A stretch of 64,000 nt of DNA from Macrostomum hystrix (taxonomy: Eukaryota; Animalia; Platyhelminthes): assembly GCA_950097015.1 (NCBI GenBank), contig CATNEN010000038.1, positions 14,446,001 through 14,510,000 of the forward strand, in the 5' to 3' direction. Shown here piece after piece: positions 1 to 64,000 of this stretch. The notes beneath the pieces are model-generated. The model was not told where the DNA came from. It made no database searches and was given only the letters and a program-made list of their open reading frames with translations. The stretch's first letter is position 1; every line of letters begins with the position of its first letter. The position numbers and the translations under genes were made by a program.

Positions 1-571
1 GCTTGCTCGTAGGCTCTTTTAGCTTGCAGAAAGCGACATTCATCCATGCATTAAATAACCATGAACACAAAACCATTAAGTGGCTTTTTTCCTGTCTCAA
101 ACAGCTTCTGCTCCAACGGTTATTACTCAGTGTGCGAGCAGAGGAGGCACTCCTTCGCCGCCTCTGGGCCCTCCATTTTCAATCGTCAAACTGATATTCA
201 AATCGACGCTGCCAATGTCCATGCACTGCAGCTGGGACTCGCTTACACTGCGCTCAGCTGTGCCGAAACAGCCTTGACTGCAAGGCCTTCCTCTAGAAGA
301 CAACTCAAGCCAGGTGCCACCACATCAACTTCGCGCTGGCTTCGATTGAGGCCGAGTTCAACTCGACTGACTGGGAGATGTTTGTTCGCTGAGCGCTGAA
401 AATGCCAGTATAAGTAAGAAAGTAAGTAAGTAAGAAAAGGGCAGGCAGGTAGGAGGGCTTTTCCATAAAAATACTTTAATTAATGCATAACTGATTAGGC
501 TTTAACTTTTTTGGACGGATCTAGACTTAAAAACATACTCTTTTGTCACAAAGGCGCCTCAGAGCGTGTCC

Positions 572-1470
572 TATTGCTTTTGTCGCGCTATGTGGAACAG
601 TGGACATGAAAAACGGAATGGCCCATGGAATTCTATGGCCGAGCGTTTGAATTCACACGAGAAAGAAGCCATAGACAACTCAAATTGTCATGCTACGAGT
701 ATGTGGAACGATGAGCCAGAATAGAAGGAACGATTTTAGCTTTTATTTGTAGAAAGTATAAAAGCAAGCAGAAGCAGAATTGCATTCAAGTGAATCTTAT
801 TATAAGTCTGAAATTGAAGCATCAGTTACAAAATTTGAACCCCTAAAACAGATGTCGCTGCAAACACAATCGAAACAATCGATTGCAGCGCGGCTCCCAG
901 CCAGCGCACTTGTCAGCAGTGATTGCTTGACCAACAGCTTCAGTCGCCTCTCGTTCAAGTAGTATGAATCTCCACTGCTCAAGTAACACTCCTTCTGGTG
1001 GAAATTGCTCATCTTCAACTATGCCGGCTTCCGCCAAACGGTTTTTTGAGATTTGAATTCAACGCAGAGTTAGTAAATTCGGTCGGGTTTAGAAATGGTG
1101 AATACGGGGGTAGGATTCGTGTCGTAATTCTGTCCCGATGGTTCTCTCGGATCTCCACATTACGATGAAAATTTGGGCCATCCATAAAAATTATCCAGTT
1201 TCCGGTAGGGTCCAGTTGATGGCAGCGGTCTGCTAGGTGGTCTAAAAATTCTTGAAACATTTGCTGCGTTTGGCCAAGAAAATGAAAGCGTGTTGTCTCT
1301 GTGAAAAACTAAAATCGTTCCTTCTATTCTGGCTCATCGTTCCACATAGCATGACAATTTGAGTTGTCTATGGCTTCTTTCTCATGTGAATTCAAACGCT
1401 TGGCCATAGAATTCCATGGGCCGTTCCGTTTTGCATGTCCACTGTTCCACATAGCGCGACAAAAGCAATA
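572..1470 (-). mobile_element. Internally deleted Tc1/IS630-like DNA transposon (element 1) with ~165-bp terminal inverted repeats
   Basis: 572-739 (tattgcttttgtcgcgctatgtggaacag...gaacgattttag) is the reverse complement of ~1309-1470. The interior minus-strand ORF 1015-1260 has the DDE C-terminal motifs IIFMDGPNFH and LPPYSPFLNPTE, frameshifted into 843-1037. TA at both ends. Confidence 0.85.
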
Positions 1471-2521
1471 CTCTAGCATTTTGCAGGCTAGTAGAGAAAA
1501 CAAGCAAGCAATTAAATAATCGATGACAAAGTCAGTGGAATTTTTTACACTCTGTGGTCAAAGCCATGTGCATTCCTGCAACCAAATAAATAATGTGAGC
1601 ACGCAATTCATAAGTCATCAGTTCTTGTGTTTCTTCAGCTCGAAATGGACGCAATCGACATCGAGGAAGATGACATTTTTAAGGAGGATGGAGACAGCTC
1701 TGTCACAGCGGAGGACGCAGTTCAGGCGGCGGCAGCACGTGGTCCGTACTCCAAGATAAGCAACGAAAAATATGAACTGATAGTCAGTGCGCTTGAGCGA
1801 GGGGACAGTGCTGTGCAGATTTCGAGGTTTTTTAATGTAAAGGTACCAACTGTGTATACTATCCAACGGCGCTACGAGCTGACGGGACGTCGTGATCGAC
1901 TTAAGTCATGCAGCTGCCGCCGTACTCACCATTTTTGAATCCGACTGAGAGTGCGCACTCCTGTCTGAAGGCGACAATAAAACGTCAGTTGTCTTTGCCC
2001 CAAGTTCAGCTCGAACTTGACAATCCCTCACCACAGACAACACTATGCGAGTGGCGAATTCTTGTTCTTCAGAGAATCGCAGAGGAAGCAACTTCCGAAA
2101 TCACACCGGTAAAATGTGGAAGATGGTTTCGGAATGCACTCCGCTTCATCCCTAGATGTGTCGCGGGAGAAGACATCGTTTGATTTCTGCCATATATCGG
2201 ACAGCTTCACTGAAGGAAATCTTTTTCGAGTTTCATTTTGTACTTTTCCCTGGGTTTTGCGTACAAGTTTTTCATATGTTTCGTCATATTAAATAGTCAC
2301 TTTTTGTACCACACCATTTAGCTTCTTAAATATACAGCATCACAGTTAGCTGTCGAATGTTTGCTAAGCATTGAGAATTGATGAATTGCGTGCTCACATT
2401 ATTTATTTGGTTGCAGGAATGCACATGGCTTTGACCATAGAGTGTAAAAAATTCCACTGACTTTGTCATTGATTTTTTAATTGCTTGTTTGTTTTCTCTA
2501 CTAGCCTGCAAAATGCTATAG
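1471..2521 (+). mobile_element. Internally deleted Tc1/IS630-like DNA transposon (element 2) with ~140-bp TIRs and TA target duplication
   Basis: 1471-1611 (ctctagcattttgcaggctagtagag...gcaattcat) is inverted at ~2381-2521, flanked by TA (1469-70, 2522-23). An HTH-like N-terminus (QISRFFNVKVPTVYTIQRRY) is joined directly to the C-terminal LPPYSPFLNPTE segment, so the catalytic core is deleted. Confidence 0.88.
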
Positions 2522-4274
2522 TATACATGCCTGCTAATTAAACCTATTACGCTGAAAAAGCTACTTAAAGAGACGACTTAAACTGTTGTCATGGTGCTGG
2601 AACTCTTTGATTAGTTATTCATTTCTAAAAGGGAAAAAGAATTAACCAGCAAACTGAATTAATTTGAATGCTCTTTCTCTCAGTATAACTTAATTTTTTG
2701 CCTGCAGGCTTGTCTCTTTAATTTTAACTTTAGCAATCCATATTTGTACCATTTTTGCTTGGATCAGGGCACTAAAAGTATTAAGCAACTAGTAAGACTT
2801 TTAGGCCTGCACTCACACAAAGACGTTAAACTGCTGTCAGAAAAGGAGCTAAGCCTCACCATACCGACGCCTCGTGGTCATGGGTTGTCTTGCTCATGGC
2901 TGGGACATCAGTCCTATGTTTGCTGCGCCCTTCATTCTGTAGCCCACTGTTGTCAGTCGTCCTCGAGACCAATTTTAGATCGTGTAGACTATAAGCTCCG
3001 TATCGATTTTTGTTCCGGGGAGGTTGCCAAAAGAGGCTTGACAAGCGATCCTAGAGACCACGACGGTTGAGATACTTCGTTGGCCGGCGAAGGTCTGCGA
3101 AAGGGGTCTTGGCCAGGAAAAGAGATGATTAGACAAGAAACGACTGTGAGAGATTAGCTATTGATAATACCTATTAAAGTAGCCAGTAATGAATCTGAAA
3201 GCTAAAGTAGTAAAAGCGGTCGCGAGATAGAAAACGGCAGTTTCAAAGAGTCACACTAAGATTGGTTGGCGAGGACTGCGCTGGGCTATGGCTGTAATAA
3301 TCAATATTCAATGGTTACAGTAGGCCTGTACGCACTGGTCCAGATGATGCAACAACAACAATAATATAAGTTGCGAGGCACGAACGTCGAAACGTATGGA
3401 CTCGGTGCGGATAATGTGGCGTGCTAGCTGGTGTCGCCGACGACGCAGGAACTCACTTGGACGGGGCAGAACTGATCTGTCTTACAGCTGGGGCTCGCTA
3501 GAGGTGAGCGTCATTGTCTCCCACCCACCTGTTGTCTCTACTTACCCACATAATTTATAACAGTAGACTCGAAGCCTTCGAAACAATTAAGACCATTCCA
3601 ATGACTCCTGGAGGTTGTAGCCTTGTGGTCAGAGCTCCGGACTCATGACTTTAGTACGAGCGTAACTAAATGGTGAGATTAGTATTAATGAGAGTAGAGA
3701 CAGTAATATTGAGAGTGTAACATTACAGTAGAGAATATTAAAGAGAGAGCCAGCTGTAGCAAATAGACACACGAAGTGCTTCTATTTGTCTGTCGATCTG
3801 TCAATCGTGAAAAGCTGAAGCCTATTATTTACATTTGAGATTGGGAGCATTCAGAGATACCACGATTACCTCATGAAATTTGCAAATAATTATTTAAATG
3901 GATGGAGGTAAGGATGAGAATAGTGAGTTGCTAGTGACACAAAATTGGCTTGTCTTATAGCAAATAGTTTTTAGTATATAATCGATTGCTCACACGAGCG
4001 TATTGTATCGCATGATTAGCTATAAACTCAACTCACGCACTGCAAACATTACATTATGCTTGCATTGTAAATTATAGTCCAGCACTAAAATAATTGCATG
4101 CAAACAATATGATGACAATCGAAACTGTCTAATCTGAATAAAAAGCATGCAAGCACATGCAATGCAATCTTTCGAAAATTTCCTTTTTGTACAAACAGAG
4201 TATATGACCAGACAGGCACTGAATTTCATTCAAGATAGTCGATCTTGAGATCGGTAATCGAACTCCTGGCAGGC

Positions 4275-5888
4275 ATGCTCGTCGCAGCTTTAGCAAAGTT
4301 TGCAAGAGAGTCCACAACTCACGGCTTGCCCCGAATCACAGGGGACAGGCCGAGTTACGTCAAGGCATTCTGGCTTATCCTGTTCCTGTGCGCGTTGACG
4401 CTCAGTGCATTGCAGATTCGAGCAGCGTTTCAGAGTTATTCCAATGGAAACCTGAAGACAAGCATCCGTGCGGACGAGCTGGACTTTGAGTTCCCTGATA
4501 TTTACATCTGCAACCGAAGCCCGATATCTGGCAGCTACTCCGTGACGCTCAGTGCACAGGACAGCGCTCTTTTGAAGCACTTTAAACGCATTGTAAATGA
4601 AAGCCTAGCGGGAATCAGCACCAATGATACTGACATGCTGGCTAACAACTACGCCATCCGACTAGTAAACACCCTGCCCTACCAGTTTCTGTTCGACAAG
4701 ATGGGTCTGAGGGCCAGCCAGCTGATTGTACAGTACTACTTCAACGGAAACGTGTCACCCAGGTTGCGAACTCTAAGACATCCCGAGCTGCTAAATTGCT
4801 TCGTTTCTTCCTTTACCGACTCTGAAATACGATCTTTACAGAATCCGACTAGCTTTCTGCAGATCGGTCTGTTTCTTGACCCATTGCTTCCAGCGCCGTT
4901 TGACAACTCAACAGAGGAAGACAGTTTTTCGACATCTGGATTTAGCATTAACATAAAGCCAACTGATTGGGACTTTAACTTTGGCTTTAAGCCGACTGCT
5001 TCTGACGGCTTTCACCTGTTCATAGTACCGAGAGGGCAGCAACTCAACAACTTGGCAGCATCGCTTGTCGTTGGACCAGCCCAGAGCCACAAGCTTGTTA
5101 TTAAGATGCAGGACACGGTCTATGACGATGAAGTCAGCAGCAGATGCTTCGATGAAAAACGTGACGACCAGACTGAGGAGTTTCTCGACCCGTACACGCA
5201 GGAGAAACTGAGATTAAGCAGCTTCCAATCTGTCTGCAGGTACCGGGAGATTGTCCGGATGTCAGATGAACGGTTTAAATGCATTTTTTGGAGAGTTCCA
5301 GTACCATGGGAGTATCGACTAGTGCCGTCGTGTTTTAATCTAACACAATTACCAAAAGGAATAATCTTCAATGATTGGTTCATTCGAGAAAGAGAGGAAA
5401 TATTGTTCAACGCAACGGAACTGTGCATGGCAAAAGCTGCGTGTAGGCGGCGCTCGTACAGCTACGATTACTCGTCTAGTCGTTGGCCCACTGAGAGAGC
5501 GTGGAACAATTTCCTGCGTAGCTTCATCGCTCAAATAAGTTTGAACAGCGGTGGAACTACGCCTGGTTTTTCTTACCTAGCCAACAATGCGACTTTCGAG
5601 CAGGCGAGCAAATCGCTCATTCTCCTTGAGCTGGCCGCCGCAGAGTTTCGCAGCCAGGAGGTTCGTCTGTCCTTGGCGTACGGCTTCGGCTCGTTGACAG
5701 CCGACGTTGGCGGACTGCTGGGACTTTTCCTGGGCATGTCAATTTTGTCCGCGATGGAGCTTCTGGAACTGCTGCGCGACTGCTGTCTGGTGGCCTGGGG
5801 GCGGCTGCAAACGCCTATTGAGAAAATAACCACAATATCTGAGACTAACTGCTACAAGACTAGCGTTTCGAATTCCGATGCCGTATAG
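4275..5888 (+). CDS. Intronless DEG/ENaC (amiloride-sensitive sodium channel family) subunit, 537 aa from the ATG at 4275
   Basis: N-terminal STTHG motif, TM1 (FWLILFLCALTLSAL), FPDIYICN post-TM1 motif, Cys-rich ectodomain, and TM2 ADVGGLLGLFLGMSILS with a GxS filter. Uninterrupted ORF. Confidence 0.93.
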   Translation: MLVAALAKFARESTTHGLPRITGDRPSYVKAFWLILFLCALTLSALQIRAAFQSYSNGNLKTSIRADELDFEFPDIYICNRSPISGSYSVTLSAQDSALLKHFKRIVNESLAGISTNDTDMLANNYAIRLVNTLPYQFLFDKMGLRASQLIVQYYFNGNVSPRLRTLRHPELLNCFVSSFTDSEIRSLQNPTSFLQIGLFLDPLLPAPFDNSTEEDSFSTSGFSINIKPTDWDFNFGFKPTASDGFHLFIVPRGQQLNNLAASLVVGPAQSHKLVIKMQDTVYDDEVSSRCFDEKRDDQTEEFLDPYTQEKLRLSSFQSVCRYREIVRMSDERFKCIFWRVPVPWEYRLVPSCFNLTQLPKGIIFNDWFIREREEILFNATELCMAKAACRRRSYSYDYSSSRWPTERAWNNFLRSFIAQISLNSGGTTPGFSYLANNATFEQASKSLILLELAAAEFRSQEVRLSLAYGFGSLTADVGGLLGLFLGMSILSAMELLELLRDCCLVAWGRLQTPIEKITTISETNCYKTSVSNSDAV

Positions 5889-6986
5889 AAAAGCTAGTCT
5901 GTTAGTCGATTGGGTCAGTCAGGTGGTTATCTATTTGCCGATTGGGTCAGTCAGGTGGTTATCTATTTGCCGATTGGGTCAGTCAGGTGGTAAGGGTCAG
6001 TCAGGTGGTATTCTAGGAGTATTAGATATTTTTCGTAGCACAAACGCTTGTGAACTGGTTAGTTCTGATGCAAACTGAATAAACGTGGCTGACACTACTC
6101 AGTTGAATAAACAGCCAAGTAGTCTCGGTGGCAAGTAAAAAATATTCTGGCCTTATTTGTCCATCCTAAGCTACTACAAAATAATTAAAAGTAAACTATC
6201 ACTACCACTACCGTCTGATTGTTTCAAAGCGCTATTGTTTAAAGACAAGCCTTCCTTCTCGTCATTTGAAAATATCGAAAGCTACACTAGACACTGGTTA
6301 GACAGTGAGCAGAGGGCACAGGTTATCAATAAGAGCCCACCAATCGTAGTCTCACTGATTTGCTGCTGTGCACAAGCTTTTTTCGTGGTTGAATCTAAAG
6401 TTTAAAAAAGTCTTCTAGAGACAGATTTTTTGGCTTTTTTGCGTCTCTGAAATAAGGTTCTCTTGATTGAAAATTATTAGAAAAAGAACAACCGAAGTAA
6501 TGCACGGGTTTCAAATCAGTGCTTCGAAAATTGACGGCTTCATCACTGTAAAATGTAATCCAGAGACTTCTTATCAGAATGCAAGTGGATTCTTTAGTCA
6601 GGGCAGCATAAAATGGCGTGAAAATAAATATAGAGTGCAGGTAATTTGCTTCAGATTCTAATTATAGAACTTCCATAGTTGCTATTTAAGAGATGCCTGG
6701 TATTGGGGTACCACCTTGTAAGGATTTCCCTAGCCATGAAAGTGAACTTGTTTTTCGCTTCTAAAGCGAAAATGTACAGAATCTATACACAACAACAAGC
6801 ATGAAAGTGCAGGTATATAGAGCTATATACAGGTATATAGATATATAATTCTTCGATATATAATTCTTCGATATATAATTCTTCCGATGAGAAGTGAAGA
6901 TTTAAACTTCTCCACTGAAAATCGACTTCCGAAACACTGACTGTTTAAAATGTTTAATGATTCTCCTTTAAATTGTAGGTATATGT

Positions 6987-9477
6987 TATCACCCACTTTT
7001 TTTATTTATTTTGGCCGGGAACGGCTGAAGACTCGTTTATTGGCCGAGGCGCCTCGGCCAAGAAACGATGTCCGAAGACGTTTTCGGCCATAGATAAGTC
7101 AAACAAGTGGGTGATAATGTATTTATTCCACAGTTGAAGCCAGATAATTGTCACCGGACCAGATAAATGTTTATCTGTCCCGGCAAGATAAATTTCAACG
7201 GCCAAATAAATAAATTTATCTGGTCTATGGGCCAATCCAACTGGGGAATATACCATCAATACCCATGCTTTAAGGGCGTTAATGGAAAATCAGAGGGCGC
7301 CGTCAGGCGCCCGAGGATTTTTCATTGACGCCCGCAAAGCTTGGGTATCAATTTTATTGTACCATAGACGTTTTTGCCCAAGCTATACTTTCAGAGTCAG
7401 ATACAGGGGTGTGGGGGCAGAGCCCCCACTTCGGGGTGTGGGGGCAGAGCCCCCACTTCGGGGTGTGGGGGCGAAGCCCCCACCCACTACCATAGACTAT
7501 TTTACTAGAAAGTCAAATCGTACGCTGAGCCTTGTTTCTCTCTCCTTTTCACCACTCAGCGGACCTTTATTCTATCTACAGTATCTCTCTCTCATTTCTT
7601 TCTCTCCCTCTTGGTGCGTGATAAGCTATGCCATAGACTAAAACTGCACGAAGTCTGAACAAGTTGATGAGGGAAAGGAAAACTAAGGCTAGCTCAGAAA
7701 TTTCTTTCCTTCAAATCTCCACTGAGCCATGATCAACTACGACGGAATAGTGGAAGGCGAGATTGTAGGCTTGTCCACTGATGAATTGCGCTTCGTCACT
7801 GATGAATCGGTCAACCGCTCCGGAGATACTGCGATATCTCAATTCACCGGACTCGTGACTCTCGACGCAAGCTTCGTCGAGCAGTTTATGCTGGGATTGT
7901 CAGATTATCCGGAGTTAAGCGAGAGCGACGTACAAGAGATTTCGAAATTTCGAAATTGGAGAATGATTGCGCTGTGCGATCTACCGAGAAGCAGACCAGG
8001 ATCTACTCTGAGAAGGTGAAGGCCTTTCTAGCTGAGCGAGGTTTGTCAACTGACCTCGAGAGCATGCCGCCAAGATACGTGTGTCACTATCTCCGTTTGT
8101 TTTTCTCTACTCTCAAGAAGCCCGATGGCACTGCTTACAGTTGTAGCACACTTGTGTGCATAAGGGCTGCAATTCATCGTTTCCTACTGGAAAAGCGAGG
8201 TATGCCGCTCATTGGAAATCCGGATTTTTTTGAGCTGGATAAGACCTTCAAAGCTGCCGTAACGTACTCGCTGAAGCAACCGACGTCTGTTGTTGGCGGT
8301 GAGGCCGGATATCCAGCAATAGACAGCGAGGACATGTCTAAGCTGCACGTGTACTTCACCAGAGCAGATCCAAAGAGGCTCCAGTATGAGGTGCTGTTTC
8401 TCATCGTGTTCCACTTTGGATTTAGAGGTCGGGAGTGGATCCGAGCTTTGATGAAAAATGACGTTATAGTGAAGCGACGCGACGGACATGTCGAATATGT
8501 CGATTTAGTGAAGGAGAAGAAGGAGAAGAATGTTTCCGCCAAGAGTGCCAGCACCAGGAAGGAAATCGGTATCTTTCCGGTGAGCGATAAGGCCGTATGC
8601 CCCGTTGAGGCATTCACTCTCTACCTAGAGAAGCTTCCTAGCGACAACCCGAACCTGTTCCCAAGACCGAGGGCCAACTGGACGGGCGGCGACTGGTTCT
8701 GCAGGAAGGAGGTCTTGGGTAAGAACACGCTCGCCGGATTTATGAAGGTTCTCTCCCAGGAAGCTGGTCTCGGTTGGTCGTACACAAATCACTGCATTCG
8801 TGCGACTACAATTACTACTCTGTCGGAGCAAGGCTTCAGTGCGGAACAAATTCAGGCCGTCTCGGGGCACAAGAGACTGGAGAACGTGATCCGGTACACC
8901 AAGCGAGTGTCAATGGATCAAAAGCGTCTGCTGTCAACGTCCATGACTTCTGGCTTGCACGGAAGCACCAGCACGCTAGAAGAAGCAACTCCCGCTAAGC
9001 GGATCACTGCAGAGCAGGATGAGACATTGGAGGCAAGCGACATAGCGGCCAGAGAACCCACGATTGTCCTGGAGAAAAACGGGGTAAAGTGTTCGATCTA
9101 CTTGTAACGTGCTTTGAGCCATGACTGCGACATTGACGGCTTTGATTTACCGATTGTTTTTTACCAATCTACCGATTTACCGAAGTACCGAAAGTACTAC
9201 GCTTGTTCGTAATTTTTATTGTTGAAAGCCTAAATGTCTATCATTGTTGAACTCCAAAGCTACCTGCTTTACAATGCACTATTTTTTCACGATTTCTGTC
9301 TGGAAAAAATCGGGCAGATAATTACATTATCCGCCCGCAATTTGCGGGCAGTTAATGACGTTTGCACCATAGAGTAGACTTCGACGCATATTTATTGAAA
9401 GCGGGCTTTAATGTAGTCTATGATATTATCGGGCAGGATTAAGTGCCCGCCGGGCAAAAAGGTCATGGTACAATAAA
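6987..9477 (+). mobile_element. Crypton-like tyrosine-recombinase DNA transposon (boundaries approximate)
   Basis: Tyrosine recombinase ORF with no RT. Imperfect inverted repeat 7353-7379 (tttattgtaccatagacgtttttgccc) vs 9452-9477. Long palindromes at 6987-7117 and ~7259-7348. Confidence 0.75.
7729..9107 (+). pseudogene. Crypton-type (DUF3504-like) tyrosine recombinase, frameshifted by an 8-bp tandem duplication; 456 aa if repaired
   Basis: Catalytic set present: R (GFRGRE), HxxR (NHCIR), H (SGHKR), Y (VIRYT). ORF 7729-8019 and ORF 7956-9107 fuse in frame if one ATTTCGAA copy (7939-7946/7947-7954) is removed. Confidence 0.85.
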
Positions 9478-10320
9478 TGATTAATATGGTTGAGACATGG
9501 GGGTCGGGGAACAGAAGCAAAATTTGTAATCTTAAAATACATTTTAATTACGAGCTACTACCAAAATTGTTTCCAATATCAGAAGACCAAAATCAATCTA
9601 AAATAGGGTCAAAATAGTGCGCAGTTTGATTTAATTCGCGAGTTAAAAATGTTTACAAACAAAATTCTGTAGAAATCAGTGCGCAATTTTAATGTGCCAG
9701 TTAGACTGGAGACGACATCCAGGACTCATCAGTGCCCTGAATTGAACCAGTCGATTGAACCACTAAAATATTTTTTAGTTTATAAAGTTATCAGTTACTT
9801 AGCAGTTTATGGAACATAAACCAACAGTTTATGAACATAAATTAACTAATTTCATGATACAGAGAAAAAATATACACAGACAGAGATGAATCCTGTCGTT
9901 AAAAAATAAAAAAATTACAATAACCCTCGGATGATCATGATGACTAAGGATTATTAGGTACTTCATTGTTCAATAGGAGGTGAGCTTACGATGATACTAA
10001 ATTTAAAACGTAAACAAGTACCACTTAACCTGCTATAGACTGCTCTAGCTCACAGCATGCTTTACGGTTGAATGTGTCTTAATCTAAATGAGCAATTTTA
10101 TTTGTACAGATAACTGTATTTTTTACCGACCATTTGTTGTCGAGGCACTCGGCACCTAATATAGAAAACAGGCAAACCTGCTTTGTCTATTGCGCATTGT
10201 CTATTTATATTTCGAGGCAGTACCTTTTGGAATTTCCGAAAGGGTCATGTACTCGTACTCAACGCGCTTAGCCTGTGAGCTATGGCTACAAAACATCCTT
10301 AAATATCAGGATCAGAAAGG

Positions 10321-10565
10321 CGTTCGCCTCTCGCACCAAGGCCCCGAGCTCGATTCCGCGGCGAGGCCACATTCATTTGGGGCGCAGCCGCCGAGAGAAG
10401 GCTTGGGGGCTTGTCGTGCAATTTTCGCCCTTGAGGGCACAGTGAAGTGTACACTGACTGACGATGAGAAAGTCAGGGCAGATGCACACACCTGTGTGCG
10501 AGTGTGCTCAGGAGGCAGAATTGCCTCCTCGCTGGCTGCGGTTCTAGTGTCACCAAACGATGCGA
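10321..10565 (+). mobile_element. tRNA-derived SINE family A, 5'-truncated copy
   Basis: Matches the copy at 45553-45925 (gcgaggccacattcatttggggcgcagcc...gacgatgagaaagtcagggcagatg). Confidence 0.8.
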
Positions 10566-10848
10566 AATTGACCACAGACCTGAAAATATTATTTTTATTA
10601 ATCAAGGTAATGAATGCACGAAAAAACAACCAACTAAGGATTTCGATCCTCCAATATTGCTACGAAGCTTAAAATGTAAGATTAAAATTTAAGAAGCCAA
10701 AAATTGTTGTTTTCGGAGTTCCATCAAAGAGGTACTACCATGTAAATAATTGTATAAAAATGGGGACTATAAGAATGAGTTTCAGGAACTGCTTATCGGA
10801 AACAGGAAGTTTTTTAGTTTCCTAAAAGTTTACGACAAATAGCTAGAC

Positions 10849-12032
10849 ATGGACCAAGTGATCACAGAGACAGTTAAGCCATCCGAGGAACTCGAATGCT
10901 GCCCGGAAAAAGTAGCCGACAAATATTGTGAAGCTTGCGTGTAAGTTCTGCTGTTTTCATGGCGCATATTTTTGACCAATTGTCAGACAATGAAAGCTAC
11001 AGATTTTGCCCCGCATGCGCGCAACGCAATGAGCTCGTACTGAGCAAGCGGAAGCCAAAGCTGTTGCTCGATTTCATCTAGTGGCGTGAGCAAGAATTTT
11101 TCTAGGCTGGCCGCGATCCTGGAGGGCGCCACTACCAGGGATTATTGTATTTTATAGCGGTAACATGAAAAAAATCTGCAGAGCCAAAATCTATCTCAAA
11201 GCCTCTAAAGTGTAGATTCTTTTCAAATCTAAAGGGGGGGTCGGTGGCAGAGCGATCTATCGCGTTTGCCTTTCCCGCCGAGGTCCCTGAGCTCGATTCC
11301 GCGGCGAGGCCAAATTCATTTTGGGGCGCAGCCGCAGAGAGAAGGCTTGGGGGCTTGTCGTGCAATTTTCGCCCTTGAGGGCACAGTGAGAGTGCACACT
11401 GCCTGACGATGAGAGAAAGTCAGTGCAGATGTACACACATGTGTGAGTGTGTGCCTGCGTACGGCATCTGTGTGCGTGTGTGCTCAGGATTCAGCGGAAT
11501 GGGCAGAATTGCCACCTCTCACCAAATGATGTGCTTTTGCCTGCAGCCCTCCTGCAATTAACATTATTATTATCGCTCTACTCTAATCAAGGATGAGCTC
11601 AGCAGTAATTAATGTTCTTATTGGATGCTTACTAAGTTTGCAAACAAAAAACTGCAACCAATAATATAGCGTTGTGTAAAAAATGAAAACTGAATTCTTA
11701 AACTGCTTTCCAACAGTAATTGATATGCTCTTGTGAGTGTCATTGGCACTTGGACAATCAAACTCAGTTAAATCATTCCGATTATCTTTTTTTCAGCATC
11801 ATGTTATTGCATTGCAGTAGTGCAAAATCAGTGCTATTAGTAGCATCTTATGCTCATACAATCGAATTTCATCCGAAAGTGTTTGCAATTTATATTTTTA
11901 AACCCAATTCTCTAAATGTACTTATTTACTATTTAGCTGTCAAGCATATTGATGCATTTCAGTAAAACGAAACAGGAGGCTAGACGAAAAGGCACTCGCT
12001 GGTGCTGTTGCGTTCACCCGGAAGGCCAGTGA
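10849..12032 (+). CDS. Cys/His-rich small protein, paralogue A (single module, 53 aa); exons 10849-10940, 11963-12032: MDQVITETVKPSEELECCPEKVADKYCEACVKTKQEARRKGTRWCCCVHPEGQ
   Basis: ATG, GTAAGT donor right after C-x2-C, TTTCAG acceptor, phase-2 join, CCCxH motif and TGA. The terminal ca|gtgaga could instead be another phase-2 donor. Confidence 0.75.
11234..11573 (+). mobile_element. tRNA-derived SINE family A, near full length, in the intron of paralogue A
   Basis: Pol III A-box-like GGTGGCAGAGCG and B-box-like GCTCGATTCC head, shared body, (ATT)n tail. Confidence 0.85.
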
Positions 12033-13059
12033 GACTGCGATCTAGTTTAACCAATCGACTGCTTACTCGATGTACTGAGTTTCTTTTATTCTCATGGCCT
12101 AAAATCCCCCCTTAGACTAGTTTTTCATGCTTATGCTCATTAATAATTATTACACAGCTTTCACAATCAGACAGGAGGTTTTATGTAAGATCTATCGGAA
12201 AATAATCGGAGCGTAGTAATAAAAATTTGTGGTTAGTGACAGAACAAATCGCAATGTTCCATTTACCGCAGAACCCATTCAAAAAGCAAGCCAAGTTCGC
12301 TTATCTGGCTTCTAACAGAATTCCGTAAATTAGTTTCTTTACTAAAGTTCAATTTTCTATTACTACAAATACACACACTTTGTTGTTAAAAACCGTATTC
12401 AGAGGTCAGAATCTACGATGAGTTCCTTGGTCCTATTGTAGCTAAGATACACTTTGCACTTTCAGATGACACGCTAGGCAACCAGTTGAAGAATAAGGAT
12501 AGCTTCCTACCTTATTGATCTCGTAACTGCTTGGCTTCTTCTGAGGTGCTTTGAATCGAAGGTTCAATTGAACTGATGCTGTCCTTGTGATGAGGTTAAA
12601 TTAAATGCTTGAGGTCAGAGTTGACCAATCATAGTTGTCATTTGTACTTAGACCATAATTTGAACTTCTCAATGCCCTCGTCAGCGAGTTTTTTTTACGT
12701 ATTCTGACGTATTCGAAATTGCATAGGCCATTTTCAAAGAAACCTTAGATAAGAAGTAATCAGATGGTTTAGCGAGATAAGGGATAGTAAGTCTGTTGGC
12801 TTAGTTAGATGACAGATTGTTAGCCAATTGTGCTAGCTAAAGTGGTAGTTTGAGAGCTGTCGTGGTACTCTATCATTTATTTTCTTATGATATTAGCTAG
12901 CTGATTGTTTATAGTCCGATGGGACAAGGTGGAAATTGCTAGTCAATTTACTTAGCACAGTTAAAGTTTTTTGGTCTACGATTTTAATCTCTACCGCTCT
13001 AAATCTTTCATTAGTGCAGTCAGTTCTGATACCTTAATGATATCAGTCAGTTCGCTACG

Positions 13060-13390
13060 TCCTCCAGTCCAAAGCGCTGCGCGATCGCGGTGGGCAGAAG
13101 GTCGACACCGTCATGCTGTACAAAGTCGAGTCGTGGACGCTGACGGCTTCGCTAGAGTGGCAGCTGAACTCGGCGCATTCGGGGCTGTTCCGCGCGGCCT
13201 TCAGAACTGGTGGAAGAGCGTCGGGAACGAGACCCTGTACGAGAGGGCCCAGCTGCAATGCCCGTCCACCATCTTGCACTGGTGGCGGCTTCAACTGGCG
13301 GGCGACGGGATCCAGAGCTATTGCCTGCTGCCTGTTCAGGACGTCCTGCTGCTCACCATGCAGGGTCCGCTCATCAGGGGACACGCTGGA
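13060..13390 (+). mobile_element. Degenerate non-LTR retrotransposon (LINE, RTE-like) fragment from the C-terminal region after the RT domain
   Basis: GC-rich island translating across frameshifts as LYKVESWTLTASLEWQLNSAHSGLFRAAF...ETLYERAQL..PSTIL...RLQLAG...PVQDVLLLTMQGP, resembling the LLY.aEtWTLT...RLqlaGH region of RTE-type LINEs. Confidence 0.65.
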
Positions 13391-13887
13391 GATACCCTTA
13401 ATCAACAGCCTTATTCCACGTATCTTGCCTTTTACATATTTTATATAAGAAGCCGAGTTTTTAATTTAGGAAAATTATTTTCCAACAGTGCTTTGAGAGT
13501 TGTCTATGTCTATGAAAACCGAGTTCAGACAAGCGAGAGCCCAAATCTGTTCCGAAGAGCTTCTTAGGTTCTCAATGGAAAGAAGTAAACTGAAGTCGGA
13601 GTGTATAAAACTGACAACGCTTCTCGTCCAATGAGAGACAGTGACATGCGAACCTTCCATCGCCACGTCATGCAATGTACCGCAGACAATGTGGAGAGCA
13701 CTTTAGCTTCTATTTTAGTGGCATGCTGGTAGATTTAATCCTGAACCACATCCAAGGACCACAAGTAGCAATTCATTACTTCGTTACAGTCTAGATGTAC
13801 TTGTGAGCACCTTATACGAATGCTTGAGTAGTTCGGAACGCAAATAATCAGAAATATTTGTTTTAACTACTTCGAAGTATAGTTATT

Positions 13888-14125
13888 CGCAGCCGCAGAG
13901 AGAACACTTGGGGGTTCGTCGTGTTTGAGGGCCAACCTCCAAGGCGCCGTGAAAGTGTACACTGCCTGACGATGAGAAAGTCAGGGCAGATGTACACACC
14001 TATGTGAGCGTGTGCCTGCGTACGGTATCCGTGTACATGTGTGCTCAGGAGTCAGCGAAATGAACAGAATTGCCTCCTTGATGGCTGAAGGTTTGGTGTC
14101 ACTAAATGATGCTTCATTGCCTTCC
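13888..14125 (+). mobile_element. SINE family A, 5'-truncated copy
   Basis: Shared body sequence (actgcctgacgatgagaaagtcagggcagatgtacacacc...ctcaggagtcagcgaaat). Confidence 0.8.
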
Positions 14126-14371
14126 AGAAAACATTTTTTTATCAGATAATAGATTTGCTTACTAGTTGGTAGTGCATTGATAAGACACACATCATTTCGT
14201 AAATTCCACATTTCCACATTTTCTGCGTACATAGAAAAAACTAAATCTCCACTCGATTGCATCTTTCAATCCCGATCAGTTCCTATCTCCCCTTCCACCC
14301 ACTCACCAACCCATGAAATTCACAAATAAAACAGAGCAAGTGCCTAACCATCTCTATCGGCTTGTGGAATC

Positions 14372-16143
14372 ATGGGACACGAGGGACCATGCTGCGCTGG
14401 CTGCTCCGAGTGCAGGTGAGGCTTGGTTGCGATGCGCTCTCATTGTACCAGTTCTAATCTGGATGAGACTGCTTCAAACTGTTGTTTGATCTTTCTTTAG
14501 CTACTCCTGTTGCTAATGTACATGCAGTATGTACAGACAGTGACACAACCGCACCTATTGCAATGTGAAAGTTGCGCACAGCTGTTCAGTCCGTGGACTG
14601 TAGGAGACTTCACATACCCACTTTTGTACCCCAGCGGGTTGTAGCCTAGTCGTTAGTGCGTCCGTCGGACTCACGACTTGAAGGTCGGGGGTTCGATTCC
14701 TGACTCCACTGGAACAAATTTGTGTCCATTAGCAATACACTTAACTCTTCATTGCTTCAGTTCACCCAGTTGTTAAATGGGTACCAGCATCATCTGTGGT
14801 AATTGCGGGTGGGTGTGGCATCCCCCAAGTGCATGTACTGAACAGCAGTACGCAGCCTTCAGATACGCTGCGCAATAGCTGCGGCAGTGCTGTCGGCTGC
14901 ACATCTGGCCCGATTGGGGCAGGTGTAATCGATTTCTATTTTTAATAGTTCTTCCCCAGCTAAGGCAAGTTGGTTTAGTTGCACAAAACAGAAGCGATAG
15001 GTAGGCAGGCATTTGAACTCCAGACCTCTGAGTTCCAAGTGCAAAGCTCTATGAATTTGGCTCGTTGAAATTTTCTGGAATGACTATGAAACGCTACTAA
15101 CGCATCACAATGGACCCAAACTCTTGGTGGGTAAGCAGTCCAGGTTACTCAATGTCAGGTCACAGTAGGCGTCCAATGTGGTGCAACGCTTGAAACCAAT
15201 AGATAAAAAAATCAATATCAAATCAATATTAATTGGCAGGACTGTCCGAAATTACCTGAAGTGGAAGACCAGTCCGAACCAGTCGAAGCCCTGCTGCTGT
15301 CTAGCCGTGCGACCGCAGCGGTGCTGCCACGTCAAATGGTGCAGCAAATGCGACAAGAAGATGTAGGATTTACCAACTACATTGTCATCTTCTGTTGGGT
15401 TTTGATGTGATAAATTGTGTATCCACCTGTCAATGAAGTTCATGCTCTGGGCAACACTGCTTCATTGTAAACACTAAGACGGGGTTCAGTGGCAGAGCGG
15501 TCTAACGCGTTTCCCTTTCGCACCAAGGTCCGTGAGTTCGATTCCGCGGCGAGGCCACATTCATTTGGCTTGGGGGCTTGTCGTGCAATTTGCGCCCTTG
15601 AGGGCCAATCTCAATCTCAGATGTACACACCTGTTTGAACTGTACACACCTGTCAGCGTGTGCTCGGGAGTAAGCGAAATAGGCTCGCCTCGCAGGCTGC
15701 GGGTCTAGTGTCACAAAACCATGTGCCATTGCCCCGCAGCCCTCCTGCAATCATTACTACTGATATATTACCCTCAAATCGTAGAAAGTTAATTATATTT
15801 TTCTGCTTTGTTTCTGAGCTTCTGATCTAGGCACGGACTTCTCTAGCATCCAGACTGGAAGGTGCTATAGCTAGAGAAGTCCGTGTTTAAGAACAAAAAA
15901 AGAGTACTATAATTTACAAGATAGAATCGAACTCCGGACCAATTATCATTCGTGTGTTGGAAGTGCTTCTCAAAGACTACTTTTCTGGAACCAGTATTCA
16001 AGCAACAAATAGAATTTAAGAACAAATAGTTTGATTTTTGTGAACTGTTTCTGTCGCGCCTTGAACATTTCAGCCAGAAGGGCTACTGCTGTTGCAAGCA
16101 CTATTACTACAAGAATCATAGCGAAGTCTGCAACCTACTCTGA
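14372..16143 (+). CDS. Cys/His-rich small protein, paralogue B (two modules, 78 aa, C-terminal CaaX CNLL); exons 14372-14415, 15240-15362, 16074-16143: MGHEGPCCAGCSECRTVRNYLKWKTSPNQSKPCCCLAVRPQRCCHVKWCSKCDKKIQKGYCCCKHYYYKNHSEVCNLL
   Basis: GT-AG phase-2 introns (ag|gtgagg, at|gtagga) give a continuous frame with the family Cys pattern. Confidence 0.85.
14634..14945 (+). mobile_element. tRNA-derived SINE family B with a CORE-like central domain
   Basis: Head tgtagcctagtcgttag...ggttcgattcc, body tgtgtccattagcaatacacttaactc...cttcagttcacccagttgttaaatgggtacc. Homologous to 58429-58715 and 63376-63570. Confidence 0.8.
15481..15760 (+). mobile_element. SINE family A, internally deleted copy in intron 2 of paralogue B
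   Basis: gtggcagagcggtctaacgcg...gttcgattccgcggcgaggccacattcattt...gcagccctcctgcaat. Confidence 0.8.
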
Positions 16144-16639
16144 TCTGCTTTGCTATTTCATTGAAAAGCAAGACCTGTCAATCATGACAATCCCGGAAAC
16201 TCACTGTACCAGTGCAGCAAATCGGAAATGATATTTTTCTAGAAGAGCAATTAGTGCGTGCTTATAAATACAAAATATAAATATGAAAGCATTCTTTCGA
16301 AAGTTTACACCGGATGTTCTAACTGGCTACTAACAGTAGTAAAATTTACCACATTTTAATTTCATCCTTGGAATGTGAGAATGAATCAAATATGAGTTTG
16401 ATTTGCGATAGGAGCCTCGCGGTTATGAAAAAGACAGTGTTTTATTGTGGAAACACTTAATTTTCTAGTGCTTCAGTTCACCCCGTGGTAAAGTTCGAAT
16501 GAGTCGCTGCAGAGCAGCCTCACCCACGACAAGACTGATGGCACGATTTCGTGTCATGTAATCACTACCAGTCTTGACTGATGATAATTTAGTCTATGTT
16601 CGTAGACCACACTCGGTTAGATAGCACAAACGGCTTCGA

Positions 16640-17060
16640 GGCGGAACTGGACGCTGTCCGTTTGGATCTCCGAGGTGCTGAACCGGTTGAATTCAGCTGA
16701 CATCTCCAGTGGAATCTATAGGCCAGGGCCACTCAGTGCCAGCAAATGCTGAAAGGGCGCTCAACATCCCGTTGGTCGAGGTTCAGCGTCTCCGCTGGGT
16801 CGTCGGCTGGCGCTCGATGGTGCTGCCCGTCGAGGGGGTGGCAACGACCCTGACGTCGCTGTTGTTGGCGGCCAGCAGCGTGTGTTGGTCGGCTCCCGTT
16901 GTGCAGCTAGCGCCGCCAGCGCAACCGACTGCAGCCGCTCACGCTGCAGAACCTTACTGGCATCGACGCGCCCGATTTCGGTGGTTCGTCCACTGCCTGC
17001 TGGCTGACGCAGGCGCACCGGCCACTGCGGTCAGGCTCTGCCGAGCGTCTTCTGATTTTA
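16640..17060 (+). mobile_element. Degenerate LINE fragment, probably the 3' end of the same family as 13060-13390
   Basis: GC-rich island ending in LTLQ.PYWHRRARFRWFVHCLLADAGAP, which continues the LLLTMQGP...RG motif of the 13.3-kb fragment. Confidence 0.5.
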
Positions 17061-17375
17061 CAGAAGAATTGGCAGTGCAAATTTTTGGTATTTTCGTTGC
17101 TGCTATACTAGGTCCAGTACCATGTTAGAGGTGGTACAACCTTGTAGATTTTTATGTACTGTAAAAATTATTGAATTCTTCGTCTGCTATGATGTTGTAT
17201 CTATTTGGAGCACATCGTTTGTAGCTATTATTACTGCAAAGTTAGAATATTTATGGATTCGCTCCGAGCGCAAAAGGGTTGCAGTGATGAAGAATACTTT
17301 TGGCTTTTAATCTTGACTTCTGCCTGAACGACAAGCCGATTTCTCCTTAGTTTCATTGACTCTTCTGAAATTTAA

Positions 17376-18380
17376 ATGCAGTGCTGTACGGCTTTCTTTT
17401 GCATAAATTGCAAGTAAGTTTAATCATTATTTGTACCTGCATTTTTATGAGCACGTTTTCAGTGCGCTCACACCAGTGGCGTAGCTAGGATTTTTGACGA
17501 GAAGGCCCGCGTTTTTTGCGGGCCACTACTGGGGGACGCTACAACTGGGAGAAGGGGCGCCACAACCACACGGGGGCGCCACTATCACACGGGGGGCGCC
17601 ACTATCACACCGGGGGCGCCACTATCACATGGGGGCGCCAATACCACGGGGGGCGCCACAATCACACGGGGGGCGCCACTATCACATGGGGGGCGCCACT
17701 ATCACACGGGGGCGCCACTATCACACGGGGGCGCCACTACCTCGGGGGGCGACACTATATTGGTACTATGGGGCGCCACTATATTGGTACTATGGGGCGC
17801 CACTATATTGGTACTATGAGGCGCCACTATATTGGTACTATGGGGCACCACTATATTGGTACTATGAGGCGCCACTATATCGGTACGATGGGGCACCACT
17901 ATATTGGTACTATGGGGCACCACTATATTGGTACTATGAGGCGCCACTATATTGGTACTATGGGGCGCCACTATATTGGTACTATGAGGCGCCACTAAAT
18001 TGGTACTATGGGGCACCACTATATTGGTACTTTGAGGCGCCACTATATTGGTACTATGGGGCGCCACTATATTGGTACTATGAGGCGCCACTATATTGGT
18101 ACTATGGGGCGCCACTATATTGGTACTATGAGGCGCCACTAAATTGGTACTATGGGGCGCCACTATATTGGTACTATGGGGCGCCACATACCAAGTTTCT
18201 CGACAATCTAGCGAATTTATTACTGAATTTAAAGCTTTTTGAGTCAATAAAAATCTGTTTTGCAACAGATGGGCCTGGCTTAAAGGCTATTGTTGCTGCC
18301 GACACAGCAGAAGACTTTTCATGTCCATGCATCATGTCATGACAGCTGCCACATTTCTGCTAATTTTATGCTTTGCATAA
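17376..18380 (+). CDS. Cys/His-rich small protein, paralogue C (single module plus hydrophobic tail, 49 aa); exons 17376-17413, 18269-18380: MQCCTAFFCINCKWAWLKGYCCCRHSRRLFMSMHHVMTAATFLLILCFA
   Basis: tgc aa|gtaagt donor, CAACAG acceptor, phase 2. KGYCCCxH is shared with exon 3 of paralogue B. Confidence 0.75.
17560..18186. repeat. GC-rich minisatellite (ggggcgccactatcacac units grading into 24-bp ggggcgccactatattggtactat) in the intron of paralogue C
   Basis: Direct tandem repeats visible in the sequence. Confidence 0.95.
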
Positions 18381-18831
18381 GGCCTTTGGCAAGCATATCC
18401 AGAAACATATTTTGGCCATTCGGCGAGAAAGCAATATTTTAAGATTATGTAGCCCAACCAGTCCATTATTTAATTTTGATTTTCAATAAACCTATATTAT
18501 CATGATCTGATCAGTTTGTTCACAGAGAGGTGCATGCATCTTAGTAACAATATATTGATTTCTGAATCGGTACATAGGATTAAATACAGATGCGGTCGAC
18601 AGCTTTTAAACATTTTTCTTACATGATTTCTAGTCTTGGTTCTGAGTATCTGCACGTTGAACTATATATTAGATTAGCTTTACAATGTAAAGTCCGCAGT
18701 ACATATTTTAATGGTGATTACGCATTAGGTAGTTCCTTTTAGTCCGACATTGATTAGAAAGAGAGCTATAGGGTATTCTCAAATTTGGAGCATATCAAAG
18801 TAATTAACGCTATCAGCTACTGCCACTAGCC

Positions 18832-19956
18832 ATGTCGACAAAATGCTGCTGGAAGAACAGAATGGGAATTCACTGCAAGAATTGTTCGTGAGTAAAACCT
18901 GGGCGACGAAAAAGCTTCCTCTATCCTCTTCCTTAAACACCCAGCAGCTTTCTCTTGACTCTTCAATATCCCATAGAAAAATTCCGCTATCGGTCTTTCA
19001 TTCTGCTACCTATCAGACTGCTCATAAATCGATCCGCTTCCCTAGAAACCTATTGGATTTCTTAGAAACCTTTGGATTTACTAAAAACCCTTGAAATCCT
19101 TAGCAAGTCATTGGGTTTCCTAAGATCCGCTTTCCTGGAAACCGGAAACCCACCCGTTATCCTGGAAACCCAACCGCTTTCCTAGAAACTCGTCCGCTTT
19201 CTTGAAACCCACCCGCTTTTCTGGAAACCGATCCGCTTTCATAGAAACCCACCCGCTTTTCTGGAAACCGATCCGCTTTCATAGAAACCCACCCGCTTTT
19301 CTGGAAACCAATCCGCTTTCCTAAAACCCCATTCGCTTTCCTAGAAACCAATCCGCATTCCTAGAAACCCATTCGCTTTCCTAGAAACCCACCCGATTTC
19401 CTAGAAACCCACCCGCTTTTTGGAAATTCACCCGCTTTCCTAGAAACCCATCCGTTTTCCTAGAAACCCATCCGCTTTTTTTGGAAACCCACCCGCTTTC
19501 CTAGAAACCCACCCGCTTTTTTGGAAATCCACCCGCTTTCCTAGAAACCCATCCGTTTTCCTAGAAACCCAAAGGCTTTCCTTGAAGCCCAATGGCTTCC
19601 CTGGTAACACGTATAAAAAAATCGCTGTCGTCAGAAGAATCGAAGACTACGCTGAACTGCGCGAAGTTCGGGCTCCGTGCTGCTGCAAGCATCCGACCTG
19701 GCTGCATCCATCGGACACAAGTGCCTGCTGCAACAGCTGGAGCTACAGCAGCGGCTGGGTTTGCGAGCTCTGTTGGGAAAAACGATGGTGAGAATGTGTG
19801 CTTTGATTATGAGTCCTAATTAGTCTAGATTACTCATTATATCTCTAAATGAGTTGCCCCCTTGCTTGCAGTTTCGTTGGGCCCAAAGATGACAGGAGTC
19901 GAAAGAACTGGCCAAAATGCTGCTGCAAGCATCACTTCTATCACTACGGAAAGTAG
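18832..19956 (+). CDS. Cys/His-rich small protein, paralogue D (97 aa); exons 18832-18887, 19635-19787, 19872-19956: MSTKCCWKNRMGIHCKNCSRIEDYAELREVRAPCCCKHPTWLHPSDTSACCNSWSYSSGWVCELCWEKRCFVGPKDDRSRKNWPKCCCKHHFYHYGK
   Basis: Donors tc|gtgagt and tg|gtgaga, CAG acceptors, both phase 2, continuous frame. Confidence 0.88.
19030..19572. repeat. ~20-21-bp minisatellite (ctagaaacccacccgctttc) in intron 1 of paralogue D
   Basis: Direct tandem repeats. Confidence 0.9.
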
Positions 19957-20687
19957 ATGTTGAAGATCTCTATGAGACAAGAGAACACAATGGGCATGTG
20001 ATAAAAGCGCATAAAATAACGCAATAAATTTAACTGGTCCCATTTATCAATGAATCTTAATTAAAATCGCACGTAGATTAAGTACCGCTTGAACTATTAT
20101 ATATTGATTTACTCTGAAACTTTTCTATTAGACTAGTCTATATTCAACTTTATTGCCGGTTAATTTTTTAAGTAATAAATGCGAGTCTATTTTCCCTTTT
20201 TTGTTTCGACATATTATTTCACATTTTTCTTATTTCTATAATTTTCTCTTCGCTGGCTATGCTGAACCAGGTAGATCCCCGTTCTATTTTTAGACATGAG
20301 AAATCTAGCCTCTCACTACACAGCGAGTGGAGTTTCTGTTGATCTATTTTTGGAAATGGCGCCAAACACTAATCGGGAAAGAATTAAGTGTCCCATTTTG
20401 GACCATTGTTTTATCGAAGATATTTTCTTATTTACAAACAAATGATTAAGTGTTTAATATTTATCCTAAAAGTTTTACCATAACATTGAGCACGTATGGT
20501 GTGAGCAACGAGATCGACAATTTTGAGGAACGTAGCACCTCAAAGCGTCACCATTCTAAAAAATAAGATGCTAGTAAATAAAAAGTTTTGGCAGTTTTTT
20601 ATGGAAAATATCTTAAAGATATGCGTTGCATTATATTTCCGCGCCTTCCTTAGCTTGCTCAGTGATAACCAGATTGAAAACATCTGA

Positions 20688-20753
20688 ATGACAACTAAGG
20701 GCTGCTATCAGTCTAGGCAATGGGTTGCGTGCCAATAAATGCAGGAATTGCAG
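20688..20753 (+). pseudogene. Pseudogene E of the Cys/His-rich family: frameshifted exon 1 only, exons 2-3 absent
   Basis: The upstream sequence matches paralogue F (cttccttagcttgctcagtgataaccagatt...atgacaact vs cttccttagcttactcggtgattaccagatt...atgtcaact). It ends in tgc agg aat tgc ag|gtaagt but is 66 nt (wrong phase, TAA in the ATG frame). The intron-1 satellite runs straight into the 3' satellite. Confidence 0.75.
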
Positions 20754-20799
20754 GTAAGTAGCCTAATTGCTCGTGGAAGGCTTACCCACAAACGTGACT

Positions 20800-21690
20800 A
20801 GACATCCATATGACCTGACATCCATATGACCTGACATCCATATGACCTGACATCCATATGACCTGACATACATATGACCTGACATCCATATGACCTGACA
20901 TACATATGACCTGACATACATATGACCTGACATCCATATGACCTGACATCCATATGACCTGACATACATATGACCTGACATACATATGACCTGACATCCA
21001 TATGACCTGACATCCATATGACCTGACATACATATGACCTGACATACATATGACCTGACATCCATATGACCTGACATACATATGACCTGACATACATATG
21101 ACCTGACATACATATGACCTGACATCCATATGACCTGACATCCATACGACCTGACATCCATTTGACCTGACATCCATTTGACCTGACATCCCTATGACCT
21201 GACAACCATCTGAACTGACCACCGTTTGACCTGACCACCGTTTGACCTGACCACCGTTTGACCTGACCACCGTTTGACCTGACAACCATTTGACCTGCAA
21301 ACCCTTTGACATGACAATCATTTGACCTGACAACCATTTGACCTGAAAACCATTTGACCTGACAACCATTTGACCTGACAACCATTTGACCTGAAAACCA
21401 TTTGACCTAACAACCATTTCACCTATTTGAGCTGACAACCATTTGACCTGACAACCATTTGACCTGACAACCATTTCACCTATTTGAGCTGACAACCATT
21501 TGACCTGACAACCATTTGACCTGACAACCATTTGACCTGACAACCATTTGACCTGAAAACCATTTGACCTAACAACCATTTCACCTATTTGAGCTGACAA
21601 CCATTTGACCTGACAACCATTTCACCTATTTGAGCTGACAACCATTTGACCTGACAACCATTTCACCTATTTGAGCTGACAACCATTTGA
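20800..21690. repeat. 16-bp minisatellite (gacctgacatccatat grading to gacctgacaaccattt)
   Basis: Direct tandem repeats; the same unit recurs at 24688-24910. Confidence 0.95.
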
Positions 21691-22020
21691 ATTCTTAATC
21701 TAGTTCCGAATTCTTAATACAGTATCAAATCCTTAATCCAGAACCGAATCCTTAATCCAGTACCGAATCCTTAATCCAGTACCGAATCCTTAATCTAGTG
21801 CCGAATCCTTAATCTAGTGCCGAATCCTTAATCTAGTGCCGAATCCTTAATCTAGTGCCGAATCCTTAATCCAGTGCCGAATCCTTAATCTACTACCGAA
21901 TCCCTAATCCACTCCACAATTCTGAATCCTGTCCTGAATCCTTAATCTAGACCTTAATCCATAATCCTGTCCCGAATCTTTAATCTTGTCCCGAATCCTT
22001 AATCATGTCCCGAATCATTA
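21690..22020. repeat. 19-bp minisatellite (gaatccttaatctagtgcc)
   Basis: Direct tandem repeats; related array at 25488-26805. Confidence 0.9.
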
Positions 22021-22307
22021 GTCCTTAATTTGCCTTTACAGTTCGAAAATTGTTTTCTTGAATTGAGAGCCGTGGGCCATTAAGTTTAGTATTCTTTATT
22101 GATTACAGCTTTGAAAAGCAAATATACATATCAACACACTGACGAACTGAAAAATATAATCCCTATGTGGTTAGGGTATGATGGTTCGTGCTTTGCTGGC
22201 TACAAGGTAGATTCCAGTTCTATTTTTAGAAATAAGAAAAATCTCGGTAGTACTCAGTTTTTTAGAATTAGAAATGTAAAATTTTTAGAATTTTTAATAT
22301 TAAGGCG

Positions 22308-24032
22308 CTAGATGCGCCTGATGTTCTGATGTCTGGTAGATGCGCCTGATGTTCTGATGTCTGGTAGATGCGCCTGATGTTCTGATGTCTGGTAGATGTG
22401 TCTAATGTTCTGATATCTGCTAGATGCGCCTGATGTTCTGATGTGTGGTAGATGTGTCTGATGTTCTGATGTGTGGTAGATGTGCCTGATGTTCTGATGT
22501 GTGGTAGATGCGCCTGATGTTCTAATGTGTGGTAGATGCGCCTGATGTTCTGATGTGTGGTAGATGCGCCTGATGTTCTGATGTGTGGTAGAGTCGCCTG
22601 ATGTTCTAATGTGTGGTAGATGCGCCTGATGTTCTGATGTGTGGTAGATGCGCCTGATGTTCTGATGTGTGGTAGATGCGCCTGATGTTCTGATGTGTGG
22701 TAGATGCGCCTGATGTTCTGATGTGTGGTAGATGCGCCTGATGTTCTGATGTGTGGTAGATGCGCCTGATGTTCTGATGTGTGGTAGATGCGCCTGATGT
22801 TCTGATGTGTGGTAGATGCGCCTGATGTTCTGATGTGTGGTAGATGCGCCTGATGTTCTGATGTGTGGTAGATGCGCCTGATGTTCTAATGTGTGGTAGA
22901 TGCGCCTGATGTTCTGATGTGTGGTAGATGCGCCTGATGTTCTAATGTGTGGTAGATGCGCCTGATGTTCTGATGTGTGGTAGATGCGCCTGATGTTCTG
23001 ATGTGTGGTAGATGCGCCTGATGTTCTGATGTGTGGTAGATGCGCCTGATGTTCTGATGTGTGGTAGATGCGCCTGATGTTCTAATGTGTGGTAGATGCG
23101 CCTGATGTTCTGATGTGTGGTAGATGCGCCTGATGTTCTGATGTGTGGTAGATGCGCCTGATGTTCTGATGTGTGGTAGATGCGCCTGATGTTCTGATGT
23201 GTGGTAGATGCGCCTGATGTTCTGATGTGTGGTAGATGCGCCTGATGTTCTAATGTGTGGTAGATGCGCCTGATGTTCTGATGTGTGGTAGATGCGCCTG
23301 ATGTTCTGATGTGTGGTAGATGCGCCTGATGTTCTGATGTGTGGTAGATGCGCCTGATGTTCTAATGTGTGGTAGATGCGCCTGATGTTCTGATGTGTGG
23401 TAGATGCGCCTGATGTTCTAATGTGTGGTAGATGCGCCTGATGTTCTGATGTGTGGTAGATGCGCCTGATGTTCTGATGTGTGGTAGATGCGCCTGATGT
23501 TCTGATGTGTGGTAGATGCGCCTGATGTTCTGATGTGTGGTAGATGCGCCTGATGTTCTAATGTGTGGTAGATGCGCCTGATGTTCTGATGTGTGGTAGA
23601 TGCGCCTGATGTTCTGATGTGTGGTAGATGCGCCTGATGTTCTGATGTGTGGTAGATGCGCCTGATGTTCTGATGTGTGGTAGATGCGCCTGATGTTCTG
23701 ATGTGTGGTAGATGCGCCTGATGTTCTAATGTGTGGTAGATGCGCCTGATGTTCTGATGTGTGGTAGATGCGCCTGATGTTCTGATGTGTGGTAGATGCG
23801 CCTGATGTTCTAATGTGTGGTAGATGCGCCTGATGTTCTGATGTGTGGTAGATGCGCCTGATGTTCTAATGTGTGGTAGATGCGCCTGATGTTCTGATGT
23901 GTGGTAGATGCGCCTGATGTTCTGATGTGTGGTAGATGCGCCTGATGTTCTAATGTGTGGTAGATGCGCCTGATGTTCTGATGTGTGGTAGATGCGCCTG
24001 ATGTTCCAATGTGTGGTAGATGCGCCTGATGT
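22308..24032. repeat. 28-bp minisatellite (tagatgcgcctgatgttctgatgtgtgg)
   Basis: Very homogeneous tandem array; related units at 27130-27562, ~28860-28910 and ~38345-38412. Confidence 0.97.
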
Positions 24033-24563
24033 TTTAGCAATGACTAAAAATATGCTGTTTTAGTGAGGTTATATATATAACAGGGAACAACCCTTCTATA
24101 TGTACGAGTACATTGTAGCTAGATAGTGCACAATTACTAATTACTATCTAGCAAACAAAATAATTATCCAGCAAATCCGTTGCCTAAAGTGAGTGATTCT
24201 TTTTAAAAGCTGAAACGAAATCAAGACCTTTAATATTTTATCGAATGCAAGTTAAATGTACCCTTGTTGACACCTTCATTTTAAAGAAGCAATATATTTT
24301 TTCATTAATTAAAAAACTTTCTAGCGTTACCTAGCAATCTAAAAAGTAAAAACACTGATTTATTAAATATGAATTGGGAGATTCTTGGGGGCTAGGTGTG
24401 AACTTGATCTAAAATGTTAAAGAAGGTAGTGCCTTGAAAGCGTCCGTAGTACCGAGTAAGTTGGGTATTTTTATGCGTGTAATAAGATTTGAGATCAGCG
24501 TTGCAATAAAATTCTACGGCTTCCTTAGCTTACTCGGTGATTACCAGATTTAAAGCATCCACA

Positions 24564-25332
24564 ATGTCAACTGCCTGCTGCAATGATTATTGGTCTTTCT
24601 TAGGCTACGTCTTTTGGCCATGCAGCATGTGCGAGTAAGCAGTCTCATTTCTCAAACAAGACTAACCCTATAATGTGACTACACAGCTATTTGACCTGAC
24701 AACCATTTGACCTGACAACCATTTGACCTGACAACCATCTGACCTGACAACCATCTGACCTGACAACCATCTGACCTGACAACCATTTGACCTGACAACC
24801 ATTTGACCTGCCCACCTTGACCTGACAACCATTTGACCTGACAACCATTTGACCTGACAGCCATTTGACCTGACCACCGTTTGACCTGACAACCATCTGA
24901 CCTGACAATCATAGTATCCGGTATACATTGAGGATTCGACATCCTTAAACCCAAGCCTGCCGTATTTTCTATTTCGCTAAATACGCTGGTAATAACAATG
25001 GACCATTTTACACCTTGCATGTACATCAGATTAGTGAAGTCATTTGCTAATTACTGGAACAGCCATGCTCCACATGAAAGGAGATTCTCGTGCACCTGTT
25101 GCAAACACTTTGCCTTTTTTCTGTCAGCTGATTGCTGTCAGAATGCAGTCAGATGCTCAGCTTGCAAACATTTTAAATGGTGAGAATTGTATTCTAACTG
25201 TTACCTGTTGTTCAAGTACTAAAAAGGTAGCCGCCAAAAATATAGTGAACCATTTGGGTTCATTTCAGTGATCCTGACAAGAAGAGGCCCGACTGCTGCT
25301 GCAAGCACTATTGCATGAGCCACGCCGCCTGA
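24564..25332 (+). CDS. Cys/His-rich small protein, paralogue F (94 aa); exons 24564-24634, 25030-25179, 25269-25332: MSTACCNDYWSFLGYVFWPCSMCELVKSFANYWNSHAPHERRFSCTCCKHFAFFLSADCCQNAVRCSACKHFKCDPDKKRPDCCCKHYCMSHAA
   Basis: Donors ga|gtaagc and tg|gtgaga, acceptors ATCAG and TTTCAG, phase 2, continuous frame. Confidence 0.88.
24688..24910. repeat. 16-bp minisatellite (gacctgacaaccattt) in intron 1 of paralogue F
   Basis: Direct tandem repeats. Confidence 0.92.
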
Positions 25333-25487
25333 AGGCCACTCTATCTTGGCAATGACAAGTTTTACCATGACTGAGATTGACAAGATCGGCAGGCGAATCA
25401 GCGCTGACTGATTATCTCATATTAACCTAAATTATAACTTATCATATACTCCGGACACGATAGCGCCGCTGCGCAAACAGATCATAT

Positions 25488-26805
25488 CCCAAATCCTTAA
25501 TCTAGCCCCGAATCCTTAATCCAGTCCCGAATCCTTAATCCAGTCCCGAATCCTTAATCTAGCCCCGAGTCCTTAATCTAGCCCCGAGTCCTTAATCTAG
25601 CCCCGAATCCTTAATCTAGCCCCGAATCCTTAATCTAGCCCCGAATCCTTAATCTAGCCCCGAATCCTAAATACAGTCCCGAATCCTTAATCTAGCTCCG
25701 AATCCTTAATCTAGCCCCGAATCCTTAATCCTGTCCCGAATCCTTAATCTAGCCCCGAATCCTAAATCCAGTCCCGAATCCTTAATCTAGCTCCAAATCC
25801 TTAATCTAGCCCCGAATCCTAAATCCATTCCCGAATCCTTAATCTAGCTCCGAATCCTTAATCCAGTCCCGAATCCTTAATCTAGCCCTGAATCCTTAAT
25901 CTAGCCCCGAATCCTTAATCTAGCCCTGAATCCTTAATCTAGCCCCGAATCCTTAATCTAGCCCCGAATCCTTAGTCTAGCTCCGAATCCTTAATCTAGC
26001 CCCGAATCCTTAATCCTGTCCCGAATCCTTAATCTAGCCCCGAATCCTAAATACAGTCCCGAATCCTTAATCTAGCTCCGAATCCTTAATCTAGCCCCGA
26101 ATCCTTAATCCTGTCCCGAATCCTTAATCTAGCCCCGAATCCTAAATACAGTCCCGAATCCTTAATCTAGCCCCGAATCCTTAATCTAGCCCCGAATCCT
26201 TAATCTAGCCCCGAATCCTTAATCTAGCCCCGAATCCTAAATACAGTCCCGAATCCTTAATCTAGCTCCGAATCCTTAATCTAGCCCCGAATCCTTAATC
26301 CTGTCCCGAATCCTTAATCTAGCCCCGAATCCTAAATCCAGTCCCGAATCCTTAATCTAGCTCCGAATCCTTAATCTAGCCCCGAATCCTAAATCCATTC
26401 CCGAATCCTTAATCTAGCTCCGAATCCTTAATCCAGTCCCGAATCCTTAATCTAGCCCTGAATCCTTAATCTAGCCCCGAATCCTTAATCTAGCCCTGAA
26501 TCCTTAATCTAGCCCCGAATCCTTAATCCTGTCCCGAATCCTTAATCTAGCCCCGAATCCTAAATACAGTCCCGAATCCTTAATCTAGCTCCGAATCCTT
26601 AATCTAGCCCCGAATCCTTAATCCTGTCCCGAATCCTTAATCTAGCCCCGAATCCTAAATCCAGTCCCGAATCCTTAATCTAGCTCCGAATCCTTAATCT
26701 AGCCCCGAATCCTTAATCTAGCCCCAAATCTTTAATCTAGCCCCGAATCCTGAATCTAGCTCCGAATCCTTATTCTCGCCTGAATCCTTAATCCTGTCCC
26801 GAATC
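25488..26805. repeat. 19-bp minisatellite (gaatccttaatctagcccc)
   Basis: Direct tandem repeats with a higher-order variant pattern. Confidence 0.96.
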
Positions 26806-27129
26806 TTTAGTCCTTAATTTGCCTTTACAGTACGAAAATTATTTTCTTCAATTGAGAGCCGTGGGCCATTAAGTTTAGTAGTCATTGTTGATTACAGCTT
26901 TGAAAAGCAAATATACATCTTAACACACTGACGAACTCAAAATATAATCTCTATGAGGTTACGGTCTGATGGTTCGTGCTTTGCTGACTACAAGGTAGAT
27001 TCCTGTTCTATTTTTAGAAATGAGGAAAATCTCGGTAGTACTCTGTGTTTTATAATTAGAAATGATGGCGGCCTTTTCGGTGGAGTTAATGCAGGTTTGT
27101 AAATGTTTTTGACACGCTTTTTAGAAATT

Positions 27130-27562
27130 TCTGATGCCTTGTAGATGCGCCTGATGTTCTGATGTCTGCTAGGTGCGCCTGATGTTCTGATGTCTGCTAG
27201 ATGCGCCTGATGTTCTGACGTCTGCTAGATGCGCCTGATGTTCTGATGTCTGCTAGATGCGCCTGATGTTTTGATGTCTGGTTGATGCGCCTGATGTTCT
27301 GATATCTGCTAGATGTGTCTGACGTTCTAATGTCTGCTAGATGTGTCTGATGTTCTAATGTCTGCTAGATGTGTCTGATGTTCTAATGTCTGCTAGATGT
27401 GTCTGATGTTCTAATGTCTGCTAGATGTGTCTGATGTTCTGATGTTCTGGTGTCTGATAAATGTGTCTGATGTTCTGATGTCTGCTAGATGCGCCTGATG
27501 TTCTGATGTCTGATAAATGTGTCTGATGTTCTGATGTCTGATAGATGTGTCTGATGTTCTGA
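27130..27562. repeat. 28-bp minisatellite (tagatgcgcctgatgttctgatgtctgc)
   Basis: Direct tandem repeats. Confidence 0.92.
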
Positions 27563-27742
27563 AGAAAATATGACTTGTGTCATTTCCAAAATAGTGAGTG
27601 ACAACACACTTAGGTACTACCCAGTAATCCCTTCTCTCTATATATAAAGATTTTTTTAAACTGATTTCAACTATCTGAACAGAAAAGAATTCCCTTAGAC
27701 ATATCCTAAACTTATAAATCCAATTCCGAGAAGCAATTGAAA

Positions 27743-28639
27743 ATGTCTGGCAACCTGTGCTGCCCAAATGCCCAAACTCGTCGCTGCGCTAACTGCAAGT
27801 GAGGCGTTTATACATTTTTATATTCGTGCATTGTATTAAATTTAGAATTAACTCAGTGAATGATCCAAAATTTCAGTAAACTAAATGAATTTGTGGCATG
27901 GAAGAACAGTCACTTTGACGCCTCTCGGGTCAGAGTCTGCTGCCATCTGCACTTCAGGGACCTCATTGATGATAATTGCTGTGACCCTGATGCCTGCCCA
28001 GTGTGCTCCGAATACCACAGGTAAGTACCACAGGTTGGGGCATAGGTGCCGCAAGCCTTAGCTAGTTCTCAACTCAATCTGTCGTCCTCTTGTCTATTTT
28101 TCAGCTCAATCTGTACTGCACTAATCGAGTTCTCACCTCAATCTGTACTACACTTATCTAGTTCTCAGCTCAACCTGTACTGCACTTATCTAGTTCTCAC
28201 CTCAATCTGTACTGCACTTATCTAGTTCTCAGCTCAATCTGTACTGCACTTATCTAGTTCTCACCTCAATCTGTACTGCACTTATCTAGTTCTCAGCTCA
28301 ATCTGTACTGCACTTATCTAGTTCTCAGCTCAATCTGTACTGCACTTATCTAGTTCTCAGCTCAATCTGTACTGCACTTATCTAGTTCTCAGCTCAATCT
28401 GTACTGCACTTATCTAGTTCTGAGCTCAATCTGTACTGCACTTATCTAGTTCTCAGCTCAATCTGTACTGCACTTATCTAGTTCTCAACTCAATCTGTAC
28501 TTCACTTATCTAGTTCTCAGCTTCACCTACGTACAGGTGTTAATAAAATATTCCTTTCAGCTTCTTCTATCGGCAAGAAATCAGGAGATCTGCACCGAAG
28601 TGCTGCTGCAAGCATTATTACGAGTACAAAGCCCAATAG
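27743..28639 (+). CDS. Cys/His-rich small protein, paralogue G (92 aa); exons 27743-27798, 27877-28020, 28561-28639: MSGNLCCPNAQTRRCANCNKLNEFVAWKNSHFDASRVRVCCHLHFRDLIDDNCCDPDACPVCSEYHSFFYRQEIRRSAPKCCCKHYYEYKAQ
   Basis: Donors aa|gtgagg and ag|gtaagt, TTTCAG acceptors, phase 2, continuous frame. Confidence 0.9.
28062..28525. repeat. 32-bp minisatellite (gctcaatctgtactgcacttatctagttctca) in intron 2 of paralogue G
   Basis: Direct tandem repeats. Confidence 0.93.
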
Positions 28640-29332
28640 ATGTCGCGACTGATCAAACTTTATAAAAAATCACTTTTGATTGCTTCAGACTGACATGCAG
28701 TCTTACTGTTTTTACATGTGGACCAAATAAAGGATTTTGTCATTTGCAAAATTTGCCTTATCAAATAATTATACAGATTTCAGAAGCCTTCATCAGCTAA
28801 TGAAGTGAAATTCTTATTGATATTATATACTGATTTTCGTGTTTGCTACTTTGGAGTCGGGTAGATGTTCTGATGTTCTGATGTCTGATAGATGTGTCTG
28901 ATGTTCTGTTTCACAGTGAACTGTTTTGTAACTCTAGTTCAAGTAAACAATTAATTGGCTTAAAATTTCGGCGCTACCTTAAAATTTAGTCGGCATGTAC
29001 CTTGTTGCTTTTGGCAGAGTCTAAAAATATGCTGTACGATTGATGCTATAAATAGCACAGGGAAGAACCCCTTCTACAATGTACTCGTACATTATTGACG
29101 ACATAGTGTATACAACTACAAGTACTAAATAACAAACTAGCAAGCAAATAAAATAATAAAGTTCATATAGCAAATCATCTATTGTGATCGATTGCTCAAA
29201 AACGTTTGATTTGAATTCATGAACCACTTCATTTTATATCAGCAAAAATTGCACAAGCTACAAAGCATCAACAGTGAACAGGGTGTTTCGTCAAATGTCT
29301 CATTCAGTTGATGCATCACGAAAGCTTTGAGC

Positions 29333-29802
29333 TCACAGAATTGAGCAACCGGCTTGAGACTTGCTCTCCTTTTCTTGCTGTTCCTTCATCTTTTTGAAGT
29401 GATGCTTGCAGCAGCAAGAACTGAAAATAAATTTTTTACCGCTCTAAGAAATTGTCAAGACACTTAGTTAGTTTGAATCAAACACGTTGCATACCTTTGA
29501 TACTGCTTGCAGGCTTCGCACTCGATTTGATTACAACAGTGGTCATCTAGCAGTTCCGAGTGATGCAGGTGGCAGCAGCGCTGTCGCACCTGGTTGAAGG
29601 TCCCCAGGTGTTGATTCCGCCATGTTACATACTCCTTGACCCAACTGAAATCAGGAGTTTTTCAGAGCCTATAACCAAAGCTGACCTTAATTGAAACAAC
29701 TATCCGCTGTCTGTGTTACAGAAAGTTTCAAATTCATGTGTTTTACCTGCATTTGGGGCAGCCATTACCAATTTGAGCGCGGCAACAGCCTTGACCCGAC
29801 AT
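29333..29802 (-). CDS. Cys/His-rich small protein, paralogue H (97 aa, inverted, C-terminal CaaX CSIL); exons 29802-29747, 29644-29495, 29420-29333: MSGQGCCRAQIGNGCPKCSWVKEYVTWRNQHLGTFNQVRQRCCHLHHSELLDDHCCNQIECEACKQYQSSCCCKHHFKKMKEQQEKESKSQAGCSIL
   Basis: Minus-strand donors ag|gtaaaa and ag|gtatgc, TTTCAG acceptors, phase 2, continuous frame to TGA. Confidence 0.9.
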
Positions 29803-30363
29803 TGTTCTTTGACCCGACAAGTGTGTCGAAAAAGGAAATATTCAAGTCTGGTTTCGATCGAGATTTTGATTTCAACACTTCTGTTGAGGTCTTCTATCGT
29901 ATATTTTTATAGAGACCTCAACAGGGAAGTACATGAAACAAAGTCACCTGGTACTTCCTAATTGACAGGGCATTTTTGTCGGTCAGATGCGGAAATTACC
30001 GGGAATTTTTAGATACAAAATGAGGATCAGGTAGTAGCACATAAGTGTGACATCATTTGACAGAGATTTTCATAAAACTGAAAACGACAGGATCTATACG
30101 CACTTTTATAAGCTGATAAACATCGAATAGCTAGTGTCACCAATAATGTATTTGAGGATGATAAATTATAAAATCTGACCCTTGATTACATTATTATAAC
30201 TTTAACTATTGAAAAATTACTTCTGCAGCAACCTAAAAGGACTCAGTGGTAGTACCTTGTGACTCAGAAGACAGTACTGCCTCATTTAGAGTTTGCATTT
30301 ATGATCTTAAAATCATGCGTCTCTTAAGCATCCAAGTGGACTATAATATATTTTTTACAAAAC

Positions 30364-33305
30364 ATGTCGGGACAGTATTGTTGCCCAGCAGCTCGAGGTT
30401 ATTATTATTGCGAAGACTGCAAGTAAGATAACAATTGAATTGCTGTACTCACTTTGAGATCGCGGAATAAAGTACCATTGAATCATATTTCAGATGGGTT
30501 AAGGCATACGTGATTTGGCAGAATCGCTTCCTAGAGCCGAATGAGCAGAACCGACTGCCGTGCTGTCATCTGCATCACTCACAACTGCTTGACGATACCT
30601 GCTGCAACCCGCTTGTGTGCACCCTGTGCAGAGAGTATCGCTGGTATGACGAATTGCATCACTAGCCTGATTAACTGCCTCACTAACTGGCCTCACTAAC
30701 TGGCCTCACTAACTGGCCTCACTAACTGGCCTCACTAACTGGCCTCACTAACTGGCCTCACTAACTGGCCTCACTAACTGGCCTCACTAACTGGCCTCAC
30801 TAACTGGCCTCACTAACTGGCCTCACTAACTGGCCTCACTAACTGGCCTCACTAACTGGCCTCACTAACTGGCCTCACTAACTGGCCTCACTAACTGGCC
30901 TCACTAACTGGCCTCACTAACTGGCCTCACTAACTGGCCTCACTAACTGGCCTCACTAACTGGCCTCACTAACTGGCCTCACTTACTGGCCTCACTAACT
31001 AACCGGCCACTTGCTGGCCTCACTAACTAATCGGCCACTTACTGGCCTCACTAACTGGCCTCACTAACTGGCCTCACTTACTGGCCTCACTAACTAACCG
31101 GCCACTTGCTGGCCTCACTAACTAATCGGCCACTTACTGGCCTCACTAACTAATCGGCCACTTACTGGCCTCACTAACTAATCGGCCACTTACTGGCCTC
31201 ACTAACTAATCGGCCACTTGCTGGCCTCACTAACTAATCGGCCACTTACTGGCCTCACTAACTAATCGGCCACTTACTGGCCTCACTAACTGGCCTCACT
31301 AACTGGCCTCACTAACTGGCCTCACTAACTGGCCTCACTAACTGGCCTCACTAACTGGCCTCACTAACTGGCCTCACTAACTGGCCTCACTAACTGGCCT
31401 CACTAACTGGCCTCACTAACTGGCCTCACTAACTGGCCTCACTAACTGGCCTCACTAACTGGCCTCACTAACTGGCCTCACTAACTGGCCTCACTAACTG
31501 GCCTCACTAACTGGCCTCACTAACTGGCCTCACTAACTGGCCTCACTAACTGGCCTCACTAACTGGCCTCACTAACTGGCCTCACTAACTGGCCTCACTA
31601 ACTGGCCTCACTAACTGGCCTCACTAACTGGCCTCACTAACTGGCCTCACTAACTGGCCTCACTAACTGGCCTCACTAACTGGCCTCACTAACTGGCCTC
31701 ACTAACTGGCCTCACTAACTGGCCTCACTAACTGGCCTCACTAACTGGCCTAACTAACTGGCCTCACTTACTGGCCTCACTAACTAACCTGCCACTTGCT
31801 GGCCTCACTAACTAATCGGCCACTTACTGGCCTCACTAACTGGCCTCACTAACTGGCCTCACTTACTGGCCTCACTAACTAACCGGCCACTTGCTGGCCT
31901 CACTAACTAATCGGCCACTTACTGGCCTCACTAACTAATCGGCCACTTACTGGCCTCACTAACTAATCGGCCACTTACTGGCCTCACTAACTAATCGGCC
32001 ACTTGCTGGCCTCACTAACTAATCGGCCACTTACTGGCCTCACTAACTAATCGGCCACTTACTGGCCTCACTAACTGGCCTCACTAACTGGCCTCACTAA
32101 CTGGCCTCACTAACTGGCCTCACTAACTGGCCTCACTAACTGGCCTCACTAACTGGCCTCACTAACTGGCCTCACTAACTGGCCTCACTAACTGGCCTCA
32201 CTAACTGGCCTCACTAACTAACCGGCCACTTGCTGGCCTCACTAACTAATCGGCCACTTACTGGCCTCACTAACTAATCGGCCACTTACTGGCCTCACTA
32301 ACTAATCGGCCACTTACTGGCCTCACTAACTGGCCTCACTAACTGGCCTCACTAACTGGCCTCACTAACTGGCCTCACTAACTGGCCTCACTAACTGGCC
32401 TCACTAACTGGCCTCACTAACTGGCCTCACTAACTGGCCTCACTTACTGGCCTCACTAACTAACCGGCCACTTGCTGGCCTCACTAACTAATCGGCCACT
32501 TACTGGCCTCACTAACTAATCGGCCACTTGCTGGCCTCACTAACTAATCGGCCACTTGCTGGCCTCACTAACTAATCGGCCACTTACTGGCCTCACTAAC
32601 TAATCGGCCACTTGCTGGCCTCACTAACTAATCGGCCACTTACTGGCCTCACTAACTAATCGGCCACTTACTGGCCTCACTAACTGGCCTCACTAACTGG
32701 CCTCACTAACTGGCCTCACTAACTGGCCTCACTAACTGGCCTCACTAACTGGCCTCACTAACTGGCCTCACTAACTGGCCTCACTAACTGGCCTCACTTA
32801 CTGGCCTCACTAACTAACCGGCCACTTGCTGGCCTCACTAACTAATCGGCCACTTACTGGCCTCACTAACTAATCGGCCACTTACTGGCCTCACTAACTA
32901 ATCGGCCACTTACTGGCCTCACTAACTGGCCTCACTAACTGGCCTCACTAACTGGCCTCACTAACTGGCCTCACTAACTGGCCTCACTAACTGGCCTCAC
33001 TAACTGGCCTCACTAACTGGCCTCACTTACTGGCCTCACTAACTAACCGGCCACTTGCTGGCCTCACTAACTAATCGGCCACTTACTGGCCTCACTAACT
33101 AATCGGCCACTTGCTGGCCTCACTAACTAATCGGCCACTTGCTGGCCTCACTAACTAATCGGCCACTTACTGGCCTCACTAACTAATCGGCCACTTACTG
33201 GCCTCACTAACTAATCGGCCACTTACATACTGCAGGCAGTTCTACATTAACGGGACTCGTCGGCCGCGTCCAGATTGCTGCTGCAAGCACATCTACATCG
33301 CCTGA
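30364..33305 (+). CDS. Cys/His-rich small protein, paralogue I (92 aa); exons 30364-30422, 30494-30643, 33236-33305: MSGQYCCPAARGYYYCEDCKWVKAYVIWQNRFLEPNEQNRLPCCHLHHSQLLDDTCCNPLVCTLCREYRWQFYINGTRRPRPDCCCKHIYIA
   Basis: Donors aa|gtaaga and tg|gtatga, acceptors TTTCAG and CTGCAG, phase 2, continuous frame. Confidence 0.88.
30672..33226. repeat. 13-bp minisatellite (cactaactggcct) interspersed with a 28-bp variant (cctcactaactaatcggccacttactgg), filling intron 2 of paralogue I
   Basis: Direct tandem repeats in alternating blocks. Confidence 0.97.
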
Positions 33306-34269
33306 AAGTGATGGCTGATTTTCAACTTTGATTTACAGTATTGATCACAGCTTTAGTATATATTTTCATTTTTTAGACCAATATAATTAGAAACTCAATT
33401 AGACCCACGTTCTACGCTGACACTTTGCTCTCTAAAATAAATGACCTATTCATGGAATTGTGACTGAAAGATCTGAAGATACATTATTTTCTGTCATCAC
33501 TATCCTAAAATAGTTTATGCTTACACCTACTTGGAAAACATAAAGCTAGACTCGCTTCGTCGCATTGAAGAAAATAAATGAACTTTTTAAATCGAAAAAT
33601 GCATTCGCGTTTGTTGCCATTATGTTTTTTCTGAGTAAAATGAACAGTGTTCATTGTACTTTAGCTTTACCTCTTTAACCTCAACCCTCCAGCTGGGGGC
33701 ATAACACAATGTACACGCAGCCCACTCTCTTATAGCTTGTGCTCGTATTGTCTGTGAGCGTACGAGTATAGTGACGCCCAGCTCCAATTTAACCAGGTAT
33801 TTCCCTGTTCTATTTTTAGATCTTAGATCCTTGGTCAGTGTAATGGACCAAATTGTCTATTAGCTCATTAGTTTAGTTTACTACTACTCAAAGATAGTTA
33901 CTGATTAATGTCAAGCGATTTGGGACAACTAGATCATTAGTTGATTTGGTTTAGAATTCAAATCACAAGAATGCAACTCTTGATTACCTGATCAAGTAGA
34001 GTGTTAAATACGGTGTGCGTTCATGTGCTACAGAATTAATGCACTAAGAAGGTTAAATTAAACAACAGATTCTAAATTAAAGCATCACGCTGGAGTCCTC
34101 CTTATTTGAGTCATCTAACCGCGTAAGATCTTCAAGGTACTGCCCTAAATTTCCAAGTTTAAAAGGTGCCTGCTTTCGGATTAACAATGATCAAAGCTCG
34201 AAAACTAATGAGTAATTTCTGTTGGACTCTGTCCAGAAGCTACCTGTTCCTATACCTGTTCCATGCTCA

Positions 34270-35020
34270 ATGGCTGATCGCTGCTGCAGCTCAGCCCACG
34301 ACTCACAGCTCAAATGTTGGCAGTGCGAGTGAGAAATTTAACTGGCTTTGTGTTTGATCTTATCGAATAGGCCCTAACAAATTGGAATTAGTGATCAAAT
34401 TGTGTTGTCTCTATACAACACAACAACAAGAATCGGTGAATATCTCGACGATGCTGACGTCGCTGAAGTTAGCTCATCGTAAAGGGGGTTAAAAATGTAG
34501 ATCCATATGGTGGATTTTCACGAAAATTGGTCAATTGGTTTATGAGCTATCGTGAAGTAGGAAGTGAGCATTGGAAATGCCCACGTGGATTTTCCCAAGG
34601 GACAAATGGCGGGTTATTTCTACTGTTAACATACTCGTATTTATCTCACGGAATTATCTAACAATTTTTACCAATGATTTCGAAAATAAATCTTTCAGAC
34701 GATTGAAGGACTTCGTGATGTTTCAGAATTACAATTTGCCATCAAACAATCAAATCAGGCTGTGCTGTCATGAGCACTTTATGCACCTTTTTGACAACAG
34801 TTGCTGCGATGCTCAGCAGTGCAAAGTGTGCGCCCATCACTACAGGTAATTTCCAGGAATACTAAAGAAAACTGTTTCCATTTGTCTAGATTTTTTGACA
34901 ACAAAGAACAACATTTATTTCAGTGTCTTCTTTCCAAATGGCAGTCGCCGAGTACGACCGAATTGCTGCTGCAAGCACTTCTATAACAGTCGATTCCACA
35001 ATTGGACTGTGCTCAACTGA
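34270..35020 (+). CDS. Cys/His-rich small protein, paralogue J (100 aa); exons 34270-34328, 34699-34845, 34924-35020: MADRCCSSAHDSQLKCWQCERLKDFVMFQNYNLPSNNQIRLCCHEHFMHLFDNSCCDAQQCKVCAHHYSVFFPNGSRRVRPNCCCKHFYNSRFHNWTVLN
   Basis: Donors ga|gtgaga and ag|gtaatt, TTTCAG acceptors, phase 2, continuous frame. Confidence 0.88.
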
Positions 35021-35878
35021 TGAACCAGTGTGCTCAACTAATGAACCAGTGTGCTCAACTGATGAACCAGTGTGCTCAACTGATGAACCAGTGTGCTCAA
35101 CTGATGGACTAGTGTGCTCAACTGATGGACCAGTGTGCTCAACCGATGGATCAGTGTGCTCAACATATTTAAAGTATGTTCAACTGATTTGAAGTGTGCT
35201 CAACTGATGGACCAGTGTGCTCAACTGATGAACCAGTGTGCTCAACATATTTAAAGTATGTTCAACTGATTTGAAGTGTGCTCAACTGATTTGAAGTGTG
35301 CTCAACTGATGGACCAGTGTGCTCAACTGATGAACCAGTGTGCTCAACTGATGGACCAGTGTGCTCAACTGATTGACCAGTGTGCTCAACTTATGGAATA
35401 GTGTGTTCAACTGATGGACCAGTGTGCTTAACTGATGGACCAGTGTGCTCAACTGATTTAAAGTGTTTTTAACTGATTTGAAGTGTGCTCAACTGATTTA
35501 AAGTATGTTCAACTGATTTGAAGTGTGCTCAGCTGATTCGAAGTGTGCTCAACTGATTCGAAGTGTGCTCAACTGATTCGAAGTGTGCTCAACTGATTTA
35601 AAGTATGTTCAACTGATTTGAAGTGTGCTCAGCTGATTCGAAGTGTGCTCAACTGATTCGAAGTGTGCTCAACTGATTTAAAGTATGTTCAACTGATTTG
35701 AAGTGTGCTCAGCTGATTCGAAGTGTGCTCAACTGATTCGAAGTGTGCTCAACTGATTTAAAGTATGTTCAACGGATTTGAAGTGTGCTCAACTGATTTG
35801 AAGTGTGCTCAACTGATTTGAAGTGTGCTCAACTGATTTGAAGTGTGCTCAGCTGATTTTAAGTGTGCTCAGCTGATT
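35008..35878. repeat. 20-21-bp minisatellite (gtgtgctcaactgatgaacca / gtgtgctcaactgattcgaa)
   Basis: Direct tandem repeats beginning within the last codons of paralogue J. Confidence 0.95.
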
Positions 35879-36120
35879 ACAAATAAAGTATTGTAAATAA
35901 CTGGAGTATTTTTTGTACCCGTTTCATCATAAGTTTTCGAATATTTTACAAGGTTGTTCCCAGTGTGTCATTGCTTGTGTCATAAATTGCAAGGTACTTC
36001 CCCATACAGTAATGCTATAAATTTGGCTCCCTTAGATGGATTAATAAAACAATTAAGGTGTCAAGCACTACATTTTTTCTCCTGGATTTCGTCGTTGAAG
36101 TAAAAACCGTCGGATTAAAG

Positions 36121-38117
36121 ATGTCTACCTTGTGCTGCCGATCAGCTTACATTCGAGGGTACAATTGTTATTACTGCAAGTGAGTTCACCAACACAACTA
36201 TAATATTTGTAAGTTGAGCACACTGATTACACTGTAGAATTATCCACGAAAGTTTGCCAATCTTACAGCCGCCTGCACGCGTATGTCAACTGGAAAAATG
36301 CACTTGTGCCACTAATAGACCAAGCTAGGGTCTGCTGCCACGTACACCACTGGAACATGCTCCAGGACGATTGCTGCATCTGGCAGAGCTGTGCTGTCTG
36401 CAAAAAATACCATTCGTAAGTGGCTTGGGAGAGGGTCAGTGGCAGCGGTCTAACGCGTCTGCCTTTCGCACTAAGGTCCCCTGAGCTCGATTCCACGGCG
36501 AGGCCGAAGTCATTTGGGGCGCAGTCGCGGAGAGGAGGCTTGGGGGTTGTCATGCAATTGACGCCCTTGAAGAGGGCCAACCCTGACGATGAGAAAGTCA
36601 GGGCAGATGTACACACCTGTTTGATTGTGTGCCTGCGTACAGTATGTGCGTGCGCGTGTGCTCAGGAGTCAGCGAAATGGGCAGCATTGCTTCCTCGCTG
36701 GCTGCGGGTCTAGTGTCACCAAATGATGTGCCATTGGCCGCAGCCCTCCTTAAATTAATAATATTCTTCTTATTATTCGTCCTCTTACCTAGTTCTCACC
36801 TCAATCTGTCGTCCTCTTACCTAGTTCTCACCTCAATCTGTCGTCCTCTTACCTAGTTCTCACCTCAATCTGTCGTCCTCTTACCTAGTTCTCACCTCAA
36901 TCTGTCGTCCTCTTATCTAGTTCTCACCTCAATCTGTCGTCCTCTTACCTAGTTCTCACCTCAATCTGTCGTCCTCTTACCTAGTTCTCACCTCAATCTG
37001 TCGTCCTCTTACCTAGTTCTCACCTCAATCTGTCGTCCTCTTACCTAGTTCTCACCTCAATCTGTCGTCCTCTTACCTAGTTCTCACCTCAATCTGTCGT
37101 CCTCTTACCTAGTTCTCACCTCAATCTGTCGCCCTCTTACCTAGTTCTCACCTCAATCTGTCGTCCTCTTACCTAGTTCTCACCTCAATCTGTCGTCCTC
37201 TTACCTAGTTCTCACCTCAATCTGTCGCCCTCTTACCTAGTTCTCACCTCAATCTGTCGCCCTCTTACCTAGTTCTCACCTCAATCTGTCGTCCTCTTAC
37301 CTAGTTCTCACCTCAATCTGTCGTCCTCTTACCTAGTTCTCACCTCAATCTGTCGTCCTCTTACCTAGTTCTCACCTCAATCTGTCGTCCTCTTACCTAG
37401 TTCTCACCTCAATCTGTCGCCCTCTTACCTAGTTCTCACCTCAATCTGTCGCCCTCTTACCTAGTTCTCACCTCAATCTGTCGTCCTCTTACCTAGTTCT
37501 CACCTCAATCTGTCGCCCTCTTACCTAGTTCTCACCTCAATCTGTCGTCCTCTTACCTAGTTCTCACCTCAATCTGTCGTCCTCTTACCTAGTTCTCACC
37601 TCAATCTGTCGTCCTCTTACCTAGTTCTCACCTCAATCTGTCGCCCTCTTACCTAGTTCTCACCTCAATCTGTCGTCCTCTTACCTCGTTCTCACCTCAA
37701 TCTGTCGTCCTCTTACCTAGTTCTTACCTCAATCTGTCGTCCTCTTACCTAGTTCTCACCTCAATCTGTCGTCCTCTTACCTAGTTCTCACCTCAATCTG
37801 TCGTCCTCTTACCTAGTTCTCACCTCAATCTGTCGTCCTCTTACCTAGTTCTCACCTCAATCTGTCGTCCTCTTACCTAGTTCTCACCTCAATCTGTCGT
37901 CCTCTTACCTAGTTCTCACCTCAATCTGTCGTCCTCTTACCTAGTTCTCACCTCAATCTGTCGTCCTCTTACCTAGTTCTCACCTCAATCTGTCGTCCTC
38001 TTGTCTACGTACAGGTGTGAATAAAATTTTCCTTTCAGCTTCTTCTATCCGAATGAAGTCAGGAGACCTGCACCGAAGTGCTGCTGCAAGCATTATTACT
38101 CGTACAAAGCCCAATAG
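36121..38117 (+). CDS. Cys/His-rich small protein, paralogue K (94 aa); exons 36121-36179, 36269-36415, 38039-38117: MSTLCCRSAYIRGYNCYYCNRLHAYVNWKNALVPLIDQARVCCHVHHWNMLQDDCCIWQSCAVCKKYHSFFYPNEVRRPAPKCCCKHYYSYKAQ
   Basis: Donors aa|gtgagt and tc|gtaagt, acceptors TTACAG and TTTCAG, phase 2, continuous frame. Confidence 0.9.
36432..36775 (+). mobile_element. SINE family A in intron 2 of paralogue K
   Basis: tRNA-like head, shared body, AT-rich tail. Confidence 0.85.
36778..38003. repeat. 32-bp minisatellite (cctagttctcacctcaatctgtcgtcctctta) in intron 2 of paralogue K
   Basis: Direct tandem repeats. Confidence 0.97.
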
Positions 38118-38414
38118 ACGTCGCAACTGATCAAACTTTATAAAAATTCACTTTTGATTGCTTCAGACTGACATGCATGCTTACTGTTTTTACATGTACA
38201 CCAAATAAAGGTTTTTTGTCTTTTGCAACTTTTGCCATATCGAATAAATATACAGATTTCAGAAACATTCATCAGCTAATGAAGTGAAATTATTTTTCAT
38301 ATTATATATTAGATACTGGTCTCGTGTTTGCTACTTTGGAGTCGGGTAGATGTGTCTGATGTTCTGATGTCTGATAGATGTGTCTGATGTTTTGATGTCT
38401 GATAGATGTGTCTA

Positions 38415-38626
38415 GGGGGTCGGTGGCAGAGCGGTTAACGCGTTTGCCTCTCGCACCACGGTCCCTAAGTTCGATTCCACGGCGGGGCCACAATTATTTG
38501 GGGCGCAGCCGCGGAGAGAAGGCTTGGGGGCTTGTCGTGCAATTTACGCCCTTGAGGGCCAATCTCCAAGGCACAGTGAAGTGTACACTGCCTGACGATG
38601 AGAAAGTCAGGGCAGATGTACACACC
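38415..38626 (+). mobile_element. SINE family A, 3'-truncated copy running into a minisatellite
   Basis: gggggtcggtggcagagcggttaacgcg...gcagatgtacacacc. Confidence 0.85.
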
Positions 38627-39130
38627 CTACTTTTCAATCCTCTCAACCTACTTTTCCATCCTCTCACCCTACTTTTCCATCCTCTCACCCTACTTTTCCA
38701 TCCTCTCACCCAGCTTTTCCATCCTCTCTCCCAGCTTTTCCATCCTCTCACCCTACTTTTCCATCCTATCAACCTACTTTTCCATCCTCTCTCCCAGCTT
38801 TTCCATCCTCTCTCCCTACTTTTCCATCCTATCAACCTACTTTTCCATCCTCTCTCCCAGCTTTTCCATCCTCTCTCCCTACTTTTCCATCCTATCAACC
38901 TACTTTTCCATCCTCTCTCCCAGCTTTTCCATCCTCTCTCCCTACTTTTCCATCCTATCAACCTACTTTTCCATCCTCTCTCCCAGCTTTTCCATCCTCT
39001 CTCCCTACTTTTCCATCCTCTCTCCCTACTTTTCCATCCTCTCTCCCAGCTTTTCCATCCTCTCACCCTACTTTTCCATCCTCTCACCCGGCTTTTCCAT
39101 CCTCTCACCCTACTTTTCCATCCTCTCATC
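38625..39130. repeat. 21-bp pyrimidine-rich minisatellite (cctacttttccatcctctcac)
   Basis: Direct tandem repeats. Confidence 0.95.
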
Positions 39131-39765
39131 CTGATTGCATTCCTGTCACTCTTCTGAGGATAGTTTTCTGATCTCAACAATCGAATGATAAGCACCATTC
39201 AATGCAGTAAATACCGAATCTAAATTCATAGATGATTTAGATAAATATGCATAGTAGTTAGTTTAGATAAAATATGCATATTTAGTAATATGCATATTAT
39301 TACTTAAGTAAGCGGTTTTATTTACCTCTTTTAATAAGCAACAAAATTCAATAAAAGTACAGAACTGACAAGATATTTTGTAAGATCTAAACTTATTTTC
39401 TTGCGGTTCTTACACTCACGAAACACCAGGTAATAGCGAAGTTTCTATTTATAAATCTAAGTTTTCGGTTTTAATTTGTACAATTCTAAACAACAGCTGA
39501 GCGCAGAGGTTAATGGGGGTTGGTCAGAAAGCTATTTTTAGAAACCGGGGAATCCAGCCACATCATTTGGAGCGCTTGAAATGTAACTGTGCTCAAATAG
39601 TTTCTTGCCTATTCTATACTCAAACATCATTATCATCGTCATGATGAAGGTTCTACCTGATAGATATTCGGCTATAAAAGTTGATGGGCATCTAAATGCG
39701 GTGGACAATCAAACAAAGGTAAAGCATCGTTGTTCTTCAATAGTTACATTTTGGTAAGAAAAATA

Positions 39766-41481
39766 ATGGACTGCCCCGTTCAATGCTGCGCTAGACTGAA
39801 AACATGTTTTTGGTGTCAGTAAGTGCCAAGCGTATATATATTAATATTATTATTCAATATCAATTGATAATCCGCATTGAGGTGGATAAAGCCGAGAGTG
39901 ATACTCTGCAGTGAGATGGATAAAGCAGAGATTGATAATCTGCAGTGGTATAGATTATGAGAGATTGAGCTTGAGGGATTGAGATCTCGTGGTGAGGCGG
40001 GATTAAGGTAACTAATAACGGAAATCAAAACCTTAAAAATTACTAAAAACTGAGCGGTTAAGCCCTGAAAATTTTGCATTATCTTTTACGCTCGATTTAA
40101 TTATATTTCCGTATGACTCTACTGTCAGTAGAAACGCCAGAGGACTAAATTTAAAAGTAAAAAACACGCTTGCAGAATGTCTATCGCGTACGCTGACTGG
40201 AAAGGCGGCGAAAGGTCGCCCTGCTGCTGCGTCCACGCCGGCAGCGACAGGGATTCTTGCTGCGAGCAAAGCAGCTGCGACAAGTGCCAGAGCCTGGGAA
40301 TGTAAGAGTTACCGCTTTTGCGACTTGGCTGTGCGGACTTCTCCTCAATCTCTTGCTGTCACTGTCAATCACTCAGTCTCTCTGTTATTTTCTATCTCTT
40401 ATTGTCTGCCTTACTGTCTACCTCTCACTGTCTATCTCTCACTGTCTACCTCTCACTGTCTATCTCTCACTGTCTATCTCTCACTGTCTATCTCTCACAG
40501 CTTATCTGTCAATGTTTATCTCTCACTGTCTATATCTTACTGTCTATCTCTCACTGTCTATCTGTCACTGTCTATCTCTCACAGTCTATCTCTCACTGTC
40601 TATATCTTACTGTCTATCTCTCACTGTCTATCTCTCACTGTCTATCTGTCACTGTCTATCTGTCACTGTTTATCTGCCACTGTCTATCTGCCACTGTCTA
40701 TCTCTCACTGTCTATCTCTCACTGTCTATCTCTCACTGTCTATCTGCCACTGTCTATCTCTCACTGTCTATCTGCCACTGTCTATCTCTCACTGTCTATC
40801 TCTCACTGTCTATCTCTCACTGTCTATCTCTCACTGTCTATCTCTCACTGTCTATCTCTCACTGTCTATCTCTTACTGTCTATCTCTCACTGTCTATCTC
40901 TCACTGTCTATCTCTTACTGTCTATCTGTCACTGTCTATCTCTCACTGTCCATATCTTACTGTCTATCTCTCACTATCTATCTGTTACTGCCTATCTCTC
41001 ACTGCCTATCTCTCACTGTCTATCTCTCACTGTCTATCTCTCACTGTCTATCTGTCGATGTATATCGCTCATTGCATATCATGATAATATTAAATGCCGG
41101 AGGACAGCGGGCAATGGCACATCATTTGGTGACAGTAGATCAGCAGCCCGCAAGTAGGCGATTCTGCCCATTTAGCTGACTCCTGAGCACACACACACAC
41201 ACACACACACACCCACACTCACACAGAGATACCGTGTGTGTACCGCAGACACACACTCACACGCATTAGACAGCTCTGCCACTGACATTATAATGCACAA
41301 ATCATATTTCTCACAAGTTAATGCATAAATTTATGATTCTTAATAATATCAACTCAAAATACTTTACCCTCTCGCCTATTCTCGCAGTCTGTGGACAAGT
41401 CAGCGTGTCCCCAGACAGGATTTTCCAGACTGCTGCTGCAAGCATTACTATTGTGCCTACATCTTTGAAGCGAAGAAATAA
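39766..41481 (+). CDS. Cys/His-rich small protein, paralogue L (90 aa); exons 39766-39818, 40176-40301, 41388-41481: MDCPVQCCARLKTCFWCQMSIAYADWKGGERSPCCCVHAGSDRDSCCEQSSCDKCQSLGILWTSQRVPRQDFPDCCCKHYYCAYIFEAKK
   Basis: Donors ca|gtaagt and at|gtaaga, acceptors TTGCAG and TCGCAG, phase 2, continuous frame. AATAAA near 41500. Confidence 0.88.
40410..41055. repeat. 14-bp minisatellite (tctctcactgtcta) in intron 2 of paralogue L
   Basis: Direct tandem repeats. Confidence 0.95.
41083..41286 (-). mobile_element. SINE family A, inverted, internally deleted and degenerate
   Basis: gcgggcaatggcacatcatttggtgaca...gctgactcctgagcacacac...gctctgccactgac is the reverse complement of the SINE tail and head. 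Confidence 0.7.
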
Positions 41482-41703
41482 CTCAAATGCTTTGAGTAAA
41501 ATAAAAGTTTTTTCTCTCCATTATTTGTTTCAACCACAGAAACATTTGCTACAACTTTCAAGAACATTATGTATTGATGTACATTTGTAAATTGTAAATA
41601 CTCGCATGAGTATTTATGAGCAGCATATTTTTTTCATAGAGGCAGACTTAACATTTATAATTAAATGATTGGTTGTAAAATCTCGCCTTACATTATAGTA
41701 TAG

Positions 41704-43830
41704 AGATAATCTTTGAGCTCTAAACCTCACCTTTGATTAGATAATCTTTGAGCCCCGAACCTCACCTTTGATTAGATAATCTTTGAGCCCCGAACCTCAC
41801 CTTTGATTAGATAATCTTTGAGCCCCGAACCTCACCTTTGATTAGATAGTCTTTGAGCCCCGAACCTCACCTTTGATTAGATAATCTTTGAGCCCCGAAC
41901 CTCACCTTTGATTAGATAATCTTTGAGCCCTGAATCTCACCTTTGATTAGATAATCTTTGAGCCCTGAATCTCACCTTTGATTAGATAGTCTTTGAGCCC
42001 CGAATCTCACCTTTGATTAGATAATCTTTGAGCCCCGAATCTCACCTTTGATTAGATAATCTTTGAGCCCTGAATCTCACCTTTGATTAGATAATCTTTG
42101 AGCCCTGAATCTCACCTTTGATTAGATAGTCTTTGAGCCCCGAATCTCACCTTTGATTAGATAATCTTTGAGCTCTGAACCTCACCTTTGATTAGATAAT
42201 CTTTGAGCCCCGAATCTCACCTTTGATTAGATAATCTTTGAGCCCCGAATCTCACCTTTGATTAGATAATCTTTGAGGCCTGAATCTCACCTTTGATTAG
42301 ATAATCTTTGAGCCCCGAATCTCACCTTTGATTAGATAATCTTTGAGCCCTGAATCTCACCTTTGATTAGATAGTCTTTGAGCCCCGAATCTCACCTTTG
42401 ATTAGATAATCTTTGAGCCCTGAATCTCACCTTTGATTAGATAATCTTTGAGCCCCGAATCTCACCTTTGATTAGATAATCTTTGAGGCCTGAATCTCAC
42501 CTTTGATTAGATAATCTTTGAGGCCTGAATCTCACCTTTGATTAGATAATCTTTGAGCCCCGAATCTCACATTTGATTAGATAATCTTTGAGCCCCGAAT
42601 CTCACATTTGATTAGATAATCTTTGAGCCCCGAATCTCACCTTTGATTAGATAATCTTTGAGCCCTGAATCTCACCTTTGATTAGATAATCTTTGAGGCC
42701 TGAATCTCACCTTTGATTAGATAATCTTTGAGCCCTGAATCTCACCTTTGATTAGATAATCTTTGAGCCCTGAATCTCACCTTTGATTAGATAATCTTTG
42801 AGCCCCGAATCTCACCTTTGATTAGATAATCTTTGAGCCCCGAATCTCACATTTGATTAGATAATCTTTGAGCCCTGAATCTCACCTTTGATTAGATAAT
42901 CTTTGAGCCCCGAATCTCACATTTGATTAGATAATCTTTGAGCCCCGAATCTCACATTTGATTAGATAATCTTTGAGCCCCGAATCTCACATTTGATTAG
43001 ATAATCTTTGAGCCCTGAATCTCACCTTTGATTAGATAATCTTTGAGGCCTGAATCTCACCTTTGATTAGATAATCTTTGAGGCCTGAATCTCACCTTTG
43101 ATTAGATAATCTTTGAGCCCTGAATCTCACATTTGATTAGATAATCTTTGAGCCCTGAATCTCACATTTGATTAGATAATCTTTGAGCCCCGAATCTCAC
43201 CTTTGATTAGATAATCTTTGAGGCCTGAATCTCACCTTTGATTAGATAATCTTTGAGGCCTGAATCTCACCTTTGATTAGATAATCTTTGAGCCCCGAAT
43301 CTCACCTTTGATTAGATAATCTTTGAGCCCTGAATCTCACCTTTGATTAGATAATCTTTGAGGCCTGAATCTCACCTTTGATTAGATAATCTTTGAGCCC
43401 TGAATCTCACATTTGATTAGATAATCTTTGAGCCCTGAATCTCACATTTGATTAGATAATCTTTGAGCCCCGAATCTCACCTTTGATTAGATAATCTTTG
43501 AGGCCTGAATCTCACATTTGATTAGATAATCTTTGAGCCCCGAATCTCACATTTGATTAGATAATCTTTGAGGCCTGAATCTCACATTTGATTAGATAAT
43601 CTTTGAGCCCCGAATCTCACATTTGATTAGATAATCTTTGAGCCCTGAATCTCACATTTGATTAGATAATCTTTGAGCCCTGAATCTCACCTTTGATTAG
43701 ATAATCTTTGAGCCCCGAATCTCACCTCTGATTAGATAATCTTTGAGCCCCGAATCTCACCTTTGATTAGATAATCTTTGAGCCCCGAATCTCACCTTTG
43801 ATTAGATAATCTTTGAGCCCCGAGTCTCAT
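41704..43830. repeat. 35-bp minisatellite (ataatctttgagccccgaatctcacctttgattag)
   Basis: Direct tandem repeats over ~2.1 kb. Confidence 0.97.
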
Positions 43831-45354
43831 GGTTAATTAGATAAATTATGAATTCTGTAACTCACCTTCGTAACAGAATCTTTGAACCCTGAATGTCACC
43901 CTAAAATCATCAAAGCAGTTTTTTCAAAGAAAACTGGCTGTTCAATTGGTAAAGACAGTTTACTGCCTGTCAGCGGCAGCGAGTGTGTTTAGCTGTCGAT
44001 ATCATCATCAGCTTCAGCGGGGCTGACATCGCGCCGAAGCCCTGACTAGCCCTGTCTGTTTCAGCTGCCACCCCATTGAGCGGTGCGGAGGTGGGTAGAA
44101 GCGGAAGAGGTGGGCTGAGAGCCAGAGCTGGGAGGAAGTAAACTGAGGTACGGGGAGGCCAGCATTAGTTGCAGCTGCAGCAGCAACGTTTTCGCAATAT
44201 TACTGCTCAAATACTCAAACAAACAAGAGCTGTCTGTCTGACTAGCAGTATTTGCAGGATTTCCCCCTCCTCCTCCTCCGCCCAAACGCCTCCAACGACA
44301 GGGTGCGACGGACAGGGAAGGTAGGGAGACAGGCGTGAGTAGGACAGAGGGGAGGAGAAAGGCCGTGACGGCTTTGGCTAGGAGTGCCAGTGTGAGCGCG
44401 CATTCAACAAGCAGCAGCAGCAGCAGCAGCAGCCAGGTCGCCACCCCAATAGGCGCAAAGCCTCTCCCAGGAGACCAGTCTAATTTCTTGCACCCCGACG
44501 CCGCCGCCACCGCCGCCACCGCCGACGCCGCCTCCTCCTCCGCCCGCGGTCAAACTCAGCGAGGCAAGCGCGGATCCCAAACGCACTGGAACATTCACAG
44601 CCAATGGCGCTTAGCTGAACTGGACAAAAGCAGCTTAAAGAATTTTGTTACTATAGCCATACAGGAACAGGAAAAGTGGTTGTTTTTGTCGAAATTGTCT
44701 CTGTGCACGCGCTGACACTCGGGGAGACGAGCTAAATTGTAGAACGAGAGCGTGTGCGAGAAACTCAACTGAACTGAAGAATTCGCATTGCGAAGTCCAT
44801 ATCTGCAGTTCGGAATCAGCATTGATAGTTTATTAAGGTAAGGCGCAGTGTTAATTACTAAACATCATAATTAAAGCGTAAGATGATTTCGACAAAGTGA
44901 TGTTTCGTTTGAAAATTGCGATTGAAAATATCTACTGTCATCTCTCTTAATCTCTGGGATCTTTAGAATCGCTGGGAGTCTTTTGATAAAGTTTGGATTT
45001 TAGGATTCTTAGGATTGTTTGTGACTTCCGGATACGTTGCCAGATCCTTTGGGATTCGAAGAAATTCGGCCCTGAAAGACTGGCAAAATAAAATATCACC
45101 TGTAGGCCGTAATTTGTGATTCTCTTTCGGTGGGGCAGCATCTATCAATGTAGATTGCGATGAGGAAATTGTTATTCTCTTCAAATATTTTATGACCTGA
45201 CCTGGTCGAATTGTTCAATTTTATTTAATTCGTATATAGCTACAAAGCTACAGCACAGCTACAAAGCATTTTTGAATTCAACTATCGATTTAATGAACCT
45301 TAAATGCAGTTTTCGAGAAATTTCGCTGGCCAATCGGAGCTCGTGTTCTTCAGG

Positions 45355-47554
45355 ATGTCTACGTCGCAAGCCGAAGAAGGTCTCACCGAGGAACAGATCG
45401 AGGAATTCCGCGAAGCCTTCTCCTTATTCGACAAGGATGGCGACGGCACCATCACTAACAAGGAGCTGGCAGTGGTGATGCGCGCACTGGGACAGAATCC
45501 CACACCAGAGGAGTTAAAGGTGAGTTTATGAAGCTCTATGCGACTCGTATTAGGGGGGTCGGTGGCAGAGCGGTTAACGCGTTTGCCTCTCGCACCAAGG
45601 TCCCAAGTTCGATTCCACGGCGAGGCCACATTCATTTGGGGCGCAGCCGCGGAGAGAAGGCTTGGGGGCTTGTCGTGCAAATTACGCCCTTTAGGGCCAA
45701 CCTCAAAGGCACAGTGAGAGTGTACACACTGCCTGACGATGAGAAAGTCAGGGCAGATGTACACACCTGTGTGAGCGTATGCCTGCGTACAGTATCTGTG
45801 TGCGTGTGTGCTCAGGAGTCAGCGAAATGGGCAGAATTGCCTCCTCGCTGGCTGCGGGTCTAGTGTCACCAAATGATGTGCCATTGCCCGCAGCCCTCCT
45901 GCAATTATTATTATTATTATCATTATACGACTCTTATTAGCTTGGAAAGTTTTATAGGGCTTAGTTACCATATGGTGGCAGCGGTGGGATGGCTATAAAC
46001 AAATATCAATGATAGAAAAGATATGAGAATATTTTGGAATTCGTTGATCCAAAAAACATGTCCATAACAGATTTTCATAAAATGTTAATTAAACAGCAAA
46101 ATCTAGCTTAATAATTAGATCTAGCAATAATACCTAAAAGTAAGTGAGGCTTGTTAGACTCTAAATAAACAAAGACTATAATCGATTCCGGGCTTCAGCC
46201 TGAGATATCAGGTGTTAAATTGAGCTACTGAATTCATTGCTGCCCAACGCCTAACTTTAAGTCTAATTCCATTAGGTCCATTAGAAGTACTTCTGCTCAA
46301 TTAGCTAGGCAATGCATTCGCAGAGCTAAGCTGGATTACCACACGCTATTAGGTCCAGGTGGCTTCATAGTTTCTGTTTGCAATATCGCTTAGTGCCTTC
46401 TATATGGGACAAATGACTGCACTCGCAATATGGAGTGGAGAACTTTTTTCTGTCAAGTGAGAGAGGATACACACACACGTCCCGCGTGCCCAGCTAGATT
46501 CAAGGTCGGCAGCCGTGTATTACTAATGACAACTCAGCCACACTAGCCGTTGCACAGCCCCAACCCCATCTATCCATCGCTTAGCAATTCCTTCTCTTAG
46601 CAATCAGTCCCATAAACAGTGCAGAAGTCTGCTAAGCTGAGAACAGTTTCAAATTAATAATTAATTAGTAATGCAAATTGACAGAAGGAAGGGGAGGCAG
46701 GGCCGTTTGGATGCGGGAAATGATGTTGAGGAGATGGTTTGAGCGCTTGGTCATGACGTGGGGCAGTTTTGAGTAGGTTCTCTGCAGTCACTATGCAGCG
46801 ACACCAATTATTGGCTGCATCTATTTATCTTTTAATTCAAAGGAGCAGGAAAGACAAAATGCGCTCGCTACAAGCCTCGACTGTGCGGTGTGGATGAATG
46901 TAGATGCATTCCATAGGGGCAGCAAGTGGGAGTTTCAGGTCAAATTTCGAAGATAAGCATTCCGGGTGGATGCATTTTACACGATGAATACAAAAATACT
47001 CAAAGGCCGGAGGATGGGATAACGATGGTCTCAAAAAATGTGAATAGTCTAAACGCAATCGAGTTGAATTAAACAAATTGACACCACAGGAGATGATCCG
47101 GGAGGTCGACCAGGACGGCTCTGGCAGCATCGAGTTCGACGAGTTTCTAGACATGATGAAGAAACAGATGAGCAGCTCCGACTCCGAGGAGGAGGTCCGT
47201 CGAGCTTTTCGCCTATTTGACGCCGATGGCGACGGCTTCCTCAGCGCCGACGAGCTGCGCCAAGTGATGCACAACCTCGGCGAGAGGCTGACTGCCGAGG
47301 AGGTCGAAGCGATGATCGAGGAAGCTGACACAGACAAGGACGGGAAGGTGAGCTACGTTGAGTTCGCCAAAATCATGGGCGTCTGTGTAGGTGGCAGCTC
47401 CGGTGGCTTAGTCAGCAGCGACGCCCAGCCAGGTGGCAGCGGTGGGATTAGCGCCGGTGAGCAGGCGAGCGGATCAGCAGCAGACGCTGCTGCAAGCAAC
47501 ACCGAAGAAAGCAACAGCAAAAACACGAGAAGCAACGAGGGCCCAGCTGTCTAA
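45355..47554 (+). CDS. Calmodulin-like EF-hand protein with a Gly/Ser/Ala-rich C-terminal extension (209 aa); exons 45355-45519, 47090-47554
   Basis: [29 protein letters not shown]...LGQNPT. Four EF-hand loops: [48 protein letters not shown]. Phase-0 intron aag|gtgagt...cacag|gag. Confidence 0.93.
45553..45925 (+). mobile_element. SINE family A, full-length reference copy with a ~17-bp target-site duplication
   Basis: tRNA-like head with A/B boxes (ggtggcagagcgg; gttcgattcc) and (ATT)n tail. Flanks tatgcgactcgtattag / tatacgactcttattag. Confidence 0.92.
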
Positions 47555-49302
47555 GGCCTTGAATCTGACAGGCTTGATTTGCTTTAGACTTTGCCATTGT
47601 TTATTCCCAACAGACCAGTAATTCTAGCCATGCCTACTCAAATACTGTTCGCTAACTTGTTCTATAAATGTGGCACCCGTGTATCATCACTGACTATTGA
47701 CTGAGACAATGGTCTAAATGGTCAAACTCACTACATAATTTCTCTCGTCTCTCATCCAAAGAGCACTATCCTGAAGAGTTACTTGGTCCCAATTCACCAA
47801 CCAGTTGGTGTCCAAATTGTCTATATTCATTTAAACTTGCGCGGATCCGAACAATAATTCATCAGTTAATTTTTGTCTATACTATTCTTTCGATTCGCTG
47901 TGATTTATATGTGAAACTGAAATTTAGTCTATCTGCGAGATGAAAATTAACTAAATAAACTGAGTCATGCCTAATGACTCTAGAGATCGCACAGAATCAC
48001 AAAAGTAGGCTATTATTAAACTTGGTGAGTTAACTCAATCCTGGACTAAAGGTTCAGTCCATGGACTGGAAAGAATTTCTACCGCAGCTGATGCTGGTAC
48101 CTGTTTATCTGCGGACACAATTTGTCTAACAAGGTAAGACACAAGGATCTAGCCAGACTGTAATAAAATAAATTCCTAAATAAAATAAACTAAATAATCA
48201 TTGACATTGTTCTCGCAATTTTCGTCGACAATAGTATAAATGAGCTCGCTGTTTTCAGTTGTTAATGGAAATTCATCAGCTGACAATTAGAGTACTGTTA
48301 AAATATATTTCGTCTAATGGTGAATAAAAAGACAGGTAAAATTGTTACAAAATGTTTACACAATAAGCATGTGCCTAGGTTAGGTCGTATTTAGAAGAGA
48401 TTTAAAATAGAGTAGATAAAAAACAGCAACATTAAAAAGACCCGAAAATAAGTTTTTAAACAAAGCGCAAAATGTGTTACTTATAGTAGTGCAATAGAAA
48501 GAAAAAATTGGAATAGATTATATATCAGCGGAAATCCATTTCGGGGGAATGGTTCAACAATGGGATTTCGACCCCAGCTAAGCATCTATGTACAGTCTAC
48601 TGGCCCATGTCACACGAAAAAGATTCACATGCAGTCACAAAAATAGCAAGCAGAGTCCACTTTGGATTAAAAAAGAACTGAATTATTTTCCAGTAAACAA
48701 AATCAAATAATAAATAGAGTAGAAAAGTGGCCCGTGGTTTAGTTACAAGCATGATTATTTAAAGGCAAATTTATTCCACATTGGATCAATCGTGATGTGT
48801 GTGTATGGCAATAGATGAGCTAAAATAAAATAAGCATTGGAAAACGGCGTTGTAAACTAATAAACAATAGCTGAAGGAATGCTTCCAGTTCACAGCTTTC
48901 ATTAAAGTAAACAGATAGCTAGGATTCGTACAGTAGAGCAACACGAAAGAACAATAGCTGTTTTCAATTCTAGATGAGATATCAAACAGGTTGGTACATT
49001 TTCAATTAAACAAATTACTTTCTTTATATACTTACTAATCGTGCATCTCTGTCGTTTTAGTAGTTTTTAAGACGTCAGAAACTTTACTTTCTACTGTAAG
49101 TAGCTAAATTAGTTAATACGCATTTGTTTTTCATGTACGAGCGTAGCAGAGATTCGTTGCACGACAAGTAGTTCTTGGTAAAAAGCAGCTTTTCTGAACA
49201 GCAAAACTAGAGATAACAAATTAACTACAGTAAATGTTTCCAGTATAAAATGATGAGTTTTGTTGCGAGGAGCGCACAGAAGGTCATTGATGTCCGGGTT
49301 TA

Positions 49303-52300
49303 TTAGTTAAACCTAGCCGACATCAACGCGGCCATGACAGCGAAGATCACGGCGCCTAATGTGGGCAACAGATTGGAGGCTGATGCTTCTCGGCAGGTCA
49401 GCATTCGATAGCTGGAAGATAATTATTAGATGCCAGGCATGTTTAATTAGAGTGTTAAAACAGGCGAGTGCCCGGACTAACAGGAGAGTGACCAATCTAA
49501 CACAGGAGAGTGACCAATCTAACACAGGATAGTGACCAATCTAACACAGGAGAGTGACCTGTCTAACACAGGAGAGTGACCAATCTAACACAGGAGAGTG
49601 ACCAATCTAACACAGGAGAGTGACCAATCTAACACAGGAGAGTGACCAATCTAACACAGGAGAGTGACCTGTCTAACACAGGAGAGTGACCTGTCTAACA
49701 CAGGAGAGTGACCTGTCTAACACAGGAGAGGGACCTGTCTAACACAGGAGTGACCTGTCTAACACAGGAGAGTGACCAATCTAACACAGAAGAGTGACCA
49801 ATCTAACACAGGAGAGTGACCAATCTAACACAGAAGAGTGACCAATCTAACACAGGAGAGTGACCAATCTAACACAGGAGAGTGACCTGTCTAACACAGG
49901 AGAGTGACCAATCTAACACAGGAGAGTGACCTGTCTAACACAGGAGAGTGACCTGTCTAACACAGGAGAGTGACCTGTCTAACACAGGAGAGTGACCTGT
50001 CTAACAGAGGAGAGTGACCTGTCTAACACAGGAGAGTGACCAATCTAACACAGGAGTGACCTGTCTAACACAGGAGAGTGACCAATCTAACACAGGAGAG
50101 TGACCAATCTAACACAGGAGAGTGACCAATCTAACACAGGCGAGTGACCTGTCTAACACAGGAGAGTGACCAATCTAACACAGGAGAGTGACCAATCTAA
50201 CACAGGCGAGTGACCTGTCTAACACAGGAGAGTGACCAATCTAACACAGGAGAGTGACCAATCTAACACAGGAGAGTGACCAATCTAACACAGGCGAGTG
50301 ACCTGTCTAACACAGGAGAGTGACCAATCTAACACAGGAGAGTGACCAATCTAACACAGGAGAGTGACCAATCTAACACAGGAGAGTGACCAATCTAACA
50401 CAGGAGAGTGACCAATCTAACACAGGCGAGTGACCTGTCTAACACAGGAGAGTGACCAATCTAACACAGGAGAGTGACCAATCTAACACAGGAGAGTGAC
50501 CAATCTAACACAGGAGAGTGACAAATCTAACACAGGAGAGTGACCAATCTAACACAGGAGAGTGACCTGTCTTACTGTCTAACAGGAGCTGATAACTAAT
50601 CGTTAAACAATCACCTAAGTGAAATGAAAATGGCACTCACTAGTTCTGCTCATTGGTCATCATTCTGTCATAGTTCTGGGAGACGGTACCGCCAGCGTGG
50701 AACCAGATAGAAATGTCATTGAACGGATATTCGTAGCCTTGACGACACTCGCATTTGTAATTGTCCAGAGCGAATCGATTCTGAATCACTGGCACGCACT
50801 GGAACACGTGGAAGACGGGGGGATAATGTACTTTATAAGGAAACTTAGGAGCAGGGGATTAACAATGAGACAGGGAAGGAAAGGGGATTTAGTTGATTGC
50901 TAACCAACCACCAGTGGCACCAATGGCATCGTCGAATCAGATTGGAATCTGTAATTGAACTCCAGATTTGATACGGGTAGCAAATCTGTGACGATTCCAT
51001 CAGTGCCAAGGGCGGTTTCTTGGTCAAGTTGGTACAAAAAGCGAGCTGGATGCACACGTACTTTAGTGGCTACCTTAGCAACGCATATATTCTGCATAGC
51101 AACAGGGAAGCTAACTTTAAGTTAAGAGAAATAAGGATTTAGAACTGGGTTAAACAGATTCAGAATCGTGTCTCACAGATTAAGAATTCTGTCTAACAGA
51201 TTAGGAATTGTGTCTAACAGATTTAGAATCGCGTCTAACAGATTTAGAATCGCGTCTAACAGATTTAGAATTGTGTCTAACAGATTTAGAATCGTGTTTA
51301 AAAGATTTAGAATTGTGTCTAACAGATTTAGAATCGTGTCTAACAGATTTAGAATAGTGTCTAACAGATTTAGAATCGTGTCTAACAGATTTAGAATCGC
51401 GTCTAACAGATTTAGAATCGCGTCTAACAGATTTACAATCGCGTCTAACAGATTTAGAATCGCGTCTAACAGATTTAGAATCGTGTCTAACAGGTTTAGA
51501 ATAGTGTCTAACAGATTTAGAATCGCGTCTAACAGATTTAGAATAGTGTCTAACAGATTTAGAATCGCGTCTAACAGATTTAGAATAGTGTCTAACAGAT
51601 TTAGAATAGTGTCTAACAGATTTAGAATCACGTCTAACAGATTTAGAATCGTGTCTAACAGATTTAGAATCACGTCTAACAGATTTAGAATAGTGTCTAA
51701 CATATTTAGAATTGTGTCTAACAGATTTACAATCGCGTCTAACAGATTTAGAATAGTGTCTAACAGATTTAGAATCGCGTCTAACAGATTTAGAATAGTG
51801 TCTAACAGATTTAGAATAGTGTCTAACAGATTTAGAATCACGTCTAACAGATTTAGAATCGTGTCTAACAGATTTAGAATCACGTCTAACAGATTTAGAA
51901 TAGTGTCTAACAGATTTAGAATTGTGTCTAACAGATTTAGAATCGCGTCTAACAGATTTAGAATCGTGTCTAACAGATTTAGAATCGTGTCTAACAGATT
52001 TAGAATAGTGTCTAACAGATTTAGAATTGTGTCTAACAGATTTAGAATAGTGTCTAACAGATATAGAATCGTAACTAACAGATTTAGAATCGTGTCTAAC
52101 AGATTTAGAATAGTGTCTAACAGATTTAGAATCGCGTCTAACAGATTTAGAATCGCGTCTAACAGATTTACAATCGCGTCTAACAGATTTAGAATCGCGT
52201 CTAACAGATTTAGAATCGTGTCTAACAGGTTTAGAATAGTGTCTAACAGATTTAGAATCGCGTCTAACAGATTTAGAATAGTGTCTAACAGATTTAGAAT

Positions 52301-55300
52301 CGCGTCTAACAGATTTAGAATAGTGTCTAACAGATTTAGAATCGTGTCTAACAGATTTAGAATCGTGTCTAACAGATTTAGAATAGTGTCTAACAGATTT
52401 AGAATTGTGTCTAACAGATTTAGAATAGTGTCTAACAGATATAGAATCGTAACTAACAGATTTAGAATCGTGTCTAACAGATTTAGAATAGTGTCTAACA
52501 GATTTAGAATCGTGTCTAATAGATTTAGAATCGTGTCTAACAGATTTAGAATCGTGTCTAACAGATTTAGAATTTTGCCTGACAGAATCGCAATCGTGTA
52601 ATTCATATTTATAATAGTATTTAATCAGGCATTTTAAGCGCCACAATGACTCACATAGGTGGTGTCGAAGTGGCAGGGTGCCGTATTCTTAAAGAAATTG
52701 GCCTCATAAAAGTTGGCCGGGCACATGTTGATATCCATCTTGCTGAGCGGCACAGTGACAGTCACAACGCCGGTGAACTGAAGAGTCTTGTAGGGCGAGA
52801 TGCCAAAGAACGGCACAGCGATTGTAATAACCCAAGCGCCCAGGGACCGCCTGTTCGGATCCTTGTCCGGGTTGCAGTCAAAGTACGGCTTGGACCAGTA
52901 AATATCTTCGAATCGCGGCGCCCGATAATAGATTGGGAAGCGCTGGTATGGCTTCGACGCGGTTCCGTTCAGATCGTATCGAACGAACGGCTTGGTGACA
53001 AAGTTCTCAAGGCCGTAGGTGTTCGAGGCCCAGCGCTCCTTTAGCAGCTGAAAATGTTTAATAGAGCCCCATTGTTAGTTGCTTTGATCACTTTACTCAA
53101 TAACAAATTTTTTGGGGTCATTTAGGGGAAATGATTGGATTTTAAGGATATTCAATTAGACCATTTAGGGTCAGATAACTGGGTAATTTAGGGTCATAAA
53201 ACTAGGTAATTTAGGGTCACACAACTCGGTCATTTAGTGTCACAGAAATAGGTAATTTAGAGTCATAAAACTAGGTCAGTTAGGGTCACACAACTAGGTC
53301 AGTTAGGGTCACACAACTAGGTCAGTTAGGGTCACACAACTAGGTCAGTTAGGGTCACACAACTAGGTCAGTTAGGGTCACACAACTAGGTCAGTTAGGG
53401 TCACACAACTAGGTCAGTTAGGGTCACACAACTAGGTCAGTTAGGGTCACACAACTAGGTCAGTTAGGGTCACACAACTAGGTCAGTTAGGGTCACACAA
53501 CTAGGTCAGTTAGGGTCACACAACTAGGTCAGTTAGGGTCACACAACTAGGTCAGTTAGGGTCACACAACTAGGTCAGTTAGGGTCACACAACTCGGTCA
53601 GTTAGGGTCACACAACTAGGTCAGTTAGGGTCACACAACTAGGTCAGTTAGGGTCACACAACTAGGTCAGTTAGGGTCACATAACTAGGTTAGTTAGGGT
53701 CACATAACTAGGTCAGTTAGGGTCACACAACTAGGTTAGTTAGGGTCACACAACTAGGTCAGTTAGGGTCACACAACTAGGTCAGTTAGGGTCACACAAC
53801 TAGGTCAGTTAGGGTCACACAACTAGGTCAGTTAGGGTCACATAACTAGGTTAGTTAGGGTCACACAACTAGGTCAGTTAGGGTCACACAACTAGGTCAG
53901 TTAGGGTCACACAACTAGGTCAGTTAGGGTCACACAACTAAGTTAGTTAGGGTCACACAACTAGGTCAGTTAGGGTCACACAACTAGGTCAGTTAGGGTC
54001 ACACAACTAGGTCAGTTAGGGTCACACAACTAGGTCAGTTAGGGTCACACAACTAGGTCAGTTAGGGTCACACAACTAGATCAGTTAGGGTCACACAACT
54101 AGGTCAGTTAGGGTCACACAACTAGGTCAGTTAGGGTCACACAACTAGGTCAGTTAGGGTCACACAACTAGGTCAGTTAGGGTCACACAACTAGGTCAGT
54201 TAGGGTCACACAACTCGGTCATTTAGGTTTATAAAACATGGTAGTTTAGGGTAACACAAATAGGTCATTTAGTGCCACAGAAATAGGTAATTTAGAATCA
54301 TAAAACTAGGTCAGTTAGGGTCACACAACTAGGTCAGTTAGGGTCACATAACTAGGTTAGTTAGGGTCACATAACTAGGTTAGTAAGGTCACACAACTAG
54401 GTCAGTTAGGGTCACACAACTAGGTCAGTTAGGGTCACACAACTAGGTCAGTTAGGGTCACACAACTAGGTCAGTTAGGGTCACATAACTAGGCTAGTTA
54501 GGGTCACATAACTAGGTTAGTAAGGTCACACAACTAGGTCAGTTAGGGTCACACAACTAGGTCAGTTAGGGTCACACAACTCGGTCAGTTAGGGTCACAC
54601 AACAAAGTCGCTTAGGATCGCAGCCTGTATTATAGAAGGTCACATTACCGGGTCACTTAGGGACATACTATTTGGCGAATAGGTAATTTAGGGTCACAAA
54701 AAAGTTTCCACTTAGTGGTCATAAGCAGTTAGTCTCACCTTGAACCAGTCCCGCTCATAGTAGGCCCTGCTAGCTGGCCAACCGCCGGCATCCTCGGCAA
54801 TGAAACTCAGTTCGCGCTGTTTCTGATCGGTGCGCTGATCTGAGCTGATCTTGTAGGCGGTTGGTCCGAAATATTCTATCTTCCTCATCTGCTCCATGTT
54901 GTAAAATGAGTCGCGATCGTAATAGACTCCAGAGGACAGGATCCACTGGTCGGCCATGATGTTTGAGAACACTTCGCCATAGATCTGATGCTCGTTAAGG
55001 TAGTTATCGCCGTGAAGGCCGCCGTAGATTTCATCAGGATTAACATTTTGCTGGAAGCCGCTCAGAAAGTGCGCCAGCCTGGCATTTTAGGGTGATGGCG
55101 AGAAGGTCTAATGAAATACAGGATGCACTTAGGAAATTCTTATGGTGGATATTAGACTAGGTCAAGGATATTGGATAGCAGATTCTGATATTGGATAGCA
55201 GATTCAGGTATTGGATAGCAGATTCTGATATTGGATAGCAGATTCGGGTATTGGATAGCAGATTCTGATATTGGATAGCAGATTCGGGTATTGAATAGCA

Positions 55301-58300
55301 GATTCTGATATTGGATAGCAGATTCTGATAGCGGATAGCAGGTTCAGGTATTGGATAACAGATTCTGATATTGGATAGCAGATTCGGATATTGGATAGCA
55401 GATTCTGATATTGGATAGCAGATTCGGATATTGGATAGCAGATTCGGATATTGGATAGCAGATTCGGGTATTGGATAGCAGATTCTGATATTGGATAGCA
55501 GATTCGGATATTGGATAGCAGATTCTGATATTGGATAGCAGATTCTGATATTGGATAGCAGATTCGGATATTGGATAGCAGATTCTGATATTGGATAGCA
55601 GATTCGGATATTGGATAGCAGATTCGGATATTGGATAGCAGATTCTGATATTGGATAGCATATTCGGATATTGGATAGCAGATTCTGATATTGGATAGCA
55701 GATTCTGATATTGGATAGCAGATTCGGATATTGGATAGCAGATTCTGATATTGGATAGCAGATTCGGATATTGGATAGCAGATTCGGATATTGGATAGCA
55801 GATTCGGATATTGGATAGCAGATTCTGATATTGGATAGCAGATTCTGATATTGGATAGCAGATTCGGATATTGGATAGCAGATTCTGATATTGGACAGCA
55901 GATTCTGATATTGGACAGCAGATTCTGATATTGGATAGCAGATTCAGATATTGGATAGCAGATTCAGATATTGGATAGCAGATTCTGATATTGGATAGCA
56001 GATTCGGATATTGGATAGCAGGTTTGGGTATTGGATAGCAGATTCGGATATTGGATAGCAGATTCTGATATTGGATAGCAGATTCGGATATTGGATAGCA
56101 GATTCTGATATTGGATAGCAGATTCGGATATTGGATAGCAGATTCGGATATTGAATAGCAGATTCGGATATTGGATAGCAGATTCGGATATTGGATAGCA
56201 GATTCTGATATTGGATAGCAGATTCGAATATTGGATAGCAGATTCTGATATTGGATAGCAGATTCGGATATTGGATAGCAGATTCGGATATTGAATAGCA
56301 GATTCGGATATTGGATAGCAGATTTGGATATTGGATAGCAGATTCGGATATTGGATAGCAGATTCGGATATTGAATAGCAGATTCGGATATTGAATAGCA
56401 GATTCGGATATTGGATAGCAGTATTGGATATTGGATAGCAGATTCTGATATTGGATAGCAGATTCTGATATTGGATAGCAGATTCTGATATTGGATAGCA
56501 GATTCGGAAATTGAATAGCAGATTCGGATATTGGATAGCAGATTCGGATATTGGATAGCAGGTTTGGGTATTGGATAGCAGATTTGGATATTGGATAGCA
56601 GATTCGGATATTGGATAGCAGATTCGGATATTGGATAGCAGATTGAACGCTCACCTGAGGGCAGTGCGTGCCTGCACTTCAAACTGTTTATCGGCGCCAA
56701 ATCCGACCTCGCCGGGCAGGACCAGTCTGTCGGGTGGCATGGAGCCGCAGGTCTCAGGTGTGACAGCCTCCACCTGGGCCATGAGAGCTTTGACAGCTTT
56801 GTATCGATTGGGAGCAAAGCTGGACAGCCTGCCCAGGTAGTAGATGTTCTGCTCGCCGTAGTCTGCGGACACCTCGATGTTGCGCTTAGCCCGGGATTTT
56901 CGCTCGTCCAGCAGCCGCTTAGTGGCCTCAGGCAGCGGATGTCGCGGCACCAGGCGAGTTTCGGCAGCCTTTCCGCTTGACGCTGTCGAGTTGCCAACGG
57001 TGGCATTCACCAAGTAGCTGACCGCGTTGCCAACCGCCGACTTGGCCATCTGGACGAATCGGCGAATGCCGGTACGCTGACTCTGCGCCCGCGCGGCAGC
57101 CTCCCTGTCCTGACGTTCGTGCTCCTCGGCCCTGTAGCGCAGCTCAGCCATGCTGCTGGCATTGTACAGGTGCATCAGCTGCACCAGCAGTTTGACGTCG
57201 GATGCGGAGCGCTTCCTTCGGCGCTTGCCGGAGGGCCCGGTGCCCGTGCCAGTGCCGGTGGTTGAAATGCCCGTCTGAGTCAGGCGCTGGATTCGCCAAT
57301 TAACCGGGATGCATTCGAATCGTTTCGCCTCCTGATCCGATGCCTGCTCGATCTCGCGACCCATGAAGGGGCCGTTCTGCCAGTACGGATAGCGGAAGCC
57401 GGGCAGGCAGTGGCACATGTAGCCGCCGCGCTGGAAACCATAGCCTGGCAACGGCTCGCACTGCGGGATGGGATGAGAGTCTGTCATTGGATAATGCTTT
57501 TTTAGAAGGCTTAGATGTCTAATTCATGTTAGAATTCGTGTACCTGTACATTGGGTTTGTGTGTACATGTACATTAGGTTAGAATGTGTACCTGTTGGTG
57601 GTCGGTGACAGAGCGGTTAACGCATTTGCCTCTAGCACCAAGGTCCCTAAGTTCGATTCCAAGGCGAGGCCACATTTATTTGGGGCGCAGCCGCGGAGAG
57701 AAGGCTTGGGGGCTTGTCGTGCAATTTACGCCCTTGAGGGCCAACCTCCAAGGCACAGTGAGAGTGCACACTGCCTGACGATGAGAAAGTCAGGGCAGTT
57801 GGACACACCTGTGTGCGTGTGTGCTCAGGAGTCAGCGAAATGGGCGGAATTGCCTCCTCGCTGGCTGCAGGTCTAGTGTGACTAAATTATGTGCCATTGT
57901 CCGCAGCCCTCCTGCAATTATTATTATTATTATTGTGTGTACCTGTACATTGGGTTAGTGCGTGCATGTACACATTCAGTGTTTGAATGCGTACACTTAG
58001 GTTTAGAGGGCGAATGTACATTTGGTTTAGCATAATATGTACATGAGGATCGTTTGTTCGAGTGTATTTGTTTGTCTGGGACAAGGTTTGCATTGGGTTA
58101 AGAGTGTACATCAGATAGGCAGAGTCTCACTCACCAGTGTGGTTGCTCCGCACCTAGCGACGCCGCTAAAAAAGGTATGGTCAACGGAATCGAGCGACCT
58201 AGCGCACGGATCGAAATCGATCCGTCGAAAATCAATGTCGGAAGTCGAGACGGCGACGTATCTGAATTGAGCGAATGTTGGAAAATTACAGAGAATATCT

Positions 58301-60340
58301 GCAAACAATTCAACTTAGAACGACCCATAATTTCCCTATCTTATTCACCTAAACTTGCCGTTAATCAGCAGGAGAGTATAATTGAGCATTGATTTCCTTT
58401 ATTTGTCTTCTGTTTTATAGTGGCATAGCAGGGGTTGTAGTGGTTAGAGTATCGGACTAAACACTTAAAGGTCGGGGGCTCGATTCCCGACTCAACTGGA
58501 ACCATTTGTGTTCTTTAGCAAGACACTTTACTCTGCATTGAATCTGTTCACTGAGCTGTTAAATGGATAAATGGTTAACTAGGGTAATTGAGGGTAGATG
58601 TGACGTCCCCTCAGTCCATGGACTGAACAGTCGTACATAGCCTTAAGCAGCAGCTGTGCTGTCAGCTGCACATCTGGCCCAATTAGGACAGGTTTTATCA
58701 TTATTGATTATTATCAAACAGCCATATGTGGGCAATTTTTGTGGGCAACAGATGAGCCAGGATTTTTCGGCTTTGGCAGCCAGCGAGGAGACAATTCAGA
58801 CAATTTCGCTGACTGAGCACACTCACACTGGTGTGTACATCTGCACTGACTTTCTCATCGTCAGACAGTGCACACTCTCACTGAGCCTTGGAGGTTGGCC
58901 CTAGAAGGCGTAAATTGCTCGACAAGCCTTCTCTCCGCGGCTGCGCCCCAAATGAATGTGGCGTCACCGCGGAAACGAGCTCAGGGACCTTGGCGCGAGA
59001 GGCAAACGCGTTAGACCGCTCTGCCACTCACCATTGGTCGGTGCAAATAGTTCTTTGTGTAGCTACTGTTCCCCGTCCTTTATTTTTCAAATCAATAATC
59101 ATTTACCTGGGATTTCGTAGTTTAGTTTCTCTACTGTAGCGCCTCATGAAATCGATGACGGGGCCAACGCTAGACACAAGCCACATATTAGTCCGGCCGC
59201 AGTCAAAGTAGGGCCGGCTGAAATAAACCGGCTGGTAGGTCTCCTGGATGCCGGGCGAGGGCGGTCCGAAGAAGCGCCTGGTTACATTGGGAGTCTTGCT
59301 CATGACACCAGTGCCGGTGGAGTTGAAGATATTGTAGTCGTACTGGTGCTTGCCTTGGAAATCGGTTCTGTTGGTTGAAAGAGAAGGATTCTAGATATTC
59401 GAAATCGAGGGCGACAAGGACTTCAGGACACAATTGGATTCTAGACATTAGAAATCCAGCACAGCACAACAAAGACTTCAGGATAGAGTAGGATTCTAGA
59501 TATTATAAATCGAGGGCGACAAAGACTTCAGAATATAGTAGGAGTCTATATATTATAAATCAATAGCAACAAAGACTTCAGGATGGAATAAAGGTGACAG
59601 AAACCTAACCCAAATAACAAAAAATAAAATACACAGGTTTACCTTCGGTCCGGTATAAAGTCAATCTTAATCCTGGGATCTGGATCGTAGATAAAAAGCG
59701 GATTAAGCCGATGCCACCTAGCCGTGTAGTTGTGATCCGGCCCAGCGCCCAGATCCTCTACAATGATGGTATGATTGGTTGGCTCCCTAAGCCAGTTGAC
59801 ATTGTCCTGATAATCGTCCAATCGCCAGGCTTTGGGTCCGAACAATGGCAGGGTCTGGTTAAAGTTGAGAATGGTTGGAAACCAGTTGGCGTACTGGCAG
59901 TCGGTGTCAAAGAGAATCGAGGAGCCGTTCAGCAGGCCGGGTGATGACGTCACAGTGGCAGCGGCGCTGAGATAATAGTACATGAAGCCGGGCAGCATAG
60001 GAAAGTCAAACTCTGATTCGTTGAGGCGTTGCAAAATGTAGGAGAAGAAATAGCCGCGATTGAGAGCCATGTTGTGCAGGTGAATCAGCTTAGTACGATT
60101 GGGAAATATCACAATCTGCGGCATGATATTGAACTTTGGCACCTGGCCTAGCGAGTTGACGGGCAAGCGCAGTGAGTCAATGCTCAACTCCATGCAGTTC
60201 TTCTCATCGACGCTAATCATTTTCTCCATAACCAGGTCGAAATTATCGCGGCCCATCCATTCGTAGGGGCCTAAAGCGATTGAATAGCCAATTAGGAGGC
60301 AGGCGGCTGACACCGCAAAGGCCAAACTGCAGCGGCCCAT
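49303..60340 (-). CDS. Predicted secreted/GPI-anchored protein with two tandem GPR158/GPR179-like ectodomains (Cache-like plus EGF-like), 963 aa; exons 60340-59643, 59367-59107, 58261-58135, 57460-56655, 55078-54739, 53047-52655, 50798-50641, 49411-49303
   Basis: Eight GT-AG exons total 2892 nt in one frame. Signal peptide MGRCSLAFAVSAACLLIGYSIA. Duplicated motifs FSRPYFDCGRTNMW / WSKPYFDC and CEPLPGYGFQRGGYMCHCLPGF / CVPVIQNRFALDNYKCECRQGY. Hydrophobic C-terminus LLPTLGAVIFAVMAALMSARFN with no 7TM. Confidence 0.85.
49478..50575. repeat. 22-bp intronic minisatellite (ggagagtgaccaatctaacaca)
   Basis: Direct tandem repeats. Confidence 0.96.
51150..52590. repeat. 21-bp intronic minisatellite (tctaacagatttagaatcgtg)
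   Basis: Direct tandem repeats. Confidence 0.97.
53165..54605. repeat. 23-bp intronic minisatellite (ttagggtcacacaactaggtcag)
   Basis: Direct tandem repeats with degenerate edges. Confidence 0.96.
55165..56644. repeat. 20-bp intronic minisatellite (gattcggatattggatagca)
   Basis: Direct tandem repeats. Confidence 0.97.
57599..57933 (+). mobile_element. SINE family A, near full length, probable TSD tgtgtacctgt
   Basis: Head, body and (ATT)n tail match 45553-45925. Confidence 0.88.
58429..58715 (+). mobile_element. SINE family B
   Basis: Colinear with 14634-14945, including gctgcacatctggcccaatt..gacagg near the tail. Confidence 0.8.
58805..59033 (-). mobile_element. SINE family A, inverted, 3'-truncated
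   Basis: Reverse complement of the head and body (gactttctcatcgtcag...cgctctgccac). Confidence 0.82.
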
Positions 60341-62901
60341 GCCAGATACTACTGCTGCAAATAGGGCATTTTTAGCGAACAAAAAATGAAATTATAAATT
60401 ATAAATATAAATTATAAATTATAAATAAATTATTTAATAACTATTCCACAGGTAATTAAAAAAATAAAATATTGTGATTGGTGTAGCTAATAGCTGATCA
60501 ACTAATGTAAATGCAGTGTAACAAATGTTTCTAATAATAGTTTGTTAAATTTATTAAAAAGTTTTCATATGAATAAGACTCAAATATTCTTATTTTAAAC
60601 AAATATTGCTAGTTATGAACTGTAAAAAACTAGTATTAAAAGATGAATAAAAAACTAGCTAACAAGAAACAGTGCTATATGAAATAAATTGTAATAAATT
60701 TGAAAGACTAAAACTAAACATTCTGTTAGCAATAATAACTTCTATAAAAAATAGTAAATTGGATTGTAAAATCTATAAAAATATCAATCAGGTTGCTGTA
60801 TATGATCTGTAAGTTTTTTTGCCTTTGGTTAAATGATAATTTTGAATTGAATTTTTTTGCTAAATTACTTTTTCTATGTGTACAATATAACATTTTTCAG
60901 TGCACCATACTAGCACACACTGGCTTGCAGGTAAATAAACTTTGAAATGCAAATGTATTTTTTCCTTGCATGCACCCAACATGATTTTGACAATGGCACC
61001 TGGCCAGCATGTCAGCATGTTTACTTACTAGCTAGTAGCCATGTATGTATGTATGCTCAGACATTAGTGAGAATAGAGAAAATGGAGAGAATTGCAGCAT
61101 AATCCTAGTTTCGTGTCTTAGTTTATTTTGACAGCAAAAAAACAACATAAAATTAAAACAAGTCAGTCTATAGAAGTCAAAAGTCTGAGTCACCTGAATG
61201 ACCCAACCCTACACACAAATATAATTGAGGGTACCTGCATGTGCACATGTGAAGGCCAAGTTTAGGAACATATATGGCACCAACAACAGCCTAGCAATTT
61301 GAATCTTACCTGAGCGAATGCCTCTGGCATCTTTATCCAGAGAGATCCTTTGGCAACTTCCTCTACTGGGTTGCCCATTATTACCCAGTTTAATGGGGCC
61401 TCTGACTTTTGTCTTTTAACTGCTACAGAATGACTTTTTTAAATTTACTATATAGTTTTTTACCATTAAAATAATTTAATGCCATTGAAAAGGTCAAGCC
61501 ATTCCGAATTCTTATGGAATAGCTTTTTGTGCCTAAAATCAAGAAACTTTAGACGTTTGATAGCAAAAAGCATGAAAGAAGAATAAAGGCTTCCCTTTAG
61601 ACGACTTGAACTAATTAGCCTAGTTAGGTTTAGAATATATGTATGATATTAATTATATTTGTTTACATTGCCATAGGTTCCAAGTACTAAAAGGGCTCAT
61701 CGTAACTAATAACAAATTTTAAGATACTTCAGTCAGAAATTGAAGGAAGGCATGCAGCACCATCTTGGTCATGGTCATGGCTAACATAGCTAGATAAACT
61801 AACTGTATAGTATATACCACCTACATAGATATATAACTACGAGGCATAACAGAATCGTTTATAATTATAACACATTGCTTTGCTTAGGCATTGCTAACTG
61901 TCTAGCATTAGCTGTGGAATTCATTGAACGATTTAGTTGATTATAGCGTCTAGGATGGTAAGCAAGGCAAAAATATAGAGTGAGCATTACATACAGATAG
62001 ATGTTAATAGAAACTTAAGTTTAAATTAGCTAATCTATATAGAGTGCAGTTGCGTAGTTAAATCAGTATACGGAAGAATTATCTAAATTCTATTTCCGCC
62101 TGTGTTAAAACCAATAACTTTTTGAGTTGCTCTTATTAGATTTATTAAATTATTTGTATATTCGTTACAAATACAATAATGCTTTACCAAGCGATTATAT
62201 CTATTCAACTAATATTATTTGTAAAGTTTTAAATTTGTTTAAAATGTTTAGCAATAATAAACTATTTAGATATTTTACGGTGTAGTTAACACTTTATGTA
62301 CATGCTTAAGTTGTCCTTGCACGCACAATATTAGGTTTAGGAGTAAATTTGTCAAATAAGACTTGATTATTTAAGCAATCAAATTAAAGAAAAGAAAACA
62401 CGTATTACACGAGCTGCTATACAGACGCTTGTACCCAGCACATTAAATTAAGTGATGTCTGTATAAAATATATGCATTGGAGGGTAATGCAGTTAAATTT
62501 CCTATAATTTTTAATGATATTTAACAGTTTCATCGACAAAAATAGATGAGATCTTTTAGTCCTTGCTTAAACTTGGCTTTGAAATTAAGAAATGTTCGCT
62601 GATGTAATCAACAGCTTTTTATTTTATTCACTTCGATTTACATCTGTTATTCGAAAAAAAATCAATAAACATCTAGAAACGAATGCTCAACGTTACACAC
62701 ATTATAAATTACACACATAGCTCAATTCTGGGCACACATATAACACTATATATTGAGAGGAATGTCAGAAATAGTACATTTCTGAAGCGCATTTTCAGCT
62801 GTGTAGAATTACAGAATAGTACATTATACAGTTTCAATTAGCTAGTTTAACAGTTGGCTGCGACAAAAATTACGAAAAAAGAAAACGCATGCACACGTAA
62901 G

Positions 62902-64000
62902 CTACTCATAGTAAAGCGCGTGAACAGTACCTACGCAGACAAAATCTCCGGCAGAGACTCGCGCCGTAGCGTAGCTGTCGGTTTCTGGACTGCCAACGCT
63001 GCGACTGGCTACAACGGCCGCCTGGCCGAGTAGCTGCACCGCGGAGACGCTCAACACCAGCTTGTAGCGCCGGCTGTCCAGCTCGCGAAGCTCCCGTCGG
63101 GCCTGGTCGGCGGCCGACTGACAAGCGCTGCGGCATCTGTGGGTAGATGCAATATGGAGTTGCTTTGAAGCTTATATATTTTTAATATATGCTCTAAATA
63201 TATGCGTGCCATGCTCTAAATAAGTAGATGCGTCTAGCGATGAAGATAATTTCTTAGCTTGAACAGTACTTCCGTAACACCAGATTCAGATTGTAGTGGA
63301 TATTGCAGGGAGTATATTTAGTAGTCTCTGGAGATATTGTAGCTCCGTGATAAAAGCTTTAAAGCTACGTGGAGAGAAGTAGCCTAGTGGTTAGAGCATC
63401 TGACTCATGGCTTGAAGGTCGGATGTTCGATTCCCGGCTCCACTGAAACACTTTAGCAAGAAACTTAATTTCGAATTGTTTGAGGCTTTAAATGAAGTAT
63501 ACCAGCCGGGTAGAAATTCTGGTTGGTGTGGAAACCTCTCTAACCCCGTGGACTGAACAGCTGTACATGGCAATTTAACAGGTGCGACTATTTCTCTTAC
63601 CTGGCCGCATCGTATTTTTGGCCGACGCTGGCCACAGCGGACTCCAGCACGGAGGTGAGAATTTCAGTAGCCTGGCGGCAGTTGAACCGGCCGTTCTCGT
63701 CCGGCCGCATTCGGTAGGTGTTCTCCAGCAGAGCCGGCTGCTGCTTGCCGTGGTCGCCTAGCAACAGGCTCGGACCGGCCAGCGTGCCCAGCCGGCCGCG
63801 AGTCTGACGACCGAGGCCTCCAACGCGAGACATCCGACGGCCGTGACCGCCGCCGGCTCCGGCGCCAACGTTGCTAGGCAACGGGGCGAGCAAGTCGTCG
63901 GAGCCGGCGTTGGACGCCTTGCGCTGCTGCTGCTGCATGGCAGCCAGTTCCACCTCGGTCATCTCCTGGAGTGCCTGTTCTTGGTGTCCAGCAATCGATT
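62902..64000 (-). CDS. Tctex-1 domain dynein light chain (TCTEX1D1/DYNLT5-like), probably 5'-partial; exons >64000-63601 and 63136-62902
   Basis: LENTYRMRP...F, then after an ag|gtaaga...cacag|a phase-2 intron: CRSACQSAADQARRELRELDSRRYKLVLSV...SRSVGSPETDSYA...VGTVHALYYE*, the Tctex-1 signature. The frame stays open to the window edge. Confidence 0.88.
63376..63570 (+). mobile_element. SINE family B, internally deleted copy in the Tctex-1 intron
   Basis: gtagcctagtggttagagc...gttcgattccc...gtggactgaacagctgtac. Confidence 0.72.

Follow-up and report, generated by a model that had tools for sequence, protein, structure and literature searches.

The question raised by positions 10849-41481 of the window (the whole 64-kb stretch of DNA analysed) is whether short, cysteine-rich reading frames there are the exons of real genes and, if so, what their products may do. 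The first-pass annotation had proposed 11 intact micro-genes and one pseudogene with products of 49-100 aa, and an unbiased six-frame scan followed by coordinate assembly reproduced this arrangement, the pseudogene being an exon-1 remnant. The 11 open models comprise 31 coding exons of 38-153 nt each. Tandem arrays make up 40% of the cluster length, and Rfam and ARAGORN detected nothing.

Gene models, splicing and duplication

The models were compared with contigs of public runs X1-X5 (X2-X5 belong to one study) in two stretches, four of the five runs being examined for each. Only gene H is inverted.

Gene A, 10849..12032, plus strand: one module, 53 aa; coding exons 10849-10940, 11963-12032; junction 10940>11963 in X3, X4 and X5; contigs from 10797
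Gene B, 14372..16143, plus strand: two modules, 78 aa; exons 14372-14415, 15240-15362, 16074-16143; module 1 without His
Gene C, 17376..18380, plus strand: one module and a hydrophobic tail, 49 aa; exons 17376-17413, 18269-18380
Gene D, 18832..19956, plus strand: two modules, 97 aa; exons 18832-18887, 19635-19787, 19872-19956; exon 2 shares 52% identity with a portion of Macrostomum lignano P0004
Pseudogene E, 20688..20753, plus strand: remnant of exon 1 that retains its donor, with a degenerate CC and a broken frame; a paralog of the beginning of F (79% identity between 20617-20696 and 24492-24572); a profile scan turned up no later exon
Gene F, 24564..25332, plus strand: two modules, 94 aa; exons 24564-24634, 25030-25179, 25269-25332; module 1 ends CTCCKH
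Gene G, 27743..28639, plus strand: two modules, 92 aa; exons 27743-27798, 27877-28020, 28561-28639; exon 2/exon 3 join is a loose end in X1, X3 and X4
Gene H, 29333..29802, minus strand: two modules, 97 aa; exons 29802-29747, 29644-29495, 29420-29333; both junctions exact in X2, X3 and X4; contigs to 29851 (X3, X4)
Gene I, 30364..33305, plus strand: two modules, 92 aa; exons 30364-30422, 30494-30643, 33236-33305; X2, X3 and X4 show the joint of intron 1 and a loose end for exon 3; contig start 30233 (X3); carries a 2.6-kb minisatellite intron
Gene J, 34270..35020, plus strand: two modules, 100 aa; exons 34270-34328, 34699-34845, 34924-35020
Gene K, 36121..38117, plus strand: two modules, 94 aa; exons 36121-36179, 36269-36415, 38039-38117
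Gene L, 39766..41481, plus strand: two modules, 90 aa; exons 39766-39818, 40176-40301, 41388-41481

All 20 introns are GT-AG and all 20 are phase 2. The phase follows from the exons, as every first exon (11/11) closes on a phase-2 GT donor one codon past CxxC and the length of each of the nine middle exons is divisible by 3. Sites of the forms ATG..CC..CxxC with a phase-2 GT, CC[CH]xH and CCCKH number 11, 18 and 10 in the cluster and 0, 0 and 0 in the remainder of the 64-kb window. The corresponding means in 200 second-order Markov copies were 0.005, 0.185 and 0 (maxima 1, 2 and 0), and the counts in the cluster are far above this chance expectation.

The run records do not list X1-X5 as RNA. 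They were taken as RNA because introns are skipped and because exons, UTRs and SINEs are covered while most intergenic DNA is not. When the 20 predicted junctions were checked against these contigs, seven (in A, G, H, I and K) were found joined exactly and ten lay outside the two stretches examined. The exact joints for intron 1 of A, introns 1-2 of H and intron 1 of I each occurred in three of the four runs examined. Exon 3 of I, exon 2 of G and exon 2 of K are each matched by loose contig ends without a single difference, and in X2, X3 and X4 contigs cross-mapped on G, exon 2 of K continues into an exon 3 of K type; the last exons of K and G are identical at 72 of 79 nt. For C, low-depth contigs stop at donor 17413 in X3 and X5 (2/4 runs), supporting the donor, and unspliced contigs continue into the intron in X3 and X4 (2/4 runs). 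Neither junction of B was seen in the four runs examined, where its exons 2-3 had no cover, in itself no sign of silence. The cluster thus consists of real spliced genes, with splicing shown for part of it, namely for six genes in these contigs.

The family had also been suggested to be rapidly diversifying. The comparison of G-K does not show this: pN (0.32-0.47) was lower than pS (0.57-0.85, close to saturation) for each of the 10 pairs, with no sign of positive selection; the pattern fits old duplicates that would be under purifying selection. In a tree of 11 two-module proteins one of eight inner branches was supported, and therefore no duplication order is claimed.

N-termini and secretion

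An in-frame stop lies 3-111 nt 5' of the ATG in 11 of 11 genes, with no in-frame Met between, and no hydrophobic stretch was detected at the N-termini. In A, C, H and I, unspliced genome-contiguous contigs include this stop, ruling out a signal-peptide exon in these forms. The absence of a signal peptide, claimed earlier, is thus supported. Neither the signal peptide nor the pro-region of defensin- or conotoxin-like peptides is present, the transcript-level evidence being confined to A, C, H and I. In proteins that lack a signal peptide the cysteines lie in a reducing compartment, and those of the cluster are placed there accordingly.

These results bear on whether the products could be secreted, disulfide-bonded peptides of the toxin or defensin type. 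The CC-C-C-CC order of the six cysteines resembles conotoxin framework III, which is the sole sequence likeness, and such families typically show hypervariable loops and a tandem array. Besides the upstream stops and the N-termini, the odd cysteine count of many members speaks against secretion, which is already largely refuted and which we consider extremely improbable.

The Cys/His module and its relatives

Gap 1 of the module spans 2-13 and gap 2 spans 6-23 residues, exactly as first described, and both of the exceptions then listed are real: module 1 of B ends CCCLA, without the His, and module 1 of F is irregular (CTCCKH). CCCKH indeed closes the last module in 9 of 9 two-module genes. 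Of the eight Cys/His ligands proposed per module, six Cys and one His are near-invariant, with His at +5 in all but one of the 27 parsed modules; position 3 of the final cluster, however, varies (C 18, H 5, Y 3, the three Y representing one shared module), so that seven positions rather than eight are near-invariant. Conservation of the ligand columns contrasts with identity at non-ligand positions, which drops to 7-43% among the paralogs in the window. After CxxC, first modules have Y/F at +6 (11/11), W at +9 (8/11) and N at +11 (8/11), a conserved helix face that is clear only in first modules and lacking in A, C and the second modules.

The sole relatives detected are three M. lignano models, P0003 (BOX15_Mlig003191g1; PAA81084.1), P0009 (BOX15_Mlig005498g2) and P0004 (UniRef A0A1I8HKB7), in line with the narrow taxonomic range suggested at the outset. 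They are likewise two-module, with the Y/W/N helix register and the CCCKH terminus, and share 38-45% identity with G-K, but are encoded outside the window, end module 1 in CCYIH and are uncharacterised. P0004 is a three-module model with a D-like part and may be a chimera of two adjacent genes. HMMER returned three matches among 1.84 billion representatives, two of which (P0001 and P0002) were dropped as repeat-derived chance matches, and in a search from P0003 two of two candidates passed, both from M. lignano. A word search with the exon-2 alignment, insensitive in that it missed P0003, passed none of its 29 candidates at E up to 1; of 381 longer proteins none passed, which is weak evidence. 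A metagenome scan with P0003 passed one of 48 stretches (locus L001), rejected as a chance match opposite another open frame on a prokaryote-type contig.

Pfam assigned no family to eight exon-2 translations and the three full-length relatives, and sequence searches of NCBIfam and the PDB gave no usable match, HMMER filters hiding most matches above E 0.1; the matches to lysozyme and UPK1B in the PDB (E 0.37-3.9) are due to chance. The name 'DUF2769 domain-containing' for P0009 found no Pfam family at E up to 10. AlphaFold2 gave a model of mean pLDDT 46.6 and pTM 0.36, and the fold is therefore not established. Its only moderately confident part, a helix over residues 16-33 (block pLDDT 65-67), spans the conserved Y/W/N positions. 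Foldseek on this weak model returned nothing usable (best E 8.1). Neighbours in the ESM Atlas lean to small zinc-knuckle proteins (scores 0.81-0.85), a lead only; the top score of 0.85 was for P0003, and P0004 had no usable match. The first-pass view that no described family matches is upheld by these searches.

The spacing of the module had also been said to match no recognised zinc finger. Pfam contains models for RING, PHD, B-box, CXC, DM, TAZ, THAP and SAP30, and no Pfam, NCBIfam or PDB sequence match to any of these was obtained within the same filters. Like the module, the C2CH fingers of THAP and SAP30 have a pair of cysteines on the N-terminal side, contain a conserved Trp and close with C-x2-H, in many cases followed by an aromatic, whereas the module has seven ligands instead of four, far shorter spacing and a tandem arrangement. 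Zn2Cys6 (Gal4) and DM domains are similar in their six to eight Cys/His ligands, two-zinc capacity and helix from CxxC; the CC/CxxC/CCxxH order and the variable spacers are different, and no sequence or fold match was found, the fold model being weak.

Literature searches (listings and abstract starts, with bioRxiv supplements and subscription papers outside reach) returned no description of the family. The gene ids of two paralogs were absent from supplements of PMC5816591, PMC12896417, PMC11398382, PMC12801592 and PMC8662610, some of which use other id systems and may be incomplete.

Candidate roles of the module

Zinc-binding mini-domains are marked by Cys/His ligands conserved in a protein that is not secreted, as found here, and also by stoichiometric binding of zinc together with folding that depends on the metal. 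With about an even chance of being correct, our best explanation is a putative zinc-cluster mini-domain that would show a conserved aromatic helix and variable loops to intracellular binding partners. Each CC...CxxC...CCxxH module would bind about two zinc ions, the seven ligands holding the cluster either with one bridging thiolate or with the variable C/H as eighth ligand. On loading with metal, a helix starting at the first CxxC would be fixed, with a face formed by a hydrophobic residue at +3, Y/F at +6, W at +9 and N at +11, and the freely varying loops between ligands could make specificity differ from paralog to paralog. The genes with two modules probably stem from the fusion of a pair of one-module genes, and the symmetric phase-2 middle exon would allow modules to be added or swapped.

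The main rival, which we regard as unlikely, is an atypical metallothionein family that would buffer Zn/Cu and detoxify Cd through metal-thiolate clusters with no specific partner. The spread of spacer lengths would suit a metal-thiolate chain better than a fixed fold. At 49-100 aa and without a signal peptide, the proteins have the size (< ~10 kDa) and intracellular location of metallothioneins. CC/CCC clusters and modules are found in Tetrahymena subfamily 7a (PMC1808422) and His-bearing members in C. elegans (MT-1; PMC4101491); some metallothioneins combine such clusters and modules with some His or aromatics (both sources). Two paralogs outside the window are expressed body-wide, and the literature searches found no described Macrostomum metallothionein. 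Against this, composition is atypical: 143 Cys, 52 His and 112 aromatic residues among 936 (15%, 6% and 12%), whereas metallothioneins have a Cys content of more than ~25% and are poor in His and aromatic residues (PMC1808422, PMC4101491). The proteins thus have about half the Cys density, and in addition long Cys-free spacers, a conserved non-ligand helix face and no Pfam match of any kind. MRE-like sites are not enriched: the 600 nt upstream of the 11 genes contain four in total, where the rate in the window predicts ~5, and 8 of 11 genes have none; this is a weak argument, since C. elegans metallothionein genes also lack MREs (PMC4101491).

The expression of the outside paralogs bears on a second possibility, namely intracellular structural proteins of sperm tail or bristle, stylet or epidermis that hold zinc until they are disulfide-crosslinked at hardening. 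Keratin-associated and sperm-tail proteins are likewise small, Cys-rich, without signal peptide and in tandem arrays, and UniRef calls the three-module P0004 'Sperm protein'. No basis for that name was found: it has no Pfam backing, and both annotated paralogs outside the window are 'Non-Specific' in positional RNA-seq, that is, not of testis, ovary or tail region. Adults and hatchlings differ little in these two genes (log2FC 0.50, padj 0.025; 0.33, padj 0.12). A fixed His and CxxC are also ill-suited to a low-complexity crosslinker, and a structural role appears quite improbable.

Most last modules have a basic stretch ahead of CCCKH, and C has a hydrophobic tail, as would suit membrane-tethered adaptors in which the basic stretch and CCC are S-acylated and the remainder binds partners at membranes. 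In fish Tgm1 a cysteine cluster serves as an acylated anchor. The N-terminal cluster of that protein is similar (PMC5417640). Such tethering leaves the linked CC, CxxC and His of every module and the CCHxH variants unexplained, and we deem it very unlikely. Since Cys/His ligand sets do not specify metal identity, the module might instead hold copper or an iron-sulfur cluster and act as a sensor of metals or redox state, and its C-x8-C-x2-C spacing resembles motif 1 of anamorsin/Dre2. The spacing is, however, much more variable than in Fe-S motifs, and Pfam and the PDB gave no match; the probability of this assignment is slight.

Taken further, the zinc-cluster mini-domain could be a two-zinc fold not described before (CC/CxxC/CCxxH, with six Cys and one His) and serve Macrostomum as a minimal intracellular binder scaffold, copied in tandem, shuffled by way of symmetric phase-2 exons and exchange of last exons, deployed as a body-wide repertoire and missed by annotation at no more than 100 residues. 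We hold this wider proposal possible but doubtful.

The cluster is an unannotated, expressed multigene family in a flatworm genome, probably of a model species, with a ligand pattern absent from Pfam, NCBIfam and the PDB in these searches. Its interest is limited by the narrow taxonomic range and by a function proposed from sequence. Short genes, in a worm open to RNAi and transgenesis, make either reading cheap to test. As metallothioneins, these would be candidate metal-buffering proteins of Macrostomum, which serves in toxicology. If the zinc-cluster reading is true, the module would represent a new fold of very small size, tolerant of changes in its loops, with a bearing on domain evolution and protein design.

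Gene models and their surroundings

A six-frame motif scan of the window placed the Cys/His motifs in a cluster at 10849–41481. Three cluster motifs occur 11, 18 and 10 times and are absent from the rest of the window; the corresponding averages over 200 Markov copies are 0.005, 0.185 and 0. The first-exon test was applied mechanically (ATG, CC, CxxC, then the next donor) and a phase-2 GT donor was found one codon past CxxC in 11/11 first exons. When the exons were joined at their coordinates, 11 open frames of 49–100 aa with GT-AG introns resulted, comprising 31 coding exons of 38–153 nt each (2841 nt in total). The twelve loci are termed A to L in order. H lies on the minus strand. E is an exon-1 remnant whose flank shares 79% identity with the beginning of F; the E/F region is a local duplication in which the later exons of E are missing. 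The hidden cluster of 11 intact genes and one pseudogene proposed in the first-pass annotation is therefore upheld, its motifs lying far above the Markov null.

Tandem arrays make up 40% of the cluster region. E and F are each followed by the same succession of minisatellite families (20801–24033 and 24689–27562), a 253-nt spacer being 92% identical between the two series, and 32-nt arrays are present in intron 2 of both G and K. The other features of the window are as follows.

Other features of the window (coordinates, strand, description)
1594–1938, +, helix-turn-helix fragment like Tc1/mariner transposases
4239–5888, +, intronless DEG/ENaC gene; single 549-codon frame; amiloride-sensitive sodium channel family PF00858, E 1e-41
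7806–9107, +, tyrosine recombinase frame; 433 codons; PF00589 E 1e-9; weak DUF3504
47048–47554, +, calmodulin-like EF-hand exon, then a Gly/Ser/Ala-rich tail
52634–60391, −, exons matching the GPR158/179 extracellular domain, with long minisatellites between
10317–10600, 11235–11518, 13888–14121, 15481–15756, 36433–36750, 38415–38626, 45553–45922, 57597–57932, 58813–59028, dispersed ~300-nt repeat

The recombinase frame we take to be probably a Crypton-type transposon. Copies of the dispersed repeat are 80–95% alike; it is SINE-like by eye, gave no tRNA or Rfam call, and its summed contig depth was very high in the public runs covering 10700–17500.

Splicing and N-termini

Part of 27570–30660 was contained in five public sequencing runs (X1–X5), none of them recorded as RNA. 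Contigs of four runs were compared over 28530–30660 and of four runs over 10700–17500; X2–X5 belong to a single study, and X1, from a second study, supports the G junction only. Contigs of X2–X4 show exact joints across I intron 1 and the two introns of H, and those of X3–X5 across the A intron. Loose contig ends corresponded to I exon 3 (X2–X4), to G exon 2 (X1, X3, X4) and to K exon 2 (X2–X4), the last on contigs differing at 5 positions from the last exon of G. For C, contigs stop at the donor in X3 and X5, and unspliced contigs occur in X3 and X4; for B, no joint was found in the contigs of the four runs over 10700–17500. Among the 20 junctions predicted earlier, for which a check against RNA reads had been proposed, 7 are supported and 1 partly, 2 were not seen, and the other 10 lie outside the stretches compared.

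Unbroken contigs reach 52 (A), 82 (C), 49 (H) and 131 (I) nt upstream of the ATG, with an in-frame stop inside this stretch in all four genes. As the contigs are contiguous through the stop, an upstream signal-peptide exon is excluded for these forms, for which the claimed absence of a signal peptide holds.

The GC-rich stretch 16420–17047, upstream of gene C, shows low-depth contig cover in three runs; it is possibly an upstream non-coding exon of C or a separate transcript. One contig over the C start carries 49 extra letters ahead of 17297. Minisatellites in the C intron form a 285-codon open frame (17485–18342, +) of Tyr/Trp/Gly-rich 8-residue repeats, which is probably non-coding.

Relatives and module anatomy

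A profile of nine middle exons searched against 1.84 billion representatives returned three matches, two of them repeat artefacts. The third (E 8e-9), listed under Macrostomum lignano as a hypothetical protein, is BOX15_Mlig003191g1 (PAA81084.1), which is full-length and has two modules. Through it were found BOX15_Mlig005498g2, 90% identical, and UniRef A0A1I8HKB7, a model with three modules; the third part of this model shares 52% identity with the D middle exon. On this evidence the window probably comes from a Macrostomum. Judged from these sequences, the family extends beyond the window locus, with a D-like gene elsewhere; in agreement with the lineage-specific family first suggested, this protein-representative search so far places it in Macrostomum only. 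The 49–100-residue window genes were not found in protein collections; 102-residue members are annotated. Such a pattern would follow from the TransDecoder default minimum of 100 residues. According to the genome paper (PMC5730564), coding potential was judged by TransDecoder. In supplementary data, both annotated M. lignano paralogs are positionally ‘Non-Specific’ and one is higher in grouped versus isolated worms (PMC7336406 supplement), with adult versus hatchling log2FC of 0.50 (padj 0.025) and 0.33 (padj 0.12) (PMC10092323 supplement). In the case of these two genes, and of no others, the non-specific position and small adult/hatchling difference speak against a sperm protein.

Since the one-module gene A is spliced as predicted, the module unit is the first plus the last exon, and in the middle exon the closing part of one module is fused with the opening part of the following one. 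Parsing gave 27 modules (20 from the window and 7, partly redundant, from the three M. lignano relatives). CC, CxxC and the closing CC are kept across them, F module 1 being irregular, and His stands at +5 in 26/27. Cys occupies the third position of the closing cluster in 18 modules, His in 5 and Tyr in 3, so that the eight Cys/His ligands claimed per module reduce to seven near-invariant ones. First modules share a register after CxxC, with Y/F at +6 (11/11), W at +9 (8/11) and N at +11 (8/11). In an AlphaFold2 model of BOX15_Mlig003191g1 (8-row alignment; pLDDT 46.6) the best part is a helix at 16–33.

Non-ligand identity between window paralogs is 7–43%, and Cys codons differ synonymously among them. 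pN was below pS in 10/10 pairs among G–K, giving no evidence of positive selection in this comparison. G (28561–28939) and K (38039–38417) are near-identical over the last exon, with 72/79 nt matching, and over the 3′ flank, with 258/300. Exon 1 (36/59) and exon 2 (77/147) are only about 52–61% alike, which suggests a recent exon exchange, presumably by exon-level conversion or shuffling.

Known families and predicted metal binding

The claimed novelty is sustained by searches without a usable match: Pfam gave none for 8 middle exons or the 3 full-length relatives, NCBIfam none for these relatives, PDB no meaningful sequence match, and ESM Atlas a best score no higher than 0.85. The module is reminiscent of THAP, Dre2, Zn2Cys6 and conotoxin framework III; family scans gave this likeness no support. 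No description of the family was found in open-access text, and the word metallothionein is absent from the main text of a toxicology review (PMC11641670).

A non-secreted protein with seven Cys/His ligands would quite probably bind metal, most simply two zinc ions. Whether this would serve a metallothionein-like role can be weighed by composition. Metallothioneins are described as having >25% Cys and few aromatics and His, with exceptions (PMC1808422, PMC4101491), whereas the cluster proteins, summed over models, have 15% Cys, 12% aromatic residues and 6% His; the first-pass annotation had already noted the aromatic and His content as unlike the classical type. MRE-like sites were not enriched upstream of the cluster genes. 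The variable spacers between ligands favor such a role and the conserved helix face argues against a pure metal buffer; we consider it unlikely. The helix face would instead point to a folded binding module, and a folded two-zinc module that binds partners is the best overall reading, held at about even confidence. It is weakened by the low-confidence structure model, by the variable spacers, by a helix face that second modules and one-module proteins do not have, and by the pN/pS comparison, which gave no sign of positive selection. That the family represents a new two-zinc binder scaffold is a tentative proposal.

Gene structures, partial splicing, the N-termini of four genes and ligand conservation are established. 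The family is real, at least partly expressed and undescribed in the open-access literature searched; it is a new variant among small Cys/His proteins, predicted to bind metal.
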